A stretch of DNA of 64,000 nucleotides from contig JAGVXG010000009.1 of assembly GCA_018303885.1 (NCBI GenBank), positions 27,611 through 91,610 on the forward strand. Direction: 5' to 3'. The DNA is from Candidatus Pacearchaeota archaeon (GTDB lineage Archaea > Nanobdellota > Nanobdellia > Pacearchaeales > GW2011-AR1). Below are positions 1 to 64,000 of this stretch, one piece after another; positions within the stretch are counted from its first letter, which is position 1, and every line of letters begins with the position of its first letter. The translations under genes and the position numbers were made by a program. The notes under the pieces were generated by a model, which did no database searches, was not told the DNA's origin, and worked only from the letters and a program-made list of their open reading frames with translations.

Positions 1-65
1 AAGGAGCAGTATTAAGTATACTACAACACAATTATTCTTTTAAAGTGGAATAAATTTCTAAGAAA

Positions 66-596
66 ATGGCAATAAGAATGGATGAAGGCATCGTTGCCGA
101 AACATATTCGATTGGTCCTTTAACTGATAGAGAAACCTATGAATTAGCCAGGAGAGTATGTTGGCTTGATGAAACGCCAATAAGGGGTCTAAGAGGAAAA
201 ATAGAATTAACATATTCTGGGTTTGGGCTTTTATTAGAAAGGGGCGAAAAATTTGATTTAGGAAGCTTTGTTAACAATGAAGAAATAAATAATTTTATTA
301 ACGAAGTAATTGAACACGAAAAAGACACTTGGCAGATACATGGAAATGAACTTCGTATAGAGGAATATGAAAATCGAACTAATTTTACATTTTTATGGCC
401 AAAAGGAGATGGATATCGTTACCAAATAGCAGACTTAAGTAAAATTCCTGAAGAAAAAGTAAAGAGAGACCTTGCATTAATAAGATTATTTTGTACGGGA
501 TTCACTCATGGTTTTAGTTTGGGATACTTAAAAAGTGCTTATAAAACAAAAAATAATTTATCAGTATTTGAATTCTACTACGAATCTGGAGATTAA
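66..596 (+). CDS. hypothetical protein (176 aa)
   Basis: Long ATG-initiated ORF with clean spacing to the downstream tRNA. No family motif recognised. Confidence 0.45.
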   Translation: MAIRMDEGIVAETYSIGPLTDRETYELARRVCWLDETPIRGLRGKIELTYSGFGLLLERGEKFDLGSFVNNEEINNFINEVIEHEKDTWQIHGNELRIEEYENRTNFTFLWPKGDGYRYQIADLSKIPEEKVKRDLALIRLFCTGFTHGFSLGYLKSAYKTKNNLSVFEFYYESGD

Positions 597-603
597 ATTA
601 AAA

Positions 604-676
604 TAGCCCCACCAGGATTCGAACCTGGGTCGCGAGGTTCAAAACCTCGCATTCTTGACCACTGAACTATGGGGCT
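604..676 (-). tRNA. tRNA-Gln (anticodon UUG)
   Basis: The reverse complement folds as a cloverleaf. Acceptor AGCCCCA/TGGGGCT, anticodon stem CGAGG/CCTCG with loop TTTTGAA (UUG), T-arm CCAGG-TTCGAAT-CCTGG. No encoded CCA. Confidence 0.85.
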
Positions 677-780
677 TTAAAGAAAAAGATTTAAACGATT
701 TATAAGGGTTTCTTTATTAACCTTTTAAGACATCGTGTACATTACCTATAAACTTAAAAATCATAATTCTAAGTTATTTT

Positions 781-1329
781 ATGTCACACCCAGAACAAAA
801 CTATGTTTTTGAAATCGCAAGGGAACTAGGAATTGAGATAAAACCTTTAGATCATAAAGAACCAACAAGAAGCTGTAAAGAAAAACTTAATTTATTACAA
901 GAAGATTCCTCTTTTAGAGATTGGACATTAGAAAGAATAGTAAAAGCCCTCTATTTTTCAAGAAATAATAATCCTCTAATAGGAATTATAACGCCTGAAC
1001 TTGATAAAAATCCCAATCATAGAAAAATTTTTCATGAGGTATTAGGAATGTCCAAATCAAACGCAGAAAGATATTGGCCTAATAAGGTTCCAACGGGGAT
1101 GGTTTATGGAACATGCACCCCTTTTCCTTTAGAATCAGGTATGGGAACAGAAATAAGTGATTTAATAATTATTAATCATCCGAGTATAGACCATAAACTA
1201 GTAGACATTTCTGTTGGCGGAACAGATGAAAAAAGCTTCATGACATCAATGCACCTGCCTTACGGCGCCATATATCAAATTTTAAGAAGACAATTTGGTG
1301 ATAGAGTTCATTTATATCGAGCTACTTAA
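781..1329 (+). CDS. YbaK/aminoacyl-tRNA deacylase-like domain protein (tentative)
   Basis: 182-aa ORF. Size and general pattern (GTCTPFP, VSVGGTD-like segment) resemble YbaK/EbsC-type editing domains. Recalled similarity only. Confidence 0.35.
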   Translation: MSHPEQNYVFEIARELGIEIKPLDHKEPTRSCKEKLNLLQEDSSFRDWTLERIVKALYFSRNNNPLIGIITPELDKNPNHRKIFHEVLGMSKSNAERYWPNKVPTGMVYGTCTPFPLESGMGTEISDLIIINHPSIDHKLVDISVGGTDEKSFMTSMHLPYGAIYQILRRQFGDRVHLYRAT

Positions 1330-2113
1330 AAACCCCGCTATAAAAAATCTCTCTGTTAACTTCTTCTATTTTCGGGGATATTCTAAAAAAATCTCTGAAG
1401 CTGAACGGGTTATATTTCTCTCCAATTAGAACAGCGGCAAGTTTTTTATATTCAACACTTCCTTTTGACCTAGGGCTATGAACCGTAGATGGTTCCATGC
1501 TAGAAAGAGCCCTAAGTGCATTGATATCATAAGGAATTACTGCGAGAACAGGAATGTCCAAAACTTCTTCAATGTCGCTAAGAGAAACTTCAAAATCTTT
1601 ATCATGAACCTTATTCAAAACAATTCCTGAAATTGGTGTCCCCCGTTGCCTTGCTAATTTCACGGCTTTAATAGTTGCGCTCAATGTTGCATGATCTGGT
1701 GTTGTAACTGTCAAAATTTGGTCAGAAGCCAAAATGACTGCAAGAGTTTCTTCGTCAAGGCTTGGGCTTGAATCAATAAGAATAACGTCATAACTCCTCT
1801 TCAAGCCCTTAATTTTATCTTTTAAAAGAAAAGGATTAATTTCTGTTTTTTCAAATATCGAAGCAGGCATTACATGAAAATTTCCGTGTTCATAAATTGC
1901 GTCTCTTGCCTCTGCCTTCCTATTCAAAACATGATGAAGCGTTGTTTTGGGTTCAACAATACCAAGATGAAGTCCTAAGCTGGGCGAAGAAAGGTTTCCA
2001 TCAATCAAAAGAACCTTTTTTCCAAATTCAGAAATTGCGGAGCCAAGGGCTGCAACAACACTTGTTTTCCCAACGCCTCCTTTTAAGCTCACCACCCCAA
2101 TTGTCTTTCCCAT
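1322..2113 (-). CDS. MinD/ParA-family P-loop ATPase
   Basis: N-terminal deviant Walker A (VSLKGGVGKTS), followed by LLIDGN and ILIDSSPS (Walker B-like). Typical 263-aa size. Confidence 0.85.
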   Translation of the reverse strand: MGKTIGVVSLKGGVGKTSVVAALGSAISEFGKKVLLIDGNLSSPSLGLHLGIVEPKTTLHHVLNRKAEARDAIYEHGNFHVMPASIFEKTEINPFLLKDKIKGLKRSYDVILIDSSPSLDEETLAVILASDQILTVTTPDHATLSATIKAVKLARQRGTPISGIVLNKVHDKDFEVSLSDIEEVLDIPVLAVIPYDINALRALSSMEPSTVHSPRSKGSVEYKKLAAVLIGEKYNPFSFRDFFRISPKIEEVNREIFYSGVFK

Positions 2114-2252
2114 AAATAAATGATTTCAGTCTATAATAATAAAATTTTAATGTTTAAATTCTTTTACTTTTAAAACACACATAAGATTTAAAAACAAACT
2201 CCTTTATGTAATAAAACACCAAGGAAACAAATCTGATAAAATCATTTTTAAA

Positions 2253-2612
2253 ATGCTGAAAAAACAAGAAACCAAAAAGAAAGAAAAAGTAGAAAAGGAC
2301 TCTAAAAAGATTTCCCAAGAAGAATTTGAAAAAAAAGTCTTGGAGCTTTCAAAAGAAGGGTTAACCAGTGAAAAAATAGGCGAGAAGTTACGACGCGAGG
2401 GAATTCATCCTAGCGAATATGGAAAAAAGATTTCAAAAATATTGAAAGAACGAGGTAGTTATGCTTCTCCTGATCTAAAAAACGTGGAAGCGAAACTTGA
2501 AAGGGTAAAAAGGCATTCAGAAAAAAATAAACAAGATAAAAGAGCCATGAGGGAAAAAGAAAGGGTATTTTCACAATTAAGAAAACTTAAGATGTACTAT
2601 AAAGCAGCTTAG
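2253..2612 (+). CDS. rps15: ribosomal protein uS15 (S15P/S13e)
   Basis: Conserved archaeal S15 blocks: KEGLTSEKIGEKLRREGI, ISKILKERG, and the C-terminal KRH..KNKQDKRAMR...QLRKLKMYYK. The N-terminus is shorter than in euryarchaeal homologs. Confidence 0.8.
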   Translation: MLKKQETKKKEKVEKDSKKISQEEFEKKVLELSKEGLTSEKIGEKLRREGIHPSEYGKKISKILKERGSYASPDLKNVEAKLERVKRHSEKNKQDKRAMREKERVFSQLRKLKMYYKAA

Positions 2613-2744
2613 GTTAAAAACGCGGTTAGTTTAGAAAAATAAGTTTAATTCAAATAATAAACAGAAGAGTTAGTTTGGTAAAGGATAAATAAAAGTAGTT
2701 GATATTAACAGCTTTGTATCTTATGTCCCAAGTTAAAACTAAAA

Positions 2745-4124
2745 ATGGAAAAAGAGGGTGATTTTTTGGTAGATAAGGGTGAAATTTCTTTAGAAGAACA
2801 AATAAAGGCTGTTGCAAAAAAATTTCTTCAAAAATCAGACGGCAAAGAAGTTATTGTGGTAAGCCATTTTGATACAGATGGAATAACTTCTGCTGCTATA
2901 ATGATAAAATGCCTAAGAAGATTGGACAAAAAATTTTCTATAAAAATTGTTAAATCTCTTGAAAAACCGTTTATCGATTCTCTTCCTAAAGACAAAATAA
3001 TTCTTTTCCTTGATTTATCCTCGGGAAGCTTAAATCATATAGAAGACGCTGGCTTGAAAGAGGTTTTCATAATAGACCATCACGAATTAATTCAACAGGT
3101 ATTTGAAGGAATTGAAATAATCAATCCACAGCTCCACAATAAAGAAAAAATAAGCAGCTCAGGCTTAACTTACCTTTTTTGCAAAGAAATAGATCCTGAA
3201 AGCAAGAAATCTGCAAAGCTTGCGGTTTTGGGCATGATAGGAGACTTGCTCGAAAAAGAAATAGACAAATTGAACAATGGTATTCTTGAAGAAGGGGAAA
3301 TAAAGAAGAAACGCGGACTGTTAATTTATCCCTCGACAAGGCCAATAAACCGGGCTTTGGAGTATTGCTCAAATCCTTATATTCCTGGAGTTACCGGAAA
3401 CCCCGTAGGAGTTCTTGAGTTATTAAGAGAAGCAGGTATAGAAAATTCGCGCGGGCAGTATAAAAGTCTGATGGAAACGACTGAGGAGGAAATGAAACGT
3501 TTGGTGACGTCCATCATGCTAAGAAATCCAAAAGCAGTGGAAATGATCGGAGATATTTTTCTGATAAAATTCTTCAATAAATTAGAAGATGCCCGAGAAT
3601 TAAGCGCCATGGTCAATGCATGTTCCAGACTTGGTCAAAGCGACGTTGCTTTGCGATTTTGCATGGAAGTTCCGGGTTCAAGAAAAGAGGCGGAAGCAAT
3701 TCACATAAAATATAAGCAGCACATAATCTCTGGCCTTAATTTTATTTCCAAAGCCGAAAAAATCATTGGAAAAGACTTTGTAATCATAAACACAAAAGAC
3801 CAGGTAAAAGACACAATTGTTGGAACAATAGCAAGTATACTGTCAAACTCTCCTGTTTATGAAAAAGGGACAATTATAATAACAATGGCATACTACGACG
3901 ATAAAATAAAGGTCTCTGCAAGAGTTTGCGGAAGAAATGGTAATGGCGATAATGGTAACGGCGGCAGAAACGTCAGAGAAATATTAAATACAGTAATAAA
4001 AGAAATTGGCGGCGAAGTCGGAGGCCACGAACTTGCTGCCGGATGCATATTAACCAAAGATAAAGAAGAAAAATTTATCGACGCGTTAAAGAATGCTCTC
4101 GAGATAGAGCTGGTAAAGATTTAA
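2745..4124 (+). CDS. DHH/DHHA1 phosphoesterase, archaeal RecJ/GAN (Cdc45-like)
   Basis: DHH motifs VVSHFDTDGITSAA and IIDHH. DHHA1 motif GGHELAAG near the C-terminus. 459 aa. Confidence 0.75.
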   Translation: MEKEGDFLVDKGEISLEEQIKAVAKKFLQKSDGKEVIVVSHFDTDGITSAAIMIKCLRRLDKKFSIKIVKSLEKPFIDSLPKDKIILFLDLSSGSLNHIEDAGLKEVFIIDHHELIQQVFEGIEIINPQLHNKEKISSSGLTYLFCKEIDPESKKSAKLAVLGMIGDLLEKEIDKLNNGILEEGEIKKKRGLLIYPSTRPINRALEYCSNPYIPGVTGNPVGVLELLREAGIENSRGQYKSLMETTEEEMKRLVTSIMLRNPKAVEMIGDIFLIKFFNKLEDARELSAMVNACSRLGQSDVALRFCMEVPGSRKEAEAIHIKYKQHIISGLNFISKAEKIIGKDFVIINTKDQVKDTIVGTIASILSNSPVYEKGTIIITMAYYDDKIKVSARVCGRNGNGDNGNGGRNVREILNTVIKEIGGEVGGHELAAGCILTKDKEEKFIDALKNALEIELVKI

Positions 4125-4157
4125 CTAAACCAGAACAAGAATTCTTAAAAACTATGT

Positions 4158-4742
4158 TTGTATAGAAAATTTATGCCTAGAATTGAAGATGTCGCTCTTT
4201 TTGATATGGATGGGACTCTTTGTGATTATGAAAAATCCTTATTAGAAAAGCTTGAAGAGTTTAGGTCCCCTAACGAACCAATATGGAACTCTCCTGTAAA
4301 GGATGATGCTCCCGAATACATAAAAAGGAGGGCCGATATGATAAGGCATTCTGAGGAATGGTGGACAAATCTTCCAAAATTACAATTAGGGTGGGATGTC
4401 TTGGGGATTGCCAAAGAATTGGGATATAAAATAATGATATTAACACAGGGACCCAAAGCAAATCCATTTTCTTGGTCAGGTAAAAAAATGTGGATAGATA
4501 AACATCTCGGACAGGACGTGGATTTAACAATCACAAGAGACAAGGGGTTGGTGTATGGAAGGGTTCTTGTTGATGATTTCCCAAAATATATTGAAAGATG
4601 GCTTACCTGGAGAACAAGAGGAGTAGTTATAATGCCTGCAAACGATTCTAATCTTAATTTCTCTCATTCACAGGTAACTAGATATAATGGCTCAAACCTG
4701 GAAGAAGTAAGAGCTATGCTGACTAAAGCAAGAAGGAGATAA
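4158..4742 (+). CDS. HAD-superfamily hydrolase, 5'(3')-deoxyribonucleotidase-like
   Basis: HAD motif I (LFDMDGTLCDY) and a late VLVDDFPKY motif. The true start may be the internal Met at 4173. Confidence 0.55.
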   Translation: MYRKFMPRIEDVALFDMDGTLCDYEKSLLEKLEEFRSPNEPIWNSPVKDDAPEYIKRRADMIRHSEEWWTNLPKLQLGWDVLGIAKELGYKIMILTQGPKANPFSWSGKKMWIDKHLGQDVDLTITRDKGLVYGRVLVDDFPKYIERWLTWRTRGVVIMPANDSNLNFSHSQVTRYNGSNLEEVRAMLTKARRR

Positions 4743-4781
4743 TTTCAAAACCTTTAAAACTCCTATTTCTCTTCCTAAAAC

Positions 4782-5498
4782 ATGGCATTCGAAGAAGGCG
4801 ATGTTGTTTTTTGCACTGTAGATCGCATAGTCGGAACTAATGTGTTTGTAAAAATCTCTGAAAAAGATAAAGAGGTAGAGGGTTGCATTGTTATGAGCGA
4901 GATTGCTCCTGGAAGAATTAGGAATATAAGAGATTACGTTGTTCCGAAGAAAAAAATAGTGTGCAAAGTGCTAAGGATATCGGGCGACAGAATAGATCTT
5001 TCTTTAAGAAGAGTTACTCAAAAAGAGCAGAAGGAAGTAAAAGAGATATACAATCAAGAAAAAAGTTATGAAAGTATATTAAAAAGCGTTCTTGGAGAAC
5101 GCGGGCAGGGGATTATTGAAGTCATATCTAAAAATTCCAGAATTTATGATTTTTTGAACGAAGCAAAAGAAAATCCAAAAAATCTGGAAGAGTTAATTGG
5201 AAAAGGGGACGCAAAAAAAATTTTGGATATAATGAACGCTCAGCAAAAAAACAGAAAAGTGGTCTTAAAAAAAGAGATATTACTAACAACGACAGATCCC
5301 GATGGAATTGGAATAATAAAAAAACTTTTGGGTAAAATAAAAGAAATTGAAGTAAAATACATTTCTGCTGGAAAATATGTCTTAAAAACAGAATCCAATG
5401 ATGCAAAAAAGGCAGATCACCAACTTAGAGACATCCTTATTGAAATTGAAAAAGATGCAAAAAAGGCAGGAGCTGAGTTTAGTATTGTCAAGAAGTAA
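4782..5498 (+). CDS. eif2a: translation initiation factor aIF2 alpha subunit
   Basis: N-terminal S1 domain with the conserved IRNIRDYV...IDLSLRRVTQKEQKE block typical of a/eIF2-alpha. Confidence 0.8.
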   Translation: MAFEEGDVVFCTVDRIVGTNVFVKISEKDKEVEGCIVMSEIAPGRIRNIRDYVVPKKKIVCKVLRISGDRIDLSLRRVTQKEQKEVKEIYNQEKSYESILKSVLGERGQGIIEVISKNSRIYDFLNEAKENPKNLEELIGKGDAKKILDIMNAQQKNRKVVLKKEILLTTTDPDGIGIIKKLLGKIKEIEVKYISAGKYVLKTESNDAKKADHQLRDILIEIEKDAKKAGAEFSIVKK

Positions 5499-5574
5499 AA
5501 GAAATAAAATTTTATTCTCTTCCTGTGAAATTATAAATCACAAACCTTAAAAACAAGGTTTTTTATGGAGTGAT

Positions 5575-5985
5575 ATGAAAAAATTGGATGATTTTAATGT
5601 TATTGTCCTTGGAATAATCTTTGACCCTAAAAGGAAAAAGATTTTGATAGGAAGGAGGGGGGATGACCCTTTTGTTAAAAAGCTTAAATGGACGCCTCCT
5701 GGAGGAAGAGTCGCTCACGGAGAGGATTTAGAAATTTCCCTTAAAATCAAAATAAAAGAGCAAACAGGGCTTGAAGTAGCAAATCTTGGGCATATCTTCT
5801 CAATGATTCCTAAGGAAAAAAAGAATTTCGTCCTAATTCTTCATCTATGTGAAGTTGTTAAAGGAAAGGAAAGGGTCGGGGGCAACTTAAAGGAAATAAA
5901 ATGGGTAAATCCAGAAGAGCTAGATGATTATTTCGATATAGCTTATCATCCCCATTTAAGAGAATACATTCTAAACTTGAAATGA
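5575..5985 (+). CDS. NUDIX hydrolase
   Basis: Nudix-box-like segment PGGRVAHGEDLEISLKIKIKEQTGLEV. 136 aa. Confidence 0.7.
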   Translation: MKKLDDFNVIVLGIIFDPKRKKILIGRRGDDPFVKKLKWTPPGGRVAHGEDLEISLKIKIKEQTGLEVANLGHIFSMIPKEKKNFVLILHLCEVVKGKERVGGNLKEIKWVNPEELDDYFDIAYHPHLREYILNLK

Positions 5986-6095
5986 AACTAAAAAAGTGCA
6001 AATCTTGTAAAAGTTATACTTTAAAAGAAGTCTGTGATAAATGCGGAAACAAAACTTCTGACGCGCATTACAAATTTATTAAGGTAAAAGTTTAA
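5982..6095 (+). CDS. nop10: Nop10-like zinc-ribbon protein (H/ACA RNP), C-terminally short (37 aa)
   Basis: Not in the ORF track (<60 aa). My translation is MKLKKCKSCKSYTLKEVCDKCGNKTSDAHYKFIKVKV. The CxxC..YTLKE.C..CG.KT pattern matches the archaeal Nop10 zinc ribbon. The ATG overlaps the Nudix stop (ATGA). The aIF2alpha-Nop10 neighbourhood is conserved in archaea. Confidence 0.6.
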   Translation: MKLKKCKSCKSYTLKEVCDKCGNKTSDAHYKFIKVKV

Positions 6096-7318
6096 ATCAA
6101 AGTTCCCTGCTTCTCCCCAAGCAAGGCTTTTCCGTATTCGCCGTCGTAGCCAGGAACGACTTTTATTTTTGCCTCACGGTTTTTTATAATTAAATCTACG
6201 AGTTTTTCGTCAAATCCTTTTCCAAGTAAAGTTTCTTTGGGAATTTTTAATAAAATATCAAGTTCATTTCCAAATTCTGCTATAAGCTTGTTATAAACCT
6301 GCCAGACTCCGTTGCTGCTCATGCTGATTCCTTTCTGTAAGGCAACAACCTCGTGTAGAGGAAGAATTTTATAAAATGGTTTTGGATTTTTCGGCTTAAA
6401 TCCCTTAGGATGCGCCGCAATTTCTTCAACTCTATTGTCAACGCCGATTGTCATTGGTTTTTTACAAACAGGACAGATTCCTTTCAAAGCTTTTGTTTTT
6501 TCAGGATCTGAAGAAAAACCACAGTTCCTATGTCCGTCATAATGATACTTTCCATATTCTGGTGGTGTTTCAATTGTTGCTCGAAGCCCCTGTCCAGTTC
6601 TTATCGCTTTGATTATGTTTTCGTAGCTCAGTTCAGGAATTTCAAAAACCGTTGCTTCGCGCCCAATGCGCCATGGCCACATTGAGTGAGCATCACTAAA
6701 CGAAACAACATTGGCTTTTCCTGAGGCTATTTCTTCAAAACGCCAAAGCATAGAAGGGTCTGCACTCATTCCTGATTCAACCGCGTATATGTTTTTTGTT
6801 TGATCTCCAAAACATTCTTGCAAAGAATCAAACCCGCTTTTTGAGCCAAATAAACCGAAAAATGGCGTCATACAATGAGCAGGAATAATCTCAATTTTAT
6901 CGTCAATTTCCTTTAAATCTCGAACAACATCAATACAGGACATGCCAAATATAGGCCTTCCATCATAATCAAGCCTACCCTTGCTTCCCAGATATTTTGT
7001 GATTTCATCGGCAATTTTTGTATTTGGAGCAAAAATCAATAAATGAATAGCTCTTCTTTTCCCATCTTGAGAATACATTAAACTAACTTCTGTCTGCCAT
7101 AAGAAAGGAAAACCATTAGCTGTTCTTAAAATTCCCTTATCATCTTCAATAAGTTTTTCGTCAATTTCCTTTCTTCTCAAAGGATGTTGAAAATCTCCCA
7201 CACCAAGAAGCCCAAGCCCTTTGATTCTTGCGTATTTCTCAAGGTTCTCTATAGAAATGTCTTTGCTTGTGGCTCTAGCATATTTAGAATGAATCTGCAG
7301 ATCTGCAATCACTTCCAT
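6092..7318 (-). CDS. PHP-domain endonuclease Q (EndoQ)-like protein
   Basis: N-terminal PHP motif ADLQIHSKYARATS, GVGDFQHP, and a later zinc-finger-like CPVCKKPMTIGV. The layout recalls Pyrococcus EndoQ (TIGR00375 family). Confidence 0.55.
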   Translation of the reverse strand: MEVIADLQIHSKYARATSKDISIENLEKYARIKGLGLLGVGDFQHPLRRKEIDEKLIEDDKGILRTANGFPFLWQTEVSLMYSQDGKRRAIHLLIFAPNTKIADEITKYLGSKGRLDYDGRPIFGMSCIDVVRDLKEIDDKIEIIPAHCMTPFFGLFGSKSGFDSLQECFGDQTKNIYAVESGMSADPSMLWRFEEIASGKANVVSFSDAHSMWPWRIGREATVFEIPELSYENIIKAIRTGQGLRATIETPPEYGKYHYDGHRNCGFSSDPEKTKALKGICPVCKKPMTIGVDNRVEEIAAHPKGFKPKNPKPFYKILPLHEVVALQKGISMSSNGVWQVYNKLIAEFGNELDILLKIPKETLLGKGFDEKLVDLIIKNREAKIKVVPGYDGEYGKALLGEKQGTLI

Positions 7319-7378
7319 TATGAATTTAATTAATGAGAAACGATTTTTAAGGATTTAGATGATGTTAAGGAGTTTTTA

Positions 7379-7852
7379 TTAATAATCAGCTAGTTTCATA
7401 TGTAAAGAAAACGGTTCAAACCCAAATTTTTTATAGATTTCGATTACTTCTTTATTTTTTGCAAATACATCTAATCCAATATATTCAACTTTATTATCTT
7501 TAAACCAATTCATCATTTTTCTCATTAATTCAGAGGAGACACCTTTTCCTCTTTCTTTTTTTGTTACAAAAAACTCTTCAATATAGCCTACTTTATGATT
7601 ATTAAAATTAGATACAATTCCTTTAGCATATCCTGTTAATTTTTCATTTTCAGAAACCAATACTAAAACGTTCTTCTTTCTAATCTCTCTTTTAATGTTT
7701 TTTATCCACTTCTCTTTTTCACTATTATTCATTTCCCAAAGAAAAAATATCTTAAATTTTGAACCCAAAATTTTTCTATCATAAAGTCTGTTTTCCTTCT
7801 CGAAGTTCCATAATTTTGGTATATCTTTAAGATTTACTTTTCTTATAACCAT
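7379..7852 (-). CDS. GNAT-family N-acetyltransferase
   Basis: 157 aa. Acetyl-CoA binding-type motif (KKERGKGVSSELM) and typical GNAT length. Confidence 0.75.
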   Translation of the reverse strand: MVIRKVNLKDIPKLWNFEKENRLYDRKILGSKFKIFFLWEMNNSEKEKWIKNIKREIRKKNVLVLVSENEKLTGYAKGIVSNFNNHKVGYIEEFFVTKKERGKGVSSELMRKMMNWFKDNKVEYIGLDVFAKNKEVIEIYKKFGFEPFSLHMKLADY

Positions 7853-7882
7853 TTTAAATAAAATAATTAAGAATATTAAAAA

Positions 7883-9556
7883 CTATCTCTTCTTTCTCAT
7901 AAAGAACCAAACCAAAGCAATAACAAGAACAGCAATCACAATCCAAAGCCATGTTAAACTTTTTCCAGTTTCTGTTGTTTCAGTCGTTCCCGTAGTTCCA
8001 CTACCTGTTCCAGAATCAGTTCCAGTACCAGGAGCAGCCTTCTCTGAAATTGCAAAATAACTAAAGCTCGTTACTTCAGCATCGTAATAATAGTATGTAG
8101 TATCTTCTGAAGAATATGTTGTAGGCAACTCATTCCATTTTCCATTGGTTTCATCAAACTTAGATATCACAACATTGTTTTTATCAACTCCATTTGACGT
8201 TACCCATAACTTCTCAACCTTAGCAGTTACTTTTGCCTTACTAAGCTTGCCCGCAACATTTGAGACATTTATCTGCATATATTGATAGACTTTTCCTGAT
8301 TTTGAAACGGAAACAGCAGCTGGCTTTCCATCGTATTTCGTCACAGTAATTTTAACATTTTGCGCTTCATTGTTTACTTCTATTTCTATTTGTTTCAATC
8401 CTAAGTCAGGATCAAAATATTTTGAAATTGTAGCAGCACCAGGAGTCACCTTCGTAAATGAGTTTACTTGTGGTTTAGGAGTTGTTGTTCCGCTGCCTCC
8501 GCCGCCGCTTCCGCTACCTGGATTTTGTGTAACAGTATATGTTTTTGACGCGCTTGCTGTTAATCCTCCGTTATCTGTTACAGTACAAGTATAAGTAAAG
8601 CCGCCTGTTGAAGAAGGCTTCGCAATTCCATCTGGAGATGTTGAAGTGCCTGTTGACGTGCTTACACCAGAGGTTGCGTCAGTTCCAGCACAAGAGCATG
8701 GGAAAGCGTCTCCTGTCTGGGCTGTTGCAGGAGAACATGTTGCCGTCGCAGTTGGTGCAGTAGCATCTATCTGAACAACTAATGTGTTGTTTAAACGCAT
8801 ATTGTTAAGTGTGTCATTTATATAAATATTAACGGTTTTATTTCCATCAGTCAAGCCAGTAACATTTATGTCAGAAGAATTACACCATCTGCCAGCTAAA
8901 AGCGGAACAGAGTGATTATACTCTCCAGCAATGTTAATGAAACAGAAAAGGTTGCTTGTATTCAGCAATCCCACAGTTGCATCAGTAACAGAAATGTTTA
9001 ATGTTATATTATTAGGCCAGAGTGCCCCTGTAAGAGTAGTATTTGTTTTAATTGATGTTCCATTTGCATAAGCTGTTAAAGTCGCACCACTATAGGCAGT
9101 AGTCAAAGGAGGTGTATTATCTATCGTCATATTTGCACTTACATTGGTTGCATTAACTGTTCCTCCGCTATAATCATAAGCAGTAAAATTCAAAGTATAA
9201 TTCTTCCCATCATCAAGAGCTGTTGTGGCCCATGTAGCATTAAAATATGGCTGGCTTGCCGTAACATTATTTGTTGTTGCAATTGATATCCATGTAGCGT
9301 TGGCTGCATAACTCCATGGCTTATAATAAAAAGTTACATTTCCTGTTGTATTCCCAGCAGCACCACCCCCAAGAATAGTTGCATTAAGAGTATACGAGCC
9401 AGAAATATTAGTGCTGTTCACCGCAGGCAATGTTGGATTTATTGTGGTGGCCGCACTAACCATAAACAAAAAACTAATCGCTACTATTGCAAATAAAATC
9501 GATAAAAAAATTCTTTTACTAATCATCTCATCCTCTTTTATTAAAAGTAGTAACAA
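7883..9556 (-). CDS. secreted surface (S-layer-like) glycoprotein with C-terminal TM anchor
   Basis: Signal peptide MISKRIFLSILFAIVAISFLFMVSA, so the start is probably at 9526. Dozens of N-x-S/T sequons and Thr/Ser/Gly linkers. A PGF-pre-PGF-like beta domain is followed by the C-terminal TM WLWIVIAVLVIALVWFF plus MRKKR. Confidence 0.7.
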   Translation of the reverse strand: MLLLLIKEDEMISKRIFLSILFAIVAISFLFMVSAATTINPTLPAVNSTNISGSYTLNATILGGGAAGNTTGNVTFYYKPWSYAANATWISIATTNNVTASQPYFNATWATTALDDGKNYTLNFTAYDYSGGTVNATNVSANMTIDNTPPLTTAYSGATLTAYANGTSIKTNTTLTGALWPNNITLNISVTDATVGLLNTSNLFCFINIAGEYNHSVPLLAGRWCNSSDINVTGLTDGNKTVNIYINDTLNNMRLNNTLVVQIDATAPTATATCSPATAQTGDAFPCSCAGTDATSGVSTSTGTSTSPDGIAKPSSTGGFTYTCTVTDNGGLTASASKTYTVTQNPGSGSGGGGSGTTTPKPQVNSFTKVTPGAATISKYFDPDLGLKQIEIEVNNEAQNVKITVTKYDGKPAAVSVSKSGKVYQYMQINVSNVAGKLSKAKVTAKVEKLWVTSNGVDKNNVVISKFDETNGKWNELPTTYSSEDTTYYYYDAEVTSFSYFAISEKAAPGTGTDSGTGSGTTGTTETTETGKSLTWLWIVIAVLVIALVWFFMRKKR

Positions 9557-9702
9557 ATTTAAAGTTTATAAATGTTTTTTTTTAGTTTGTTAGGATTAAT
9601 TAATAAGGATGGTGATAAATTAGCGACCCAAGTTTAAATTTTTAAAAAATTATAAATATGTAGATATACTTTTAAGGTTAAGAATTAGTTAATTGAAAAC
9701 AC

Positions 9703-9774
9703 GCCCTCATAGTTCAATGGATAGAACGCAACCTTGCGGAGGTTGTAATCGGGGTTCGAATCCTCGTGGGGGCA
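9703..9774 (+). tRNA. tRNA-Arg (anticodon GCG)
   Basis: Cloverleaf: acceptor GCCCTCA/TGGGGGC, anticodon stem CAACC/GGTTG with loop TTGCGGA (GCG), T-arm CGGGG-TTCGAAT-CCTCG. Confidence 0.85.
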
Positions 9775-9787
9775 TTAATCCTTAGGA
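9764..9787 (+). repeat. att-like direct repeat, copy 1 (tRNA-Arg 3' end plus 13 nt)
   Basis: TCGTGGGGGCATTAATCCTTAGGA recurs at 10695-10718 with one mismatch. It overlaps the hairpin TTAATCC-TTA-GGATTAA (9775-9791), which is itself repeated at 10674-10690. Confidence 0.65.
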
Positions 9788-9923
9788 TTAAGACACCAAC
9801 GCAAACCGAATAACTGGAGAGCAAAATGGTTTAACGCTTCTTCAGAGAATATTACTAAATGGTTTAACGCTCTAACAGAGAGTTAAACTCTAATTTTATA
9901 AACTTAAAATAGTTTAACTTTAT

Positions 9924-10640
9924 ATGAAAAGGGTTAAATGGGAACAACAAGTTAAAGAATGGGAAGAAAGTTTGAGATATTCGGACCCTGAAAAAATAGA
10001 GGTAAACACTTTACTAAATGAAATTGATTTTAAAAATAAAATTGTTTTAGATGTTGGGTGCGGTATAGGAAGATTAACAATTCCCATCTCAAAACATGCT
10101 AAAAAAGTTATTGGAATAGATTCTGAAAAGGAAACAATAGATTACTGTAACAAACACAAACAAAGAAAAAATATTAAATATATTCACAAAAATATCTTGA
10201 AATTTGGAGGTAAGGATTTTGATATAGCCATTTTAGCTCAACCAGTTTATGATAATTTCGATAAAATATTAGACTCTATTAAAAAAGCCCTAAAACAAAA
10301 TGGAAGACTCGCCATAATTAGGTGGATAGATAAAGGAAATCATTACAATGAATTATTAAGTCCGTTTTGGAGTAAAAATAAACCACTTACAAAAGATGTT
10401 GAAATTTTTTCAAAAAACTTTACAAGATATCTGAAAAAGAAGTTTATGACACAAAAAGTAGTATTAATTAACACTTATGATTCTTACCCAAATAAAGAGA
10501 TATTAGCTCAAAATATAATAAGAGATTCTCCAATAAAGTTTACAAATAAAGATAAAATTAAATTAGAGAATCTTATTAAAAAATATAATTATCATAAAAT
10601 CAAGATAGCTATGAAACTTTACATCTTAAAGAAAAAATAA
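9924..10640 (+). CDS. class I SAM-dependent methyltransferase
   Basis: Motif I VLDVGCGIGRLT, followed by VIGIDSE. 238 aa. Confidence 0.8.
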   Translation: MKRVKWEQQVKEWEESLRYSDPEKIEVNTLLNEIDFKNKIVLDVGCGIGRLTIPISKHAKKVIGIDSEKETIDYCNKHKQRKNIKYIHKNILKFGGKDFDIAILAQPVYDNFDKILDSIKKALKQNGRLAIIRWIDKGNHYNELLSPFWSKNKPLTKDVEIFSKNFTRYLKKKFMTQKVVLINTYDSYPNKEILAQNIIRDSPIKFTNKDKIKLENLIKKYNYHKIKIAMKLYILKKK

Positions 10641-10694
10641 TTTTGTAGTTTCGTAGAGGAAAAAGTTGGGGAGTTAATCCTTAGGATTAACTAA

Positions 10695-10718
10695 TCGTGG
10701 GGGCATTAATCATTAGGA
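10695..10718 (+). repeat. att-like direct repeat, copy 2 (partial tRNA-Arg 3' end)
   Basis: TCGTGGGGGCATTAATCATTAGGA matches 9764-9787 at 23 of 24 positions. Confidence 0.65.
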
Positions 10719-10764
10719 CATGTGCAAAGAGTAGTTTTTTATAGTTTCTTTTTTTATTCCTTTT

Positions 10765-11064
10765 ATGAAACAGCTATATAAAACGCTGCTTGTGACGAGC
10801 AGTGTTAGCTTGTTTATTATTATCGTTGCCGTGTTTGTACAGCTTAATGGAGCTAAGGTAATCGTGTTACAATGTAGTTATTTGGACCCATGGATTATTG
10901 ACGCGTTGGCATTTTTGGCCGCGGTTTTTTTAATTATAGAAGGCTATGCCCGTATTTTTGAGCATCCTACTGCCTCTCTTTCTCGTCAGTCAACGAGGAT
11001 CATTAGGGTTGCGTTTGGTTTTGCTATTTTAACGCTTCATATCATACAGGTGATGCATAAATAA
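10765..11064 (+). CDS. small integral membrane protein (99 aa, about 3 TM)
   Basis: Hydrophobic segments LLVTSSVSLFIIIVAVFV, ALAFLAAVFLIIEG and VAFGFAILTLHII. Confidence 0.5.
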   Translation: MKQLYKTLLVTSSVSLFIIIVAVFVQLNGAKVIVLQCSYLDPWIIDALAFLAAVFLIIEGYARIFEHPTASLSRQSTRIIRVAFGFAILTLHIIQVMHK

Positions 11065-11215
11065 TTTTTTCAGAAAATTGGAAAATACGGGAAATTTTTA
11101 ACGTCCGGAATAAGGCACAATATAAAAAGGCATAAATTTCACAAACACGCAAAAGAAAAATTGAAAAGGCGCAGAATTAAAAAACGCGCTAAAAAGAAAA
11201 TTAAAAAACAATAAA

Positions 11216-12058
11216 TCACTCAGATAATGTTCTAACTTCTCTTTGCGTTATACAGGAAAATCTTTTAACATAGAGCTTAATCATTTCTTCTGTCGCGTTT
11301 ACAAAGTCAATTGACATATCAAATGCGCCATCTATATCATTTAAAATTCCAAAATATGCTTGCGGACTTCTTCTTAAAGAAAGAGCTTTCTCATACTGCC
11401 TTGAATTGTATTCTGGAAATATTTCCATAAATGCCTGGAAAAATGCTCCGTTCTCAAATACAAGTTCTTTGCCAATCGTCTCTAAGATTTTTTTAGGTGT
11501 TGAAAAAAGGAGTGTTGTAGATGATAGAATATTTCTTTCAGCTTTTTCCTGATTTCTCCCCCTATCGAGAAAATGCGTAAGCAAACCATTCCTAACTTTT
11601 CTTAAATTAAATGCCGCAGATCTTAAGGAGTCTCTTGAATAATTCAGCCCACACATTTCTCTTACAAAATCTGGGCCAGCGTGAATCTCTGCCTTAATTT
11701 TTAAAAAGTCCGCATATGTGTCATCGTAGGCTAGAAATCTTCCATCTCGATTTGTTGCCCTATCCATCAAATTAAAACTTGCAGATATCCCCTCATCTAG
11801 TGGAGAAAGTCCAGCAACAAGTTCTGTTTCTGATAAAGATTCATTTAATATTTTCGCTAAACTAATTACCTCTTGTTTTGGTAAAATAAAATTTGAATTA
11901 AGTATTAATCCTCCATCAATATCGCTTCTTCCTGGAACAAAATCTTCTCTTATAAAAGAACCATAAATATAGAAACAAGTTGTGGGGTGCCTCATTGAGA
12001 TATTGTCTGAAAATCTTTGAATAAAATACTCATAATCTTCTAGGCTTGGAAATTTCAT
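11216..12058 (-). CDS. nucleotidyltransferase-domain protein (minimal NTase fold with helical C-terminal domain)
   Basis: GS-x10-DxD signature IYGSFIREDFVPGRSDIDGGLIL. The C-terminal helical region contains RNGLLTH (Rx5H, HEPN-like). The ATG overlaps the upstream stop (ATGA). Confidence 0.6.
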   Translation of the reverse strand: MKFPSLEDYEYFIQRFSDNISMRHPTTCFYIYGSFIREDFVPGRSDIDGGLILNSNFILPKQEVISLAKILNESLSETELVAGLSPLDEGISASFNLMDRATNRDGRFLAYDDTYADFLKIKAEIHAGPDFVREMCGLNYSRDSLRSAAFNLRKVRNGLLTHFLDRGRNQEKAERNILSSTTLLFSTPKKILETIGKELVFENGAFFQAFMEIFPEYNSRQYEKALSLRRSPQAYFGILNDIDGAFDMSIDFVNATEEMIKLYVKRFSCITQREVRTLSE

Positions 12059-12369
12059 TTTTTATAATCAGCTTTTTGCATTATTTCGTTAAATCTTGCT
12101 CTGTAATCTTCAATTTCATTAATCAAACGGAGAACAACGGCAGAATATCTATTGGAAAAATCCAAGCAAGACCAATTATGCCTATGGGCTTCATCACATG
12201 TAATGCTTACTGTTTCTGTAGTCCTTGGATCTAAATCAAAGGCTTGTTTTATTTCATGTAAAGCTTGGTCACTTAAAACTTTTCCATCTAAAAATTGTTC
12301 TTTCCATTTTCCAAAACGTTCATCTGTTATTTTTTCTATATCTAATTTCTTTCCAGTCATTTTTTTCAC
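12055..12369 (-). CDS. hypothetical protein (101-104 aa) coupled to radA
   Basis: ORF wedged between radA and the NTase gene. Either a GTG start overlaps the radA stop, or an ATG at 12360 lies 5 nt after it. No motif recognised. Confidence 0.5.
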
Positions 12370-14852
12370 TCTAACTCATCAACAACGCCGGCATCAGAAA
12401 CATTAAATACAATTTCATTTTCCGGTAAATTCGGCGAATCAATCAGTTTGGCTACACGGCTCCCTGCCTTACCTCGACGCAAATAGATACGGTATGTGGA
12501 ATTGTGAACTATAAATCCATTAGCAACATAATTTTCTCTTTCTGGGACAGAAAAATCATATAAAAATTCTTCATTATTTGGTTTAATGTTTATTTCTCTT
12601 ATTTTCTCAAATTTTATTTGACCATTTAACAGTTTTTCAATGAAGCCAATCTTTTGTTTAATTTGCCTATCTTTAATCTCAGTATTAATTAATTTTCTAA
12701 AGGCAAACTCGAGCTCTTTTTTGCTTACCCATTCATAGTTTTCTGGCCTTGCTTTTATTGCTTTTGTAAATCTAATTCCACAGAATTCAAGGAGCTCTCT
12801 CAATTCTTTTCTTCTAACGGGCATCATTTCATATGAATAAGTTTCCAGAACTTTTGCAACCTTTTCTATGAAAATCTTTTGTTTATCTTTTGCAGTAAAT
12901 CCAATTTGTATGTAATCTTTAATATCTTTATCAATAATCCTTAAAACATTCATTTTCTTTCTTCCGATGCCAAATTTAATGGTGCTTCTTACCCCTAATC
13001 TTAACAAAAAAAGCTGTAAATATATCAATATTTTTTCTTTTTTTTGGACCGCGCTTATGTAAGCTCTTCTCTTATTAATGTGACCTTCAGCATCAAAAAA
13101 GCCCCGAATAAAGGCGCTGACGACTTCGTTCTTGGACTTTCCTACATAATTGTAAATTTCTGGTAAAAGCAAAGCAAATAAATCGCTTATTTCTTTAGAA
13201 TTAATACTCAAATCATAGCAGTTTTTTTCATTAATTTTTGATATTTTTCCATATATGTTGAATGTCTGTTTAAATAAAGAGTTATAATGTTGCAGCACTT
13301 CTTCTCTTGCATCTCTAAATCTTAAACCACTTTTCTCTAAATTACCGTCTCCTATAAAATAACCGAACATTTGTGCAAAAGAAGGTGTAAAAAATTCAGG
13401 AACCATTAAATCTCTATGCTTATGGCTTATCACTGGAATTACCTGCAAAATCTGGTTTCCTGTGTAGGATTGAATATTGTCTAAAACCTCAATAGAAGTT
13501 GGCCACTCCTGATTCAGTACCCTTCTTAATTGTCTTTGGTTAATTCCAATCTTTTCGCATAACTTTTTTCTTGTAATTTTATTTTCTTCTAGTTTTTTCT
13601 TAATTGTTTCTGAGTCTTCTTTGCTTAATTTTCCAATTTTTCTGATTTTAAAATCGGGAATTCTTATTTCTTCTCCTTCAATATCTATTCTTCCTGTTTG
13701 AGCCACAAAACTCCCTACATGCAGGTTTTTGGCTTCTTTTTCAACAACTGAAAAGTTCTCAATGCTAAAGAATCTATGTAATCCCGAGCAGTTTATCTGT
13801 AAATTAGTTTTTATATTATAAATTTCTTTAACATTTGGATTGGTGAAAACTTTTTCAGAATCGTTCTTAGATGTATTCATTTCAAAAAAATCGGCTGAAA
13901 TGACTTTATCACTATTTATTTGGCTTATTTCTTTTATACTTCCATCTGACAATTGTATCAGACTGTCCCCTGTTAAACAGGCATGTCCAAGTATGTGCCC
14001 ACCAATTGGCGTAGTTGGATCTCCAAACATCTGAGCAGGATTAGCCATTACCTGATTAGTAACATACACTGCTAAATTGTATGTCTCTGCGATTTTCATT
14101 AATTGATGGATGTACCTATTTAGTTTCTGCTGTCTGTCTGCTAGTTGTCCGCGTCCGGAAAATTCTGCTCTAAAGTGTGCTGTCAGGGAATCAATAATAA
14201 GTAATTTTATTGGCTCTCCTGCTTTAATCATCTCTGCAATCTTGTCGAGAAGAAGAATTTGATGGTCGGAATTAAAGGCGCGAGCAACAAAAATATTTTT
14301 AAGAACTTTCTCCGGATTCAAGCCAAGTTTTTCTGCAATCTGTTTTATTCTTGAAGGCCTGAAAGTTCCTTCTGTGTCTATGAAGACGCATTTTCCATTC
14401 GCGCCTCCCATATCCAAAGGAAGCTGTGTGTTGACTGCCAAAGTCAATCCAACTTGTGTTTTACCGCTACCATATGCGCCGAAGGCTTCTGTAATAGACC
14501 TGCTTTCAACCCCCCTCCCACCAAGAAGACCATCGAGATTCTTGCTCCCTGTTTTTATATAAAGAATATTTTCTCTTCTTTTCGCATATTCTGTTCCATC
14601 AACAAAGCCAAGATCAAGCATTTTTCTTGCGGCCTGAATTGCTTTTCTGGCAACAGCAGGACTCACGCCAGCACTGTCTCCTAAGTCAGAAGGAGTCATG
14701 ACAGCAATAGTCATAAGATCGTAGATTCCAGCAGCCTCGAGCTTCGCAGAAACCGCAGGGCCTATTCCCGGCAAGTCAGTCAGCTTCAGCTCCTTTTTTA
14801 CATCATCAACAATATCAGAAATATCTTCTTCATCTTTTTTATCCTTCGTCAT
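12366..14852 (-). CDS. radA: DNA repair and recombination protein RadA, interrupted by an intein
   Basis: HhH N-domain [19 protein letters not shown], Walker [10 protein letters not shown], Walker [16 protein letters not shown] is followed by the intein, then [13 protein letters not shown]. Confidence 0.95.
12501..13979 (-). mobile_element. RadA intein (493 aa) with LAGLIDADG homing endonuclease domain
   Basis: Starts CLTGDSLIQ (Cys1, codon at 13979-13977) and ends FIVHN (Asn codon at 12503-12501), followed by Ser+1. LAGLIDADG motifs [10 protein letters not shown] and [11 protein letters not shown]. The exteins rejoin as [15 protein letters not shown], which is the canonical RadA sequence. 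Confidence 0.9.
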
Positions 14853-14927
14853 AAGGGCTCAAAATAAGGCTTCTTTATAAAAATTATTGGCTTTCAGATG
14901 TATCTTAGAAACATAGTTTTAAGTCTC

Positions 14928-15878
14928 TCAAGCCTTATTTTCCAGGCTAATTATCAATTCATCTAAATTAATATCTTTTATATCATTCACGATAAACTCG
15001 GGTGTGTTGAAAAACGCATTGTTACGGACATTTCCAGAGAAAATCATTTCTTTTCCAAGAATAGCCTCTTTTTGTCTTAAAAGAGCATCAGGGTCATTAA
15101 ATTCAGTAATTCCCAATTTATTGAGAACTTCGTGAAACAATACTGCACGAATTGATTCTGTGCCGTCGTCAAGAACAATGCTTGAAACAGCTCTTTTTTC
15201 GGGCATGACTTTTTCATGTTGCAAGCATACAAAGGTATCTCCTTCACTAGTGACTTTTTTTCCGCATTCAGGACAGACATTAAAAAATCTCGGCTCAAAC
15301 GCCTGGACTATGAAAGCCCTTGTAGAAACATTCTCGCCTTTCTTAAAATCAGATATATTCTTTTCTCGCAAGACTCTTTCTGTAACAACATTTTCAAAAG
15401 ACTCGCTGCTTGGCTTTATCTCTGAAAAATTTCCTAGATGGAGTTCGCTTTCCCTCATTGCCGCGTTTTTAATATCGACAACAGTTCCTTCTTTTATCTC
15501 GCCGGCTTCAATCAATTGGACATGATGGGTGTCCCACAAAACTACTTTGATATTTGAAGAATCATCCGCAATCCACATGTTTGCAACCTTACTCTCATCG
15601 CCGCGTTTTGTCTTGAAGCTTCTCACTGGAAAAAGGGTGATTACCTTGCCAACGACATTAACGCTTCTCATTCCGGGAAGAAGCTCGTCTATTTTCAATT
15701 TTTCATTTTCAAAAGAAACTCCGAGCTCGGCGGCAATAACTTGTGCTGCGCCTTCTCTGCTAATCAAACCAGAAAGCTTTGAACGCCTAGCTTCAACCAT
15801 GTTTTCAATCTCGCTTTTGTCTAAGCCAGATGCCTTCGCAATCTTTTCTAAAATCCTGTCATAGTTCCCAGTTGTCAT
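14928..15878 (-). CDS. rpa: replication protein A (RPA)-like ssDNA-binding protein
   Basis: Two OB-fold-like segments (VVGKVITLFPVRSF...VVLWD and FIVQAFEPRFF). Zinc-ribbon CPECGKKV...FVCLQH. Lies directly upstream of radA. Confidence 0.7.
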   Translation of the reverse strand: MTTGNYDRILEKIAKASGLDKSEIENMVEARRSKLSGLISREGAAQVIAAELGVSFENEKLKIDELLPGMRSVNVVGKVITLFPVRSFKTKRGDESKVANMWIADDSSNIKVVLWDTHHVQLIEAGEIKEGTVVDIKNAAMRESELHLGNFSEIKPSSESFENVVTERVLREKNISDFKKGENVSTRAFIVQAFEPRFFNVCPECGKKVTSEGDTFVCLQHEKVMPEKRAVSSIVLDDGTESIRAVLFHEVLNKLGITEFNDPDALLRQKEAILGKEMIFSGNVRNNAFFNTPEFIVNDIKDINLDELIISLENKA

Positions 15879-16071
15879 TTTTTATTATGATTTATTTATT
15901 AACTAATCTTAATTTAACATGTTATAGTTATGTTTACTAGTCAACCTTTTTTATATTAATTATTTAACCTAATTTCAAAAACTTCTTCATTTTTAAGCAT
16001 TTATCTTCTATATAGCATGGCTACAAAATAGAAACATAACATTTTATAAACCTCAATCCTTCTGTTAAAAC

Positions 16072-16344
16072 ATGAGTATCGTAGCGGTAAAAATAAAACT
16101 TATGCCGGCTTCTCCTGAAACAAATTTGAAGGAAGTTGAAGAAAATGTTGGAATGGTTTTGGGGAAAAACAATGTTAAAAATCCTCAATTTGAAATACAA
16201 CCCATTGCTTTTGGCTTAAAGGCATTAATCGTCATGTTTGGTTGGCCAGAAGAAAAAGAACTTGAAACTTTAGAAGAGGAATTAAAGGAAATCGATGGTA
16301 TTGGTTCTGTAGAGGTCGTTGATATGAGGAGAGCTATTGGTTAA
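16072..16344 (+). CDS. ef1b: elongation factor aEF-1 beta
   Basis: 90 aa. VKIKLMPASPETNL...IAFGLKALIVMF...VEVVDMRRA closely follows the archaeal EF-1beta pattern. Confidence 0.8.
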   Translation: MSIVAVKIKLMPASPETNLKEVEENVGMVLGKNNVKNPQFEIQPIAFGLKALIVMFGWPEEKELETLEEELKEIDGIGSVEVVDMRRAIG

Positions 16345-16438
16345 TTTGATTTCTTAATATTAAATGCGCTCGCTTCTTATTAATTTCTTATTTTTGGAAG
16401 CTCGCTGAATTGATGATTTTAGGTAAGAAAAGTAATGA

Positions 16439-16621
16439 TTAACGCGGATATTTTGGGTGTGAGAAGAGAAACACAAGCACCCCTAATACAATAAAACCTA
16501 ATGCTATCCAAGGTACTAAAAAAGGGTTTAGAAAAAAAAGAAGGTTGTAAGGAGAGAACGCCATCATAAGGATAATCGCAAAACCGATAAGAATTAAAAT
16601 GAATCCCAATAATTTACCCAT
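16439..16621 (-). CDS. small 2-TM membrane protein, paralog family member 1 (60 aa)
   Basis: MGKLLGFILILIGFAIIL... ending in PKYPR. Shares the N-terminal MG(K/R/I)..G.(I/L).(I/L/V)IG pattern and the promoter cassette with the 38.4-39.2 kb copies. Confidence 0.6.
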   Translation of the reverse strand: MGKLLGFILILIGFAIILMMAFSPYNLLFFLNPFLVPWIALGFIVLGVLVFLFSHPKYPR

Positions 16622-16630
16622 TCCTCAGTA

Positions 16631-16656
16631 AGAGAGAGAGAGTTTAAAAATATTTC
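16631..16656 (-). promoter_or_regulatory. conserved promoter cassette: GAAATATTTTTAAA(CT)6, TATA-like box about 20 nt from the ATG
   Basis: Plus strand reads (AG)6-TTTAAAAATATTTC. Near-identical copies at 38672-38698, 38909-38934 and 39191-39214. Confidence 0.6.
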
Positions 16657-16661
16657 GCCAA

Positions 16662-16853
16662 TTAACGATAAACGTAAGCAGGTCTTCTTCGCGTAATATA
16701 AAGGGATACCACACTAACAAAAAATATAAGCATCCCAATAGCAAAATATATTACAGGATTTTGATTAGTAGGAAGAAGTTCCGGATTGGTAAATGGAACA
16801 ATTGCAATTGTTGCGCCTATAAGAACAAAAAGAAATCCTAAAAACCTGCCCAT
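16662..16853 (-). CDS. small 2-TM membrane protein, paralog family member 2 (63 aa)
   Basis: MGRFLGFLFVLIGATIAIVPF... ending in PAYVYR. Same family pattern, but it lacks the (CT)n cassette. Confidence 0.55.
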   Translation of the reverse strand: MGRFLGFLFVLIGATIAIVPFTNPELLPTNQNPVIYFAIGMLIFFVSVVSLYITRRRPAYVYR

Positions 16854-16903
16854 TTAAAATTCAATTCATTAGAATTTAAAAAGTTATCTTTATTAAAAAT
16901 ATA

Positions 16904-17572
16904 ATGTTAACTGAAACACAAGTACGCGACATAAAAAAGCAAATAATCTCGCAGATAGAAGCCAGTTTTCCTGCCGATAAGAAGGATTTTGCCAGAAAAA
17001 GAATAGAGTCAATGAATTCTGAAGAATTTGAAGCTTTTCTTGTGAAAAACAATCTTGCAATGTCACAAACTGGTTCAAACCCGCAAACGACAAATCAAGG
17101 CGTTTCACAACAATGCATTTTCTGTTTAATTGTTTCTGGAGATATTGAATCTCATAAAATTGCAGAAAACGAATATGCAATTGTGGTTCTTGAAATAAAT
17201 CCTGTTTCTCGTGGCCATACATTAATTATTCCTAAAGAACACGCTTTAATTCAGGGAAAAGAAAAAGAAGGCAGCATTAAAAAACTGATGAAAAGCGTTT
17301 CTAGCATAATAAAGAAAAAACTCAAGCCAAAAAGAATTTTAGTATCTAAATCAAACTTATTCGGCCACGAAACAATAAATATAATACCTCAGTTTAATAA
17401 CGAAACCGCCAATTCTCCAAGGCACCAGGCAACACCTGAAGAACTTATTCAGCTAAAAGATCTTTTAACATTCTCAGAAAAAACAGCACGGAAAACGATA
17501 TTAAAAAAACAGCCAAAGAAAATAAAAATCAGGCCAGAAGAAAAAGTTTGGCTACCAAGAAGAATTCCTTGA
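16904..17572 (+). CDS. HIT-family protein with N-terminal extension
   Basis: CIFCLIVSGDIESHKI...NPVSRGHTLIIPKEH is HIT-fold N-terminal consensus. The histidine triad region is degenerate (LFGHETINIIPQ). Confidence 0.6.
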   Translation: MLTETQVRDIKKQIISQIEASFPADKKDFARKRIESMNSEEFEAFLVKNNLAMSQTGSNPQTTNQGVSQQCIFCLIVSGDIESHKIAENEYAIVVLEINPVSRGHTLIIPKEHALIQGKEKEGSIKKLMKSVSSIIKKKLKPKRILVSKSNLFGHETINIIPQFNNETANSPRHQATPEELIQLKDLLTFSEKTARKTILKKQPKKIKIRPEEKVWLPRRIP

Positions 17573-17774
17573 GTTTTCACTCGCCTCGCTATATTCTGCT
17601 CTTTAATAAAATTTCTAATGCAAATAATAGAGGATAATTCAATTTTATTCTAGCATTAACTTAAACTTTTTCAGGTTAAAGGTAGTTTTTGGGCGGGAGA
17701 GTGAAGAAAAGATTGTGAGATTAAATCAAATCTTACCCGAGCATTTTATAAATTTGATATTCTAATTTATCTTT

Positions 17775-18614
17775 ATGATTGAAATGATATTTTTGTTTTC
17801 TCTTGCGCTAATTTGGATAGTTTTTGCAGTTGTCCAAGATTTGAGAAAAAGAGAGGTAGCAAACTGGCTTAATTTTTCTCTTATTGTCTTTGCTCTTGGC
17901 TTCAGGTTTTTTTATTCATTATTCTCATTAAATGGCTTTGGGTTTTTTTATCAGGGTCTTCTTGGGCTGCTAATCTTCCTTTTATTGGGAAATTTGCTTT
18001 ACTATAGCAAGGTTTTTGCCGGCGGAGATGCTAAATTAATGATTGCTCTTGGAACTGTTTTGCCTTTTTCTCAAAGTTTCCTTACCAATCTTAAATTTTT
18101 CTCTGTTTTCTTTATTTTGTTTCTTTTTGTTGGTGCTGCATACAGCCTTGCCGGCAGCATGGTTCTTAGTCTAAGGAATTTCCAAAAATTTAAAAAAGAG
18201 TTTTCCAATCAAATAAAGAAAAATAAGAAATTTATTATTCCTGTTCTTCTTTCCGCAATAGTGCTTATGGCTCTCGGATTTTTAGAAATCCTTTTTTTGT
18301 TTATAGGTGTTTTAGTTTTTATTCTTCCTTATCTGTATGTTTATGCTAAAGCAGTCGATGAATCTTGCATGATAAAAAAAGTAAAAACTAGCGAGCTAAC
18401 AGAAGGAGATTGGCTTTACAAAAATGTTCGTGTTGGCCGAAATATCATAAAAGCGTCATGGGATGGGCTTAGAAAAGAAGACATCAGCCAATTAAAGAAA
18501 AAGCATAAATTTGTTTTAATAAGAATGGGTATTCCTTTCTCTCCTGCCTTTTTAATTAGCTTTCTGATTCTGGTTTATCTTTGGAAAACCAATTTGTGGG
18601 GTTTTTTGTTTTAG
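17775..18614 (+). CDS. A24-family class III signal peptidase (prepilin/preflagellin peptidase, PibD/FlaK-like)
   Basis: Polytopic membrane protein carrying both catalytic Asp motifs: VQDLRKREVANW and FAGGDAKLMIALG. Confidence 0.8.
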   Translation: MIEMIFLFSLALIWIVFAVVQDLRKREVANWLNFSLIVFALGFRFFYSLFSLNGFGFFYQGLLGLLIFLLLGNLLYYSKVFAGGDAKLMIALGTVLPFSQSFLTNLKFFSVFFILFLFVGAAYSLAGSMVLSLRNFQKFKKEFSNQIKKNKKFIIPVLLSAIVLMALGFLEILFLFIGVLVFILPYLYVYAKAVDESCMIKKVKTSELTEGDWLYKNVRVGRNIIKASWDGLRKEDISQLKKKHKFVLIRMGIPFSPAFLISFLILVYLWKTNLWGFLF

Positions 18615-18637
18615 GTTAAAAATATTTCTTTTCAAAA

Positions 18638-18973
18638 CTAAACCAATTTAACAAATTCGGATTTAACTTTTTCAAAAGTTTCTTTATTGATTCTTCCTAC
18701 TTTTTTATTAACAATATTTTGACTTATAGTAAAAAGTTTATCAACTTTTATCCTGCTCAGTCTAGGAACTCCACCTTCGACTAAGTTTTTATTATCAAAT
18801 AAAACAGAATGTTTTGAATCCTTTAAATTGGATGTTATACCACAAGTTATCACATCTTCAGAACTCTCATTATCTACATTTTTGGATAATATCAGGACAG
18901 GTCTTTGTTTTATGCTACTCAAATCAGAAAAAGGAAAAGGAACAACAACTATTTCGCCTTGTCTATACATCAT
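18638..18973 (-). CDS. mazF: MazF/PemK-family type II toxin
   Basis: GEIVVVPFPFSDLSSIKQRPVLILS is the PemK/MazF N-terminal signature. The likely start is at 18973 or 18970, overlapping the antitoxin stop (ATGATGTATAG). The ORF track extends to 19015. Confidence 0.75.
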   Translation of the reverse strand: MMYRQGEIVVVPFPFSDLSSIKQRPVLILSKNVDNESSEDVITCGITSNLKDSKHSVLFDNKNLVEGGVPRLSRIKVDKLFTISQNIVNKKVGRINKETFEKVKSEFVKLV

Positions 18974-19196
18974 TCCAAACCTCATCTTCTTTATTATCCC
19001 AAAGTTTCTTAGCAACCTTTTCAGAATGCTTTAATAAATAGCTAAAATCTTCCTTTTTTACTTTTTTTATAACAATCGCATCTTCGTTTTTTGTGATGAA
19101 AAGCTCGTCTCCGCGTTTAATCTTTAAAGAATCCCTTATTCCTACCGGTAAAGAAATTTGCCCTTTATCTGTTACTTTAATTATTTTAGTCTCCAT
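18963..19196 (-). CDS. mazE: AbrB/MazE/SpoVT-family antitoxin
   Basis: 77 aa. The swapped-hairpin motif KVTDKGQISLPVGIRDSLKIKRGDELF sits upstream of, and overlaps, the toxin gene. Confidence 0.75.
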   Translation of the reverse strand: METKIIKVTDKGQISLPVGIRDSLKIKRGDELFITKNEDAIVIKKVKKEDFSYLLKHSEKVAKKLWDNKEDEVWNDV

Positions 19197-19381
19197 AGAA
19201 AAGTAAGAATTTCCTTACTTATAAATTTTTCGCTGTTTCACTTCGTCCTTCTCTTTCCGCCATGCCTGTAAGGATGTTTTTTTCTTTCTTTTCTCTTATC
19301 CTTACCTTTGTTGCGTCTTCCAGGAAAAACATAATCTGACATGATTCAATTAAGAAAGCATTATTTAAAAAATTTAAGGGT

Positions 19382-19813
19382 TCAAGGTGCAGGGGGGGTT
19401 TCGGTAGCACATGTTATCGCAGAACAGATTTCTACTCCATAATTTCTTCCGGTATATTTTCCACCAGAAGCCAATTTTTCACAAGTAGTATCTGCGTCTT
19501 TAATCTTTGGATTTGTTCCATCATTAACTTCTCTTTGAACAGTACAATAATCATACTTTGCTCCAGTTGTACACGCTGTTTCGCAAGCAGTTACTATATT
19601 TTGAACATTATTTGACTTTACAAATGGAAAAATCTTGTTCCATCCAACAGTAAATCCTAATATCAAAATAACAAGAACAACGAGCCCAAGGATAATCAAA
19701 ATAATAGCATTAACACTTAAACCTTGTCCTTTAATGTCTTTAGGTAAAAAATCACCTCTTTTCTTTTGCATATGAAATTGAGGGTTATTTTGTTTAAAAA
19801 TGTTTTTGTTCAT
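19382..19813 (-). CDS. prepilin-like protein with Cys-rich ectodomain (143 aa)
   Basis: Class III signal peptide-like KGQG|LSVNAIILIILGLVVLVILILGF. The C-terminal domain has about 7 Cys. Confidence 0.6.
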   Translation of the reverse strand: MNKNIFKQNNPQFHMQKKRGDFLPKDIKGQGLSVNAIILIILGLVVLVILILGFTVGWNKIFPFVKSNNVQNIVTACETACTTGAKYDYCTVQREVNDGTNPKIKDADTTCEKLASGGKYTGRNYGVEICSAITCATETPPAP

Positions 19814-19818
19814 AGTGT

Positions 19819-20118
19819 TTATGGGATGTTGTATCTGACTCTTATTCCTTCTTGTTCTAATAGAAGATGTTTTCCGAGCCCATCTGATGGCTTAACCTCG
19901 AAGATTTCATTTATTTCCTCTTCGCTAAACTCAAGGCTTTCCTTGTAAAAAGATATTTTCTCCCCTATGACTGCTGCTTTTTCAACCAGTTCAATATCAA
20001 AGCCCTTCTTTGCATCTCTGTCTGAGATATAGAAACTCACAATTGCCAAAATACATATTGCAACAACCCCCATTACTAGAATCGTTACAGGAATGTCTCC
20101 GCGTTTGTTTTTTGTCAT
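19819..20118 (-). CDS. prepilin-like protein (99 aa)
   Basis: MTKNKRG|DIPVTILVMGVVAICILAIVSF. Tightly packed in the operon. Confidence 0.6.
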   Translation of the reverse strand: MTKNKRGDIPVTILVMGVVAICILAIVSFYISDRDAKKGFDIELVEKAAVIGEKISFYKESLEFSEEEINEIFEVKPSDGLGKHLLLEQEGIRVRYNIP

Positions 20119-20119
20119 G

Positions 20120-20680
20120 TTATTTACCGATTAAATTTAGTTCTAAATTTCTTTTGTCATCTAACATAATCTTTTCATCAGCAAAAGGTACTGTATGGTA
20201 ACCTAATTCGGTATTTCTATCTCCGGCGACTCTTTTGCCAAAATAGTTATTTTCAATAGAGTTAAATATACAAAATTGTGGCTCTGGGGCACATGGCTTT
20301 CCATTAGCATTTTCTTCCGTGTTTATAACAAATCCTAACCATATATTGTTGGGATTATTTAAGTAATCTTTTTGAAAAAGTCCTCGGAAAACCTTCAGGG
20401 CAAGGTTTCCATTGAAATAATTAAGATTTTCTTCTTCCTTAAGCTGTTGATAAACTAACTTTCCGCTAGCATCTTTAGTTACTGTATAAGAAAAAAGGGA
20501 TTTTGATGCTAAGGTATCTACTGATTTAAAATAATTAGATTTCAAATCTTTTTCGTTGTGAAAAAAGGCAGACGCCGCAAAAATCGAAACAGCAAGAACA
20601 ACAACTATAACAACAGTTGCAACTAGCCAGGTTATCGTATCACCCGTTTGCGCTTTTTTATTTTTAACAAGTTCCCGCAT
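20120..20680 (-). CDS. prepilin-like protein (186 aa)
   Basis: KKAQTG|DTITWLVATVVIVVVLAVSIFA N-terminus. 1-nt gap to the downstream gene. Confidence 0.6.
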   Translation of the reverse strand: MRELVKNKKAQTGDTITWLVATVVIVVVLAVSIFAASAFFHNEKDLKSNYFKSVDTLASKSLFSYTVTKDASGKLVYQQLKEEENLNYFNGNLALKVFRGLFQKDYLNNPNNIWLGFVINTEENANGKPCAPEPQFCIFNSIENNYFGKRVAGDRNTELGYHTVPFADEKIMLDDKRNLELNLIGK

Positions 20681-21182
20681 TTTTTTCTGTCTTTCTTACA
20701 ATAGAAAGTATATTTACTTGATATTGTGTATTTTTTCTATCAATAACATAAAGGCTTCTTTTTAGACAGAAAGGGAGGCTTTCTCCTTTATCTGCACAAA
20801 AAATTTTTAAATTGGAATTTCCTGCGGATATTTCAGGAATTTTTTTTCCATTGGGAGGATTAAAATCAAGAATTTCTATTTCAACATAATACTGTCCCTG
20901 TTCCTTCCAGCCGCAAGCATCTTCAACTTCAAAATTCAAGTTACATTGTTCAAGAAGGTTTTCATTAAAGCCTTCTATTAAAACTTCTTCTCGTAAATAT
21001 CCTGTTTGAGAAACACAATCTGCAACTCTGTTTGTCAAAGCATTTGCCTCCAATTCTCGTATGTCATATGGCTTTCCATAAAAAGAAAAAACCATGTAAA
21101 CAATTGCAGCAGCCACTATGAAAAGTATCACAAACCAATACACCGAAATTATCTTATCTCCGCCGGTTTTATTCATTGTCAT
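20664..21182 (-). CDS. prepilin-like protein (172 aa)
   Basis: MTMNKTGG|DKIISVYWFVILFIVAAAIVYMVF. Cys-containing ectodomain. Overlaps the next gene by 17 nt. Confidence 0.55.
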   Translation of the reverse strand: MTMNKTGGDKIISVYWFVILFIVAAAIVYMVFSFYGKPYDIRELEANALTNRVADCVSQTGYLREEVLIEGFNENLLEQCNLNFEVEDACGWKEQGQYYVEIEILDFNPPNGKKIPEISAGNSNLKIFCADKGESLPFCLKRSLYVIDRKNTQYQVNILSIVRKTEKNAGTC

Positions 21183-21183
21183 T

Positions 21184-21585
21184 TTATTCTATGAAAAAAT
21201 AAAATTCTTTTTTGTTTTCAGTAAGCTTGGGGGTTGCCTTAACTCCATTAAAAAAACTGTACGAATACCCTCCTTTTTCCCTAAGTTTAACTGTAACAAC
21301 ATTATTCTCAATAGTTACAATTTCACCAACAGGCCAGTTTTCTTTTTCTGCTTTGCTGATGGCATTTTCCATATTAAGATAAATCGTCATTCCTGGTTTC
21401 GCAGAATCTATAACAAGAGCTATTTGTTTTGCATATCTTTCCTCAAGAACAGCAGCGCTTCCCATTTTTAAAAATAAAAATAAAACCAAGGTTGATAAGA
21501 ACACAAGATTAAGAATAATAAAAATAAGGTTTTCCATCAAAATGGTCCCTTTTTTTCCTATATTTTTTGGCTTGGTTAGTTTCAT
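21184..21585 (-). CDS. prepilin-like protein (133 aa)
   Basis: NIGKKG|TILMENLIFIILNLVFLSTLVLFLFL. Confidence 0.55.
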   Translation of the reverse strand: MKLTKPKNIGKKGTILMENLIFIILNLVFLSTLVLFLFLKMGSAAVLEERYAKQIALVIDSAKPGMTIYLNMENAISKAEKENWPVGEIVTIENNVVTVKLREKGGYSYSFFNGVKATPKLTENKKEFYFFIE

Positions 21586-21586
21586 T

Positions 21587-22357
21587 TTATGCCTTTGTTA
21601 TGAACTCTCCTTCATCAAGACGAGAAGAAGTTTCAGAGGTTGGGATTATGTAAACCTTAAAAATAATATCTGAATCAATGGGATTATCATCTATTCCTGT
21701 AATAATAGAGTATTTTTCATTTGTCATAATCTTATCGTTATTAACATTTATTTTAAACTGGGAGTTTACTATCACAAAATTTACATCATTAACCCCATAC
21801 AAATAATTAAGATAACTCTGAGAACTTTGCTTTTGGGTTTTTCTTAGATAATCATAAAATTCGGCGTATGTTATTTCTGGGTATTTTTTCTGGATTTTTT
21901 CATCAAATTCAACCACAGAGCAAATAGCATATTTTATAGTTGAACTTCCAATTTCTCCGTAATTTACTTTTCCCTCGCCAAACATATACCAGCAATCAGC
22001 CATTTCTTTTGCAACGGCTTCTATAATTTCATTTTCACTGTCTTTATTGTTTAGATTTACTTCTACCTTAGATGCAGAAGCCAAGTTTTCACAATCATCT
22101 CCTCCAGAAATACAAAGGTAGTTTGTCCTGCAGTCTAGAGGCCCTCCTGATGTCGCTCTTAAAACAAGATTTCCTCTTAACACAACAGAATTATGGCAGA
22201 TTTCTTTGTTTGACTGCTCTCCGGGATTCAATCTAAAAATAAGGAAGAGTATAATGATAAAACTTACAATAAGCACTATGATTGTTACAAGTTGAGTCGT
22301 TGTTAATTCCCCTTTTTTATTTTCCATTATTTTTACCATGTTTCTACATAACTCCAA
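21587..22357 (-). CDS. prepilin-like protein (about 246-256 aa)
   Basis: MENKKG|ELTTTQLVTIIVLIVSFIIILFLIF. The probable true start is Met11 at 22327. Cys-containing ectodomain. Confidence 0.55.
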   Translation of the reverse strand: MELCRNMVKIMENKKGELTTTQLVTIIVLIVSFIIILFLIFRLNPGEQSNKEICHNSVVLRGNLVLRATSGGPLDCRTNYLCISGGDDCENLASASKVEVNLNNKDSENEIIEAVAKEMADCWYMFGEGKVNYGEIGSSTIKYAICSVVEFDEKIQKKYPEITYAEFYDYLRKTQKQSSQSYLNYLYGVNDVNFVIVNSQFKINVNNDKIMTNEKYSIITGIDDNPIDSDIIFKVYIIPTSETSSRLDEGEFITKA

Positions 22358-22454
22358 GTTTTTTTAAAAGCAAGTAAATTCCTGCTAAAGCTAACCCAAA
22401 AATCACTGCCCAAGTTAAATATTTTATTAATACTTCTATGTTTTCATTTTCCAT
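22347..22454 (-). CDS. possible 35-aa single-TM peptide
   Basis: My translation: MENENIEVLIKYLTWAVIFGLALAGIYLLLKKLGVM. It starts 9 nt after the upstream gene's stop. Too short for certainty. Confidence 0.3.
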
Positions 22455-22463
22455 GTTTATTTT

Positions 22464-22985
22464 TTATGCTTTTGAAATCATTTTATTTTGATAATCTATT
22501 TTAAGATTCAAAGGCGGTTCTATTGGTATTGGCTGTTGCTGAATGCCGTCTTTTCTGACAGTAAGTTGTTTTGAATTTTCCATGCAAATTCCATTATCAT
22601 CTGAATTTTCCAAAAACTTTTCTCTTACATTTCCCGTAAATGGTAAAGTTGACCATAACTGGCTTCCTAAACTAACATCTTTTACTATACAAACGCAACC
22701 ATCCCACCCAAGATTAGAGCAAGACCTTGGAAGTTTTCCTTCATTTTGATAAGGCCAAGATAAGATAACCCATCCTTTAGGATTGTAAATATCAACACTA
22801 GTTTTTTCAGCATTTATCTCCTGTTCAAGAAAATTCAGGGATTCTTTCGCTAGTTCAAGGTCTTTCGAGTCCTTTCCAGCTTTGTAAAGTGAAAAAAGAA
22901 GAAAAACCAAAAATCCTATAGCAATAACAGCAAGTATCACCTTCAACGTTTCTTCGGCAAGTAAAAAACCTCTTTTTGATTTCAT
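22464..22985 (-). CDS. prepilin-like protein with bacterial-style G|FxLxE N-terminus (173 aa)
   Basis: MKSKRG|FLLAEETLKVILAVIAIGFLVFLLF. Phe at +1 and Glu at +5, as in bacterial type IV pilins. Confidence 0.65.
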   Translation of the reverse strand: MKSKRGFLLAEETLKVILAVIAIGFLVFLLFSLYKAGKDSKDLELAKESLNFLEQEINAEKTSVDIYNPKGWVILSWPYQNEGKLPRSCSNLGWDGCVCIVKDVSLGSQLWSTLPFTGNVREKFLENSDDNGICMENSKQLTVRKDGIQQQPIPIEPPLNLKIDYQNKMISKA

Positions 22986-22987
22986 TT

Positions 22988-23161
22988 TTATTTTAATAAG
23001 CTTAAAATCAACTCAGGCGCGTCTTTTGGTTTATCAGGAACAAGATTATTAAAAAAGTCTATTAAATCTTCTTTAAAGAAAAAATAAATGCCAAGGACAA
23101 CGACAACAAACACGAGAACTCCGATGATTATTTTAATCAGGTTTTCTATTGTTAGTTCCAT
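22988..23161 (-). CDS. possible 57-aa single-TM protein in the pilus operon
   Basis: My translation: MELTIENLIKIIIGVLVFVVVVLGIYFFFKEDLIDFFNNLVPDKPKDAPELILSLLK. Its stop lies 2 nt before the next ATG. Confidence 0.4.
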   Translation of the reverse strand: MELTIENLIKIIIGVLVFVVVVLGIYFFFKEDLIDFFNNLVPDKPKDAPELILSLLK

Positions 23162-23194
23162 TTTATTTTAGTTCAGTATACCTTTTCCTCTGTT

Positions 23195-23347
23195 TCATCT
23201 AAACAAGTCTTTTATTTTGTCTATTAAAATTACTCCTTTCCCTTGTAAAATAAAAACCGTAATCATTAAAATCACAAGAACCGCAACCGCTATCAAAATC
23301 CATGGAAGATACTCAGAAATAATACCCCTTACGTCTCTTTTCTTCAT
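23195..23347 (-). CDS. possible 50-aa prepilin-like peptide
   Basis: My translation: MKKRDVRG|IISEYLPWILIAVAVLVILMITVFILQGKGVILIDKIKDLFR. Confidence 0.45.
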   Translation of the reverse strand: MKKRDVRGIISEYLPWILIAVAVLVILMITVFILQGKGVILIDKIKDLFR

Positions 23348-23386
23348 AAGTAAGAAAAAATAAAACAAATTAATAAACTTAACTCT

Positions 23387-25564
23387 TCAAGCCAGATTTC
23401 CAAGCACAATACTTGTTAAAATAAACAATGCCAATGTAGCTGCTAAAGAAGTTATAAAGTAAAGCATTATACTTTTTGTAAGGTTTTTCCCTGTTTTATT
23501 TGTTCTTTCAAGCTTATCTTCTCCAGAGTCTATTGCAACTAAAGCGCGTGTTAAAATGAAGACTATCTGTACAAGATAAATGCCAATTATAATCTGAAGG
23601 AAGTAAGGAGGAATCATCTTAGCAACCTCGAATATATCCGAGATTGTTCCAATATTTCCGAAGCCGGCAGCAGCCTCGCCTTGTAGCTCTGGTAAATCAA
23701 GTTTAGTTAAAATAGCAGTTATCATCGCTGCCAAACCAACAACAACGCCTGAAAGCAGCGGCGCTAAGAACGACATATTTGATTTCATGTCAGAAACAAC
23801 TTCTGCAAGCATGTCTCTCAACCTAGAATTTATCTTGTGAATATTTCTCACATATTCAGAAATGCTCATCATGCTTATGGCCGCAACTTGAAGTCCTTTT
23901 TTTGCCGACTCAACAAGAATCCTCATGCTCGTGGCAATCAAATCAGATGGATAATAAATTATGGCGCCTTTTCTGGAATCGAAAATAGCTTTTTCAACGC
24001 TCATTCCCATTTGCCTTATATTGTAATTAACTCTCATGAAAAAATCTTCTGACATCAATCCTTTAGACGACTCTGCGATTTTGCCAAAGGCTATTTCTGG
24101 AGGGACTTCATTGCCAATTCTGTTTCCCAACTGAAACAGCGAATTATTAAATTCCATTTCAAGCTGTCTTGTTCTTTCTCTTTCGACAATCAGCTCTTTT
24201 GTTCGTTCTCTAAAGGATATAGAAAAAAACAGGGCAATTCCAAGAGGAATAAACATGCTCAATATCAAAGCCCCAATTCCAAATGGCCCTGAAACGCCAG
24301 AAGCATCAGAAGTAAAACCAAAGAATTTTTCATCTCCAAAAAACCCAAATCCTAGTTGGGAAAAGGTGTAGTCTTTCTGTAAGCCGATTAATTCTGGAAA
24401 AGACGTATACTGAAAAATAAACGGCAAAAGTCCGAGTATGAAAAAAGGCAAAGTGATTAAAAACGCATTAATGTAAGGCGCTTTACTTTTGTATTTATAA
24501 TAAAGAGGGTTTTTTTCCAGCAAAGATGTTTCTCCATAACCCCCTGGCCTTAAAAAAATTATCTTATCTGTTAAATAAAAGACAAAAAACGGAATTACCA
24601 AATTAAAGAAAATAAAAACATGAACCCATGTTAACAAACCTCCTAACATTGCTGTTGCCAAAGGAAGTAATGCAAGCCCAAGTGTTGGTAATACAACTCC
24701 CAACATGTAAACATTAGTCAACGGACTTTTAACATCATGCGTAAATTTCAACATCTTGTCATAAACCCCATCAAGAACTACTTTCAATGATTTTTCCAAA
24801 GTCAGAATGCGCCTTGAGTTGTCTGGCTCATACAAGCTGCTTTCTATAAGATGGAAGGCTTCTATAAACTCAATAGAATAATCTCTCCATGCCTCTAAAT
24901 AATTATCGAGGCTTTCTTTAATCGTTGAAAACTTTCCTATTTGAACATTGTAAAAAACCTTCTTGAAATCCAATGCCAAAGGATAACTCAAATGTTCTGA
25001 GGCAAACGCGACTGCCCTTTCCAAATTTGACGTATGCCGCATGTAAACAACGATATACAAAATAGCAGGAACCATTTGGCTGGATGCTTTCAGCCGCCAT
25101 TTATTCGCAAGCCTCGCCGGATAATCTTTCATAAAATAAAAAATGAATAAAGAAAGAATAATACAAAGAAAGAAAAATAAAAATGGAAACGAACTTAGGC
25201 TCCCGTTAATTAAAACAACTGCCAAAGAAATAAGCAACCCAATGAAAAAAATACTGAGAAACGATACAACGCTTAGAGTCAGGGGCTGCCATGGTTCTAA
25301 ATCTAAGTGCGCAATATCGAGATGCTTCTTAATTTTTGCCTCATCAGCTGCAGAGACTTTCAGTCTTATGAGATTTCCTAAACTTTTGCACCATCGTTCA
25401 TATCTTGAAATTTCCGGCGCCATCTCTTCTTTAAATTTAATGTAAGATTGGCTATAATCAACTTTAATATTGCCTCTAACGTTAAACGTAGCCATGCGAG
25501 CTTCTATCTTGCTTCCATATTCATTAAGAATATCATCAACCTGTTTTTTTGGCGGTGCTGGCAT
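23387..25564 (-). CDS. polytopic membrane platform protein (FlaJ/TadC/PilC-like, 725 aa)
   Basis: Many TM helices arranged in two clusters separated by cytoplasmic helical domains. It lies immediately downstream of the secretion ATPase, which is the usual position of the platform gene in archaeal type IV pilus loci. The family assignment rests on context. Confidence 0.55.
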   Translation of the reverse strand: MPAPPKKQVDDILNEYGSKIEARMATFNVRGNIKVDYSQSYIKFKEEMAPEISRYERWCKSLGNLIRLKVSAADEAKIKKHLDIAHLDLEPWQPLTLSVVSFLSIFFIGLLISLAVVLINGSLSSFPFLFFFLCIILSLFIFYFMKDYPARLANKWRLKASSQMVPAILYIVVYMRHTSNLERAVAFASEHLSYPLALDFKKVFYNVQIGKFSTIKESLDNYLEAWRDYSIEFIEAFHLIESSLYEPDNSRRILTLEKSLKVVLDGVYDKMLKFTHDVKSPLTNVYMLGVVLPTLGLALLPLATAMLGGLLTWVHVFIFFNLVIPFFVFYLTDKIIFLRPGGYGETSLLEKNPLYYKYKSKAPYINAFLITLPFFILGLLPFIFQYTSFPELIGLQKDYTFSQLGFGFFGDEKFFGFTSDASGVSGPFGIGALILSMFIPLGIALFFSISFRERTKELIVERERTRQLEMEFNNSLFQLGNRIGNEVPPEIAFGKIAESSKGLMSEDFFMRVNYNIRQMGMSVEKAIFDSRKGAIIYYPSDLIATSMRILVESAKKGLQVAAISMMSISEYVRNIHKINSRLRDMLAEVVSDMKSNMSFLAPLLSGVVVGLAAMITAILTKLDLPELQGEAAAGFGNIGTISDIFEVAKMIPPYFLQIIIGIYLVQIVFILTRALVAIDSGEDKLERTNKTGKNLTKSIMLYFITSLAATLALFILTSIVLGNLA

Positions 25565-25754
25565 TTACTATTTCTCTCTCTTTTTATATGATGAAAAGAA
25601 TGAAAAACAATTAATAAATCTTGGGATAATTGCAATTGTTGTAAAAATAAGTTTCTAATAAGTGATTAAATTTAATTATAAATCGGGGTTTTACTTTAAC
25701 CTAATGTGTTAATTTTTTCTTATATTAAAATAAAAGTAAATATTTATTTAAATC

Positions 25755-28100
25755 TTACATCTTCCTCTCTTTAATCTCATCATTCAACCACTTCAGCCAA
25801 AGAGGAAAGACTTTTTCGCTCAATGGCAAACCAGCTTCTTGGCGGACTTCATCTGAAATTCTATGAAATGCATGATTGGATTTCGAGCTAAATTCAGCCT
25901 CGAGAATCTTGTAATTGCCCAGTCTTTTTGCAGTATTCACGAGCTCTTCTTTTATCTTTGCTCTTAAAAGAATATTATCCCAGACAGCGTCCCAGTTTCC
26001 AGCCCAGCCCTTCACATTGGAAGCAACATCTTTGATTACTTCTGAGTCTCCGTTAATTAAGTCTTCTGTGGGCTCCAGCTCGTCAGTTTCAACATTATAC
26101 TTAAATAAATCCACGAAGCCTTTCTCTTCTAAAGGATCTTCTTTCCAATGCTTTCTTACCTCGGAAATTTGGACAACTCTTTTCCATGAATGCAGTCCAT
26201 CAGGACTTTTTATTGGATTAGCCACAATAATTATATCTGTTGCCTTGAAGCTCGTTGCAGGAACTTTGAGATCATTTACAACCCTGTCAAAAACTCCATA
26301 AGGCGAAGCGCCATGAATTGTTCCTGCAACAACATTTGCTAACGCGCCAACACGCATTGCTTCATAAAGCGCTTGCGCCTCAACGCTCCTGACTTCTCCA
26401 ATAATCAAACTCGAGTCTCCCAAACGCAAACTTGTTCTTATTCCGTCGTCGGCAGAAACTTCTGTAGATTTTAAAAGCGCACTGCGCACTTTCATTCTTA
26501 AAATATCATACTTTAATTTTCTTAAAGATTCTACGGGTAACTCGGCTGTGTCTTCTATCACTATAATCCTGTACTTAGGAATTATTTCAAGCATTAGACT
26601 TCCCAAAAGGCTCGTCTTTCCAGAGCTTCTTGTTCCCGCTACGAGCAATGTTCGAGAACCGTCAATCAAAAAACTTAAAACTCCTGCTGCAAGGGGATTT
26701 ATCATCTTATTCTCGACGAACAAAGGCAAAGTCCACGGTTCTTCTCTATGTCTTCTTATAGCATAAGATATTCCATCAGGGCTCAAAGGACGCTGAACAA
26801 TGGCGATTCTTGCCCTGACTCGGCCAAGCTTGGACGAGTCTCCCATTTCAAGTTGTGTATCGAGTATTGGATTTGCTTCGTCAAGAGGCCTTCCTGAAAT
26901 CAATCTGAATTTCGCTGCCCATGAATCAACATCTTCCTGGCTAGGAATTATATTTGTTAAACATTCATCATAAGTTTCATGGCGCACAAAAATAGGAATC
27001 ATTGAAACCGGCGCATTCAATGAAATGTCCTGAAGTCTCTTGTCCTGCAAGAGAACTTCTATTAGCCCAAAGCCAATAGTATGCCTTACGAGAATCGTGG
27101 CAAGCTTATTCAAGTCCTGATAAGAAATATTTACTCCTTTACTCTGCGCAAGATCCTGCAATAGGTCTTTTGAAATATTAAAAAAAACCTGTCTCGTCCT
27201 TTCTGTGTCTGTAAACTCTTCTGCTTTGGGCTGATGCTCTATCAGAACACTCCGCGCAAGATTTAGAAGCATGCCTTGATCTTCATCAAGAATATTTTCA
27301 GGAGGAACAATATGATAAATAAATTTTGGCTCGTCTTTCTTCTTTAGAATTGTCACAAGTGAAACATCGTATTCTTCGCTGGATATTTCATATTGGTCTG
27401 TAATTTCTGCATCCTCTGGCAAATCAGAAATAAGCCTCGTAAAGGTGAAATTAGGGATAACATCTGACCTAAATAGTTTTTCATACACTTCTCTGCTGCC
27501 TTTTCTATAATCTTTCATGTAAGGCGCTGCTTCTCTAAGGAGGCTAGTCTTTTCCATGAGCATCAAGGTCTTTTCAAGCAAGTTTATGTATCCAGACTGG
27601 TCTGTTTTATAAGAAACGGGCATTTTTTCAAGGGCTATTCTTCCTTGTATGATGATTTTTTTTAATTCAAAATGCGCAGCCAAAGGATCTCTTTTAAGAA
27701 AAGAAAGAAAAGAAAAAACTTCATTGTATCTTCCTGGGAAGAACCCATCATGCCCCATAGTTAATTTGTCTCTTGAGAGAATCCTTTCTTGTTGAACAAG
27801 ATAGACATAAAGCTGGGCGATCTCTAAAAGAAAATTTGTTTCCCTGAAATCATAGTTATAATTTTTTTGCTGAACAAAAATAATCCTGGAAACATTAGGA
27901 TTTTCAGTCAGGGCATCGATTGTTTTTTCCATAACATCTGGTGATTCAGAAAGACTCGGGACAAACGGAGCCCCAAGATAATTTATGTAAAGAATGTCTT
28001 CACCGCCTTCACGCTTAACTTCGTAAGAATACAACGGCTTCGTTCCTGGCGTTTCCATCGGCTCTTTTCCCATCAATTCTTTTTCTTCTGCTAACACCAT
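25755..28100 (-). CDS. type II/IV secretion-family ATPase (FlaI/PilB/VirB11-like) with long N-terminal extension (781 aa)
   Basis: Walker A LLVAGTRSSGKTSLLGSL. Asp-box/Walker B RIIVIEDTAELP and LIIGEVRSVEAQALYEAMRVG. His-box GTIHGASPYGVFDRV. About 430 aa precede the ATPase core. Confidence 0.85.
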   Translation of the reverse strand: MVLAEEKELMGKEPMETPGTKPLYSYEVKREGGEDILYINYLGAPFVPSLSESPDVMEKTIDALTENPNVSRIIFVQQKNYNYDFRETNFLLEIAQLYVYLVQQERILSRDKLTMGHDGFFPGRYNEVFSFLSFLKRDPLAAHFELKKIIIQGRIALEKMPVSYKTDQSGYINLLEKTLMLMEKTSLLREAAPYMKDYRKGSREVYEKLFRSDVIPNFTFTRLISDLPEDAEITDQYEISSEEYDVSLVTILKKKDEPKFIYHIVPPENILDEDQGMLLNLARSVLIEHQPKAEEFTDTERTRQVFFNISKDLLQDLAQSKGVNISYQDLNKLATILVRHTIGFGLIEVLLQDKRLQDISLNAPVSMIPIFVRHETYDECLTNIIPSQEDVDSWAAKFRLISGRPLDEANPILDTQLEMGDSSKLGRVRARIAIVQRPLSPDGISYAIRRHREEPWTLPLFVENKMINPLAAGVLSFLIDGSRTLLVAGTRSSGKTSLLGSLMLEIIPKYRIIVIEDTAELPVESLRKLKYDILRMKVRSALLKSTEVSADDGIRTSLRLGDSSLIIGEVRSVEAQALYEAMRVGALANVVAGTIHGASPYGVFDRVVNDLKVPATSFKATDIIIVANPIKSPDGLHSWKRVVQISEVRKHWKEDPLEEKGFVDLFKYNVETDELEPTEDLINGDSEVIKDVASNVKGWAGNWDAVWDNILLRAKIKEELVNTAKRLGNYKILEAEFSSKSNHAFHRISDEVRQEAGLPLSEKVFPLWLKWLNDEIKERKM

Positions 28101-28189
28101 ATAACTAAATAAAAAATCAGGTTAAAATATTTTGTGTTTGTGAGTTATTTTGAAATAGAAATCCACGTTTGAATAATTACGCTCTCTTA

Positions 28190-31063
28190 TTAGGTCAATC
28201 CTCTTTCAGAAATAGTTGAATCGCCACTATTTTCTCCTGTATCACTTCCCGTGTCTCCCAACTCAATAGGAACTTCTTTGCAGAAAGGCAAAAACTTAAA
28301 CCATTTACAAAAAACAGATGTCGTCTTTTTTACACAAGCGCCGTCAGAGCAGCCGTTTGGGCATACCACTCTTTCTGCAGCTTCAAAAGTATCTTTATAA
28401 CAATACAGTTCAACTAAATCTGATCCTTTTGTAACAACAAGGCCTGAGGAGTCAGCACAATAGTCGGTAGTAGAAAATTCATTTCCATAGATATCAAAAC
28501 CATTTAATTTTCCTTTAATATCATAATTCTGACCGCCATCAGAGTCAGTACATGTTGGTGTTTTAGGTGTTTTTATAATGCCACAAATAACTTTTATTGT
28601 TGCAGATGTATCTGATGCAGAAACAAGTTCAATAGTATAAAGTTGTTGGCTATAGGAGTTATATAATAATGACGGATTATCACTGGTTAAAGTAAATAAT
28701 CCTCCTTCAAGTTTGATATTTGCTAATAATTTTAAATTATTTTCATCGGCTTCGGCTAAAGAAATTTCCAAGCCCATAATGTTTTTTGTTTCCAATTCTT
28801 GAAGTTCTACATAATTAAGGTCTCCTTCTTTACAAGCTGGTTTTGGTGTTGAATCTGTTGCACATGCACCATCAGAGCAGCCGTTTGGGCATTCATACTC
28901 TTCTTTAGCAAGATTATTAGTTGTATCACAAGAAAATTCAAATAATGTATTAACTTTGTCTGAAGTTCCGGACCAGTCTTTATGACAAATATCCATTCCA
29001 ACATTAGTGCCAGATGAACTAATAACTGTCGTAATTCCCCCTATATTGTAATTTATTCCACCATCAGAATCCGTGCATTTTGGAGTTTCAATCTGACATA
29101 TACTCGAACAACCATCACCGTTTACAGTATTACCGTCGTCGCATGTTTCTCCACTATCAATAATTCCGTTTCCGCAAACAGGTCCGCCACCCCCAGGGCA
29201 ATCTTGAAAACAACTAGCTGGAGTTTCGCCAGCTTCACAGATACTATTTCCACAAATAGGTCCGATAGCCTGACTTACCCTTAACAATCCACTTTTAGCT
29301 GTTACGTCCTTGTTTTTTGTTGATTGTGCAATGAAATAATATTCTGGATCGCCGGCAAGTCCATCATTTTGCCATTCTGCTACCCAGCTTCCTGTTGCAG
29401 TATTTCCTGAAAATACAACATTGGCTGGATTTACATTTACAGCGTCGTCAGAGCTCGTAGTATCGTCCTCCCAAACCCCAAAAGAAACACTTTGTCCATT
29501 ACAATTATTTCCCTGGACACTTAAGTTTACTGTTTGCCCTTCTGTTGTCTGCGTCGTACTCCACGATGCAGATGTGAAAACACAAGTTGGTTTAGTTATA
29601 TCCTTTATGCAAGCGCCATCAGAACAACCATTTGAACAATAAAAAGCCTCCTGATTCTGAGTATATTCTGTTTGGCTGTTGCAGACTCCCTCAATTAAGA
29701 AATATTTATCAGTACAGTAATCATCAAACTCTTCAACAGTACCATAAGGATTATTCGTGTATGTTAAAGTTCCTTTCACATCGTAATTCAATCCGTCATC
29801 ACTGTCAGTACATGTTGGTTCTGGTTTATCTGGTGTTAGTGGCCTTTGTGTAGTACCCCCAATTGTTTGGCAAGGTGTGTTTGGTTTTGCAAGAAGTGCG
29901 TCAAAATACTCCCAATGTTCTGTAAGAATCCAATAATCATTGTAGTCTATAAGACCTGCCATTATGAATCTACCTCCTTGATCCCAACATACTTTTACAT
30001 CAAGATTTGGATTAGATTTTTTTATCCATTCTGCATCTTGTTGCGCCCACGCATCATTTGTATGGCTTTTTAGTCTAGGTTGTGTAAATGAAAGTGTATT
30101 TGTTATTGGAGCAGTATTTACATCGGGAAAATAATCAAATGGCTCGCTAACTTGTGATGCCATTGCAAAAACCCCAAAATCAGGAATTGTTACTAAAACA
30201 TAAGTTCCTCCAGTTAATGTTTCAGGTGATCTTGTGCCCCAAACATATATTGCGTGATTATCTATTCTATACTGTGAAGTTGCAGTGCTTTTAACTTGAA
30301 CTTCTGTTGTACATTTGCCATCTAAACACCTATTATCTTTGAAAGTGATATAATTAGGAGTTACTGAGAGTTCTCTCCCAGCAGTAGGAAGAAGATCTGC
30401 TGAACTTGTTGTCAAGGAAGCTTTGTTATTCAGAGCCTCAAGTACTTCTGGCGGCCAATTTATTTTTGGAATGTTGGAAGTCCCAGCAACTAAGGATGCC
30501 GGCGCCACTGAAGAAATTTGGCCAGAGGGGGAGATGTATCTAACTATTGCTACTTTGTTTGAAGAGCTCGTTGCATCAGTAGTTTTTGGTTGGATATTTG
30601 TAGCTGGTGTATTATTTACTGGTTTTGGACAATCAACTAAACAAGACGTAGAGCTTTCACCGCTGTTGCAAATTCCATCGCCACAATATGGTCCTTGAAC
30701 ACTAACTGTTTGACATTGTGAAGAACAATAATTACAACTGCTTCCATAATTAGCACCACAAACAATACCATTTCGGCTTCCAGAATCACATTGTTCTCCT
30801 GATTCAACAATTCCATTACCGCAAACTGCCGCAGTTGGTTTAGCAACACATCTTGAAGTATCAAACCTACAGCTAGTGCAACTTAAAGTTCCGCTTGCAA
30901 ATCCAAAATCAACACAAGAAGTTATATCTCCTAATGGATCTTCTCCATCGCATAATTCTCCGGCTTCAAGAATTCCGTTGCCGCAAATTCCCGCAGTTAC
31001 TTTTCCCGTAAATCCTTGCGGTCCGAATAAATCCGAAAACCAGCTAGCGGAAATAAACGTCAA
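28190..31063 (-). CDS. large secreted modular cysteine-rich protein (957 aa), candidate adhesin
   Basis: Five CGNG(I/L)xExGExCD-type repeats. Three modules of about 70 aa each, CTDSDGG.NY...YC...C.NGCSDGAC. No TM anchor. The only in-frame start as assembled is TTG at 31063, so the start is uncertain. Confidence 0.7.
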   Translation of the reverse strand: MTFISASWFSDLFGPQGFTGKVTAGICGNGILEAGELCDGEDPLGDITSCVDFGFASGTLSCTSCRFDTSRCVAKPTAAVCGNGIVESGEQCDSGSRNGIVCGANYGSSCNYCSSQCQTVSVQGPYCGDGICNSGESSTSCLVDCPKPVNNTPATNIQPKTTDATSSSNKVAIVRYISPSGQISSVAPASLVAGTSNIPKINWPPEVLEALNNKASLTTSSADLLPTAGRELSVTPNYITFKDNRCLDGKCTTEVQVKSTATSQYRIDNHAIYVWGTRSPETLTGGTYVLVTIPDFGVFAMASQVSEPFDYFPDVNTAPITNTLSFTQPRLKSHTNDAWAQQDAEWIKKSNPNLDVKVCWDQGGRFIMAGLIDYNDYWILTEHWEYFDALLAKPNTPCQTIGGTTQRPLTPDKPEPTCTDSDDGLNYDVKGTLTYTNNPYGTVEEFDDYCTDKYFLIEGVCNSQTEYTQNQEAFYCSNGCSDGACIKDITKPTCVFTSASWSTTQTTEGQTVNLSVQGNNCNGQSVSFGVWEDDTTSSDDAVNVNPANVVFSGNTATGSWVAEWQNDGLAGDPEYYFIAQSTKNKDVTAKSGLLRVSQAIGPICGNSICEAGETPASCFQDCPGGGGPVCGNGIIDSGETCDDGNTVNGDGCSSICQIETPKCTDSDGGINYNIGGITTVISSSGTNVGMDICHKDWSGTSDKVNTLFEFSCDTTNNLAKEEYECPNGCSDGACATDSTPKPACKEGDLNYVELQELETKNIMGLEISLAEADENNLKLLANIKLEGGLFTLTSDNPSLLYNSYSQQLYTIELVSASDTSATIKVICGIIKTPKTPTCTDSDGGQNYDIKGKLNGFDIYGNEFSTTDYCADSSGLVVTKGSDLVELYCYKDTFEAAERVVCPNGCSDGACVKKTTSVFCKWFKFLPFCKEVPIELGDTGSDTGENSGDSTISERGLT

Positions 31064-31086
31064 AGATAATAAAATAATATTCCTTA

Positions 31087-31107
31087 AATAATAATAATAA
31101 TAATAAT
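31087..31107. repeat. (AAT)7 trinucleotide microsatellite between the TATA-like box and the start of the Cys-rich protein gene
   Basis: aataataataataataataat read directly. An identical (AAT)7 lies at 48728-48748, upstream of another Cys-rich secreted protein gene. Confidence 0.9.
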
Positions 31108-31289
31108 AGCATTTATATATTTTTATGTAAGATTAAAGGCTTTTAAATTTTAATTCAATCACAACAAATTTAACTTAAATCTGGGAATCAATTAACATGT
31201 TTTGCTGAGAGCTCCATTCTTTGTCAGAATGTGATTTAATATAATTCACCCAAAATTTAACAAAGTTGATTCTCTCTTCTTTGTTATCT

Positions 31290-31922
31290 TTACCGGGCTT
31301 TAAAAAAACTCTTTTTTTCTTCATTTTTCTTTATTTTGATAAGCTCTTTTAATTTATTAATTTTACCATGATCAATTTTATCTTTAAACAATTCTTCTAT
31401 ATGTAAAGCGTCCTCTATGTCTTTATCAGAAGCGAGATAATATCTTTTGAATGCAATATGTCTCTCCAAAGATGAAATCTTTAACTTTCCCTTCGGAAGA
31501 ATTATTGTAATAAAATCACCAAATGTTTCTTTATCTAGAGGGTCTTTTGGAAATTTAACTTCAAAGTTTGGAACTGGTTTTTCTTTGCGGGAAAATCTTG
31601 CCGCCATTTTATTTTTAAGAAAATCAAAAATCTCCGCTCCCTTTTCAGCATTTAAGCACCAGAAACCCCTTTTTTTAATATCATCATAAAGTTTCAAAAA
31701 TTTCTCTTCAGAAATTTCCTTTATAAAAATATCAACATCTTCTGTTATTCTTGTTCTTCCTAGTACTATAGAAACATATCCTGAAATTATAACATAGTCT
31801 ACATGTTTCTCTAAGATTCTTATAAAATCCAAAACAAAACTATCTAACTTATTTAGTTCTCTATTAAGAATTATCTCTTTCTTTTTAAGGTCATATTTCA
31901 TTTTATAATAAAAAGCTATCAA
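31290..31922 (-). CDS. hypothetical protein, possible nucleotidyltransferase fold (210 aa)
   Basis: IISGYVSIVLGRTRITEDVDIF resembles the minimal NTase G[SY]-x(n)-DxD signature. Weak call. Confidence 0.35.
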   Translation of the reverse strand: MIAFYYKMKYDLKKKEIILNRELNKLDSFVLDFIRILEKHVDYVIISGYVSIVLGRTRITEDVDIFIKEISEEKFLKLYDDIKKRGFWCLNAEKGAEIFDFLKNKMAARFSRKEKPVPNFEVKFPKDPLDKETFGDFITIILPKGKLKISSLERHIAFKRYYLASDKDIEDALHIEELFKDKIDHGKINKLKELIKIKKNEEKKSFFKAR

Positions 31923-31977
31923 TTTTTAACTCTTTCTAATCCAAAACCCTTAAATAACTCTTTTCCTTTTATTCTTC

Positions 31978-32334
31978 ATGGCTGACGAGCAATTTTATGG
32001 CGACGCACAGGCTGGATTCTTCTCTGATTTTTCAACAAAGCTTCGTGACCTAGAAGAAAAACAGAGAATGTTAAAAGACAGGCTTCTGCTTATAGGGCAA
32101 AATCTTGTTGAAACAAAAGAAAAAACAGGCAAAGACATTCTTGAAATGAAAAAGGACCTTGAGATAATCAAAGCAACGATGGAACGTCTCGTTACGTTTC
32201 TGGAAACAGCTTCAGCAGAATTTTCCAAGTTCGCTCGTAAGGAAGACTTAGAAATATTATCAAAACAGGCAAAAATGTTCCAGCCTTTGGAATTCGTCAT
32301 GAAAAAAGATTTAAAAAAATTAAAAGATAATTAA
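31978..32334 (+). CDS. coiled-coil protein (118 aa)
   Basis: Heptad-rich, charged sequence (LRDLEEKQRMLKDRLLLIGQNLVETKEK...). No enzymatic motif. Confidence 0.5.
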   Translation: MADEQFYGDAQAGFFSDFSTKLRDLEEKQRMLKDRLLLIGQNLVETKEKTGKDILEMKKDLEIIKATMERLVTFLETASAEFSKFARKEDLEILSKQAKMFQPLEFVMKKDLKKLKDN

Positions 32335-32546
32335 TATGATAAAAATAGTTAAATAAAAGTAAGATAAGCATATATTGATTAAAATAGAGATGATAGTAAT
32401 TGATAAAAAATAAAAAGGTTAATGCTCAAAATTAGATTAGATAACTATTAAATAAAAAGGGTATCATAAGATAAAATTAATATAACCTAAGTATCACATT
32501 AAAAACTAAAATCAATGTGCATTAGCACGAAATTACAAAACAAAAA

Positions 32547-33449
32547 ATGGGTGTTTTAGAGCAGGTAATGGATTTGAAAAATAAAGGGGTTTCTGACAGT
32601 GAAATCATCGGTATTTTAAAGGAAAAAGGAAGTTCTCCTAAGGCAATAAGCGATGCTCTCAGCCAGGCTAAAATAAAAGATGCTGTTTCTTCTAAAGGAG
32701 AAAATGATGAAGAAATGGAGCCGTCTGTAATGGGGCCTGAACGGGCAGAAGAACTTCCGACAGAAGGTTCAATTTCAGATGAAGACTTAACACCTCTTCC
32801 TAGTGGGCTGCCATCTTCAATGCAGCAACGCAGCTATGTGCCAATGCATCAGGAAGAAGATGAACAAGGAGAAGAATACGTTCCTCAACCTCAAGCAGAG
32901 TATTCTCCACAACAATATGCTTCTCAAGAACAATATCCTGCTTACCAGCAGCAAGAATACGTGCCTCAAGAATACACTCAACAAGAATATATCCCTCAAG
33001 AAGGGTATGAATATCAACAATCAACAGGAGCAACAACAGATGCAGACACAATAATAGAAATTTCAGAGCAGGTTTTTGCAGACAAAATGAAAGGTGTTTT
33101 AAAACAGCTCGAGTCTCTTAACGAATTCAAAACTCTTTCAGGGATAAAAATAGAAAATATCTCTGATAGGCTAAAACGCATCGAGATGTCAATTGACAGA
33201 CTTCAGATAGCAATACTTGAAAAAATAGGCTCTTATGGCCGTGGCCTCGACACATTAAAAAAAGAAATGGACATGGTGCAAAGTTCGTTTGGGAAAATAG
33301 TAAATTCTGTTGCAGAAAAATCAAATAAACCTGAAACAGAAAGACGTCAACCGCAAAGCACGACGCCAGCAACAAACACAATTCAAAGAATAGAAAAGAA
33401 GACAACTGTTGTTCACAAATCAGCGCCAAAAACTTCTAAGAAAAAATAA
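32547..33449 (+). CDS. coiled-coil protein with Q/E/Y/P-rich low-complexity linker (300 aa)
   Basis: Small helical N-domain, then repeats (QQEYVPQEYTQQEYIPQEGYEYQQ), then a C-terminal coiled coil (LKRIEMSIDRLQIAILEKI). Confidence 0.55.
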   Translation: MGVLEQVMDLKNKGVSDSEIIGILKEKGSSPKAISDALSQAKIKDAVSSKGENDEEMEPSVMGPERAEELPTEGSISDEDLTPLPSGLPSSMQQRSYVPMHQEEDEQGEEYVPQPQAEYSPQQYASQEQYPAYQQQEYVPQEYTQQEYIPQEGYEYQQSTGATTDADTIIEISEQVFADKMKGVLKQLESLNEFKTLSGIKIENISDRLKRIEMSIDRLQIAILEKIGSYGRGLDTLKKEMDMVQSSFGKIVNSVAEKSNKPETERRQPQSTTPATNTIQRIEKKTTVVHKSAPKTSKKK

Positions 33450-34061
33450 TTAAGGGCCAGTATGCGGTGCAGCAGCACCACCTCTCCAAACCTGAGGGCC
33501 TGTCCACTGTCTTTGCGGTTTGCCAATTCCAATAACTGCTCCAAGAGCAATAACGACTAAAGCGACAACCAAAATTGCCGGAAGATTGGCATTAACCCAA
33601 TAAGAAAAACTTGTACCGTATCCTAAATAGCCAAAGGACTTTGTTATTACAACAATAAATATGATTACTCCTACAGCCAGTAAAAGCCAGTTAGAAACAG
33701 ATTCGCTTTGAGCCGGCAAGAAAAGTCCAACTAAGATAAACAGTGCCAATATAACAGAAAGCCCAATACCTAGCCGAGGAAAAATCTCAGCGAAGAAAAT
33801 AGGCACAAAATCAAACTGTAATGCAAGTAAACCAACTGAAATTGCAATGACTGCATTGATTCCTTTAGCTTCACTTCCAAAAACTTTTACTTTTGATAAA
33901 ATCCCATAAGTAATTGCGAATATTAATAAGAAAGGAAGAACATAAGTAAAAAATCCTGCCTGTTCCCAAGAAAGCAGTATATTTCCTATGCTTCCGCCAT
34001 AGTAACCGCCAATCTGAAACATAAGAACATCACCTATTGAAATCATAACATCAATTGTCAA
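33450..34061 (-). CDS. integral membrane protein, paralog A (203 aa)
   Basis: Shares the block PFLLIF.I..GIL.K.K.FG....NA.IA...GL with 34283-34780. Confidence 0.55.
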   Translation of the reverse strand: MTIDVMISIGDVLMFQIGGYYGGSIGNILLSWEQAGFFTYVLPFLLIFAITYGILSKVKVFGSEAKGINAVIAISVGLLALQFDFVPIFFAEIFPRLGIGLSVILALFILVGLFLPAQSESVSNWLLLAVGVIIFIVVITKSFGYLGYGTSFSYWVNANLPAILVVALVVIALGAVIGIGKPQRQWTGPQVWRGGAAAPHTGP

Positions 34062-34282
34062 ATATTCTTTAAATAGTTTTCGAGACTAAAGTATAGAAAA
34101 GTATTTTTGAAAAAACCCGATTTTTGATTAAATATGTTTCGGGGATTTAGTAATATGATGATTTAAGTGCCAACACTCACTTCGTTCGCTTATTATATAG
34201 AATAAAATTGCTAATCTAAGAAACTGCCAAAGCTCTTAATTTAAATGTTAATCACCGAAATAAAATTATAACAATTAAAATC

Positions 34283-34780
34283 TTAAGCAGCTTGTTTTTT
34301 CAGAACAGCCGCCAAAGCAATTACTATGACAGCCACAAAGGCGAAATTTGTCCAGAATTCTGTGCTCCATTTTTGCCTGAATAAAAAATCAAGAAGATTC
34401 CCTTCGACTCCTGTAGCCCACAATGTTGCAATTACCACAGCAATAAGAATAACGATTCCGATAAGATATTTTAAATTTTTTGGAGCATCTCCAAATTTCA
34501 ATCCTCCTTCGCCAGCAACAAATCCCCAAAGCAGAAGCCCAACAAACATGACAACTATTGCAACTGTCAAAAATAAAATAAGGTTTCCGACAACTAATTT
34601 AGGAAAGACAGCTCCGACAAAAATCAAGCCAATTACAAAGGCAATAAGCGCATTAAGCTGTTTACGATTATCTCCAAAAAGCTTTGATTTTTCCAGGATT
34701 CCGAAAGCTATGAAAAATATCAAAAGAAAGGGGAAAACGAAGCTGGAAAAAATCCAATGCTGTAATATTGTTTCAACCAT
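34283..34780 (-). CDS. integral membrane protein, paralog B (165 aa)
   Basis: FVFPFLLIFFIAFGILEKSKLFGDNRKQLNALIAFVIGLIF aligns with paralog A. 4-5 TM. Confidence 0.55.
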   Translation of the reverse strand: MVETILQHWIFSSFVFPFLLIFFIAFGILEKSKLFGDNRKQLNALIAFVIGLIFVGAVFPKLVVGNLILFLTVAIVVMFVGLLLWGFVAGEGGLKFGDAPKNLKYLIGIVILIAVVIATLWATGVEGNLLDFLFRQKWSTEFWTNFAFVAVIVIALAAVLKKQAA

Positions 34781-35030
34781 TTTTCTTGTATGTTATAAAA
34801 ATCCCGATAGTATTTATCTAATTAGAAGTAAAAAAGTCTATTTAAATATTTTGATGTTTGTTGTTTATTGCAAAAAGATGTAGTTAAGTTAGAGTTTAGA
34901 GTTACGCAAAGATAAGTTAATATAGTAAAACCGCTATTTTTACTTCAATATAAATCTCGTTTGTACCCAATTAGAATTTATTTGAATTAGTCTTCAAAAT
35001 CAAAAACCGGTAACTCTTGTATCTTCAATC

Positions 35031-35318
35031 TTACATCTCTGTTACTTCTTCCATTCCGACAGATTCAGGGCTAGGAAGAGCTGACTTGTTTATGATAAAG
35101 ACGTCGCTTATCGCTCTAACAAACTGGTGAGGAATTATAACACCTCTGGCTCCGCCAATAAGAGACATAACACTTCCGCCAACTCTTATGCGCCAGCCGT
35201 CAATCTTATTCTCCTGCAGGTTGGCTTCCTCAATTTCTCCAAAATATTCTCCTGAATCAGTATAAACCTTAGCGCCAAGAACCTCTGTTATTTTTCTTAC
35301 TCTCATAATAAAATTCAA
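35031..35318 (-). CDS. PRC-barrel domain protein (95 aa)
   Basis: LGAKVYTDSGEYFGEIEEANLQENKIDGW...IIPHQFVRAISDVFIINKS is a typical small archaeal PRC-barrel pattern. Confidence 0.65.
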   Translation of the reverse strand: MNFIMRVRKITEVLGAKVYTDSGEYFGEIEEANLQENKIDGWRIRVGGSVMSLIGGARGVIIPHQFVRAISDVFIINKSALPSPESVGMEEVTEM

Positions 35319-35483
35319 TCAGACTTATTTAAATACTTTTCCGTAATTCAATGTTATAATTACCGAGGAAATTATAAGCACAAAAACCAGTAAAAAATCT
35401 AAAAAAGAACCCGGAAAAATAAGGAAATAATGATATAAACCAATCATGACAAACTTTATAAAAAAATTATACGTGACTAAAAC

Positions 35484-36110
35484 ATGCTAAACGCTAAAGA
35501 AGTCCTTGTAATTTTAATCGCAACAGTCATTCTTGCCCTAACACTCAGTTTTGCAAAAGGCGTAAGCGTTTTACTTATTATTCTTGCATCTGTTTTCTTG
35601 ATCATTTTAATAAATACAGCAGCTAAAAAAATCGCGAGTTTTTATCTCGATTCAGAGATAGAAGTCGATATATGGAAAATACAAAGATACGGATTTAAAC
35701 CCGATAAATATCTAAAAAAACCTTTCCCTGCCGGAATTTTCTTTCCAATAATACTCGCTATTTTGACTTTTGGAAGAGTAGTTTGGATGGCTTCTCTCGT
35801 TTTTGAAGTGAAACCCACAACTTACCGTGCGGCCAAGCGTCACGGACTTTATTCTTATTCAGAAATGACCGAAGCCCATATAGGGTATATTGCCGCTGTT
35901 GGGATTCTTGCAAACCTCTTTTTCGCATTCATTGGTTATCTTCTCGGCTTTTCTGAATTTTCAAGGCTGAGCATTTTCTATGTTTTTTTCAACATGCTTC
36001 CTTTTTCTGACTTAGACGGCAATAAAGTTTTCTTCGGAAACATAATTCTATGGAGCTTCCTCGCAGCACTTACATTAATCGGTTTGGCTTACGCTTTTTT
36101 CTTGATATAA
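35484..36110 (+). CDS. M50 (site-2 protease)-like membrane protein lacking the HExxH motif
   Basis: The C-terminal FNMLPFSDLDGNKVF matches the M50 NxxPxxxLDG motif. The position expected for HExxH reads INTAAKKIA. Confidence 0.5.
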   Translation: MLNAKEVLVILIATVILALTLSFAKGVSVLLIILASVFLIILINTAAKKIASFYLDSEIEVDIWKIQRYGFKPDKYLKKPFPAGIFFPIILAILTFGRVVWMASLVFEVKPTTYRAAKRHGLYSYSEMTEAHIGYIAAVGILANLFFAFIGYLLGFSEFSRLSIFYVFFNMLPFSDLDGNKVFFGNIILWSFLAALTLIGLAYAFFLI

Positions 36111-36161
36111 AAGAATTTAAACCGAAACTCCCAAATTCTTTAGCGCGTTTAAAGAGGTAAA

Positions 36162-37745
36162 ATGGAATTTTTAGAAAAAACAACCCCAAGAGAATATCAA
36201 AAGGCAATTCTCGATATATGTGTAGATAAGAATTGCCTTGTCGTGTTGCCCACCGGACTTGGAAAAACGCTGATAGCACTCATGCTTACTATCGAACGCA
36301 TGAAATCTTTCCCTGGAGAAAAAGTTCTTTTTCTTGCACCAACGCGCCCTCTTGCAGAACAGCATTTAAGATATTTTAAAGAAAATCTTACAGAACTTTT
36401 TGCAGGCATGGAGTTGTTCACCGGCAGCGTAAATCCAGAAAAAAGAAAGGAAATATGGCAGACAGCAGACATTGTCTTTTCAACGCCGCAATGCATTGGT
36501 AATGACTTGAAAAAAAATCTTTACAACTTAAACGGCGTCTGCCTTCTTATTGAAGACGAGGCTCATAGGTGCATAAATAATTATGATTACAGATATGTGG
36601 CCGAGAAATACAAGGAACAATCCAAAAATCCAAGAATTTTGGGAATGACTGCTTCTCCTGGTTCTGAAGCAAGTAAGATTAAAGAGATATGCAAAAATCT
36701 TTTCATAGAGGCTGTAGAACTTCGCACAAGGGAAAGCTCTGACGTGAAAACCTATCTTAAAGAATTAAAATTCGAAAAAATAATGGTCGATCTTCCTGAA
36801 GAGTTTCTAAAAATGAGAGAGGCTCTGCTGCGTCTTTTTCAAAATTATGTAGATGAATTGCGGAATAGAAAGGTTTTCTTCGGTATGCCAACAAAAACAG
36901 AGCTCATAAAACTCCAGAAAAAACTTTTTTTAAGAATTGCTCAAGGCAACAGAAATTTCAACTACATGTTATCATCAAGCGCATGTGCGCAGGCCATAAA
37001 AATACAGCATGCCATAGAACTCTTGGAAACGCAAACCCATCTTGGATTCAATAAATATCTAAGGGAGTTATTCAGGAGAGCCGCAAGCAAAGAAAGTAAA
37101 GGTATTGTAAGGCTTGTTTCCAAACCAGAATTCAACTATGTTTTTATGAAATCAAATGAACTTCTTACAAAGGATTTAGAACACCCAAAAGTCCTGAAGC
37201 TAATCGAATTAGTAAGTTCTGAAAAAGAAAAAAATGAAAACATAAAAATAATTGTCTTCACGCAGTTTAGGGAAACAGCGAGGTTTATTTCCAAAAAAAT
37301 AAATGAGATTTCAGGAATTAAATCAAAGGTTTTTGTTGGACAGGCAAAAAAAACAGATTCAGAAGCAGACAAAAAAACTAAAATAAAGGAAGTTTCCGGC
37401 TTGAGTCAAAAAGAACAGAAGCAGATTATTAACGAATTTTCTTCTGGAGAAATAAATGTATTATGTGCCACAAGCATCGGAGAAGAAGGGCTAGATATTC
37501 CTGAGGTTAATATTGTGGTTTTCTATGAACCTGTTCCAAGCGCAATAAGAACAATACAGCGTGGTGGACGAACAGCTAGATTAATAGAAGGAAAAATAAT
37601 TATGCTAATAACAAGAAAAACCCGTGACGAAGCATATTTTTATATATCAAAATCAAAAGAAAAGAAAATGCATTCTGCAATACATTCTATCAAAGAGGGT
37701 TTTTCTAAAAAGATAAAATCAGAAAATCAAGAAAGATTGCCATGA
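36162..37745 (+). CDS. hef: Hef-type SF2 helicase (helicase half only)
   Basis: Motif I VLPTGLGKT, motif II LLIEDEAHRC, motif VI QRGGRTAR. Inserted helical domain typical of Hef/FANCM. Confidence 0.8.
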   Translation: MEFLEKTTPREYQKAILDICVDKNCLVVLPTGLGKTLIALMLTIERMKSFPGEKVLFLAPTRPLAEQHLRYFKENLTELFAGMELFTGSVNPEKRKEIWQTADIVFSTPQCIGNDLKKNLYNLNGVCLLIEDEAHRCINNYDYRYVAEKYKEQSKNPRILGMTASPGSEASKIKEICKNLFIEAVELRTRESSDVKTYLKELKFEKIMVDLPEEFLKMREALLRLFQNYVDELRNRKVFFGMPTKTELIKLQKKLFLRIAQGNRNFNYMLSSSACAQAIKIQHAIELLETQTHLGFNKYLRELFRRAASKESKGIVRLVSKPEFNYVFMKSNELLTKDLEHPKVLKLIELVSSEKEKNENIKIIVFTQFRETARFISKKINEISGIKSKVFVGQAKKTDSEADKKTKIKEVSGLSQKEQKQIINEFSSGEINVLCATSIGEEGLDIPEVNIVVFYEPVPSAIRTIQRGGRTARLIEGKIIMLITRKTRDEAYFYISKSKEKKMHSAIHSIKEGFSKKIKSENQERLP

Positions 37746-38425
37746 AAACAATATTTAACATCTTCTCAAGAAAAACAACAACCAAAACTGTTGAAAAGCC
37801 CAAGATATTAATAGACTCTAGGGAGAAAAATTCGCTTGTAAGTTCAGAGCTTGTTTCTTTAGGACTCGAGATTGAATTTCAAACATTAAAAGTCGGGGAC
37901 TATCTTATAAACGGCGTTGTGGTGGAAAGAAAAACAGTCTCTGATTTCATTTCTTCTATGATAAATCGACGGCTTTTAAATCAGCTTGAAGAACTTCAAC
38001 AGTATGAAAATCGTTTGCTTATAATAGAAGGCATTGACGAGCAAGAGCTTTATACTGATTCGGAAAGTCTGATAGGAATGCATCCTAATTCTGTGCGTGG
38101 ATTCTTGCTTTCAATCTTATTAAACCACAAAGTTCCCATAATCTTCACAAAAGACTATGCAGATACTGCAAAATTCATTTCTGTTCTGGCAAAAAGAAAA
38201 CCAAAAGAGCTTCCATTAAATGTGGGAAAAAAGACATTAAATAAAAAAGAACAAATGCAATTCATAATCGAGGGCTTTCCAGGCATTGGTCCAAAAACAT
38301 CGAAAAAGCTTTTGAAAGAATTCAAGACAATACAAGGTATAATTAATGCTCCTGAAGAAGAGCTTAAGAAGATTTTAGGGAAGAGGGCAAAAATCGTGAG
38401 AGAAATAATTGAGCGTGGTTATTAA
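37742..38425 (+). CDS. xpf: XPF/ERCC4-family nuclease with C-terminal (HhH)2
   Basis: ERCC4 signature VGDYLI...VVERKTVSDFISS. HhH segment GFPGIGPKTSKKLLKEF. The ATG overlaps the helicase stop (ATGA). Confidence 0.8.
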   Translation: MKTIFNIFSRKTTTKTVEKPKILIDSREKNSLVSSELVSLGLEIEFQTLKVGDYLINGVVVERKTVSDFISSMINRRLLNQLEELQQYENRLLIIEGIDEQELYTDSESLIGMHPNSVRGFLLSILLNHKVPIIFTKDYADTAKFISVLAKRKPKELPLNVGKKTLNKKEQMQFIIEGFPGIGPKTSKKLLKEFKTIQGIINAPEEELKKILGKRAKIVREIIERGY

Positions 38426-38450
38426 TTGAGGAACATATTAAGTTTTAATA

Positions 38451-38663
38451 TCACTGATAGGCATAAGGGTATTTTTTCTTCATGTATACGCCAATGCCAA
38501 TAAAGAGTAAGGCCCCACCTATTATCACAAACCACATGGTACTCATATCTTCAAAAAAAGGTGTTGAGTCATTGTACCCAAAAATACCTTGGTAAATTCC
38601 AAAAGGGAGAAGCATTACACCGACTCCAATCAAAATAAGAATAACCCCAAAAATTTTCCCCAT
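38451..38663 (-). CDS. small 2-TM membrane protein, family member 3 (70 aa)
   Basis: MGKIFGVILILIGVGVMLLPF... ending in KKYPYAYQ. Preceded by the conserved promoter cassette. Confidence 0.6.
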   Translation of the reverse strand: MGKIFGVILILIGVGVMLLPFGIYQGIFGYNDSTPFFEDMSTMWFVIIGGALLFIGIGVYMKKKYPYAYQ

Positions 38664-38671
38664 AACATTCT

Positions 38672-38698
38672 AGAGAGAGAGAGTTTAAAAATATTTTC
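38672..38698 (-). promoter_or_regulatory. conserved TATA-(CT)6 promoter cassette
   Basis: (AG)6-TTTAAAAATATTTTC on the plus strand. The TATA-like box lies 20 nt from the ATG at 38663. Confidence 0.6.
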
Positions 38699-38701
38699 TT
38701 T

Positions 38702-38899
38702 TTAACGTGGGGGGTAGAATCTTGGCCTATGAGAAATATAAGCTCCGACCAATATTATAATTACTCCTATCGCGACTAGAATCATAGATGTTCCAGAGAT
38801 TACACAAAAATTTAGAAATTCTGGCGCGAAATCAGCATAAGGAAGGAGGAGAATAAATATTCCAACAACTACAATGAATGGTCCAGTAAAAATTCCCAT
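38702..38899 (-). CDS. small 2-TM membrane protein, family member 4 (65 aa)
   Basis: MGIFTGPFIVVVGIFILLLPY... ending in RFYPPR. Confidence 0.6.
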   Translation of the reverse strand: MGIFTGPFIVVVGIFILLLPYADFAPEFLNFCVISGTSMILVAIGVIIILVGAYISHRPRFYPPR

Positions 38900-38908
38900 C
38901 CCCTATCA

Positions 38909-38934
38909 AGAGAGAGAGAGTTTAAAAATATTTC
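38909..38934 (-). promoter_or_regulatory. conserved TATA-(CT)6 promoter cassette
   Basis: (AG)6-TTTAAAAATATTTC on the plus strand. 21 nt lie between the TTTAAAAA box and the ATG at 38899. Confidence 0.6.
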
Positions 38935-38983
38935 TTTTATTGAGTTGATATAAATTTTTAAGAAGAAAAAATTAGGTAATCTA

Positions 38984-39181
38984 CTAACGCGGGGGCATAA
39001 GGTACTGGACATTTTTAAGTGCTAAAAACCCAAGTATAGTCATAACGACTCCAAGTATTATGTCAAAAAAGTCACCAGTTGTTTGCCCTATAATTGGAAG
39101 ATTAGGCGAAGCAAAACCAACATAAATATTAAGTATTGCGCCAAGAATTATTATGTATATCAATACTTTTGCTATTCCCAT
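38984..39181 (-). CDS. small 2-TM membrane protein, family member 5 (65 aa)
   Basis: MGIAKVLIYIIILGAILNIYV... ending in YLMPPR. Confidence 0.55.
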   Translation of the reverse strand: MGIAKVLIYIIILGAILNIYVGFASPNLPIIGQTTGDFFDIILGVVMTILGFLALKNVQYLMPPR

Positions 39182-39190
39182 CTCTCAACT

Positions 39191-39214
39191 AGAGAGAGAG
39201 TTTAAAAATATTTC
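39191..39214 (-). promoter_or_regulatory. conserved TATA-(CT)5 promoter cassette
   Basis: (AG)5-TTTAAAAATATTTC on the plus strand, which is one dinucleotide unit fewer than the other copies. Confidence 0.6.
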
Positions 39215-39223
39215 TTTTATGTG

Positions 39224-39745
39224 CTATACTAAATCATAAATCTCCAAATCTTCATAAACCGAACCATTTCTAGTTAACTTTGACCGCTTCAATTTAAAAT
39301 TCTTAACTTTAAGCTTTATTTTATCAAATTTGATTTTTTTAATTTTCTCTAAAAAGATATTTTTATCTTTAATGCTTTTTACTCTAGCTATTGTTAAATG
39401 TGACATAAATCTTCTTTCGGGTTCAAAAATTGGAGAAAGTTTTTCGTCAATTTCTTTCTGCAACGCATCACAATTATTCATGTGAAGCCAAACTATTCTT
39501 ATCAATTTTGGATGAAAAATGCCTAAAGAATCAATTTCTGTCTCAAAGCTGTTAAATTTAATTTCTTTTAATTTTTTCTTTATCTGCTCGATATCTTTTT
39601 CATCAACTTCGCCGAGGAATTTCAAAGTAAGATGTAGGTTTTCTTGTTCTGTTTTTTTGCCTTTAAGCTCCGGTAAGGCGGCTTGAATTTTTATAATTTC
39701 TCTTCTTACTTCTTGTGGAATATCGATTGCAACAAAAGCTCTCAT
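39224..39745 (-). CDS. thpR: RNA 2',3'-cyclic phosphodiesterase (2H family, ThpR/LigT)
   Basis: Two HxT/S motifs: HLTLKFLG and HLTIARV. 173 aa. Confidence 0.8.
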   Translation of the reverse strand: MRAFVAIDIPQEVRREIIKIQAALPELKGKKTEQENLHLTLKFLGEVDEKDIEQIKKKLKEIKFNSFETEIDSLGIFHPKLIRIVWLHMNNCDALQKEIDEKLSPIFEPERRFMSHLTIARVKSIKDKNIFLEKIKKIKFDKIKLKVKNFKLKRSKLTRNGSVYEDLEIYDLV

Positions 39746-40344
39746 TTTCTTTTTCTAACTCTTCGAATTTTTTGGGGCTTCTTTTTCATTTCAATCCTAT
39801 CAAGAACTATAAGAATCAAAAAACCCAAAAATGCTATAAGACCCACAAAGAAAAATAAAACTCTAAAGCCTAAAAGCTCTGCAATTTTTGCTCCAAAAAA
39901 TGCCGCAAGAGCAGAGCCAACCCCAACACCAGTACTCCATAGAGTATACTCAAATCCTTTATGCTTTTTATCAATATAACTTGTAAAAAGAGTGAACCAT
40001 GCCGGATAAGCTAATGCCGCTCCAAGTCCATAAACTGCTTGAGCTAGATAGATAGTGTTAACATGTTTTGCAAAAAAGTAAATAAAAGGAACGGTAATAA
40101 TCAAAAAAGTTCCAAGAAGAAGGGATCTTGTCTTATGTTTTTCTTTGTCAACAAAATATCTTGATAAAGGAAGCTGTACAGCAGACTTGACAACTAAAAA
40201 AATCGTCGTTGCAAGGCCTGCGGCAACTATGCTTCCTCCTTGAATACTACCTGTTATAAAAATAGCAAATATCGGCGCCAAAAGCCCGAAGCTGCTCAAT
40301 ATTAAAACGTCTGAAAGAATCAGCAGCAAAAGTTTCTTGTTCAT
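39742..40344 (-). CDS. 6-TM membrane protein, MFS-like half-size transporter
   Basis: Six hydrophobic helices and a Lys/Arg-rich C-tail. MFS-like loop LPLSRYFVDKEKHK. Tentative. Confidence 0.4.
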   Translation of the reverse strand: MNKKLLLLILSDVLILSSFGLLAPIFAIFITGSIQGGSIVAAGLATTIFLVVKSAVQLPLSRYFVDKEKHKTRSLLLGTFLIITVPFIYFFAKHVNTIYLAQAVYGLGAALAYPAWFTLFTSYIDKKHKGFEYTLWSTGVGVGSALAAFFGAKIAELLGFRVLFFFVGLIAFLGFLILIVLDRIEMKKKPQKIRRVRKRK

Positions 40345-40385
40345 TTTTCATCAAAGACAAAAGGAATTTATAAATTTAAGTCCGC

Positions 40386-41585
40386 TTATTTAGGCACCAA
40401 AGCAAAAAAACTATACTTCTTAATTTTTGCCAAGTTTTTTACATCGCGTAGTTTAACGTTTCTTATGTTTTTCTCAAATTCATAAGCATCTTCTGCATTT
40501 CTGTCAATTTCATGCATGAGAAGGTTAACCATCTGGTTTTGGGAATCTTCCATAGATATCTGGTAATTTCCTATCATCTGTTCTTTAACCTGATTTAGCT
40601 CTTTTTCATCAAGTTCTTTTGAAACTTTCCTAAATTCATCAAGGATTATTTTTTTTATTAACTGAACGTTTTCTTTTTTCGTTCCAGCATAGACTAACCC
40701 ATAAGAAAAATTACGAAGAATAACGCTTTCTCCTTTTATAGCATAAGCCAGATTTCTTTTTTCTCTAATCTCATGAAAAAGTCTGGAAGACATTCCTCCT
40801 GCCATTAGAACATTAAGAACATTAGCTGCGTGGCTTATTTTCTTGTCAGACGTAGGGAAATGATATGCCAAAATAAGATTTGCTTGATCTATTCCTTTTC
40901 TTTTTTCTATTTTGGAGCCGTTTCTTTTGACTATTTTGTGTTTGAATGCTATTTCCTTCTTGCCGCTAAAATTCTTTTCTGCAAAATCGACAATATCTTT
41001 GAAATCTGCATCTCCAACGACGCACAAAATCATATTATTTGGCCCGTAAACACCCTGAAATCTCTCCAATATTTTTTTTCTTGTTAAAGATTTCAGTGTT
41101 TTTTCTGTTCCAATTAGAGGAGAGCCAAGAGGTTCTTTATAGAGAAGGCGCTGTATTTCTTTAAATGAATGATTAGAGGGGTTATCCTTGCCCATTTTAA
41201 TTTCCTCAAAAATAACCTTCTTTTCTTTTTCCAATTCCTCTTCATCGAACAAGGGGTTTTTTACCATGTCGCCTAAAACATCCAAAGCAATATCAAGATG
41301 CCTGCTTGGGATCTTACACCAATAAGCAGTTACTGTTTCATCGGTAAAACCATTAAGCAAGCCACCTTTTCTTTCTATTTCTTCCGCAATCTGTCTTGAG
41401 TTTCTTATGGGAGTTCCTTTATACAATAGATGCTCAATAAAATGAGAAATTCCTTTTTCGTGGGAAGCCTCGTTAATTCCTCCGTATCTTACCGCAAACG
41501 CGACGCTGACGACAGGGTTTTCTCTTTTTTCAAAAATTATTGTCATGCCATTCTTTAGAACTTTACGATAAAATTTTGGTTTCAT
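40386..41585 (-). CDS. M16-family (pitrilysin-like) zinc peptidase
   Basis: Inverted zinc motif HFIEHLLYKGT (HxxEH). 399 aa. Confidence 0.8.
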   Translation of the reverse strand: MKPKFYRKVLKNGMTIIFEKRENPVVSVAFAVRYGGINEASHEKGISHFIEHLLYKGTPIRNSRQIAEEIERKGGLLNGFTDETVTAYWCKIPSRHLDIALDVLGDMVKNPLFDEEELEKEKKVIFEEIKMGKDNPSNHSFKEIQRLLYKEPLGSPLIGTEKTLKSLTRKKILERFQGVYGPNNMILCVVGDADFKDIVDFAEKNFSGKKEIAFKHKIVKRNGSKIEKRKGIDQANLILAYHFPTSDKKISHAANVLNVLMAGGMSSRLFHEIREKRNLAYAIKGESVILRNFSYGLVYAGTKKENVQLIKKIILDEFRKVSKELDEKELNQVKEQMIGNYQISMEDSQNQMVNLLMHEIDRNAEDAYEFEKNIRNVKLRDVKNLAKIKKYSFFALVPK

Positions 41586-42388
41586 TTTTTATTCTCAAAC
41601 ACAATATACCTCTCTCCTCCTATCTCAAAATCATCAGTTATTTTAAAGTTTTCCTGAATAAAATTAATAAGCCAGTATCTTTTTACTTTAAATCTTGTTC
41701 TTTTGTTAAAACTTTCTGTGGCAAAGCTTACAACAACTCTTTCAACTAAAGGCGAAATTTCAAGAAGCAGTTCTTTAGAGTAATTTTTCTTTAACATTTC
41801 AAGAGAGTCAAGCACCTTAAATAAAAATACAATTTTCTTTCCTTTAACTTGGCCACGCTTGGACAAGTTTCCTTCTTTTTTTATTAGGTTCTTTATTTTT
41901 TCCAACTGGAATAAGCTTAAATGAATTGTCTTGGCATTAACGTTCTTTTGTGTATGAAAGTAATTATTCATTAAATTAACAAGCTGTCCGATTCCTTCAA
42001 TGCCCACATATTTGACTTTTGGGATAAAACCCAAAGAAAATCCATTGACGCCTGCACCTAAATCAAAAATAGTTCCTTTAAAATTTCCTAAAATCCTGCT
42101 ATAAATCGTGTTATAGTGGGGCAGCCTCTCCCTGGTGGATAAATGCTTTCTTAAAATCCATTCAGGATCTCTTTCCTTGTTCTTTCCTTGAACAAGAAGC
42201 TTTCTACTTCCAAATGCCCCATACACATCATGAAGTAATTTCCTGGCACGAGATATAACTTCTTCATCTGAACTATCTTTTTTGATGCAAAGAGAAATAG
42301 CCATTTCAACATCTTCTATTGGAATTTCTCTTAACTCTGGTTTTTCCATGATTTTGCTTATCAGCCGCTCTTTATCCATTGTATACAA
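41582..42388 (-). CDS. SAM-dependent methyltransferase, possibly Rmt/FmrO-like 16S rRNA methyltransferase family
   Basis: KHLSTRERLP and IFDLGAGVNGFSLGF resemble the Arm/Rmt family layout as I recall it. Its stop overlaps the M16 peptidase ATG (ATGA). Confidence 0.4.
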   Translation of the reverse strand: MYTMDKERLISKIMEKPELREIPIEDVEMAISLCIKKDSSDEEVISRARKLLHDVYGAFGSRKLLVQGKNKERDPEWILRKHLSTRERLPHYNTIYSRILGNFKGTIFDLGAGVNGFSLGFIPKVKYVGIEGIGQLVNLMNNYFHTQKNVNAKTIHLSLFQLEKIKNLIKKEGNLSKRGQVKGKKIVFLFKVLDSLEMLKKNYSKELLLEISPLVERVVVSFATESFNKRTRFKVKRYWLINFIQENFKITDDFEIGGERYIVFENKK

Positions 42389-42431
42389 AAAAGCAAATAA
42401 ATCTTTATAAGGGTTTAAGAAATATAATTCT

Positions 42432-42857
42432 ATGGCGCGTCCTGATTATGTTGGTTCTTGGGAGCCCGTTAGCATTGAGGAATTATGTAGGTATCCATGT
42501 CCTGTTGAAAAACTTCCAGAGCAAGGAAATTATTTTCATCTCTTTCTTGAAAATATACAAGAAAATCGGTGCCAAGGAGTATTTAGAGGCAGGTGTTTAG
42601 ATACCTATGGAGAATCTCTGGTTTGGGGAGAAATAACCCCTGAAAGATTGAGATTTAGTAAGGGCTATACTGAAGAAGCAAGAAGAAAGGGCGGAAGTAG
42701 ATTTGAATTGATATTTGATGGGATGCATAAATTTATTCGTGCTCCTGCTCCGGGAAAAGGCTTAATCGAGGCTGTTGTCGGTCTCGTTACGTGTGAAAAA
42801 TCTAATGAGTTTAAACCAAGAGTTTTTGTGATGATAAACAGAGATTCAATAGTTTAA
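42432..42857 (+). CDS. hypothetical protein (141 aa)
   Basis: ATG-initiated ORF with several Cys. No motif recognised. Confidence 0.45.
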   Translation: MARPDYVGSWEPVSIEELCRYPCPVEKLPEQGNYFHLFLENIQENRCQGVFRGRCLDTYGESLVWGEITPERLRFSKGYTEEARRKGGSRFELIFDGMHKFIRAPAPGKGLIEAVVGLVTCEKSNEFKPRVFVMINRDSIV

Positions 42858-42899
42858 TCATACCAAAAAGTTATTAATAATTCTAAACTTAAAATATGT

Positions 42900-43805
42900 A
42901 TGGCTTCAACAAACCAATCCCCGCAATATCTGAAAGCGCAGTCAATGTTCTTTCAAGCGAAAACTAATGACGAGAAGTTGCGTTGGCTAGAAGAAATGAT
43001 TAGAGAATGCCCCAAGCACAAATCTTCAGAGAAGATGCTTGCAAATTTAAAAACAAGATATATAAAACTAAAAGAGAAAATAGAAAAGATTAAGAAAAGT
43101 GGAAAAGCTTCTTCTAAATCTGGAATAAAAAAAGAAGAAATGCAAGCCGTGATTATCGGCTTCACAAACTCTGGAAAATCGTCTCTCCTAAAGGCTTTGA
43201 CAAACGCTTCCCCAGAAATAACACCATATAATTTCACGACAAAACGGCCAGTTGTTGGAATAACTGACTATTTAGGAACTAAAATCCAAATAATTGAAGT
43301 TCCGGCTTTCAGTTCAGAATATTATGACAAAGGCTTGGCAAACAGTGCAGACGTAATCCTAATTCTTGTAACAGACATGAACCAGATAAAAGAAATAGAA
43401 TCCAGCTTAGAAAGATCTGTTGGAAAAAGAATAATAGCTTTCAACAGTTTTGGAAAAAGTTATGAAGAGCTTAGAAAAATAGAGGCAACACTTAAAAGTA
43501 AAAAATATAATTTCATTATTTTAGATATAAACAGAAATCTAAATGAATTAAAAGAGAAACTTTTTAGTGGCTTCGGCAAGATAAGAGTATTCACAAAAGA
43601 ACCAACGCATAAGACGCCGTCAGATAGACCAATGATTTTGGAAAAAGATTCAACTGTAAAAGATATTGCGCAAAAAATTCTGAAAAATCTTTCCTTTCTT
43701 AAGGAAACCAGGATTTGGGGGCCAAGTTCAAAATTCCCTGGGCAAATAGTCGGTTTGCAGCATAAACTAAAAGACATGGATACTATTGAGTTTAAGACGC
43801 GTTAA
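42900..43805 (+). CDS. DRG/Obg-family GTPase with C-terminal TGS-like domain
   Basis: G1 motif IIGFTNSGKSSLL. N-terminal helical KLKEKIEKIKK region as in DRG. C-terminal beta-grasp-like IRVFTKEP...VGLQHKLKDMDTIEF. Confidence 0.7.
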   Translation: MASTNQSPQYLKAQSMFFQAKTNDEKLRWLEEMIRECPKHKSSEKMLANLKTRYIKLKEKIEKIKKSGKASSKSGIKKEEMQAVIIGFTNSGKSSLLKALTNASPEITPYNFTTKRPVVGITDYLGTKIQIIEVPAFSSEYYDKGLANSADVILILVTDMNQIKEIESSLERSVGKRIIAFNSFGKSYEELRKIEATLKSKKYNFIILDINRNLNELKEKLFSGFGKIRVFTKEPTHKTPSDRPMILEKDSTVKDIAQKILKNLSFLKETRIWGPSSKFPGQIVGLQHKLKDMDTIEFKTR

Positions 43806-44771
43806 TTATTTCCAATTTTTCCTTATTGGCTCAATTACCTTCCAAAGATAGTCTGTAACGCAGTTTTTCAAATCCAAAGGATGTAACTTACCCGAAGCGT
43901 AAGTTTTTTCCAAAGATTCATAATTTGAAAAATTTAGATTTCCTCCAAATTTCTCTTGCCTTTTAATTTCTATTTTTTCAAATCTTGGAAAAATTATTAG
44001 TCTCAAAATCTGCAGAATAGGATTTTCCTTAATCTCTTTCTCAGGGCAATACGCACCCTTAATCGTTTTCTTAATCTCATCAAGAGAATCTGTAACACTT
44101 ATTCCTGAGCCAGGAATACTTTTAGACATTTTCTGTCCGGGCCCTTTTAAAGAAGTTATTAAAGGTGTGTGTAAAGCAATGAAACCATGATTCAAAGTTT
44201 TTTTCATTTCTCGGCCAATCATATGAATCTTTCTCTGCTCCAAACCTCCAAGAGCCACGTCAAGCTTTAGATGTTTTATGTCAACAACCTGCATTAAAGG
44301 ATACCAAAGTTGGGATATCGTTGCATTTTCAACATCTCTTGCAATTTCTTGCATGCTTCTTAACCCACGATTAATCGTTGAATCCTGTGCAAGCCTCATC
44401 ACATCAAGCTGATATTCTTTGCTAAATTCAAAATCGCTTCCTATTGCAATTTCTGTTTTTATTCCGATTGCCTTTATTGTTTTTTTCCAGTTTTCAACTT
44501 CTTTTTTTATTTGTTCTTCCTGGCCTTTCCGGTTTAATAAAGCATGAATGTCTGCAAGAAGAATCACAATCTGAAACCCTGCTTTCTGTAAATCCATGAG
44601 TTTGGTAATTGTAACAAAATGCCCGAGGTGCAAAGGTCCGCTTGGTTCATACCCACAATAGACTCTAGGATTTTTCTTAGTCTTCAATAAATTCCTTAGC
44701 TCTTCTTCTGTGACTATCTCTTCTGTATTTCTCTTAATCAACTCAAACCTTTCTTCAACACTCATTGCCAT
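43806..44771 (-). CDS. tyrS: tyrosyl-tRNA synthetase (archaeal type)
   Basis: HIGH-type motif GYEPSGPLHLGHF and KMSKS motif (QKMSKSIPGS). 321 aa. Confidence 0.9.
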   Translation of the reverse strand: MAMSVEERFELIKRNTEEIVTEEELRNLLKTKKNPRVYCGYEPSGPLHLGHFVTITKLMDLQKAGFQIVILLADIHALLNRKGQEEQIKKEVENWKKTIKAIGIKTEIAIGSDFEFSKEYQLDVMRLAQDSTINRGLRSMQEIARDVENATISQLWYPLMQVVDIKHLKLDVALGGLEQRKIHMIGREMKKTLNHGFIALHTPLITSLKGPGQKMSKSIPGSGISVTDSLDEIKKTIKGAYCPEKEIKENPILQILRLIIFPRFEKIEIKRQEKFGGNLNFSNYESLEKTYASGKLHPLDLKNCVTDYLWKVIEPIRKNWK

Positions 44772-44811
44772 TTTAATATAAAACCAAAAAGAGATTAATT
44801 ATTAAATCTTT

Positions 44812-46641
44812 TTATTTGAAATAATAATCCAAAAAGCCGTTACCACTAATTACAGAGCCAGTTATACTGCCTGAGCCTTCGCCAGAAGAACTAGAAGTTC
44901 CTGATGATTCCGACGTTGTTGTCGATTCTGTTTGAGTAGTTGTTCCCTCGCCAGAAGTTGTTCCTGACGATTCTGTAGGGGGTTGTGTAAATTCTGATGG
45001 TGGTTGTTGGAATTCCGGAGGCGGTTGCTGCTGGAATTCTGGTGGCGGTTGTTGTTCTTCTCTAAATTGATCTCTGAACTGACTATCGTCAAAACGCTCT
45101 GAAGCTCGGCAATTACATTGTCCGTTAGAGAAGTCCCATGCAGATCCCTGGCTTAAACATTTTTCTGCGCATTGTCTTTGTGCGTCTTGTGTTTCTCTGA
45201 ATCTTGATTCAAAATTTTCTCTATGTTCTTGGGCGCCTTGTGAAGCGCCATCATAACACTTCAATCTTTCCATCTGATCTTGTATTCCTTGGCAATTTCC
45301 TCCCCCAAATCCTCCGCCAGGTCCTCTAAAGCCTTCGCGTCCTTCACCTCTTCCTTGTGCGTCCATGATTTCTCTGCATTTCTTTTCATCGCCTCTTGTT
45401 TCGCCAGTCAAGCCAGCATCTAAACATTCTTGGGGAGCGTTCAATTGAAACATTAATTTTCCACATTCCCTTGGGTTCGTCAATCCTTTTTCAATGCATT
45501 CTTCTGGTGCATTTTGTTCAAACATGATTTTCTCGCAAATTTTTCTTGCTTCTCTCTCATTTTGAGGGTTTGCCTCTAAAAGGGCATCGCGGCATTCTTC
45601 AGGAGCATTTGTCTGAATCATTATTTTCATGCATTCTTTTGGACTCGTTGCGCCTGCTTCTCTACATTCTCTAGGCATATGTAAATCAATTTGAGACCCT
45701 GACACATCATTTTCCAAACTATCCATAATATCTTGTAAATGCTCTGGAAGTTCAGGCATTTCTAAATTATCCATCTGTTCACACGCTTCCTCATCTCCTT
45801 CAATTTCGCAGGCTGTTGCTAATGGCGCAGCTATTGAGCACATTTCTGCAAACTCTTGAAATGGAATTTCTTCACATCTGCATTCTTGTCCAGCTGTCCT
45901 AAAACATTGGCTCATGATATCTCCAAACAATTTCGCTTCTTGCCTTTGTCCTTCTGTTAATCTTTTATCAAGCTTTTTATGCCAGTTTGGGGAGTCTTCT
46001 CCTGTCAAACAAACTCTAGAGTATTCCATCGGGTCGATTTTTGAAAGCTCCTCACAAAGTTCTTTTATCTTAGAAGAAATTTCAGCGGCAGTAATGATTC
46101 CCTCTTCTGATTCCAGGACTCCGGCGACAAATTCCTCTCTAAATTCTTCGGGAATTTCTGACTCAAGTTCATTTACCGCATTTCTAATCGCCACAGCACT
46201 TCTTCTTGTATCATCTCTTCTGTCTGGATCGCTTTCTGTTTCAAGCTTTTCTGCCAGGGCCAAATAACTGTTAAGCGCTTCACGAGCCTCTTCAACTTTT
46301 CCTTGTTGTATCATTTCTTTTATTTCCGCGATTCTTTCTTCTCTTACATTTAAGTCGTCGCCAAATCTATCGAAAAACTCATCAATAAAATAAAGAGCGC
46401 TATCCGGAGTTGTTCCTGCTTCTGCTCCAAGCTCTGCATCTTGATATTCTGACTCAACTTCAGAAATAATATCTGATTCGACTTCTGCGTCGACTTCGAC
46501 GCCGGTTTCTGTATCAACTTCTGTAGTTATGTCTGTGTTATTTGTATCTGTATCGTTTGTTGTTTCTTCTTGTGCAGAAGTAGCTACTATCGAAAACAAT
46601 GCAAAAAATAGGATTAAAATTAATATGCCTCTTTTATGCAT
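44812..46641 (-). CDS. secreted acidic protein with NAPEEC-type Cys repeats and PPPEFQQ repeats (609 aa)
   Basis: Signal peptide MHKRGILILILFFALFSIVATSAQ. Four tandem units of about 35 aa (QxNAPxEC...GLT..(R/K)EC.K(I/L)M). QQPPPEFQQQPPPEFQQPPSEF, then a Ser/Thr/Gly tail. Confidence 0.65.
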   Translation of the reverse strand: MHKRGILILILFFALFSIVATSAQEETTNDTDTNNTDITTEVDTETGVEVDAEVESDIISEVESEYQDAELGAEAGTTPDSALYFIDEFFDRFGDDLNVREERIAEIKEMIQQGKVEEAREALNSYLALAEKLETESDPDRRDDTRRSAVAIRNAVNELESEIPEEFREEFVAGVLESEEGIITAAEISSKIKELCEELSKIDPMEYSRVCLTGEDSPNWHKKLDKRLTEGQRQEAKLFGDIMSQCFRTAGQECRCEEIPFQEFAEMCSIAAPLATACEIEGDEEACEQMDNLEMPELPEHLQDIMDSLENDVSGSQIDLHMPRECREAGATSPKECMKIMIQTNAPEECRDALLEANPQNEREARKICEKIMFEQNAPEECIEKGLTNPRECGKLMFQLNAPQECLDAGLTGETRGDEKKCREIMDAQGRGEGREGFRGPGGGFGGGNCQGIQDQMERLKCYDGASQGAQEHRENFESRFRETQDAQRQCAEKCLSQGSAWDFSNGQCNCRASERFDDSQFRDQFREEQQPPPEFQQQPPPEFQQPPSEFTQPPTESSGTTSGEGTTTQTESTTTSESSGTSSSSGEGSGSITGSVISGNGFLDYYFK

Positions 46642-46801
46642 AAATGCTTTTAATGAATAAACGTTTATAAAATTATTGGAATATTTTGGGAACTCATTTT
46701 CAGCTGTTATATTGACTAAACCAGGTTTATTGCAATTAAAATAAGTTAATTATAAACTCCAAAGCATATAATAATATAAAATAAAAAACTTTTGTGCTTA
46801 G

Positions 46802-48001
46802 ATGCTAATTGAAATAATTCTTTTTCTGTGTTTCGGAGTTCTCGTGGGAATTTTCACTGGTTTAATCCCCGGAGTTCATATAAACATGATAGGAACTCTG
46901 ATTGCTTCTTCGTCTTTGTTTATCCTAGCAGCAATAAACCCAATTTATCTAATTGTTTTCATAGTTTCTATGTCGATAACTCATGTTTTCATTGATTTCA
47001 TACCAAGTATTTTTTTAGGAGCTCCGGAAAGCGGAACAGAGCTTTCTGTTTTGCCTGGACACGAAATGTTAAAGCAAGGCCTAGGATTCCAAGCAGTAAA
47101 CCTTGCAGCTCTTGGCTGTTTAATTGGACTTTTTATCTTTGTTTTAATGATTTTTCCCTTATCTTTAATTGCAAAAGCTTTCTCTGGCGCTGGCACAACA
47201 GTTCAAAAGATAATTCCTATTGTCTTGATTCTTGTTTCTTTGAATGTAGTCTTCAGCGAAAAAAGAAAATTCTCTGCTCTATTGGCATTTGCCCTTTCCG
47301 GAATTCTCGGTTTAATTGTTTTAAACCTTGATTTAAAAGAACCGTTAGTTCCTCTTCTTACAGGGCTTTTTGGGGCATCAAGTGTTCTTTTAAGCATAAA
47401 ATCAAAAACAAAAATAGGGAAACAAAGTCCAAATAAAAAAGTTAAAGTAAAAAAACTGAAGCCGATTTTAGCTTCTACTATTTTCTCGCCGTTAAGCTTA
47501 TTTTTTCCAGCATTGAGCAGCGGACAGATTGCAGTAATGGGAAATAGATTCGCTAAGGCAGATAAAAAAGAATTCTTATTTATGCTCGGTGTTATCAACA
47601 TTTTAGCAATGTCTTTTTCTTTTCTAGCCTTGTTTTTAATATCAAAAACTAGAACCGGCTCTGCAGCAGTAATAAAAGAGCTTATTGGCGTTCCAGAAAT
47701 CAATGTCTTTGTTTTAATTGTTCTTGTTGCATTAATCTCAGGGGTTGCTTCATTTTTTATAGTAAAATTTTTATCTAAAAAATTTCTTTTAATTCTTGAA
47801 AAAGCAAATTACACAAAAGTGTCTTATTCAGTTCTTGTAATAATGTCTATCGTAACTCTTTTTATTTCTGGTTTTTTTGGTTTCCTTGTTTTGCTCATTT
47901 CAGCAGCCACTGGTATTTATTGTATAATGCTTGGCGTTTCAAGGATTAATATGATGGGTTGTTTGCTTCTGCCAACAATTGTTTTTTATTTGATGATTTA
48001 G
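46802..48001 (+). CDS. polytopic membrane protein, possibly TctA/DUF112-like
   Basis: About 10 TM helices. GLIPGVHINMIG near the N-terminus resembles TctA-family motifs. Tentative. Confidence 0.4.
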   Translation: MLIEIILFLCFGVLVGIFTGLIPGVHINMIGTLIASSSLFILAAINPIYLIVFIVSMSITHVFIDFIPSIFLGAPESGTELSVLPGHEMLKQGLGFQAVNLAALGCLIGLFIFVLMIFPLSLIAKAFSGAGTTVQKIIPIVLILVSLNVVFSEKRKFSALLAFALSGILGLIVLNLDLKEPLVPLLTGLFGASSVLLSIKSKTKIGKQSPNKKVKVKKLKPILASTIFSPLSLFFPALSSGQIAVMGNRFAKADKKEFLFMLGVINILAMSFSFLALFLISKTRTGSAAVIKELIGVPEINVFVLIVLVALISGVASFFIVKFLSKKFLLILEKANYTKVSYSVLVIMSIVTLFISGFFGFLVLLISAATGIYCIMLGVSRINMMGCLLLPTIVFYLMI

Positions 48002-48004
48002 AAT

Positions 48005-48727
48005 TTAATTTATACTACCAAATAGCTTGCCAAGCCATTCTTTAACAGAATCAATAAACTGAAGTGAGCCTTCTTCACAGCTTCCATCTTCTTTACATGT
48101 GCATGGTTTTTTCTCTGTCAATAAAAGACCGCCGGAACAGTAATATTCTGTTAGACCCCCATTCAGGCAGGTATCAGTCCTCTTAGTTTCATGAATCCCC
48201 TCCTTATCTTCTGAAAGTTCTGTCGTAATGCCCTCTTTATAATAATTTCTGCCCCAATTTCCACTTGCTAATTCTAAGGCAGTATCCCCAATAGTGTAAG
48301 CATCAGTATCTGTACAAGAGTATAACGCTCCCTCTGAAACTTCAAGGGTAACTTTATTACTGCCTTTTTGAAGCGGTTGGATTGTAAAATGAAAACCAGA
48401 AGTGAAGGTTCTTATTCCTTCTTCCTTTGAATAAAGATTGGCAACAGGAATGCTATCTCCATAATAATCTATATTACCTTCTTTAGTAAAAAGGCTTATT
48501 GTAGCCAAATTATCTGTCGCAGATACTCCCCCTAACACATAATACTGAACATTCTCCTGATAACTAAAATATTTAACCCTATATCCTTCATTAAGATTAA
48601 TTACGTCTCCAGGAAAAAGATTATATTCTCCAACACCCCTATATGTTTTAGCTTGAGATAAAGAAATTAATAGAATAAATAAAAAAGAAAAAAGAAATAT
48701 AAAAACCGGTCTCTTCTGTATTCTCAT
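48005..48727 (-). CDS. secreted Cys-containing protein related to the CTDSDGG module (about 240 aa)
   Basis: Best start is the ATG at 48727, giving the signal peptide MRIQKRPVFIFLFSFLFILLISLSQA. The C-terminal CTDTDAYTIGD...YYCSGG...CTCKEDGSCEEG resembles modules of the 957-aa protein. The ORF-track extension to 48823 reads through (ATT)7 as poly-Ile and into the polD 3' end. Confidence 0.6.
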   Translation of the reverse strand: MRIQKRPVFIFLFSFLFILLISLSQAKTYRGVGEYNLFPGDVINLNEGYRVKYFSYQENVQYYVLGGVSATDNLATISLFTKEGNIDYYGDSIPVANLYSKEEGIRTFTSGFHFTIQPLQKGSNKVTLEVSEGALYSCTDTDAYTIGDTALELASGNWGRNYYKEGITTELSEDKEGIHETKRTDTCLNGGLTEYYCSGGLLLTEKKPCTCKEDGSCEEGSLQFIDSVKEWLGKLFGSIN

Positions 48728-48748
48728 AATAATAATAATAATAATAAT
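48728..48748. repeat. (AAT)7 trinucleotide microsatellite abutting the ATG of the secreted protein gene
   Basis: aataataataataataataat read directly. A TATA-like TTTAAA follows at 48754-48759 (48753-48760 with one flanking base each side). Confidence 0.9.
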
Positions 48749-48776
48749 AAGCTTTAAATTTCTTTTGGCTGAAGTT

Positions 48777-51700
48777 TTAAAACCACTTCCCCAAGTCTTT
48801 CTGGGTTTCGGCTTCTTTTCCAAATACAGAGTCTATGTGACGCTTTGTAAGTTCAAGGCTTTGTATAATATACGTTGAAAGATTGTATTTCTTTGCGAGG
48901 GCTAAAGCAGGTTCTAGATATTTTTTTATTCCGCCTTCATTTGTTGTGAAAATAATCTTTCCATTGCATTTTATACATGTTCCAGACAACGGCGGGCGCC
49001 TCATAATTTCTCCACAGGCAACGCAGCGAAATTCCTGCATAGAAAACTTCCTCAGATTTCCCCTCATGTCTTTGATAAAATGTCTTTCAATCACTAATCT
49101 TGCTGTATCAGAAGTATTTGCAGCGCGGATTTTTTCGACGAGCTCCATTTGCCGCTGGACTTTTTCCTGCATGGTGGCAAGAAGTTTATAATTCGAACAA
49201 ACAACTCCTTCATTTATGTTTGAAGTTTCATGCGTGTGCCCCATATTTATGAATGGGTCTTTTCCTTCTTTCAAAGCCGTTCTCACATCATAAACTTTAA
49301 TTTCAGAAGAATGCTTTCTCTGTTCAGCTGCCCTATACAACTCAAGAGGATATTCGTTAACAAGCTCAAAATCAAGTATCTGATCGTCCACCTCGCCAGC
49401 ATCGATCTTCGCGTTTAAAACTAATGGAGAATCTTGGGTTCCTCCCCGATGACTAGGCAAAAACTTTCTTGAAAAATTTAAGAGAACATCGCCAAGAAGC
49501 ATTATTGCCGCCTCGTCGCCGTCACATCTAGTATTTATTATCTGTTCTCCCCAAAGAACATTTCTGTCTTTTTTGTCTTTCCATTCAATTTCAACACAAT
49601 AAGAATTTCCCTTGTCTTTAATCATCTCGACATTTTTTACACGGTCTTCAACATAATCGCTTTGTGCAGCCATTAAAATTTGTTTTCCGTTATATTTTAA
49701 GTATCTGTTTTCGCATCCTTTCAAAATCTCGAGTTTATTTCTTTTAGAACTATTTACAACATTTAAATACTTGGAAAGAAGATAAGAATCGTAAACACCT
49801 AAAACTAAATGATTCAATATGTGTTTTTTTGGTTCTTTTCCTAACGCTTTATACCTTTCCAAAACAGTTTTTCCTGGCAATCTCTCCTTTGTTTTAAGGT
49901 ATCTTGAAATAACTTTAAATTTACTCATTAATAAAGAAGTGTCGTCCAATAAACTTCTTGAAACAGAATAAAAAACAATATTTCTATCTTTTACTACACT
50001 GCCATCACCTTCAAAAAATGCAGAGAGATATTCTCCTGCAAGACTTTTATCTAATCCAAATATGAAACTAGGAACTCTTTTTTCATAAGCGCCCTTTCCA
50101 CAGCCTAAACAATCAAATAAGTGGTAAACAAGCTTATTGCATATAGTTATCTTGCTGTTTTCTTCGCCTAAACTTGGGCTGCTTCCGAAAACTTTTTTAA
50201 TTAAATAAATAATATGGTCTTGCATCTCACTATTGCATATTCTAAAAGAAACCTGAGAAACCCATTTATTTGTTCTTGAGTGTCCCTCTGCAGCATAATA
50301 CCCAAGCAATCTCGCAAATTCTGGGCTTATTGTTAAATTTGACGGTAGTGTATGCTTAGAAAACTTGTGCCTTAATTTTAAGTTATCTAAATCTGTTTGC
50401 AGCGTAATGTTAAATTTGTCAAGGCCTGTAACATCCCCCCCATTTACGACAAATATCTCCTTTTGTTTTTCTATTGAAATTTTTTCTTTAAATAAAGTAA
50501 TCAAATTGATATTTTTTACCCTTGTTTCAAAATCGAAGTTTTCTAAAATCGGGATTTTATCATCAACTTTTGCTTCTTTGGCGTTTTTAAAATTAAACTC
50601 GCCGTTCTCAATATGCATAAATTTGTGTGTTGGGGTCACAACATACTCTCGATTAGTGGCAGTTGTTATTTTAACCCATTCTTTTGTTTCTGGCCCCTTG
50701 ACAAAATACCTTATTCTTTTTTTCTTTAGTTCATGAGTGTCTGGGTCAATTCCAACAGCAAATATATTTTCTTTGTTTTCAACAGATATAGTTCCAAAAG
50801 AATCTATTTTTTTTGTTCTGGCTCCTTTACTGATTAATTTATCAACATAATCTCCAATATTATCATAAAATATCTCTTTTGTATCTTCATTATAATAAAA
50901 AAACTTGGTTGTCGGATGCACGCAATCCCTTCTAATTGCAGCATGCATGTACGGACTCGCGAAAAGCCCGAGCGTGTTTGAAAATCCAACAATCCTGCAG
51001 ACAACCCCTGCACAATTATGCGGTGCAATGCACACCCCAAGTTTTCCTACAAGATCTTCTCTTTTTTTCACGTTGTACATTGGCCTCAATCCATAAAAAC
51101 TCTCTAAAAGCTCGTCGGTAAAATGGCATATTCTCATAAAAATCTCATCTGCTCTTGATTCTGGTGACTCAGATGGACACGGCAAAAGTATGTCATGCGG
51201 TTTCAATTCAAGAATTTGGTTTTCATCTCTTAGTTCCTTACCGAAAATATCTATATCATAACCAATTTCCTTTAATTTTTCAACACTTACAAATGCTTCT
51301 TTTGGCTTGAATGAAACTAAAGGCATTTCTGTCGCATCAAATCTTATTGTCCCGTCTTTATTCACCTGTAAATTAAATAATGCTCTAAGAATTCCTTTAG
51401 AAAGATGTTCTACAACATGCCCGTGTTTGTCGCATGGATTTAGCAAAGTAGTTTTGCATTCATAACAATAAAACATTTTTATGCACTGTTTTTCACACGT
51501 TTCGCAAATATTTTGTATTGTTTCTTTCTTGCAATTTTCACAGAAATAAACAGGAAAATCAGAGGTAACGCTTCCTGCTTCACATGCTGCCTGAACACTT
51601 CTCAGTCTGCCGCCTTCTTTTCCAACAGGAAATAAAACATTCGGGCTTCCCGTAAGCTTTCTTAGCTTTGCTTTTTCAGGGCGCCCCATTCTTGCTCCAA

Positions 51701-53507
51701 TAAAATCTCCTGCCTTGTCTTTAATTTCAAATTCAGAAACAGAGTTTATAATACTTAAAACATCTTCATCTTTATCAGATTTATATCTCTCGGCGTTTAT
51801 AATTTCTTTTAAATTGTTTTCATTTTCTAAAATATCCTGGCTTATTCCCAAATTCGCAAACAATGCCTTGCTTGTCTCATGGTTAATTACAACATTTTCT
51901 ATAACAACATCATGTTCAACCCCTAAAAGCTCCAGCGCCCTTTTTCCAACATTGAATTTTTCTTCTTCTTTTTTATTGTAAGGGAGAATTACTTTTTTAT
52001 CGACTCTTGAATTTTTCAGCCAGTAAAGAAGTCCTTCTAAATGCTCGCTTGAAATTTGCGTCCAGTAAAAAATATGCCTCGGATTCAAAGGAACTTTATT
52101 CTCGTTGCTTATTTTAGCAGATTCATCAAAACTCAAGGTAAAGGCGTTTATCGTATTCTCAAGACTAGGGTTTTTTTCTCTAAGCTCCAGCGCCCAGATT
52201 TCCTCTACATACCCCGGCTTAATCAAATTAGAATTCCTATTTGCAAGGTCACTGAAAGGAAAAAGTATGTCACCAAGATAAATAATTTCTTCTGTGTCTT
52301 TGTAAAATCTTTTTGCTTCTTCCAGTGTTTTTACCTTTTTCACACTTCCATTAAAAAGTTTTATTATCGGCCCATCTATAACATCACAAGTTGTCACAAT
52401 ACATCCTTTAGTTGGCTTCTCTATCTTGAGTTGGGTTCCTATCGCAATAAAAGAATCTGTAATCCCCATTGTTGCTGGATGCACCGACGCTCCGCTAAAG
52501 CCAGAGCTTCTACCTCTTCCGTATCTAAATCTAAATGCTCCTGACTCTGAAGGATGCCCGAAAACAGGACGCCCGGCAACAAGGTCATTAATGTATGTTG
52601 GAGATTCTTCTGTTTTGCCGGTGTCTCTTTTTTCATGCAGTTTAACATATTCATTAAGAAAGTCCCAATCACTTAACTTAAATCCTTTTTCCCTTAAAGA
52701 ATAAACATACCTGGAAATTTTTTTTGCTTTTTGTGCTAGTCCTTCGCCAATAACAAGGCAAAGACCCCCTCTTATGTAATTTGTTTCTATCCTTTCCTGG
52801 TTTTTATAATTAGAAACTTCCATTTTTTCAGTGGCTTCCCCGTTGACCTGTAAAGGAATGTTTCTTGCAAGGAAATCTGTTTCATTGTCTGTAGGCATAT
52901 ACTGTAAATTCGTAATTCTTTCATGATAATCGTGGAGTTCGACTACAGTTCTTTTTACTTCTATTTCTCGAGGATCGTATTTTGCATAGCCGAAAATTTC
53001 CCTGAGATGATCTATTATCACTAATGAAAATGCTGCTCCTGTACCGCCCGCACTTCTTATTGGCCCTGAAAAATACGGTGACAGATACTCTTTTCCGTCG
53101 CTGGTTTTCATGATTTTTATTGAAGTCATTCCTTCTATAGGACTCGAGACAACACCAAGAGTAATGTATGCTATTCCTGTTCTTGAGCCCGCTTCAATTG
53201 CTTCTAAAAGACCGGAAAATCCACAGAATTTTTGCTTCGCGATTTCTTCTGCAATCTGAAGGCAAATAGCCGGGTTTAGCTTGCCCCATTTTCTCTCAAG
53301 TTCCAAAATTCTCTCGACAATTCCAGAGCCATCCATTTGCGGATATACCGAAGAAATAAGCCCTACGACTTTTTCTGCAAGGCTTCTGGCAAGAGGAATC
53401 TCTACTTTGTTCACGGGATCAAATCCTTTTTTCCTGGCTTCTTCTGCAATTTCATAAATCTTTTTCGTTTCTTCTTCTATTGATTTTAGGTATTGTTGTG
53501 TGTTCAT
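48777..53507 (-). CDS. polC: DNA polymerase II (PolD) large subunit DP2, interrupted by an intein
   Basis: Typical DP2 N-terminus (YLKSIEEETKKIYEIAEEARKKGFDP). Zn clusters. The catalytic region ...SPYMHAAIRRD is followed by the intein, then (TR)CDGDEAAIMLLGDVLLNFSR. Confidence 0.9.
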   Translation of the reverse strand: MNTQQYLKSIEEETKKIYEIAEEARKKGFDPVNKVEIPLARSLAEKVVGLISSVYPQMDGSGIVERILELERKWGKLNPAICLQIAEEIAKQKFCGFSGLLEAIEAGSRTGIAYITLGVVSSPIEGMTSIKIMKTSDGKEYLSPYFSGPIRSAGGTGAAFSLVIIDHLREIFGYAKYDPREIEVKRTVVELHDYHERITNLQYMPTDNETDFLARNIPLQVNGEATEKMEVSNYKNQERIETNYIRGGLCLVIGEGLAQKAKKISRYVYSLREKGFKLSDWDFLNEYVKLHEKRDTGKTEESPTYINDLVAGRPVFGHPSESGAFRFRYGRGRSSGFSGASVHPATMGITDSFIAIGTQLKIEKPTKGCIVTTCDVIDGPIIKLFNGSVKKVKTLEEAKRFYKDTEEIIYLGDILFPFSDLANRNSNLIKPGYVEEIWALELREKNPSLENTINAFTLSFDESAKISNENKVPLNPRHIFYWTQISSEHLEGLLYWLKNSRVDKKVILPYNKKEEEKFNVGKRALELLGVEHDVVIENVVINHETSKALFANLGISQDILENENNLKEIINAERYKSDKDEDVLSIINSVSEFEIKDKAGDFIGARMGRPEKAKLRKLTGSPNVLFPVGKEGGRLRSVQAACEAGSVTSDFPVYFCENCKKETIQNICETCEKQCIKMFYCYECKTTLLNPCDKHGHVVEHLSKGILRALFNLQVNKDGTIRFDATEMPLVSFKPKEAFVSVEKLKEIGYDIDIFGKELRDENQILELKPHDILLPCPSESPESRADEIFMRICHFTDELLESFYGLRPMYNVKKREDLVGKLGVCIAPHNCAGVVCRIVGFSNTLGLFASPYMHAAIRRDCVHPTTKFFYYNEDTKEIFYDNIGDYVDKLISKGARTKKIDSFGTISVENKENIFAVGIDPDTHELKKKRIRYFVKGPETKEWVKITTATNREYVVTPTHKFMHIENGEFNFKNAKEAKVDDKIPILENFDFETRVKNINLITLFKEKISIEKQKEIFVVNGGDVTGLDKFNITLQTDLDNLKLRHKFSKHTLPSNLTISPEFARLLGYYAAEGHSRTNKWVSQVSFRICNSEMQDHIIYLIKKVFGSSPSLGEENSKITICNKLVYHLFDCLGCGKGAYEKRVPSFIFGLDKSLAGEYLSAFFEGDGSVVKDRNIVFYSVSRSLLDDTSLLMSKFKVISRYLKTKERLPGKTVLERYKALGKEPKKHILNHLVLGVYDSYLLSKYLNVVNSSKRNKLEILKGCENRYLKYNGKQILMAAQSDYVEDRVKNVEMIKDKGNSYCVEIEWKDKKDRNVLWGEQIINTRCDGDEAAIMLLGDVLLNFSRKFLPSHRGGTQDSPLVLNAKIDAGEVDDQILDFELVNEYPLELYRAAEQRKHSSEIKVYDVRTALKEGKDPFINMGHTHETSNINEGVVCSNYKLLATMQEKVQRQMELVEKIRAANTSDTARLVIERHFIKDMRGNLRKFSMQEFRCVACGEIMRRPPLSGTCIKCNGKIIFTTNEGGIKKYLEPALALAKKYNLSTYIIQSLELTKRHIDSVFGKEAETQKDLGKWF
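49533..50924 (-). mobile_element. PolD DP2 intein (about 464 aa) with LAGLIDADG homing endonuclease domain
   Basis: Starts CVHPTTKFF (Cys codon at 50924-50922). LAGLIDADG motifs LLGYYAAEGHS and LSAFFEGDGSV. The C-terminal junction reads GEQIIN|TRCDGDE. The exact 3' boundary is ambiguous, at 49533 or 49527. Confidence 0.8.
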
Positions 53508-53522
53508 TTGGCACTCCTGTGG

Positions 53523-53541
53523 CGCGAACTTCCTGTTCGTG
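53523..53541 (-). promoter_or_regulatory. GC-rich hairpin in the polD (DP2) leader next to its Shine-Dalgarno-like AGGAG
   Basis: A 7-bp stem (includes one G.U pair; core CGAAC/GTTCG) with a 5-nt loop. AGGAG lies 6 nt upstream of the ATG at 53507. The surrounding intergenic DNA is otherwise AT-rich. Confidence 0.35.
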
Positions 53542-53580
53542 GAGCTCTTTGACGAATGAATGAAAATCTTTGATTTGTTT

Positions 53581-54555
53581 TCATTTTATTGGAATTATCA
53601 AAAATTCTTGTTTAACTGAAAAATATTGCCTTTCTTTATCCAAAATGTCTTTGTATTCCTTCGAAGCTTCAGACAAACGAACTATCTTATTATTATGAAT
53701 AAATTCCGGATCAATATATCTAAATTTATTTTTTAAAATAACACCCCTGCTTTCTGTCTTTTTTAAAGAAAAACCATTTTTCAACAAGCCTAATCCGAAT
53801 ATGATATTTTCATCCCTGCTTTTTTTTAAAATGTTTAGAATTTCATTGTCTGTTTTCATCATGTCTTCTATAGTAATTATTTTTTTACTTAGGGCCCTTT
53901 TTAAAATATTTGCAAAAATATAGAAGTGGGCTTTTGCTTTATCTTCGCCCCAATGATTTCTATTCATATAAACATAATATTTTGCAAGCAATTCTGCAGA
54001 TTCCAAAGAATTCAAAATAATTTTTCCTCCAACGTTTTTTAAATCTTCAAAAATTTTCTTTGCGTCTTCTATACTATGCATGTGTAAAATTTCTCTTAAG
54101 GAATAGTCTACCCTATCTGCGCAGAGATTTGGGGTGGGTTGTTCTAGCAAAGAAAATTCTTCTAATTCTGCTATTTTTTGTGGGCTGAACCCATATTTTT
54201 TTAAAATAGAACTAATTTCAGTTTTTTCAAGTGTCTTTAAAAGAGTTTTATCTTGGTAATTTTCGTTCGTTGAATCTTCAAAAACCCAATCAATAACATG
54301 AGAGAATGCGGTGTGTGAAGCATCGTGCAACAGTCCCGCTACTTGCTCCTCTATCTTAGCATTTAACCTTCTAAGAAGGATTAAAACACCTACAGAATGG
54401 TCAAATCTTGAAAAGCCTTTTTTATGATAATTCTCGTCGACTATTCCCCACTGGGAAATTTCCTTTAGCCTCTGAATTGGTGGGGAGTTAATGAGTTCTA
54501 TCAAGATTGGTTCATTTATTTCTTCTTCTCCATAAACGATGTCTGTTATTTTCAT
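53581..54555 (-). CDS. HD-domain phosphohydrolase, SAMHD1/EF1143-like (COG1078-type, putative dNTP triphosphohydrolase)
   Basis: ITDIVYGEEEI...SPPIQRLKEISQ...FSRFDHSVGV...GLLHDASHTAFSH parallels the FQRLR...TRFEHSLGV...HD.GHGPFSH layout of this family. Confidence 0.65.
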   Translation of the reverse strand: MKITDIVYGEEEINEPILIELINSPPIQRLKEISQWGIVDENYHKKGFSRFDHSVGVLILLRRLNAKIEEQVAGLLHDASHTAFSHVIDWVFEDSTNENYQDKTLLKTLEKTEISSILKKYGFSPQKIAELEEFSLLEQPTPNLCADRVDYSLREILHMHSIEDAKKIFEDLKNVGGKIILNSLESAELLAKYYVYMNRNHWGEDKAKAHFYIFANILKRALSKKIITIEDMMKTDNEILNILKKSRDENIIFGLGLLKNGFSLKKTESRGVILKNKFRYIDPEFIHNNKIVRLSEASKEYKDILDKERQYFSVKQEFLIIPIK

Positions 54556-55166
54556 TTTAATTTTTGTTTTAGATGTTCTAAAATTTCTGCCCAGCTAAAG
54601 ACTCTTTGAACTCGGGGGTGCAAAGAACCGTTTTGATTCCAAGGCTTGTCTAATAAAAGAGCGTTAATCCCCTTATCTGCACATTCGCTTGCATATTCCA
54701 AAACGTCTTCGACAATTACCTCATAACCATGCTCAAGGCAAAAATCTGACTTATTTTTTCTAGGGCCATTTCCCCCATAGTGGTTTGTAAAATATACGCC
54801 TGAAAAGGTCTCTGGAAAATGTTTCCTCAAAGAAATTAACGTTTCTTCGTAGATAAAATCCGGTCTTGAAGTTATCACGCCTAAAAAATTATTTTGAGAG
54901 AGTTGTCTTACTGCTCTTCGGGCGCCCTTTATTAATGGAAGGCTCCTAAAAAGCGGTGAACTATAAAATTCATTCATGTCTCTTCTAAATTGTTCCTCAG
55001 TTGTTTGAAATGCTGTTGGAAAATCGTATGTAGTTATGTCCTCAACTTTAAAACTTGTTCCATGTTTTTTATTATAAAATATAACAAGGGGGTTATGAAA
55101 ATTAATCAAAATACCATCTATGTCAAAAGCAATTTTTCTATTTTTGCCGTTTATTGCGATTTCCAT
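54552..55166 (-). CDS. HAD-superfamily hydrolase, 5'-(deoxy)nucleotidase-like
   Basis: HAD motif I IAFDIDGILINF and a late VIVEDVLEYA. Its stop overlaps the HD gene ATG (ATGA). Confidence 0.55.
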   Translation of the reverse strand: MEIAINGKNRKIAFDIDGILINFHNPLVIFYNKKHGTSFKVEDITTYDFPTAFQTTEEQFRRDMNEFYSSPLFRSLPLIKGARRAVRQLSQNNFLGVITSRPDFIYEETLISLRKHFPETFSGVYFTNHYGGNGPRKNKSDFCLEHGYEVIVEDVLEYASECADKGINALLLDKPWNQNGSLHPRVQRVFSWAEILEHLKQKLK

Positions 55167-55168
55167 TT

Positions 55169-56794
55169 TTATTCAAAATCCAAAATTTTTATCGCTCCTG
55201 TTTTAAGATTTACCATAGGTACTTTGCAAAAATCAGGTGTATTTCCTTTTCGCTTTTGATATTCTGTTTCTTCCTCCCACCCACTAACAGAAATCACAAG
55301 TACATTATTGTAATAAGAAACAGCACATTTATGAGTGTGTCCAGAAACAAAAATATCCGGTACTTTTTTTATTACAAGCTCGTCTTTTTCAGATGGAAAA
55401 GCCTGAACAGAGGAATAAGTCGGGGCTAAATGCCTATTTTTCAAAAGGTAGGACATTACTTTTTCAGGGGAATTAAGGCCTTCAGAAACGAGGCTTGGAA
55501 CAACATTTGCATAGTAAGGGTATGAAAATCCATGATAAGTTAAAACATCAAATCCTGAAAAATCCTTTCCAGAAGCAATGTTGACGTATGAAGGATTTCC
55601 CGTCAATATGACGTTTTTGAGGTTGTAAAGGGGCCAGGAATATTTTTCATCTAATGCTGGCTGCGGTTCTAAAAGTCTGACCCCATCATGATTTCCGGGA
55701 GAAATAATAATTTTAATGTCTTTTTTTATTCTTCCAATAAGTTCGGCAAAACCACGAAATTGTTCTTCTAAATCATCTATCTTAAGATCTTTTTTCTGAG
55801 AAGGATAAACACCAACACCAGAAACAAGATCTCCGACAATAAAAATGTATTTTATTTTATCGGCTTCTTTAGAATTTGGAACTTTTCCATTAACGTAATT
55901 TATAAATCTGAGAAAATTTTCTTCCATGAATACGTTGCTTCCATAATGAATATCACCTATAAACAAAGCATATTCTTCGGCGGGGGCTTTTTTTCTTTCT
56001 GGGTTCACGGCGCCTGGAAAAACAATATTGCTGGCAAAAAGAATTTCCCTGTCTCCATTTCCGCTAAATCCAATAATAGAATCCAAAGCAACTTCTTCTG
56101 CTTTCTTATACAATTCTGGTTTGTTTTGATTTATTAATACTTTTGTCCTTCCTGTTGAATCTTCGACGCTAAAGATAATATTCCTATTCTTAGTAACTCT
56201 CTTTTCAAATACCATCCCGATTATGGAAAACTTTTTACCTCCAGATAGTTTGTTAATCGAAACAAGATTCTCAAGCTCTGAGTGTTCCTGTAGGATATTT
56301 TTCATCTCAGCGAACCTGTTTCTAAGATTTTTAACAAAATCATCAACTTCTATTTTTTTCTTTGTTGAAATTGGCTTTAAAAGAACCTTAACGCTACTGT
56401 CTTCGTCTTGTTCTAAACTGTCGTCGCTCTGTGTTTCGTCTAATTGTTCTTCGCTATACTGCCTATCTTCTTTAGCTTGGCTAATTGAAGGTATCTCGGA
56501 TTGAACTTGTGAAAGTCTTGAAATTTCAATTTGCAATCCTAGCTTGATTTTTAGTTTTTCTAGGCTCTTTTGGTTCTCCTTAGGCAATGTTAAAAAAAAC
56601 TCGGTTACCTGTTCTTTGTTTTGTTCAAATAAGCTTCTTGTTATAATTCTCTTTTGTGTATGGCTTTTTATTTTCTCTATAATAAGCTTAACAGACTCTG
56701 TATCGTCGACTATCTCATTAAATAAACTAAGAACATCCGGCTCTATTAGTAAGCCGCGTTCAATACAAAACTTAAGGATTTCTTTTTCATCCAT
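55169..56794 (-). CDS. polB: DNA polymerase II (PolD) small subunit DP1
   Basis: OB domain plus calcineurin-like phosphoesterase motifs: FIGDIHYGS, VGDLVSGVG, SPGNHD, SGHTH. Confidence 0.9.
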   Translation of the reverse strand: MDEKEILKFCIERGLLIEPDVLSLFNEIVDDTESVKLIIEKIKSHTQKRIITRSLFEQNKEQVTEFFLTLPKENQKSLEKLKIKLGLQIEISRLSQVQSEIPSISQAKEDRQYSEEQLDETQSDDSLEQDEDSSVKVLLKPISTKKKIEVDDFVKNLRNRFAEMKNILQEHSELENLVSINKLSGGKKFSIIGMVFEKRVTKNRNIIFSVEDSTGRTKVLINQNKPELYKKAEEVALDSIIGFSGNGDREILFASNIVFPGAVNPERKKAPAEEYALFIGDIHYGSNVFMEENFLRFINYVNGKVPNSKEADKIKYIFIVGDLVSGVGVYPSQKKDLKIDDLEEQFRGFAELIGRIKKDIKIIISPGNHDGVRLLEPQPALDEKYSWPLYNLKNVILTGNPSYVNIASGKDFSGFDVLTYHGFSYPYYANVVPSLVSEGLNSPEKVMSYLLKNRHLAPTYSSVQAFPSEKDELVIKKVPDIFVSGHTHKCAVSYYNNVLVISVSGWEEETEYQKRKGNTPDFCKVPMVNLKTGAIKILDFE

Positions 56795-56813
56795 TTTTAT
56801 TTTTAGTCTGTTT

Positions 56814-58019
56814 TTAATTTAAAGATTCTTCAATTATTTTTTTTGCTTTTTCAACAATACTTTTGGCGATTGCGAGTTTTATTTCTCTCATTCGCCCACC
56901 GCGCCCCTTTGAAATAACTCTCACATTAATAATTCCAAGCATGTCAAATTCTTGTATAATATCTGAAACTCTTCTTTGTGTAAGGATGTCTGACTTATTT
57001 TTTAGGCAAACTTCTTGGTAGTGATTATAGACGTCGCCGGTAAAAATTGGCGTTCCATTATTTTTTTCACTTAAGCTGATAATTGAATGAAGGACATATT
57101 GAAACTGTTTTGGCTCTGTTTTTATTACATCGAGAATCTTGTCTCTTTCAATCTTGGTATTTGCCTCGTCTATATGCTTCAATAAGATTTTTTTTGAGTT
57201 GTCTCTCTCAGCAAGCTCTCCTGCTATTCTCAAAAGGTCCAATGCCCGGCGAGCGTCTCCGTGTTCTCTAGCTGCAAAGGCAGCGCACTTTTGTACAACC
57301 CCCTCCTGAACAACCCCTTCTTTAAACGCGGCCCCAGATCTCTTATTCAAAATTTCCTGGAGTTGTATCGCGTTATAGGGGGGAAAAACAATTTCTTCTT
57401 CTGATAAAGAACTTCTGACTCTTGGGTCAAGCCCATCTAAAAAAGTTAAATCGTTGCTTATTCCGACGAGACATATCTGTGTTTTGGACAGCTCAGAATT
57501 TAATCTAGTAAGATTGTAAAGAAAGTCGCTTGATATTTTTTTTACTGCCTGGTCTATTTCATCTAGAATCAAAACTAAAGATTGTTTTTCAGAGTCAATT
57601 ATTTCTATAAATTTATTGTAAACAGATTCTGTAGGAAGCCCTGTGTTTGGAACTTCTCCTCCCATTTTTTTAATAAGCTCTGCAAGAATTCTATACTCTG
57701 TATCAGAAACTTTTTTCATTTTGCAGTTTAAGTACTCTATCCTCAAATTAAAGTCAACGTCTTTCTTTGCTCTTTTTAACAGTTCATCTCGAACATATAA
57801 TGCAGAAAGTGTTTTCCCGCTTCCGGTTTTCCCATAAAGGAATATGTTGCTTGTTTTGTCTCCTCTTAGTACGGGGGCTAACATCGATGCTATTTGTTTT
57901 ATCTGGTCTTCCCTATGAGGAATCTCTTCTGGCCTGTGGTTCGCCTGTAAAATTGATTTATTCTTGAAAATTCTATTTCCGTCAAAAGATTCAAAAATTT
58001 TGTCTAGTTCTGATCCCAT
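56814..58019 (-). CDS. cdc6: Orc1/Cdc6 replication initiator
   Basis: AAA+ Walker A LYGKTGSGKT and Walker B LILDEID. C-terminal winged helix. Adjacent to ORB-like repeats. Confidence 0.9.
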   Translation of the reverse strand: MGSELDKIFESFDGNRIFKNKSILQANHRPEEIPHREDQIKQIASMLAPVLRGDKTSNIFLYGKTGSGKTLSALYVRDELLKRAKKDVDFNLRIEYLNCKMKKVSDTEYRILAELIKKMGGEVPNTGLPTESVYNKFIEIIDSEKQSLVLILDEIDQAVKKISSDFLYNLTRLNSELSKTQICLVGISNDLTFLDGLDPRVRSSLSEEEIVFPPYNAIQLQEILNKRSGAAFKEGVVQEGVVQKCAAFAAREHGDARRALDLLRIAGELAERDNSKKILLKHIDEANTKIERDKILDVIKTEPKQFQYVLHSIISLSEKNNGTPIFTGDVYNHYQEVCLKNKSDILTQRRVSDIIQEFDMLGIINVRVISKGRGGRMREIKLAIAKSIVEKAKKIIEESLN

Positions 58020-58058
58020 ATTAAATTGTAAATTTCTATTGTTTAACTCACACGTTTA

Positions 58059-58074
58059 TTTCCTGTGGAAAATG
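58059..58074. promoter_or_regulatory. mini-ORB-like element TTTCCTGTGGAAAATG
   Basis: Resembles the archaeal mini-ORB core (TTCCAnnGGAAA) and lies 40 nt from the cdc6 start. Two related GGAAAA-containing units sit at 58155-58172 and 58200-58216. Confidence 0.5.
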
Positions 58075-58159
58075 TTTTTTTCCGGGAAATATTATCGGTA
58101 AAACTTTTGTTTTATTATAAACACTTATAACCACTAAGAAAGAAAGACACCTTAATTTC

Positions 58160-58242
58160 TGATGGAAAATAGCCCGCTTTAATTGAATTTGGTCTGAAGT
58201 CTTTGACGGAAAACAGCTTGTTTTAATTGAATTTGGTCTGAA
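58160..58242. repeat. two 39-bp direct repeats (ORB-like), 44-bp period
   Basis: TGATGGAAAATAGCCCGCTTTAATTGAATTTGGTCTGAA (58160-58198) versus TGACGGAAAACAGCTTGTTTTAATTGAATTTGGTCTGAA (58204-58242). The 3' 20 nt are identical. Confidence 0.8.
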
Positions 58243-58439
58243 ATTTTAATATCTCTGACATTTTATTTGTATTCGGGGCTATATTATTTCTGTCTAAAAT
58301 AGGCATCTGTTTTTATTGTAAATTTTATTAAAATTTATGTTAATTTTGAAAGGACACGCATATTCTAAGGGGGTGTAGATAGATAGTAAATTAAAAAATT
58401 ATAAGTTGAGCTAAAAAGCAAATAGTTTAAATTAAATTT

Positions 58440-58680
58440 TGTTTGGTTTAAGTTAAAGGAATAAATTAAACTAAAAAGTAAGGAATAAAAAAGAGTATAT
58501 AGAAAGGATGTATAATTTTAAGTAACCTATAAAAAATAAATGTATCTATATCTATATCTATATTGTATAATACAAACATATATACTATATAATATAAATT
58601 TTTATAAAATAATAATATAAATAAAAAAATTAAAAAATTCTTTATAAATCTTTCCATGAGAAACAAGGGGGAGAGGGAGT
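58440..58680. other. near-pure A/T stretch, candidate duplex unwinding element of oriC
   Basis: About 240 bp almost devoid of G/C, with TATA/ATAT runs (tatctatatctatatctatattgtataatac...). It lies between cdc6 and the divergently oriented genes. Confidence 0.55.
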
Positions 58681-58907
58681 AAAAAACGATGAGAAGCAAA
58701 ACCCAAAACTAAAAAACCAAAGCCAAAACGAAGAATTCGGGTCTAAAAACCAATTTTAAAATTAAGAATCCAGACTAAATAATCAAAAAACCAAGGTAAA
58801 ATTACCATAAAACAGACAAAAAAACAAGAAAAAACCACAACTTGTTGCCTGTGAAATCTATTTAATTTCACAGAAAAGTTTATATATTATTTTCTTTTAA
58901 GTTTTAC

Positions 58908-59168
58908 ATGGCTGGAGACAAAAACCCCTTTAGCGCGATTGTCGCGAAGATGATAGTCACAAAAGAGGGAAAAAGGCTTGGTTTTGTTCGAGACGTTACA
59001 TTTGAAACAAAATCAGGAGAACTAATAAGCATAGTGTTAAAAGATCCAACACCATATACAAAAAATCTTAACTTAGAAAGAACTTCTTCAAACGAGCTTC
59101 TTGTTCCATATAGCTCAATAATAGCCATAGGAGACTTTGTCATCGTCTCTGAAGAAGACCTAGTTTAA
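58908..59168 (+). CDS. PRC-barrel domain protein (86 aa)
   Basis: KMIVTKEGKRLGFVRDVTFETKSGELISIVL...LLVPYSSIIAIGDFVIVSE is a PRC-barrel pattern, as in 35031-35318. Confidence 0.6.
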   Translation: MAGDKNPFSAIVAKMIVTKEGKRLGFVRDVTFETKSGELISIVLKDPTPYTKNLNLERTSSNELLVPYSSIIAIGDFVIVSEEDLV

Positions 59169-59277
59169 TCAACCACTTCTTATCCCTTGTAATATATCTT
59201 AAATCTTACCCACCACAGTATACTTTAAAACAGATTTGAAGACAAATGTTTAAAAATACTTTTTATCATAGAGTAAT

Positions 59278-59685
59278 ATGAAAGTCATTGGTTTTAATTT
59301 TACTAAGTTGAGCGCAGAAAGGTTAAAAGAAACTGTAGAGGATATAAAAATCAACACAGAATTAGACTTCCCCGAAATCAAAGAAACAAAATCACCTTTC
59401 TTAAAGATTAAAGAGGAGCTCCTCGAAGCCAAGTTTGAATACAAAGTAAACTACGAGCCAGGCCTAGCAAAGGTTGTAATTCAGGGGAAGGTACTCTTTT
59501 CTGTCGACGAAAAAACAGCGAACGAAGTTCTTAAACAATGGAAGAAGAAAAACCTACCAGAAGATTTTAGAATACTTTTAGTTAATGTTGTCATGAGAAA
59601 GTCGGCCTTAAAGGCTTTAACACTTTGTGACGAGCTTAATCTTCCAGTTCATGTCCCTCTTCCCACACTAAGGAAAAATAAGTAA
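59278..59685 (+). CDS. hypothetical protein (135 aa)
   Basis: ATG-initiated ORF. No motif recognised. Confidence 0.45.
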   Translation: MKVIGFNFTKLSAERLKETVEDIKINTELDFPEIKETKSPFLKIKEELLEAKFEYKVNYEPGLAKVVIQGKVLFSVDEKTANEVLKQWKKKNLPEDFRILLVNVVMRKSALKALTLCDELNLPVHVPLPTLRKNK

Positions 59686-59751
59686 CAACGAATTAAAATT
59701 CAAGAAAAAACAAAGAAGAAGGTTAATAAAATCTAATTACCGATTCTTGCT

Positions 59752-60018
59752 ATGAAAATATCTTCAGAAAAGAGAGAGAAAATTTCAGAACAAATACTCG
59801 CGCTTCTTTATTCTGTTTCACCAAAGTCTATGTTTACATATGCCGTAGCCAAAGAGGCAGCAAGGGACGAAGAGTTTACTAAAGAAATTCTGCTAAGCCT
59901 AAAGAAAAAGAATTTAGTGCTAGAGATCAAAAAAAGCCCAAAAGGCAAACCCTATCTAAGAAGGTCTAGATGGGTGTTAAGCGACAAAACCTACAAAGCA
60001 TACCAAGACAACCAATAA
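59752..60018 (+). CDS. small winged-helix-like DNA-binding protein (88 aa), tentative
   Basis: ILALLYSVSPKSMFTYAVAKEAARDEEFTKEILLSLKKKNLVLEIKK fits a wHTH helix-turn-helix-wing layout. Confidence 0.4.
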   Translation: MKISSEKREKISEQILALLYSVSPKSMFTYAVAKEAARDEEFTKEILLSLKKKNLVLEIKKSPKGKPYLRRSRWVLSDKTYKAYQDNQ

Positions 60019-60117
60019 AGCCAGGAAAATCATCTTAAGAGCCCACAACCCTAAATAAGCCAGATATATGTCCTAGAACATCTTAAAGTTTTTATATTAC
60101 ATCCCCTTACATTTACA

Positions 60118-60957
<840 letters not shown>

Positions 60958-61020
60958 TTTAACTCACTTTCTCGCACACCGAATAACTATTCTTTTAGAC
61001 TCCACACTAGAATTTTAATG

Positions 61021-61040
61021 CCTTTTTTCGCCGAAAAAGG
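61021..61040. terminator. hairpin with T-run between convergent genes (candidate bidirectional terminator)
   Basis: CCTTTTT-tcgccg-AAAAAGG. Lies between the 3' ends of 60118-60957 (+) and 61198-61869 (-). Confidence 0.35.
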
Positions 61041-61197
61041 TTTATTTAGGCACTACAAAACACCCCAAACCACAAAAAACCCGGCTTTAACCACTACATT
61101 TTCCTATCTTCACTTTTTTGCTCCGAGCTTAAAATCTTGATTTATTCTCACTTTCTGCCTTCCAGCAAGCGTCATTTTTCTATTTTTCTGTCTTTTT

Positions 61198-61869
61198 TCA
61201 CTTTTCCTCTGAATTTTTGTCCCTTCTAACTCTCACTTTCTGTCTTTTGAGGAGTTTTTCCTTCATATTTTCAGGTATAAACACCCTCTTTTTCCCATTT
61301 TTCTCTACTGCCTCCTCTATCAAGCCCTCACTCTTCTGTTTTATCCTATTTAAATGTCCCCTGATGGTTGATCTCTCCTTTCCAACAATGGCCGCAAGAT
61401 CATCATAACTTAGTTTCATATCCGAATTTAAAAGAATCCAAATAATAGCTCTTTCTGTTACTGAAAATTTATCTAAATTTGGTGTTTGAACACCTGTTTG
61501 AACACCTGTTTGAACACCTGTTTGAACAGCATAAACACCTGTTTGTTTATCAAACACCTGTTTGGTTGTTCTAAACGGCCTGTTTGGTTTTAGATCACTC
61601 ATTATGGAAATGACATTTTTTATTCCTTCAATTTCAGAATTTATCGTCGACAAAACGTCTTTTATCTCATTTATCTCTTTTCCTTGTAATTTTTTTTCAG
61701 AATCAAGGTGTTTGATCCATGCACTCATAGATGTTATATCTTTTTTAACAGATTCAAAACCCCTTTTGGTGTCTTCTTTAAGGCTATCAACACCCCTTTT
61801 ACCAAATAACCATTCAAACATATTAAGTATTATATATTCTAATTTAAAAATCTTTTCCTTTTTCGTCAA
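61198..61869 (-). CDS. coiled-coil / repeat / C-terminal wHTH protein (223 aa), same architecture as 60118-60957
   Basis: N-terminal coiled coil, QTGVQTGVQTGVQT repeat, and a C-terminal VTERAIIWILLNSD...LSYDDLAAIVGKERSTIRGHLNRIKQK wHTH. The start may be the internal Met (MFEWLFG) at 61821. Confidence 0.55.
   Translation of the reverse strand: MTKKEKIFKLEYIILNMFEWLFGKRGVDSLKEDTKRGFESVKKDITSMSAWIKHLDSEKKLQGKEINEIKDVLSTINSEIEGIKNVISIMSDLKPNRPFRTTKQVFDKQTGVYAVQTGVQTGVQTGVQTPNLDKFSVTERAIIWILLNSDMKLSYDDLAAIVGKERSTIRGHLNRIKQKSEGLIEEAVEKNGKKRVFIPENMKEKLLKRQKVRVRRDKNSEEK
61482..61588. repeat. seven copies of CACCTGTTTG(A/G/T) (four tandem at a 12-nt period, three dispersed) inside the coding region
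   Basis: ggtgtttgaaca / cacctgtttgaa x3 (61491-61526), then cacctgtttgtt (61536), cacctgtttggt (61555) and cctgtttggt (61579). Two more copies lie upstream of the gene at 61985-62006. Confidence 0.85.
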
Positions 61870-62150
61870 TAAAAAACCAAACTCTTTAGTTTAAAACAGA
61901 TATTTATTCCAAAAAATTTTCCGGAGAAAACACAAAAAACCAGCAAAAAATCAGAAAAATCCTCTATAAAAACACGCCAAACAGCCTGTTTAAACACCTG
62001 TTTGGTTAAATAAACACCCAAAAATAAATTATAACGACTATGCACAAAGCCTACCTAAGTGCACAACCTTCCCCCAACAATAAAAAAATACAAATTTTTT
62101 AGCGTCAATTTTTTGTCTGCAACCACAAAAGAATAAAAAATAAAACAAAA

Positions 62151-62468
62151 ATGGCCCTTATAGCAAGATTTAATAATTCAAAAAATTTATTCATTACTAT
62201 GTACCCTTCAATTAACGGCCTTTCACGAGAGGTGTCTCAATTTAAAAGAGAATTTCGACGGCAGATACGAATGTTAATTATCGTAGCCTTAGGCTTCACA
62301 ATCGCATTCACTTGGCGTCAAACAGTCTTTGATATTTCTCAAAATTTCGTAAAATTCATCACAAAGATCCAAGGATCCTCAACTCTAAGCATTTTAACCT
62401 CACTTTTCATCACAATTTTATCTCTTTTGATAATATATGTCGTAGCCCACTTTCTAAAAACCGAGTAA
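62151..62468 (+). CDS. small 2-TM membrane protein (105 aa)
   Basis: Amphipathic basic N-region (FKREFRRQIRMLIIVALGFTIAFTW), then a second TM LSILTSLFITILSLLIIYVVA. Confidence 0.5.
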   Translation: MALIARFNNSKNLFITMYPSINGLSREVSQFKREFRRQIRMLIIVALGFTIAFTWRQTVFDISQNFVKFITKIQGSSTLSILTSLFITILSLLIIYVVAHFLKTE

Positions 62469-62546
62469 GCCGCTCGCGAACTTTGGGCTTACGGAGAAAG
62501 GTTTATAATTACATTCCCCCTAACCTAAATAAGAAGGAGGTGTGAT

Positions 62547-62717
62547 ATGGCAAAATTAAGTGCTTGGCTTGTTACTTTGATTGGAGTTCTATGGCTTGTG
62601 GGCCCATTGGGAATGTCTTGGATTACTGGAGCTTGGGTTAGCATAGTCATAGGATTGGCCTTTTTGGTAATGGGTATAGGTAAGCTTATGAGAAACTACA
62701 GCGGAAAAAGAAGATAA
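62547..62717 (+). CDS. small 2-TM membrane protein (56 aa)
   Basis: Not in the ORF track. A strong SD (AAGGAGGTG) lies 5 nt upstream of the ATG. My translation: MAKLSAWLVTLIGVLWLVGPLGMSWITGAWVSIVIGLAFLVMGIGKLMRNYSGKRR. Confidence 0.55.
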   Translation: MAKLSAWLVTLIGVLWLVGPLGMSWITGAWVSIVIGLAFLVMGIGKLMRNYSGKRR

Positions 62718-62841
62718 ACCCCTATTTATTTAGATTTTAATTAATTTATTATTTATTAGTACCCTATTTCACTAAGTTAACCTAAGTGAACATGTTTTTA
62801 ATTACATAAAAGCTTAAATAATTTTGGCCCTTAGAGTTTAA

Positions 62842-62979
62842 ATGGCAACAATTATAACATTAAGCTCCGCAGTCATTTCAATCATATTTGGAATACTTGT
62901 GCTGGCTTTTCCAAGATTTCTAAGGTTTTTCGTAGGATTTTACTTCCTCATAATTGGAATTTTGATGTTTCTTGGATAA
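62842..62979 (+). CDS. small 2-TM membrane protein, DUF3096-like (45 aa)
   Basis: Not in the ORF track. My translation is MATIITLSSAVISIIFGILVLAFPRFLRFFVGFYFLIIGILMFLG. The pattern recalls DUF3096. Confidence 0.45.
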   Translation: MATIITLSSAVISIIFGILVLAFPRFLRFFVGFYFLIIGILMFLG

Positions 62980-63230
62980 TGCAAACAAAGCCCACCCAAA
63001 GAAACACCACACTATGGGCGGTTAACCAGAAATAAGACTTTTCCTCATAAAAACGAGATTTATGTGTAAAACCTTCTTCTAATGTAGACTATGCGAAGCG
63101 TTCAAAGACACTTTCAAGGTAAAATTTATATACTTAGGGCACCCTAAGTGAACGTGAACCAGCTTATTCAGACCCTAAGTTCACAAAAAGGAGGAAATAA
63201 ACAACTAAATTCTAGCTGTTAGTATTAAAA

Positions 63231-63782
63231 ATGAAGTACGCCATTTTCTATCGCCTAAAAGGCCAGGCACAGAAGACACATCAAAGACTTATAAAAACAA
63301 TTGGACCAAAGTTTGGAGAAAATTTTGTGGTTGAGCACCCAATACCACCTCATATAACATTAAAATATACTTTTCAAACAACTCAAATAAAAAAGACCGA
63401 AAAGGCAATCAAAGACTTTCTAAAAACCCAAAAACCACAAAAATTCAGAATAACAGGTTTTGGATATTTCAATAGACCAAAATATGATGTAATCTATCTC
63501 AAAGTCGTTTTTTCAAAACAAATACAAAAAATCAGACTAGGTCTTGTTGAACGAGTGAAGAGTGAAAAGGGCATAAAGGATCTACATCCGAGAAAATTTG
63601 ACAAAGACCCAAGACCCCATATAACAATTGTAAATCGAATTCACAAGAAGAATTTTAATAAAATATGGAATTATTTAAAGACACAGAAAAAACCACACTT
63701 TAATCTTAATTTTGATGCAATAGCACTTATGAAAAAGCCCAAAGACTACTGGTTGCTGTATAAGGAGTTCAAGATAAAATGA
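63231..63782 (+). CDS. 2H phosphoesterase-family protein (LigT-like), second copy in the window
   Basis: Two HxT motifs: PPHITLKYTF and RPHITIVNRI. Its stop overlaps the recombinase ATG (ATGA). Confidence 0.65.
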   Translation: MKYAIFYRLKGQAQKTHQRLIKTIGPKFGENFVVEHPIPPHITLKYTFQTTQIKKTEKAIKDFLKTQKPQKFRITGFGYFNRPKYDVIYLKVVFSKQIQKIRLGLVERVKSEKGIKDLHPRKFDKDPRPHITIVNRIHKKNFNKIWNYLKTQKKPHFNLNFDAIALMKKPKDYWLLYKEFKIK

Positions 63783-64000
63783 ATTCCGCAAAACCCCTAG
63801 CAGCAATTTATGTAAGAGTTTCGACTCAAGAGCAAGCACAGCAAGGATTCTCATTAAATGCCCAACAAGAAGCTTTAGAAAATTACGCTAAAGCCTTAGG
63901 TTACGAAATCCATAAAATTTATCGTGATGAAGGAAAGTCTGCAAAAGACCTGAAGAGACCGGAAATGACTAATCTTCTCCAAGATGCAGAAAAAGGAAAG
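63779..64000 (+). CDS. serine recombinase (resolvase/invertase catalytic domain), 5' partial, runs off the window
   Basis: My translation: MNSAKPLAAIYVRVSTQEQAQQGFSLNAQQEALENYAKALGYEIHKIYRDEGKSAKDLKRPEMTNLLQDAEKGK. This carries the canonical YxRVS(T/S)xxQ catalytic-Ser motif and the D.G.S(A/G)....RP block. Confidence 0.85.
   Translation, partial: MNSAKPLAAIYVRVSTQEQAQQGFSLNAQQEALENYAKALGYEIHKIYRDEGKSAKDLKRPEMTNLLQDAEKGK

What the first reader, a model, noticed from the sequence alone, without database searches (positions are those of the whole stretch)
17775..31063. Complete but atypical type IV pilus-like locus: peptidase, nine or more prepilin-like genes, platform, 781-aa ATPase and a 957-aa Cys-rich protein
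Within 13 kb, almost all on the minus strand, I see five component types.
- An A24 class III signal peptidase.
- Nine ORFs whose N-termini fit the [KR]G|x + about 20 hydrophobic residues rule. One of them has a bacterial-style G|FLLAE with Glu+5.
- Three additional mini-ORFs of 35-57 aa, each with a single TM.
- A 725-aa polytopic platform-like protein.
- A secretion ATPase whose core is preceded by about 430 aa of unassigned sequence.

The operon is then continued by a giant modular Cys-rich secreted protein. Most pilin-like ectodomains contain several Cys, and none looks like an archaellin. No archaellum accessory genes (FlaF/G/H/C/D/E-like) are evident.

In a genome that looks reduced and symbiont-like, this is the best candidate for a dedicated host-attachment or uptake apparatus. 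The subunit set does not match the described Aap, Ups or Tad-like systems.
Basis: partly seen in the sequence, partly recalled or inferred. Interest (0 to 1): 0.8.

Follow-up and report, generated by a model that had tools for sequence, protein, structure and literature searches.

The report
DPANN archaeal type IV pilus locus
This is a real and complete type IV pilus-like assembly gene cluster of a tiny symbiotic (DPANN, Pacearchaeota-type) archaeon; the cluster type is conserved in hundreds of related genomes and was already noted in the literature, but relatives that fuse bacterial-cell-wall-cutting enzymes to its pilins suggest it is used to contact bacteria.

Summary
The core observation holds. 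Window 17775-28100 encodes an A24 prepilin peptidase, a FlaI/GspE2/CpaF-family ATPase, a TadC/FlaJ-type platform (shown only through distant relatives), eight proteins with conserved class III signal-like N-termini and two conserved single-pass mini-proteins.

- There are 8 prepilin-like genes, not "nine or more" plus three.
- Two ORFs inside the interval are a MazE/MazF pair found in none of 80 related loci.
- About 230 aa of the ATPase N-terminus are unassigned, not 430. They form a confidently folded, lineage-specific domain.
- The 957-aa Cys-rich protein is a lineage-variable insert with a doubtful start codon, not a conserved component.

The gene order is almost the same in about 35 long Pacearchaeota/Woesearchaeota loci: coiled-coil pair | ATPase, platform, m57b, m57a, p173, m36, p256, p133, p172, p186, p99, p143, peptidase. 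This locus type has been reported before (Makarova 2019; Hamm 2024) but not characterised.

New here:
- A 42-aa Flp/EpdE-like mini-pilin is the candidate major subunit.
- In 7 related loci, p99- or p172-type pilins carry SLT or Amidase_2 murein-hydrolase domains.
- N-glycosylation sequons are depleted in the secreted components.

Best reading: a Tad/Epd-like filament for contact with other cells, probably bacteria.

The parts
17775..18614 (+). Class III (prepilin) signal peptidase, A24 family, 279 aa. It is inverted relative to the consensus orientation in relatives.
   Evidence: PF01478 E=2.4e-12; weak archaeal PepC C-terminal domain E=0.044. FlaK model E=7.6e-10, far below its cutoff. Asp22 and the FAGGDA motif are >=95% conserved in 33 orthologs. 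In most relatives it sits directly after p143 on the same strand.
19382..19813 (-). p143: prepilin-like protein. The family N-terminus is KRG|QGLSTNAIILIILG. It has 6 conserved Cys. The likely start is Met15 (19771).
   Evidence: Orthologs in 37 loci, median 45% identity. Conserved N-terminus. Conserved Cys.
19819..20118 (-). p99: prepilin-like protein (KRG|DIPVTILV). The same family carries a C-terminal SLT lytic transglycosylase in L046, L067 and L069.
20120..20680 (-). p186: prepilin-like protein (KKA|QxGxTxTW).
   Evidence: Orthologs in 32-34 loci.
20664..21182 (-). p172: prepilin-like protein. The family has KKG|DKxISVYWF, but the window copy has TGG|DK. It has 4 conserved Cys. The family carries inserted Amidase_2 (L032, L076, L077) or SLT (L024) domains in some relatives.
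21184..21585 (-). p133: prepilin-like protein with Glu at +5 (KKG|TILME). No Cys.
   Evidence: Orthologs in 46-48 loci, median 55% identity.
21587..22339 (-). p256: the largest prepilin-like protein (KKG|ELTTxQLV), 250 aa from the ATG at 22339. It has 8 conserved Cys and an ectodomain of unmatched fold.
   Evidence: Orthologs in 50 loci. A 100%-identical 250-aa protein, P0383, is in ENA. AF2 model has pLDDT 91 and pTM 0.83, with a TM helix at 10-32, a helix at 40-53 and an alpha/beta domain. No PDB or BFVD match.
22344..22454 (-). m36: conserved 33-36-aa single-pass mini-protein without a [KR]G leader. Related to m57a.
   Evidence: Orthologs in 44 loci. hhalign against m57a gives 93% probability.
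22464..22985 (-). p173: prepilin-like protein with a bacterial-style KRG|FLLAEE (Glu at +5). It has 6 conserved Cys.
   Evidence: Orthologs in 45-48 loci.
22988..23161 (-). m57a: conserved ~54-aa single-pass mini-protein. It starts directly with a mature-pilin-like N-terminus (M|ELTIxQLIKII).
   Evidence: Orthologs in 27-31 loci.
23195..23347 (-). m57b: Flp/EpdE-like mini-prepilin (MKKRDVRG|IISEYLPW..., mature 42 aa), the first gene after the platform. Candidate major filament subunit.
   Evidence: Orthologs in 50-51 loci, median 59% identity. Mini-ORFs directly after the platform also occur in relatives at 26-31% platform identity: L082 with an MKG| leader, L083 without one. The candidate major-subunit role is inference.
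23387..25564 (-). Polytopic membrane platform, TadC/FlaJ (T2SSF) superfamily, 725 aa, with two cytoplasmic-domain-plus-TM repeats.
   Evidence: The window protein itself has no direct Pfam, NCBIfam or PDB hit. 4 of 23 close and 15 of 42 distant relatives hit PF00482, best E=3.2e-10. The family profile picks the GspF/EpsF cytoplasmic domain 2vmb/3c1q, E=0.18. N-half against C-half hhalign gives E=2.5e-4. JGI names three homologs TadB.
25755..28100 (-). Secretion/assembly ATPase of the archaeal GspE2/FlaI/CpaF superfamily, with a lineage-specific ~230-aa N-terminal domain. The likely start is Met15 (28058).
   Evidence: PF00437 E=2.2e-13. FlaI model E=3.2e-39, TadA E=2e-34, BasE E=4.4e-17, all below their cutoffs. 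PDB 2oap E=1.1e-30 and CpaF E=9.2e-23. Catalytic motifs are conserved. The N-extension model has pLDDT 83 and no PDB match. The N-extension is conserved in distant relatives L081 and L083.
28190..31063 (-). Variable accessory gene: a 957-aa protein with 52 Cys, made of modules (3 x CGNG...GExCD repeats, 3 x CTDSDGGxNY...CSDGAC modules). It occupies an insertion hotspot and is not a conserved component.
   Evidence: DUF4215 E=1.4e-5. myxo_disulf_rpt E=8.6e-13. Module map. Weak matches in only 12 of 80 loci. Analogous secreted proteins sit in the same slot in L006, L009, L048, L059 and L083. Sequons are depleted, 2 observed against 11.8 expected.
31978..32334 (+). x118: conserved soluble coiled-coil protein, normally divergent from and adjacent to the ATPase. 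Likely one of the 'CCP' proteins of Hamm et al. 2024.
   Evidence: Orthologs in 72 of 80 loci, median 65% identity. An x118-like gene is next to the ATPase in L083 and L085. No significant PDB hit.
32547..33449 (+). x300: conserved soluble protein (small N-terminal helical domain, low-complexity linker, coiled coil). Partner of x118.
   Evidence: Orthologs in 71 of 80 loci. An x300-like gene is present in L083. No significant PDB hit.

Best explanation
The locus encodes a Tad/Epd-like archaeal type IV filament machine that is a conserved core feature of Pacearchaeota/Woesearchaeota-type DPANN archaea.

Proposed mechanism:
1. The A24 peptidase removes short basic leaders from eight prepilins at [KR][GA]|.
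2. A hexameric GspE2/FlaI/CpaF-type ATPase docks on the cytoplasmic domains of the TadC/FlaJ-type platform and drives the subunits out of the membrane into a filament. The extra N-terminal domain of the ATPase is likely regulatory or a docking site, possibly for the adjacent coiled-coil proteins x118 and x300.
3. I infer that the 42-aa Flp/EpdE-like m57b is the major subunit.
4. I infer that the seven larger pilin-like proteins, mostly disulfide-rich, form a fixed minor-pilin priming or tip complex that carries the binding or enzymatic function.

The most likely role is physical contact with another cell (attachment and perhaps wall breaching), with bacteria as likely partners in at least some lineages.

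Shown: component identities, conservation, synteny, and the catalytic motifs. The sequon depletion is a measured signature from which extracytoplasmic location is inferred. Inferred: which pilin is major, the filament architecture, and the biological target.
For: Components:
- Peptidase.
- ATPase.
- Platform assigned to T2SSF through relatives.
- Eight families with conserved class III-type N-termini that share only the first 30-40 residues, as type IV pilins do.

Conservation:
- Gene order is fixed in about 35 long loci, and 529 matched stretches in the species-representative genome collection encode a relative of the ATPase.
- ATPase identity is 71-82% (median 74%). Platform identity is 51-79% (median 70%) in the 80 loci and up to 92% among database homologs. 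Neighbouring HIT is 43% and RPA 64%.
- The architecture persists in relatives whose platform is only 26-31% identical.

Location and target:
- N-x-S/T sequons are depleted only in the pilins (0 observed, 9.0 expected, P about 0.0005) and in cys957. The cytoplasmic and membrane controls show no depletion.
- Relatives fuse catalytically intact SLT or Amidase_2 murein hydrolases to p99- or p172-type pilins, acquired independently.

Literature:
- Small major pilins have precedent. Mature EpdE is about 6.4 kDa (PMC4390842).
- Conserved DPANN T4P loci with coiled-coil proteins are described in PMC11291902.
- Extracellular murein transglycosylases and possible bacterial hosts in these lineages are discussed in PMC8204110.
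Against: - No pilin-like protein matches a curated pilin family above threshold.
- The confident p256 model matches no solved pilin or any other structure, so pilin identity rests on N-termini and gene context.
- FlaFind and PilFind were not available. The cleavage sites are predicted from a pattern.
- The window's own p99 and p172 lack hydrolase domains, and no murein hydrolase was found among the window ORFs scanned. The bacterial-target inference therefore comes from relatives.
- m57b deviates by one residue from the Flp motif (G|IIS[DE]Y against G|XXXXEY), and its role as major pilin is untested.
- No filament has been observed for any Pacearchaeote.
- In the window the peptidase gene is inverted and separated from the cluster by MazEF.
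Confidence: 0.8

Rival explanations
1. A bindosome- or T2SS-like short pseudopilus. The machine would not build long pili. Instead it would assemble a short membrane-anchored scaffold that displays or pushes out enzymes and binding proteins for scavenging, such as the hydrolase-bearing pilins and Cys-rich secreted proteins. This is analogous to the Sulfolobus Bas bindosome or the bacterial T2SS.
For: - The ATPase also matches the bindosome ATPase BasE model over residues 230-702, E=4.4e-17.
- There are seven conserved, stoichiometrically fixed pilin-like genes, which resembles T2SS pseudopilin sets.
- Some pilins carry enzyme domains.
- Variable secreted proteins are encoded next to the ATPase.
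Against: - The BasE match is weaker than the matches to FlaI, TadA or GspE2.
- No substrate-binding-protein domains occur in the pilins.
- The Flp-like mini-pilin fits a polymerising major subunit.
- The data cannot separate a short filament from a long one.
Confidence: 0.15
2. A DNA-uptake (competence-type) pilus that scavenges nucleic acids for an organism lacking nucleotide biosynthesis.
For: - The genome type is reduced, and literature proposes nucleotide scavenging for Pacearchaeota (PMC8204110 abstract).
- T4P-dependent DNA uptake is established in bacteria.
- Two NT5C nucleotidases are encoded in the window.
Against: - No ComEC, DprA, ComEA or Ced-like gene occurs in the locus or among the window ORFs scanned.
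- Murein-hydrolase fusions point to cell walls rather than DNA.
Confidence: 0.04
3. A divergent archaellum, that is, a rotary swimming filament.
For: The best NCBIfam match of the ATPase is the FlaI model, E=3.2e-39. There is also a weak FlaC_arch hit on x300, E=0.046.
Against: - The FlaI score of 135 bits is far below the 550-bit cutoff.
- No archaellin, FlaH, FlaF, FlaG or FlaX/CDE was detected in the window or conserved in 80 loci.
- A. fulgidus GspE2 matches better than FlaI in PDB.
Confidence: 0.01

Closest known systems
Conserved type IV pilus-like loci of cluster 2 DPANN archaea (Hamm et al. 2024, PMC11291902; DPANN 'dark-matter pilin' loci in Makarova et al. 2019, PMC6393860)
   Same: - Same lineages (Pacearchaeota and Woesearchaeota are named explicitly).
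- A CpaF-like ATPase plus a TadC-like platform with adjacent coiled-coil proteins.
- Unannotatable small ORFs with signal peptides, predicted to be pilins.
- The window's x118/x300 pair, ATPase and platform fit this description.
   Different: In the text I could read, those papers do not list the fixed ten-gene small-protein module, the ATPase N-terminal domain, the mini-pilin, the hydrolase fusions or the sequon depletion. I could not align the window proteins to their CCP sequences, so identity of x118/x300 with their CCPs is inferred rather than tested.
Bacterial Tad/Flp pilus (CpaF/TadA, TadB/TadC, Flp, TadE/TadF, TadV)
   Same: - The ATPase matches CpaF structures (E=9.2e-23) and the TadA model (E=2e-34).
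- The platform belongs to the T2SSF/TadB-TadC superfamily.
- There is a very small major-pilin candidate with an acidic-Tyr motif just after the cleavage site.
- Several pseudopilin-like proteins are present.
- A few orthologs weakly hit the Flp1_like and TadF models.
   Different: - All scores are below family cutoffs.
- One fused 725-aa platform replaces separate TadB and TadC.
- The Flp motif is offset by one residue.
- No secretin or RcpA, TadZ, TadD or TadG is present.
- The ATPase has an extra ~230-aa N-domain.
- The peptidase is the archaeal FlaK/PibD-like type.
Methanococcus maripaludis Epd pili (EppA, EpdA-E, EpdJ/K/L)
   Same: An archaeal T4P with a dedicated A24 peptidase, one very short major pilin (mature EpdE is about 6.4 kDa; PMC4390842) and several essential minor pilins.
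   Different: - The Epd pilins are N-glycosylated, whereas this set is depleted of sequons.
- No sequence-family match to characterised archaeal pilin families was found.
- From memory, the Epd major pilin gene lies outside the pilus locus. Here the candidate lies directly after the platform.
Halobacterial subclade 4F T4P systems with a coiled-coil protein (Makarova et al. 2016, PMC4858521)
   Same: That paper reports an intracellular coiled-coil component (arCOG07564). [quoted passage not shown] This matches the situation here, with coiled-coil partners and unrecognisable pilins.
   Different: I did not run a phylogeny to place this ATPase in clade 4F. x118 and x300 were not compared with arCOG07564.
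Type IV pili of episymbiotic Saccharibacteria (CPR) (PMC9894109, PMC11623550)
   Same: An ultrasmall, genome-reduced episymbiont that uses T4P to find and bind host cells. This is a functional analogy for the proposed role.
   Different: That is a bacterial T4aP machinery (PilB/C/T, PilA) with no homologous pilin set. The function there is shown experimentally, whereas here it is only inferred.

Membership tests
Type IV filament (T4F) superfamily assembly system | A GspE/PilB/FlaI/TadA-family hexameric ATPase with Walker A, Asp box, Walker B and His box | tested here: met
   PF00437 E=2.2e-13. PDB 2oap E=1.1e-30 and CpaF E=9.2e-23. The motifs AGTRSSGKTS, IEDxxELP, GDSxLIxGEVRS and AGTIHG are >=95% conserved in 81 sequences.
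Type IV filament (T4F) superfamily assembly system | A polytopic platform protein of the T2SSF (GspF/PilC/TadBC/FlaJ) family | tested here: met
   Met by transitivity only. The window protein has no direct hit. 15 of 42 relatives, each matching the window protein at E<=1e-58, hit PF00482, best E=3.2e-10. There is a weak profile hit to the EpsF cytoplasmic domain, E=0.18, and an internal duplication, E=2.5e-4.
Type IV filament (T4F) superfamily assembly system | An A24 aspartic prepilin peptidase with two catalytic Asp | tested here: met
   PF01478 E=2.4e-12. Asp22 and the GGDA Asp are conserved.
Type IV filament (T4F) superfamily assembly system | Subunits with class III signal peptides: a short basic leader, G/A at -1, then a hydrophobic helix of about 20 aa | tested here: met
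   Eight families show the conserved motif across 34-51 orthologs each. This is a pattern-based test. FlaFind and PilFind were not available, and cleavage was not shown.
Type IV filament (T4F) superfamily assembly system | Pilin fold: a long N-terminal alpha-helix packed on a beta-sheet head domain resembling known pilins | tested here: inconclusive
   The p256 model (pLDDT 91) has an N-terminal TM helix, a second helix and an alpha/beta domain, but Foldseek finds no pilin or any other match. The other pilins were not modelled.
Bacterial Tad/Flp pilus | A TadA/CpaF equivalog ATPase | tested here: not met
   TIGR03819 scores 119 bits against a 373-bit cutoff. It is related but not an equivalog.
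Bacterial Tad/Flp pilus | An Flp pilin with the G|XXXXEY motif | tested here: not met
   m57b has G|IIS[DE]Y, so the acidic-Tyr pair sits at +4/+5 rather than +5/+6. No Flp_Fap Pfam hit was found.
Bacterial Tad/Flp pilus | The outer-membrane and accessory set (RcpA secretin, TadZ, TadD, TadG) | tested here: not met
   None was detected in the window or in the conserved locus. None would be expected in an archaeon.
Archaellum | A FlaI equivalog plus FlaH, FlaF/G, archaellins (PF01917) and FlaJ | tested here: not met
   The FlaI model scores 135 bits against a 550-bit cutoff. No archaellin, FlaH, FlaF or FlaG was found in the window or among 140 small-protein orthologs.
Sulfolobus bindosome (Bas) system | A BasE ATPase and class III signal sugar-binding proteins | tested here: not met
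   BasE scores 62 bits against a 1000-bit cutoff. No solute-binding domains occur in the pilin-like proteins.
Cluster 2 DPANN T4P-like loci with coiled-coil proteins (Hamm et al. 2024) | A CpaF-like ATPase and TadC-like platform next to coiled-coil protein genes, in Pacearchaeota, Woesearchaeota, Nanoarchaeota and related lineages | tested here: met
   Related loci come from MAGs labelled Pacearchaeota, Woesearchaeota or Nanoarchaeota. The x118/x300 coiled-coil pair is adjacent in 71-72 of 80 loci and in the distant L083. Sequence identity with the published CCPs was not testable with the text held.
MazEF type II toxin-antitoxin (ORFs 18638-19196, inside the reported interval) | A PemK/MazF toxin with an overlapping upstream AbrB/MazE antitoxin | tested here: met
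   PF02452 E=2.9e-16 and PF04014 E=1.1e-10. The genes overlap by 53 nt. They are absent from all 80 related loci, so they are an insertion and not part of the pilus system.

The most novel reading that the evidence does not exclude
The conserved Pacearchaeota/Woesearchaeota machine may be a cross-domain contact organelle. In this reading, an archaeal Flp-like mini-pilin filament carries a fixed minor-pilin complex that can be armed, by modular domain insertion, with murein amidase or lytic transglycosylase modules. The filament would then bind and locally breach bacterial cell walls. That would give these uncultured DPANN archaea bacterial hosts or prey, and would name the genes that mediate the interaction. 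The lineage-specific ATPase N-domain and the coiled-coil pair would be its control module, and the slot next to the ATPase would hold exchangeable adhesins such as the 957-aa Cys-rich protein.
Probability: 0.3. Interest if true: 0.85.

Novelty: new member of a known kind. Interest (0 to 1): 0.5.

Why it matters
No Pacearchaeote or Woesearchaeote has been cultivated, their hosts are unknown, and one influential survey stated that T4P components are missing from DPANN genomes.

This analysis shows that a complete, very strongly conserved T4P-like machine is a core feature of these organisms, and it defines the full subunit list. It also shows that relatives attach murein hydrolases to two of its pilins. 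This links two previously separate observations: DPANN T4P-like loci on one hand, and DPANN murein transglycosylases with possible bacterial hosts on the other. The result is a set of concrete, testable candidates for the host-interaction apparatus.

For the window itself the finding is an instance of an already reported locus type, so its standalone novelty is moderate.

Tried and rejected
- Direct assignment of the platform failed. The window protein alone against Pfam, NCBIfam and PDB gave nothing, and a close-family profile against PDB gave only noise. Distant relatives from the exhaustive search were needed.
- The ATPase N-extension gave a confident AF2 model but no PDB analogue, best E=0.64. 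Its function is unassigned.
- The p256 ectodomain model had no match in PDB or BFVD.
- Curated pilin models returned nothing usable. Pfam on 140 orthologs and NCBIfam on the 10 window proteins gave no hits above threshold.
- The x118 and x300 profiles against PDB gave only chance coiled-coil hits.
- Rfam found only two tRNAs in the window, so there are no RNA elements in the locus.
- I searched for a proper start codon for cys957. No in-frame ATG, GTG or TTG lies upstream of the signal-peptide core, and a frame-2 ATG runs into a stop.
- I rejected the archaellum reading (no accessory genes) and treating MazEF as pilus components.
- I considered the Cys-rich protein as a conserved tip adhesin and rejected it as a conserved part. 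It may still be a lineage-specific accessory.
- The supplements of Hamm et al. held as text did not contain the Pacearchaeota locus tables.

Full report
**Organism and setting**

The window is from an archaeon. It has RadA with an intein, PolD DP1 and an intein-containing DP2, archaeal RecJ, Cdc6 and RPA. GC content is about 34%. The closest relatives of its genes are MAGs labelled Pacearchaeota, Woesearchaeota or Nanoarchaeota, which are DPANN lineages. The rest of the window that I scanned is housekeeping genes, with no second pilus locus, no archaellum genes and no murein hydrolase.

**Checking the observation**

- **Peptidase.** The 279-aa protein on the plus strand is an A24 peptidase (PF01478, E=2.4e-12). 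Asp22 and the FAGGDA aspartate are conserved in 33 orthologs.
- **ATPase.** The 781-aa protein is a secretion ATPase (PF00437, E=2.2e-13). It is most similar to A. fulgidus GspE2 (2oap, E=1.1e-30), then CpaF (E=9.2e-23) and FlaI (E=4.4e-15). It scores far below the equivalog cutoffs of FlaI, TadA and BasE. Walker A, Asp box, Walker B and His box are all conserved.
- **MazEF.** Two ORFs inside the reported interval, 18638-19015 and 18963-19196, are a MazF/MazE toxin-antitoxin pair. They occur in none of 80 related loci.

**Small proteins**

I fetched 80 related loci with the ATPase and found orthologs of every small ORF. Eight families keep a short basic leader ending in [KR][GA], followed by a hydrophobic helix:

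| Family | Conserved N-terminus |
|---|---|
| p143 | KRG\|QGLSTNAIILI |
| p99 | KRG\|DIPVTILV |
| p186 | KKA\|QxGETxTW |
| p172 | KKG\|DKxISVYWF (the window copy has TGG\|) |
| p133 | KKG\|xILxEN (Glu at +5) |
| p256 | KKG\|ELTTxQLV |
| p173 | KRG\|FLLAEE (Glu at +5) |
| m57b | KxG\|IIS[DE]YLPW |

m36 and m57a are conserved single-pass mini-proteins without such a leader. They are related to each other (hhalign 93%). m57a begins directly with a mature-pilin-like sequence.

The families resemble each other only over the first 30-40 residues, as type IV pilins do. A strict class III pattern found five hits inside the cluster and one elsewhere (a Sec-type signal) among 236 ORFs. The count is therefore eight prepilin-like genes plus two minis, not "nine or more" plus three. 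None hits a curated pilin, archaellin or class III family above threshold.

**Platform**

The 725-aa protein has no direct hit in Pfam, NCBIfam or PDB. An exhaustive search found 1034 relatives at 50% clustering.

- Of 42 diverse full-length relatives (23-66% identical to the window protein), 15 hit PF00482 T2SSF on their own, best E=3.2e-10. Among close relatives, 4 of 23 do so.
- The family profile's only biologically meaningful PDB hit is the GspF/EpsF cytoplasmic domain. It is weak (E=0.18) and aligns to the second cytoplasmic domain.
- The N and C halves align to each other (E=2.5e-4), which is the duplicated architecture of platform proteins.

**ATPase N-terminus**

GspE2 aligns from window residue 248 and the BasE model from 230. 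So about 230 aa, not 430, lack an assignment. This region is found only in the same archaeal family. It is conserved in relatives whose platform is only 26-31% identical. It folds confidently (pLDDT 83, above 90 for most of residues 30-210) into a small alpha/beta module plus a helical bundle, and has no PDB analogue.

**Synteny**

In about 35 long loci the order is almost invariant: x300(-), x118(-) | ATPase(+), variable gap, platform, m57b, m57a, p173, m36, p256, p133, p172, p186, p99, p143, peptidase(+), HIT(-), RPA(+).

- ATPase identity is 71-82% (median 74%). Platform identity is 51-79% (median 70%) in the 80 loci and up to 92% among database homologs. The neighbouring RPA is 64% and HIT 43%.
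- In the window the peptidase is inverted, and MazEF is inserted beside it.
- x118 and x300 are soluble coiled-coil proteins with no significant structural relatives. They accompany the ATPase in 71-72 of 80 loci and in the distant locus L083.
- A paralogous "ATPase + platform only" version exists in L085 and L086.

**The 957-aa protein**

It is built from three CGNG...GExCD repeats (DUF4215 / myxo disulfide repeat) and three CTDSDGGxNY...CSDGAC modules, with 52 Cys.

- Together with the 210-aa nucleotidyltransferase-like gene, it sits between x118 and the ATPase. In most relatives those two genes are less than 200 bp apart.
- Only 12 of 80 loci give weak matches, at varying positions.
- The two gaps flanking the ATPase are insertion hotspots. 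They hold TA-like pairs, a flippase-like membrane protein and, in some loci, other secreted proteins, several of them Cys-rich (L006, L054, L059, L048, L009). L083 has a PKD-domain protein in the same slot.
- Relatives begin with a Sec signal peptide followed by SAGWFSDFFG. The window copy keeps IILLSLTFISASWFSDLFG, but no canonical start codon lies upstream in frame. An (AAT)7 microsatellite lies at 31087-31107.

It is best described as a lineage-variable accessory, possibly damaged at its 5' end.

**Additional evidence bearing on function**

1. m57b is the first gene after the platform and gives a mature protein of 42 aa. Mini-ORFs also follow the platform in relatives at 26-31% platform identity, with an MKG| leader in L082 and none in L083. 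Very small major pilins are known: Flp, and EpdE at about 6.4 kDa (PMC4390842). I infer that m57b is the major subunit.
2. In related loci the p99-type pilin carries a C-terminal SLT domain in L046, L067 and L069 (E=1.7e-13 to 8e-15), with intact MMQ-ES, GLMQ and YNGWG motifs. The p172-type pilin carries an inserted Amidase_2 in L032, L076 and L077 (E=2.5e-17 to 7e-24), with a sub-threshold partial match in L056, or an SLT in L024 (E=2e-4, at the Pfam cutoff). These are independent acquisitions in two pilin families. These archaea have no murein of their own (established knowledge), so the filament components must meet bacterial walls.
3. N-x-S/T sequons are absent from the eight mature pilins (0 observed, 9.0 expected, P about 0.0005) and depleted in the 957-aa protein (2 against 11.8). 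ATPase, platform, peptidase, RPA, HIT, x118 and x300 show no depletion. The orthologs are about 2.4-fold depleted (162 against 393). This is a compartment-specific signature of extracytoplasmic exposure. It contrasts with the heavily N-glycosylated Epd pilins.
4. The p256 ectodomain model (pLDDT 91) has no structural match, so the head domains are lineage-specific.

**Literature**

- Makarova et al. 2016 found nanoarchaeal ATPases of a coiled-coil-associated clade whose pilins could not be identified.
- Makarova et al. 2019 predicted that unannotatable ORFs in DPANN T4P loci are pilins.
- Hamm et al. 2024 reported two conserved T4P-like loci with CpaF, TadC and coiled-coil proteins across cluster 2 DPANN, including Pacearchaeota and Woesearchaeota.
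- He et al. 2020 stated that T4P components are missing in DPANN.
- Castelle et al. 2021 noted large extracellular murein transglycosylases in Pacearchaeota and Woesearchaeota and raised the possibility of bacterial hosts, without mentioning pili.
- I found no paper in the library that describes pilin-murein hydrolase fusions in archaea.

**Verdict**

This is a real, complete type IV filament locus. It is a member of a locus family that has been reported but not characterised, so I class it as a new member of a known kind.

The most likely mechanism is Tad/Epd-like assembly of a mini-pilin filament with a fixed minor-pilin complex, used for contact with other cells, probably bacteria in at least some lineages. 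My confidence is about 0.8 that it is a T4F assembly system that builds an extracellular filament or pseudopilus. Confidence in the specific biological target is lower.

The main rival is a short bindosome- or T2SS-like display/secretion pseudopilus (0.15). DNA uptake (0.04) and an archaellum (0.01) are unlikely.

Noticed in passing
L046:18784-19584, L067:15626-16459, L069:18485-19300 (p99-type); L032:18081-19301, L076:17354-18607, L077:17270-18505, L056:8159-8983, L024:18984-20087 (p172-type): In related loci, orthologs of two of the window's pilin-like genes carry murein hydrolase domains. The p99 type has a C-terminal SLT with intact ES/GLMQ/YNGWG motifs. The p172 type has an Amidase_2 or SLT inserted within the ectodomain; the L056 Amidase_2 match is partial and sub-threshold, and the L024 SLT match is at the Pfam cutoff. 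The window's own copies lack these domains. I found no description of this in the searchable literature.
   Followed up: partly
window 19382-23347 (eight mature pilin-like proteins) and 28190-31063: N-x-S/T glycosylation sequons are absent from all eight mature pilins (0 observed, 9.0 expected, P about 0.0005) and depleted in the 957-aa protein (2 against 11.8). Cytoplasmic and membrane proteins of the window show none of this depletion. The pilin orthologs in 80 loci are about 2.4-fold depleted.
   Followed up: partly
window 18638-19196 (-) and 17775-18614 (+): A MazE/MazF toxin-antitoxin pair is inserted between p143 and the peptidase. The peptidase gene is inverted relative to its orientation in most relatives, which points to a local rearrangement specific to this genome.
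   Followed up: yes
window 31064-31130; (AAT)7 at 31087-31107: The 957-aa ORF starts at a TTG inside what relatives show to be a Sec signal peptide (...IILLSLTFISA|SWFSDLFG). No canonical in-frame start lies upstream, and a trinucleotide microsatellite sits there. The cause could be a damaged 5' end, a non-canonical start or an assembly problem.
   Followed up: partly
Gaps x118-ATPase and ATPase-platform in L001-L080 (window equivalents 28101-31977 and 25565-25754): Both gaps flanking the ATPase gene are insertion hotspots, ranging from 15 bp to about 4.9 kb. They hold HTH plus HEPN-like pairs, a ~335-aa flippase-like membrane protein, secreted proteins (several Cys-rich) and others. The window's 210-aa DUF2204 nucleotidyltransferase-like gene (31290-31922) is one such insert and is absent from all 80 loci.
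   Followed up: partly
window 12366-14852 (-), 48777-53507 (-); L083:5021-9367: Inteins interrupt RadA and the PolD large subunit in the window. In the distant relative L083 the pilus ATPase itself carries an intein with a LAGLIDADG domain, giving a 1448-aa product.
   Followed up: no
window 7883-9556 (-) and 44812-46641 (-): Two further predicted surface proteins lie outside the locus. One is a 557-aa protein with a PGF-pre-PGF domain (E=6.7e-26). The other is a 609-aa protein with a Sec-type signal peptide and a weak DUF5667 hit.
   Followed up: no
L085:6473-12229, L086:537-6293, L081:2-4148: A paralogous or alternative locus type exists in more distant relatives. It has the long ATPase plus the platform, with an x118-like coiled-coil gene in L085 and L086, but no downstream pilin genes. 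This is reminiscent of the second DPANN locus described by Hamm et al. 2024.
   Followed up: partly
L040:14417-15382, L074:15229-16203: The p173-type pilin is about twice its normal length (~322 aa) in two relatives, and the extra part has no Pfam match.
   Followed up: no

Follow-up and report, generated by a model that had tools for sequence, protein, structure and literature searches.

The window analysed here, a stretch of 64,000 nucleotides from a Candidatus Pacearchaeota archaeon, contains on its minus strand an open reading frame (28190-31063) for a Cys-rich modular protein of 957 amino acids, counted from a TTG start codon. By sequence count 52 of its residues are cysteines. The initial annotation had placed a 957-aa frame at the same positions, and this was borne out with TTG as the start. 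The neighbouring gene encodes a type IV filament ATPase (T2SSE; FlaI/TadA-like; 25755-28100, minus strand). Since both genes are on the minus strand, the Cys-rich gene lies 5' (upstream) of the ATPase gene; the common direction and the gap of 90 bp had been recognised correctly, but the position downstream of the ATPase, at the end of the operon, could not be maintained.

In most relatives the pilus-like operon begins with the ATPase gene. In the window, the rest of the operon (19382-25564, minus strand) encodes a polytopic membrane protein of 725 aa and, at 19382-23347, roughly 10 small pilin-like proteins with one N-terminal hydrophobic helix each; an A24 prepilin peptidase gene was found on the plus strand at 17775-18614. 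The ATPase is 71-82% identical to proteins from Pacearchaeota, Woesearchaeota and Nanoarchaeota MAGs; as further host features, the window encodes a RadA with an intein and the PolD subunits DP1/DP2 with an intein. Rfam and tRNA scans revealed nothing relevant near the Cys-rich locus.

Export signal and the truncated allele

The window is 99.9% identical to contig L001 across 19 kb. The L001 allele of the Cys-rich protein (P0001) is intact, has 975 amino acids and begins with an ATG which is deleted in the window. The sole indel between the two sequences falls in the Cys-rich gene, at its 5' end: relative to L001, 52 bp are missing from the window at the junction 31079/31080 (minus strand). 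The deletion removed GTTGATTAACTAAA, the spacer between the ribosome-binding site and the ATG, the ATG itself and the first 13 signal-peptide codons (MKKGLVVSLFLFA). The only in-frame start remaining in the window allele is the TTG, from which the product begins with MTFISASW..., without n- and h-regions; the remnant of the signal peptide (..TFISA) and the conserved motif SWFSDLFG following the cleavage site occupy 31022-31063 (minus strand).

In the L001 allele the leader is a classical Sec signal peptide, MKKGLVVSLFLFAIILLSLTFISA|SWF, with the cleavage site assigned by inspection. A full signal peptide is also present in all close relatives, and the n-h-c arrangement starting from the initiator Met, found in L001/P0001, is absent from the window allele. 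The leader of the intact allele is of class I (Sec) and not of the pilin-type class III, and inspection revealed no hydrophobic helix in the mature chain. No transmembrane segment was detected in the Cys-rich protein (the highest 19-aa Kyte-Doolittle mean was 1.28), as had been noted initially. An archaeosortase or PGF-CTERM anchor was not found either: the C-terminus is acidic and Gly/Ser-rich, and there was no NCBIfam match for such an anchor. The earlier designation as a secreted protein is thus supported by the Sec signal peptide of the 99.9%-identical allele, while the reported lack of a recognisable sorting signal is true of the window allele only, because the 52-bp deletion took the ATG and 13 codons.

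With the ATG and half of its signal peptide gone, the window copy has probably become a null allele whose product is not exported; this would not apply if the deletion arose in assembly, and it could be such an artefact. The chances seem evenly balanced that the window copy is a dead gene or an assembly artefact, the 5'-truncated frame giving no functional protein in this strain. The extent of the loss at the 5' end and the restriction to the TTG start are in line with this, and a protein of 52 cysteines would be unlikely to fold in the cytoplasm. However, the remaining frame of 2.9 kb is intact and near-identical to the full allele. Eight of the 11 SNPs between the window and L001 lie within the Cys-rich gene, clustered in a 30-nt patch (29105-29134), where one codon is changed non-synonymously and the rest synonymously. 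Since the clustered SNPs are nearly all synonymous, any inactivation of the window allele would be very recent. No gene-conversion donor for this patch was found among the sequences compared. In any case, the question of inactivation bears on the window allele only and not on the nature of the gene.

Modules of the Cys-rich protein

Three Cys-poor domains, one of them an orphan, lie between the Cys units of the chain, and the number of cysteines is even in every segment. The short Cys units are five in number, with their first residues at aa 27, 81, 127, 604 and 630. They had been described as alike and as resembling Cys-rich repeats of myxobacterial or eukaryote-like secreted proteins; the myxobacterial type holds for the units at aa 27, 81 and 630, identified as DUF4215/TIGR02232 repeats, but not for those at aa 127 and 604, which are four-Cys units of the form CG[DN][GS]IC..GE....C..DCP. 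The TIGR02232 model scored 47.9 bits (cutoff 20.8) over two stretches, the best being aa 629-660, and Pfam PF13948 (DUF4215) scored 25.7 bits, slightly below its cutoff of 27. A search with the whole protein returned 521 matches, mostly DUF4215 proteins of Myxococcota, CPR and DPANN. The Cys-rich protein resembles the DUF4215 (PF13948) and TIGR02232 ('Myxococcus cysteine-rich repeat') proteins in the CGNG-x-x-E-x-GE-x-CD repeat of three units, and these proteins are likewise large, secreted, multi-repeat proteins of unknown function. It differs from them in that DUF4215 makes up a minority of the chain, the bulk being a six-Cys module, the orphan and two other shared domains, and in that the leader and the terminal motifs of the family are not part of DUF4215.

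The segments, all on the minus strand, follow each other in this order. DUF4215-like units 1 (aa 27-72; 30848-30985) and 2 (aa 81-117; 30713-30823), with 6 Cys each, form an N-terminal region common to the relatives P0002, P0004, P0005 and P0031. Four-Cys unit A, CGDGICNSGESSTSCLVDCP (aa 127-146; 30626-30685), precedes the orphan central region (aa 147-417; 29813-30625), which has 4 Cys and corresponds well to the Cys-poor region initially placed at about aa 150-400. The first six-Cys CTDSD module (aa 418-485; 29609-29812) is followed by a two-Cys domain (aa 494-598; 29270-29584) which recurs in P0002, P0005, P0046, P0066, P0092 and others and for which we infer a beta-sandwich fold. Next come four-Cys unit B, CGNSICEAGETPASCFQDCP (aa 604-623; 29195-29254), the third DUF4215/TIGR02232 repeat (aa 630-656; 29096-29176), which includes the SNP patch, CTDSD module 2 (aa 663-734; 28862-29077), another two-Cys domain (aa 744-827; 28583-28834), also present in P0004 and P0131 at 52-53% identity, and CTDSD module 3 (aa 838-910; 28334-28552), the copy used for the structure model. 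The chain ends with a Cys-bracketed aromatic-basic motif, CKWFKFLPFC (aa 919-928; 28280-28309), conserved at the C-terminus of P0004 and P0131, and an acidic, Gly/Ser-rich tail of 29 aa (28193-28279). The terminal-motif peptides noted are SWFSDLFG..TGKVT, CKWFKFLPFC and GLMQKILNWFKKLFG.

For the orphan region no homolog was found among 267 relative proteins or in a search of 5.8 billion proteins, which did not return the self-match either. There was no Pfam match at E <= 10 and no catalytic motif, and the single-sequence AF2 model (pLDDT 38) was unusable. The region could therefore be catalytic. P0002 and P0005 share the leader and the N-terminal units and carry an HExxH metalloprotease core in the place of the orphan domain.

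The three long units reported initially were confirmed, with the invariant pattern CTDSD.G.NY ... D.C ... E..C ... C.NGCSDGAC. The family was defined as about 75 aa with six Cys in the arrangement C-x-D-x-D-x-G ... G ... D-x-C ... E-x-x-C ... C-x-x-G-C-x-x-G-x-C, and the three copies in the Cys-rich protein scored E = 5e-20 to 8e-23 against a 79-sequence profile. The invariant columns are C4, D8, G17, D33, C35, E51, C54, C67, C71 and C76, and conserved acidic positions are D6, D8, D33 and E51. A profile made from the three copies found 3,175 cluster representatives at E <= 1e-3 (861 at E <= 1e-10); the repeats are far beyond chance. Up to 12 copies occur per protein, and exactly 6 Cys were counted in 405 of 522 module instances. 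The AF2 model of module 3 is all-beta (pLDDT 95, pTM 0.82). The module had no match in Pfam, NCBIfam or PDB, including a profile search of PDB sequences, and Foldseek returned nothing at E <= 1e-3 for the model in PDB (best E 1.5, TM 0.2-0.3) or BFVD. Lectin-like folds (cyanovirin, AB5 B-subunit) were among the weak top Foldseek matches and were discarded as not significant. The profile search and single-module modelling proposed in the initial annotation thus yielded a real, unannotated family with a confident all-beta fold.

A homolog search with the module alignment gave 30 short unnamed proteins without taxonomic or domain information. The clusters are named 'hypothetical protein' or 'cysteine-rich repeat protein', the taxa named are Nanoarchaeia and Altiarchaeota, and those genomic contexts of module genes that were examined are archaeal. 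Full-text searches of the literature returned no description of the architecture (CTDSD module, leader motif, C-terminal cassette). The CTDSD module is a widespread, previously undescribed building block of extracellular proteins, very common in DPANN and missing from Pfam, NCBIfam and PDB. Because it is absent from the databases and its confidently predicted fold has no structural match, it is a target for domain annotation and structure determination.

Relation to the pilus-like operon

A TATA-like element, AAAATATATAAATG (31110-31123, minus strand), probably serves as the Cys-rich gene's own promoter; all three positional orthologs have it conserved on their upstream side. Between this element and the AAGGA ribosome-binding-like site there is an (ATT)7 microsatellite (31087-31108, minus strand); the window has just one other repeat of this kind. 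Although their upstream neighbours differ, all three orthologs keep the cassette AAAATATATAAATGC-(ATT)n-AAGGA in front of the gene. Phase variation by (ATT)n was considered, but since the copy number was constant in four samples of the L002-type ortholog, it is unsupported.

The 90-bp gap between the stop codon of the Cys-rich gene and the ATPase gene contains a promoter-like motif, ACAAAATATTTTAACC (28120-28135, minus strand), which is conserved across the clade upstream of the ATPase. Of 78 loci compared, 60 have the motif, ACAAAATATTTTAAAC, ahead of the ATPase gene, against none of 78 control windows. It was rejected as a general promoter consensus of the window, where 11 matches at <= 3 mismatches were counted against 5.3 in shuffled sequence. 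Transcriptional read-through from the Cys-rich gene into the ATPase gene is possible.

In 62 of 72 species-level relatives from the Pacearchaeota and Woesearchaeota the site is empty, the ATPase gene coming directly after a divergent 118-aa gene. Besides the window, a reshuffled ortholog occupies the same site in only two close lineages. Unrelated secreted proteins are inserted around the ATPase in other lineages, and in L018, L035, L044, L060 and L071 Cys-rich or module-bearing secreted proteins lie immediately up- or downstream of it. Relatives of the family also lie at unrelated loci, either following PolD or flanked by FmrO and M16 genes. In comparisons with L002 and L009, identity is 93% and 88% for the ATPase and 92% and 84% for the platform protein, while the Cys-rich protein reaches 49-58% over partial stretches only and has a different domain content. 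The family keeps a conserved leader, and its internal domains are swapped among close relatives.

Since the gene stands beside pilus genes in few close relatives only, we regard it as an add-on and not as part of the pilus. A core component of the operon is not what was found, the gene being rarely beside the ATPase and separated from it by a conserved motif. The initial suggestion of a pilus-linked tip adhesin or secreted substrate therefore fared poorly, and it failed for the most part on the grounds named at the outset: the gene is missing beside the ATPase in those 62 relatives, and the sequence motifs, an own TATA-like cassette and the ATPase motif in the gap, speak for independent transcription. 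Some functional connection with the pilus would agree with the retention of an ortholog at the site in three lineages, and also with the repeated insertion of other secreted proteins around the ATPase.

The known proteins to be compared here are PilY1/PilC, the tip adhesins of bacterial type IV pili, which are large, Sec-exported and encoded with minor pilins; their hallmark is a C-terminal beta-propeller domain (Pfam Neisseria_PilC family). Type IV pilins have a short basic class III leader, which is cleaved by an A24 peptidase, and keep a hydrophobic N-terminal helix. The Cys-rich protein is like PilY1/PilC in being a large protein with a Sec signal, encoded in the same orientation as adjoining type-IV-filament genes. 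It is unlike them in that its gene lies upstream of the conserved promoter-like element of the operon and is missing from most relatives. No beta-propeller of this type was detected in the whole protein by Pfam (E <= 0.01), and there was no PDB sequence match. That the Cys-rich protein might be a PilY1/PilC-like adhesin, Sec-exported, co-expressed with the pilus machinery and non-covalently docked on minor pilins at the fibre tip, is suggested by the location of its gene 90 bp upstream of the ATPase in the same orientation, by the orthologs at the identical site in two further lineages and by the secreted proteins adjoining the ATPase in the five loci named above. Against this stand the empty site in most relatives, the promoter-like motif between the two genes and the own cassette of the Cys-rich gene, a leader which is not of class III, the lack of a PilY1/PilC-type domain and the same-family relatives at unrelated loci. 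Moreover, about 10 of 80 loci have a module gene close to the ATPase, a density which, roughly estimated and not computed, is no higher than the 2 per 64 kb that the window itself has as background. On this evidence a pilus adhesin appears very improbable. Adjacency of the genes had suggested a pilus component; comparison of relatives indicates an accessory, rapidly reshuffled gene with its own predicted promoter.

A putative accessory surface protein

The reading we favour, and consider rather probable, is that this DPANN archaeon of Pacearchaeota/Woesearchaeota type encodes a fast-evolving surface or adhesin-like accessory protein, Sec-exported and disulfide-rich, which is transcribed independently and is not a pilus subunit. 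The adhesin-like role we infer from the architecture only. The gene, with its own conserved TATA-like cassette, is a lineage-specific insertion on the upstream side of the conserved promoter-like element of the pilus-like operon. After Sec export, the Cys-knotted units would undergo oxidative folding, and the folded chain would stand as an extended stalk at or close to the cell surface and present the variable domains to a host cell or substrate. Retention might be achieved by the aromatic amphipathic motifs, SWFSDLFG after the cleavage site and CKWFKFLPFC near the C-terminus. Being an accessory protein with its own transcription, it would not be an obligatory partner of the pilus.

DPANN archaea live attached to other cells, and hardly any of the proteins that serve this attachment are known. 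Diversifying surface proteins have been reported for Nanoarchaeota, which are episymbiotic DPANN archaea (PMC6142677). The Cys-rich protein is similar to them in its small-genome DPANN host, in being an extracellular repeat protein, in evolving much faster than its neighbouring genes and in its strain-level variation.

Among nine module-bearing proteins scanned with Pfam, S_layer_C was found in three, and PKD and CARDB also occurred; subtilase S8 with FG-GAP and HExxH proteases are further partners. The six-Cys module thus shares polypeptides elsewhere with domains of archaeal S-layer-like, PKD and CARDB surface proteins, whereas the Cys-rich protein itself lacks these domains and gave no match to an S-layer domain (e.g. 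PF05124 S_layer_C). The protease partners raise the alternative of a freely released exo-protein, in which the orphan domain would be a catalytic or toxic cargo and the Cys modules only stabilising spacers. The HExxH core of P0002 and P0005 in the orphan's place fits such a protein, as do P0245, which joins the leader, DUF4215, a CTDSD module and a subtilase S8 domain, and the lack of a TM segment or known anchor. However, the central region has neither a catalytic motif nor a family match, the module partners elsewhere are mostly surface-architecture domains, and the conserved terminal aromatic motifs hint at retention; we consider a released exo-protein rather unlikely.

How these organisms retain and regulate their surface proteins is a question to which the terminal aromatic motifs and the 5' microsatellites offer leads. 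The Cys-rich protein may be one member of an undescribed DPANN surface-protein system, whose building block would be the six-Cys beta-module with a new fold. The short WFxxLFG-type aromatic amphipathic motif, which either directly follows the signal peptide or stands at the very C-terminal end, there often behind a conserved Cys cassette, may act as a new terminal signal for surface retention. Repeated recruitment of the genes to the promoter-proximal end of the pilus operon may bring in variable host-contact proteins which act with pili, and indels at the 5' end, together with (ATT)n repeats situated between TATA box and start codon, may turn expression on and off. That all four parts hold jointly seems distinctly unlikely.

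A degenerate copy of the module had been reported for 48005-48727, and it was recovered by the profile (E = 3e-4). This gene (minus strand) encodes a secreted protein of 240 aa with one degenerate CTDSD module and the C-terminal motif ...VKEWLGKLFGSIN. Its start codon is immediately preceded by an (ATT)8 repeat (48726-48750), and the gene is in the post-PolD position, as is the relative P0005.

Modular architecture of the Cys-rich protein

The ORF at 28190..31063 on the minus strand encodes a 957-aa protein starting with TTG, and the initial annotation of this protein was largely right. In a motif scan 52 Cys residues were found, together with the five short Cys units (starting at aa 27, 81, 127, 604 and 630) and the three long units (aa 418-485, 663-734 and 838-910) described before, the latter sharing 39-45% mutual identity and 24 invariant columns. 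The central region, reported as Cys-poor, has just 4 Cys in aa 147-417, and with Kyte-Doolittle means of at most 1.28 over any 19 aa, the protein indeed lacks a TM segment. The Cys count is even in every segment, as expected for what would be a fully disulfide-bonded extracellular chain. No relative of the central region was detected among the fetched proteins or in a search of 5.8 billion proteins, and its single-sequence structure model was unusable (pLDDT 38).

The short units had been taken as one type. This holds for those at aa 27, 81 and 630, which correspond to DUF4215/TIGR02232, the 'Myxococcus cysteine-rich repeat' (NCBIfam TIGR02232, 47.9 bits, cutoff 20.8; Pfam DUF4215, 25.7, cutoff 27), while those at aa 127 and 604 represent a distinct four-Cys unit, CG[DN][GS]IC..GE....C..DCP. 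The protein thus belongs to the DUF4215-repeat class, and its 521 whole-protein matches in the 5.8-billion-protein search, which cover only 3-33% of the query, were mostly DUF4215 proteins of Myxococcota, CPR bacteria and DPANN archaea.

The protein is notable mainly for the long, six-Cys 'CTDSD' module, which is abundant and undescribed, and for which a confident model was obtained that has no structural match. No match to the module was found in Pfam (E up to 10), NCBIfam or PDB sequences. A profile built from the three window copies and searched against 1.84 billion cluster representatives matched 3,175 proteins at E <= 1e-3 (861 at E <= 1e-10, 60 at E <= 1e-30); a single protein can hold as many as 12 copies. 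Among the fetched proteins 522 full-length instances were collected (median length 73 aa), 405 of them with exactly six Cys. The invariant positions in a 79-sequence alignment were C4, D8, G17, D33, C35, E51, C54, C67, C71 and C76, and the four conserved acidic residues suggest that the module may bind metal. With this alignment AlphaFold2 gave a confident all-beta model (mean pLDDT 95, pTM 0.82), for which a Foldseek search gave no significant structural neighbour from the PDB (best E 1.5, TM about 0.2-0.3) or from BFVD. In other proteins the module was accompanied by S_layer_C (three of nine scanned), by PKD, CARDB and InlB B-repeat domains, by subtilase S8 with FG-GAP, and by HExxH protease cores. 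The two genomic contexts of module genes that were examined were archaeal, with TFIIB, TBP, L37e and S8e genes close by, and the named members are 'hypothetical proteins' of Nanoarchaeia and Altiarchaeota. Domain partners, contexts and named members together show that the module is a common, unannotated building block of extracellular proteins of archaea, mainly DPANN.

Signal peptide, alleles and terminal motifs

The initial annotation saw no sorting signal. This is correct for the window allele but not for the intact one, P0001, which is encoded on a contig of another assembly (L001) and has 975 aa with the N-terminus MKKGLVVSLFLFAIILLSLTFISA|SWFSD, by its sequence a textbook Sec leader. Over 19 kb the window and L001 are 99.9% identical, the differences being 11 SNPs and a single 52-bp indel at 31079/31080. 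The signal was missed because this deletion removed the spacer, the ATG and codons 1-13; the sole remaining in-frame start is the TTG, with the product MTFISASW... If the deletion is real and no assembly error, the window's strain probably carries a null allele of the gene. Eight of the SNPs cluster in a 30-nt patch (29105-29134) inside the third DUF4215 unit and are synonymous third-position changes except in one codon (G/K). The patch looks like a gene-conversion footprint; no donor was found among the sequences compared.

A conserved aromatic motif, SA|[GSN][WLF]FSDFW.KITGK[AV]T, stands right after the signal peptide; of 267 proteins 14 have such a motif, the target among them (carriers include P0001, P0002, P0004, P0005, P0031, P0152, P0173, P0175, P0180, P0212, P0243 and P0245), and occurs also in the loci L018 (3763) and L021 (2110). 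The cargo domains behind it are unrelated (subtilase, metalloprotease or modules only). At the other end, 20 of 272 related proteins have the similar motif [WF][FWL]xx[LIF][FLW] among their last 25 residues, as against 1 of 5,440 internal windows; the amphipathic tail is about 370-fold enriched at C-termini over internal windows. Its usual form, ..GL.QKIL.WFK.LFG-COOH, comes after a conserved Cys cassette, and the whole reads C.GC.L..KCYPFGYR..G.YCS...F..Q.....C.NNFEC.SN.C....C[IV]S.GL.QK[IF]L.WFK.LFG(GE). This cassette was found in P0130, P0167, P0171-173, P0184, P0185, P0212, P0227, P0243, P0250 and others, as well as in the window at 48005-48070 (...VKEWLGKLFGSIN). No Pfam or NCBIfam model covers the terminal motifs, and the cassette may be a signal by which secreted proteins of DPANN archaea are sorted or retained at the surface. 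In the target, KWFKFLPF stands between two Cys at aa 919-928.

The close relatives share the leader, the SWFSDLFG..TGK(V/I)T motif and the first DUF4215 units, and differ in their interiors: P0004 (583 aa) has three modules and the C-terminal CKWFKFLPFC of the target, P0031 (674 aa) has six modules, and P0002 and P0005 carry an HExxH protease core. Between the window and the loci L002/L009 the ATPase is 93%/88% and the platform protein 92%/84% identical, while the target shows just 49-58% identity to its counterparts, in partial stretches.

Relation to the pilus operon

The initial annotation placed the gene downstream of the ATPase and suggested a tip adhesin or secreted substrate as its product. 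Since both genes lie on the minus strand (ATPase, 25755..28100), the target is 5' of the ATPase, separated by 90 bp. The ATPase is 71-82% identical to genes of 80 Pacearchaeota, Woesearchaeota and Nanoarchaeota MAGs, and is followed by a 725-aa polytopic membrane protein and about ten small proteins in which a basic stretch precedes a single N-terminal hydrophobic helix. An A24 prepilin peptidase gene lies beyond, on the opposite strand and convergent with the last pilin-like gene; between these two is a MazE/PemK (MazF) toxin-antitoxin pair (18638-19250, minus strand; 18053-18611 in L001). It is reasonable to regard the locus as type-IV-pilus-like; the pilin-like proteins had no family match in Pfam or NCBIfam.

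The divergent 118-aa gene upstream of the ATPase is kept in 72 of 80 species-level relatives, and in 62 of them no gene separates it from the ATPase (median gap 84 bp between aligned ends), which speaks against a conserved association of the target with pilus genes. Only the genes of P0004 and P0031 occupy exactly its site, immediately upstream of the ATPase. The remaining anchored relatives have assorted insertions, some of which are Cys-rich secreted proteins (L018, L041, L044, L071), only two with weak module matches; in L018 and L035 module-bearing ORFs lie immediately downstream of the ATPase. A module gene is present in about 10 of 80 loci, which a rough, uncomputed estimate puts no higher than the background of the window itself, two per 64 kb. 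Other family members lie elsewhere: the P0005 gene follows PolD DP2, where the window has a 240-aa module protein (48005-48727), and those of P0002 and P0245 lie between FmrO-like and M16 peptidase genes.

The ATPase has its own conserved upstream motif, which also argues against the pilus interpretation. This 16-nt motif, ACAAAATATTTTAAAC, with the palindromic core AAAATATTTT, precedes the ATPase start in 60 of 78 Pacearchaeota/Woesearchaeota loci (from L013-L092), with at most one mismatch in 45, and in none of 78 control windows; the window copy (28135..28120, minus strand) is inside the 90-bp gap, after the target stop codon. Since the motif does not represent a general promoter consensus across the window, it is probably the BRE/TATA element of the pilus operon, possibly including a regulator site. 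The three positional orthologs, the target included, have in common the cassette AAAATATATAAATGC-(ATT)n-AAGGA, which lies about 12-16 nt before the ATG, despite differing upstream neighbours. Together with the mostly empty site, these elements indicate that target and ATPase probably form two transcription units, with read-through still conceivable. The target itself is a lineage-specific insertion and lies ahead of the promoter-like element that belongs to the operon.

The Sec leader of the intact allele, the Cys-knotted modular architecture and the extracellular-type domain company are shown, as are the rapid domain shuffling and the accessory status. Of the other classes compared, the protein fits neither pilins nor PilY1/PilC-type adhesins, nor PGF-CTERM or TM-anchored proteins, S-layer proteins or core components of the pilus operon, and it is best placed among the modular Cys-rich secreted surface proteins. 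The exported chain would form about 26 disulfides on folding and become an extended stalk presenting the Cys-poor domains to a host cell or substrate; its attachment to the surface may be due to the short aromatic amphipathic motifs.

In the P0004 lineage (L002, L003, L004) two inserted genes, for a Bestrophin-like protein (280 aa) and for a 171-aa protein, separate the ATPase gene from that of the 726-aa membrane protein, so the 5' part of the operon tolerates insertions at more than one point. The contig L017 (DATKUW010000085.1), labelled 'Bacillota bacterium', has an ATPase locus 80% identical to the archaeal ATPase of the window and shares its match coordinates with the Nanoarchaeota locus L016, so that it probably comes from a DPANN archaeon and was mis-binned.

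Microsatellites and other genes in the window

The only (AAT/ATT)n repeats of at least 7 copies in the 64-kb window precede its two six-Cys module genes, each just after a TATA-like box: one at 31087-31108, directly 5' of the target, the other at 48726-48750, directly 5' of the second module gene and abutting its ATG. The copy number differs between species (7 vs 6; degenerate in L009), and no variation was seen among four samples of one ortholog. Tuning of expression by these repeats is possible but unsupported.

A second secreted Cys-rich protein (44812-46641, minus strand; 609 aa), unrelated to the target family, has a signal peptide, matches DUF5667, and combines repeated ..NAPEEC.. units with a tail rich in Pro/Gln and Ser/Thr. 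Inteins with a LAGLIDADG homing-endonuclease domain are present in RadA (12366-14852, 828 aa) and in the PolD large subunit DP2 (48777-53507, 1576 aa); PolD DP1 is also encoded in the window.

Follow-up and report, generated by a model that had tools for sequence, protein, structure and literature searches.

Phase variation through simple sequence repeats (SSRs) in promoters is known from several bacteria, including the poly-G/C/A tracts in the promoters of Neisseria porA and opc and of Mycoplasma hyorhinis vlp. In Mycoplasma gallisepticum, a (GAA)n tract lies upstream of each vlhA (pMGA) gene, and the gene is expressed only when the tract has 12 units. Next to such well-studied contingency tracts, a repeat of seven trinucleotide units looks short. 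In yeast, promoters contain unstable tandem repeats, rich in AT, that tune expression between strains, and the operators of archaeal repressors usually lie just downstream of the TATA box. In the hifA/hifB region of Haemophilus influenzae, the -35 box is separated from the -10 box by a (TA)n repeat (van Ham et al. 1993, as cited in PMC11868660). In archaeal promoters an A-rich BRE accompanies a TATA box of 8 bp whose centre is about 27 nt before the start; there are also a pyrimidine-purine initiator and, near -10, a proximal element, A/T-rich, that modulates strength (PMC5316973). A 2025 review describes SSR-based phase variation in archaea as uncharted and treats it as future work (PMC11868660), and in the literature searched we found no description of an archaeal promoter with SSR-based switching or with a spacer made of a pure microsatellite.

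The 64,000 nt of archaeal DNA analysed here (henceforth referred to as the window; GC content 34.5%) contain two candidates for such a spacer. Near-identical contigs are present in many aquifer metagenome assemblies. The archaeal origin presumed in the initial annotation is borne out by the large subunit (DP2) of DNA polymerase D (PolD), which carries an intein (48777–53507, minus strand), and by the protein cluster of one of the two genes discussed below (gene 2), which is named Candidatus Pacearchaeota at NCBI. The window also encodes an archaeal-type TyrRS, a FlaI/T2SSE-like ATPase (25755–28100) and a cluster of pilin-like genes (20120–22985). Rfam and tRNA scans of the window detected only two tRNAs, both distant from the repeats.

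A survey of perfect SSRs of at least 12 nt found only two trinucleotide arrays in the 64 kb, both confirmed by direct reading and by Tandem Repeats Finder as perfect tracts of period three. On the gene strand, site 1 (31087–31108, minus strand) is T(ATT)7, a pure tract of 22 nt or 7.3 units. Site 2 (48726–48750, minus strand) is TT(ATT)7AT, pure over 25 nt or 8.3 units, and its final AT supplies the A and the T of the gene 2 ATG. Exactly seven AAT units are found at each site, where the initial annotation had placed them; the two microsatellites, described there as identical, are so in the AAT register, but the pure tracts differ in length (22 vs 25 nt). A search for (AAT)5 with at most one mismatch gave eight overlapping matches, all inside the two sites, against an expectation of 0.08 from 100 dinucleotide-preserving shuffles, none of which reached eight; the tracts are therefore real and not an effect of composition. 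On the gene strand each begins 2–3 nt past a TATA box, with the same motif and the same register after a GC dinucleotide. Both are thus perfect and of a length capable of slipping, even though seven to eight units is at the short end for trinucleotides.

To place these tracts in the promoter grammar of the genome, we took 70 nt of upstream sequence from each of 54 ORFs that could be placed with confidence and plotted the positions of the hexamer TT[AT]A[AT]A; an EM motif search for the TATA box had drifted to poly-A and was discarded in favour of this histogram. In about 22 of the 54 genes the first T of the hexamer fell within a sharp peak 27–30 nt before the ATG (mode -28/-29), and the hexamer was almost absent from -35 to -45. 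Because the peak coincides with the published distance from TATA box to start, first genes of this Pacearchaeota archaeon appear to be transcribed as leaderless mRNAs by default, and their promoters in the window follow a clear grammar.

Site 2 follows this grammar. Its core promoter (48754–48767, minus strand) reads AAAAGAAATTTAAA on the gene strand, an A-rich BRE-like stretch followed by TTTAAA (48754–48759), the TATA-like box that had been pointed out at this position and strand and that is plausible as a TATA box, as is its counterpart at site 1. The first T of the box is at -31 from the ATG of gene 2, the long edge of the natural range of -27 to -31, and the spacer consists of GC plus TT(ATT)7. 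The ATG itself (48727–48725) overlaps the tract. The stop codon of PolD DP2 (48777–48779, minus strand) is 49 nt upstream of this ATG, and the short gap between the two genes, which share a strand, houses the entire promoter. Gene 2 (48005–48727, minus strand) encodes a secreted protein of 240 aa with the classical signal peptide MRIQKRPVFIFLFSFLFILLISLSQA and one degenerate Cys module at its C-terminus. The leaderless or near-leaderless mRNA proposed earlier for this gene agrees with the genome-wide geometry, the start of transcription being predicted from the TATA spacing. Two other roles for the repeat were considered and rejected. At site 2, coding of poly-Ile would need an upstream start in frame, and the sole one is a TTG inside PolD; an intrinsic terminator of the upstream gene does not fit a tract with no run of three or more T.

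Site 1 is built differently downstream of the box. Its core promoter (31111–31126, minus strand) reads ATAAAAATATATAAAT on the gene strand, again an A-rich BRE-like stretch and then a TATA box, TATATAAA; the corresponding TATA-like sequence ATATATAAAT lies at 31111–31120 on the minus (gene) strand, in agreement with the initial annotation. The product of the gene that follows (gene 1; 28190–31079, minus strand) is secreted and Cys-rich and is built of several modules, with DUF4215/CGNG repeats and three copies of CTDSDGG...CPNGCSDGAC. The window has a gene 1 truncated at its 5' end, whose ORF opens only at a TTG (31063) within the apparent core of the signal peptide, leaving no usable start codon. 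Nine other assemblies of the same population, fetched via a neighbouring gene, explain the truncation: all nine carry 52 nt that are absent from the window at 31079|31080 (GTTGATTAACTAAA-ATG-AAAAAGGGGTTGGTTGTTAGTTTATTTTTATTTGC). The deletion, whose junction shows no microhomology, takes away the ATG, the opening 12 signal-peptide codons and the leader apart from the remnant TAAGGAA (31080–31086, minus strand), which ends at the junction. The intact allele encodes 975 aa starting with MKKGLVVSLFLFAIILLSLTFISASW, as compared with 957 aa for the form in the window. In intact alleles a leader of 21 nt separates tract and ATG, and the box TATATAAA is 54 nt before the ATG, a distance that does not fit the leaderless geometry. 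The claim that the tract lies between TATA-like box and start codon thus stands for intact alleles of gene 1, with the qualifications that 21 nt of leader intervene and that the window lacks the ATG. From the TATA spacing, transcription is predicted to start in the last repeat unit or in the TAAGG that follows, giving a leader of about 21–24 nt. As alternatives, TTTAAG at the 3' end of the tract was rejected as TATA box (it is only 23 nt from the ATG, outside -27 to -31), and so was coding of poly-Tyr or poly-Leu by the tract, for which there is no in-frame start.

The 52-nt deletion has a counterpart in PolD DP2, which in the window lacks 132 nt at about 51422 (44 codons, in frame, AGSKDHYYRPIDAAYFFEKAREKLGLSQSEVPVLVKGVRGMSSE, including VKGVRGMSS) that are present in six related contigs (L001–L006). 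The window-specific forms of the two proteins (957 aa for gene 1, 1576 aa for PolD) had no exact match in the public protein collection, where a PolD of 1620 aa is on record, and it was by these failed matches that the deletions were recognised as private. Both are confined to the source assembly of the window and are probably artefacts, although the 52-nt deletion could also be a null allele. One related scaffold has an N-gap at another locus. Since one of these deletions destroys the start of gene 1, annotation from the window alone would be misleading.

Both downstream genes encode Cys-rich proteins bearing signal peptides, as the initial annotation had it. Only about 4 of 56 genes in the window belong to this class, and two tracts that both precede such genes have a probability of about 0.005 in a test made post hoc. 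The coincidence of motif, register and gene class at both tracts is suggestive of something shared. The module that the two proteins were said to have in common received weak support, with a BLASTP E-value of 0.08 and, when a profile of 11 module copies was aligned with the C-terminus of gene 2 by hhalign, a probability of 50% and an E-value of 1.7e-4. In three lineages (the window at 25755–31079, L146 and L150) a Cys-rich protein of the gene 1 family is encoded directly upstream of the FlaI/T2SSE-like ATPase; this synteny, with the pilin-like cluster nearby, suggests a link between the family and an apparatus for secretion or a pilus. Just downstream of PolD there is a slot that is occupied by gene 2 in the window (48005–48776) and by a gene 1-family protein of 927 aa (P0005) in L143 (1453–4284). 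Judging from this arrangement, the slot is a putative locus for variable surface proteins, preceded by a promoter whose position is conserved.

To see how the spacers have changed over time, we compared the promoters of homologous genes. For gene 2, one homologue cluster other than its own was found (61% identity), whose promoter, GTATTTAAAG, contains the same box ATTTAAAG followed by 21 non-repetitive nt and the ATG. Its TATA box is at -28, the spacing that six repeat units would give at site 2, and there is no repeat. The gene 1 family has its first ~130 residues in common. One member (P0006, L146–L149) occupies the same position upstream of the FlaI-like ATPase in a co-occurring species whose flanking genes are about 74–83% identical in DNA to those of the window population; here the spacer is a pure T(ATT)6. 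A more distant gene in the same position (P0014, L150/151) has the interrupted TT-ATT-CTT-ATT-ATT-GTT; another at a different position (P0004, L141/142) has T-ATT-ATT, with two units; and P0005 (L143–L145), directly downstream of PolD in what is gene 2's slot in the window, has only a proto-repeat, TTTATTAAG. The comparison of repeat counts across related genomes called for by the initial annotation thus shows differences between species (7, 6, about 5 with interruptions, and 2) together with invariance within populations (see below).

The pair formed by the window and L146 is close enough to compare position by position. The BRE/TATA block AAAATATATAAATGC is identical at 15 of 15 positions in this positional orthologue, and the tract is identical at 20 of 20 apart from one missing 3-nt unit, whereas the leader matches at 16 of 20 and the sequence further upstream at only 5 of 14. 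At 74% identity, the chance that 19 positions would remain unchanged is about 0.003. The purity of the tract in two diverged lineages therefore argues for either sequence-specific selection or slippage frequent enough to purge interruptions, and either of these would make the tract more than a passive spacer. More remote relatives do without it. A scan of GTDB genomes with a profile of the N-terminal family left the species of the window unrecovered and returned mostly bacterial DUF4215 proteins, largely of Myxococcota type, along with about 10 DPANN hits. Some nine DPANN genes at a greater distance share the signal peptide MKKG...SFVSA(S/G/N)WFSD, and none of them is preceded by an ATT microsatellite; most have TTTATA(T/A)A, ~21–22 non-repeat nt and the ATG, i.e. 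plain leaderless promoters, which indicates that the architecture does not need the repeat.

Within populations the unit number does not vary. Site 2 has seven units in 10 of 10 assemblies, with a sequence exactly as in the window; these assemblies are 99.8–100% identical to the window over 5.4–6.6 kb, and one differs by 14 SNPs. Site 1 has seven units in 9 of 9 assemblies, and the sister population (L146–L149) has a pure T(ATT)6, six units followed by a leader of 22 nt, in 4 of 4. The counts were compared on consensus sequences, some perhaps re-assemblies of the same reads, in which minority variants are invisible. Consensus comparison can nonetheless detect copy-number variation in this population when it is present, because two other repeats vary among its assemblies. 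The 12-nt repeat TGTTTGAACACC (61483–61528) has four copies in the window and five further loci and three copies in four others (L152, L156, L158 and L160), and (ACAG)n at 60418–60445 has seven units in ten sequences and four in one (L157). Metagenome scans added little: the pattern GAAATTTAAAGCTT N{3,33} ATGAGAATACAGAAGAGACC gave no match, although the sequence exists in JGI samples, and the degenerate TAAAKSYT(ATT)5 matched at least 120 contigs, but none of the 80 fetched loci was similar to the window. The rapid slippage, or phase variation, that had been put forward for these genes is thus not reflected in any length difference among the 10, 9 and 4 consensus sequences. Polymorphism among close relatives was the one defining feature of phase-variable loci that we tested, and in these consensus sequences the ATT tracts do not show it.

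The two variable repeats are of some interest in themselves. (ACAG)7 lies inside an ORF (60118–60957, plus strand) and is translated as TDRQTDRQTD, in a linker between a coiled-coil N-terminus and a winged-helix-like C-terminus. The (ACAG)4 of L157 represents an in-frame loss of 12 nt; gain or loss of just one or two units would put the ORF out of frame, and this makes (ACAG)n a better candidate for a contingency locus than the ATT tracts. The 12-nt repeat falls in an ORF on the minus strand (61198–61821), where it encodes VQTG repeats in a protein whose architecture is similar to that of its neighbour.

The reading that we favour, and hold to be probably though by no means certainly correct, is that the tracts are core-promoter spacers born by slippage, in which the number of units changes between species and is fixed within populations. 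Each tract would fill the whole interval from the TATA box to the expected start of RNA polymerase (22–25 nt), and at site 2 the predicted start falls on the ATG or 2–3 nt before it, so that the mRNA would be leaderless or nearly so. An (ATT)n sequence could serve both needs of such a spacer, being AT-rich, and hence easily melted, and of the right length; it would also offer a T-A (pyrimidine-purine) step for initiation every 3 nt. As to its origin, TTATTA proto-repeats, the likely remnants of which can be seen in homologous promoters, may have expanded by slippage in one clade, and the unit number would then have shifted on the timescale that separates species, through the 2, ~5, 6 and 7 units seen today. 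The repetitiveness itself would be a by-product of slippage. Observed in this light, the case illustrates the birth of a microsatellite inside a core promoter and its persistence across species.

If the spacer reading is right, slippage should have graded effects that differ between the two genes. At any unit number the ~22 nt that follow the TATA box would remain ATT repeats, with a T-A step every 3 nt, and a slip would therefore spare promoter recognition and lengthen or shorten the RNA only by AUU at its 5' end. For site 2 the prediction is that six units give a truly leaderless mRNA, seven a leader of 3 nt and eight one of 6 nt, while with five or fewer the AUG would be lost. At site 1 a slip would change leader length only, and loss of the start codon does not apply there, as the 21-nt leader after the tract keeps the ATG clear. 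Nor would a single slip make a clean on/off switch of site 2, where one unit less or more puts the TATA box at -28 or -34, to be compared with the natural range of -27 to -31. A single slip is accordingly predicted to be mild, and an on/off effect would need a contraction of at least two units at site 2. The fixed unit number at this site probably reflects selection that keeps the distance from TATA box to ATG within its working range. A role in tuning leader length is possible.

A different reading takes the tracts as contingency loci, in which slippage at high frequency shifts the 5' end of the mRNA and thereby tunes a surface protein, or switches it on and off, in a heritable and reversible manner. 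Much about the setting is appropriate: the tracts occupy the sole interval of the promoter where the number of units shifts the start relative to the ATG, both genes have a secreted Cys-rich product, and the difference between species (7 vs 6) with perfect purity suggests ongoing slippage. The differing secreted-protein genes found downstream of PolD in related populations could likewise be a sign of diversifying pressure, and SSR-based phase variation in archaea is still uncharted (PMC11868660). We nevertheless consider this explanation unlikely, given that no variant was seen at site 2, at site 1 or in the sister population, in assemblies that came from many samples, included strains of up to 0.2% SNP divergence and did capture copy-number variants of two other repeats. 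The leader protects the ATG at site 1, a change of one unit at site 2 stays at or near the natural range (the repeat-free orthologue has the six-unit spacing), and seven trinucleotide units make a short tract by the standards of bacterial contingency loci.

A specifically archaeal form of this idea would have the tract act as a tuning knob, each slip adding or removing one AUU and so grading the translation of a leaderless surface-protein mRNA, with the AUG deleted below six units at site 2. Purity in two diverged species and the one-unit difference between them would then be its evolutionary trace. We give it little credence, slightly less than we give contingency in general, but its consequences would be considerable. 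Archaea would thereby have their first described simple-sequence switch inside a promoter, operating in a DPANN episymbiont in which contact with the host is mediated by surface proteins. More broadly, if the repeats do modulate expression in any way, simple-sequence contingency would extend to archaea in a form specific to TATA-measured starts and leaderless translation.

It may also be asked whether the tracts do anything at all. A neutral microsatellite, without a role even as a length-constrained spacer, might simply be tolerated in AT-rich intergenic DNA. With a genome of 34% GC and compact intergenic regions that are mostly promoters, an SSR made only of A and T is likely to land in a promoter, and most homologous promoters have no tract. 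On the other hand, the window has two tracts of 22 nt or more where 0.08 loose matches were expected, purity is perfect in two diverged lineages, and both tracts sit exactly in the interval between TATA box and start, which is length-constrained in the archaeal promoters that have been studied (PMC5316973). Neutrality thus seems to us about as improbable as the tuning knob.

Somewhat more doubtful still is a shared cis-regulatory element, that is, (ATT)n as the target of a DNA-bound repressor, or of a chromatin protein, that co-regulates both genes by blocking the recruitment of polymerase. Both genes carry the same motif on the same strand and equally placed with respect to the TATA box, and between species the tract is kept more strictly than the adjacent leader. 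Yet the tract is missing from the orthologue of gene 2 and from nine other promoters of the family, is degenerate in L150 and is reduced to only two units in L141; its unit number varies between homologues, no candidate regulator was found, and a low-complexity AT repeat is a poor specific operator. Finally, an upstream poly-leucine leader peptide that controls translation of gene 1, opened at site 1 by the ATG (31112–31110) in TATAAATGC, is very improbable: the short ORF through the tract is open in both lineages (MLLLLLLLFKEVD in the window population (L011), MLLLLLLLKEIG in L146), ends 5 nt before the main ATG and has a TTTAAAAG box 27 nt upstream of its own ATG in the window, but this box is not conserved in L146 while the one overlapping the short-ORF ATG is 100% conserved, site 2 has no such ATG, and, stops being frequent in AT-rich sequence, a short open frame is expected by chance, so that the ORF probably lies upstream of the transcription start as a chance frame.

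Considered as core-promoter spacers, the two tracts can be set against the systems described at the outset. In function their nearest analogues are the bacterial promoter-spacer repeats of H. influenzae hif and the GAA repeats of M. gallisepticum. They resemble the SSRs of bacterial promoter spacers (hif etc.) in being short perfect repeats in the core promoter of surface genes, at an interval whose length matters. Unlike these, which separate two recognised elements whose spacing sets promoter strength, they lie between a TATA box and a start defined by distance, so that a slip would alter the 5' end of the mRNA and leave promoter recognition as it is; and while the bacterial repeats are polymorphic between and within strains, the archaeal tracts are invariant in 19 assemblies. 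With vlhA they share a trinucleotide repeat upstream of surface-protein genes, each gene having its own tract, but the GAA repeat is longer, is located upstream of the promoter and varies within cultures, whereas here there are two genes, the tract is in the interval from TATA box to start, and no variation was seen. The yeast promoter repeats are similar in that they combine a TATA/TBP-based machinery with AT-rich repeats in promoters whose copy number differs between lineages. In architecture they conform to the canonical archaeal BRE/TATA promoter (PMC5316973), with an A-rich stretch and a TATA box at the expected distance, A/T-rich sequence from about -22 to -1, a T-A step at the predicted start and, as in many archaea, a leaderless ATG. 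What sets these two promoters apart from it is that the whole spacer is one pure microsatellite.
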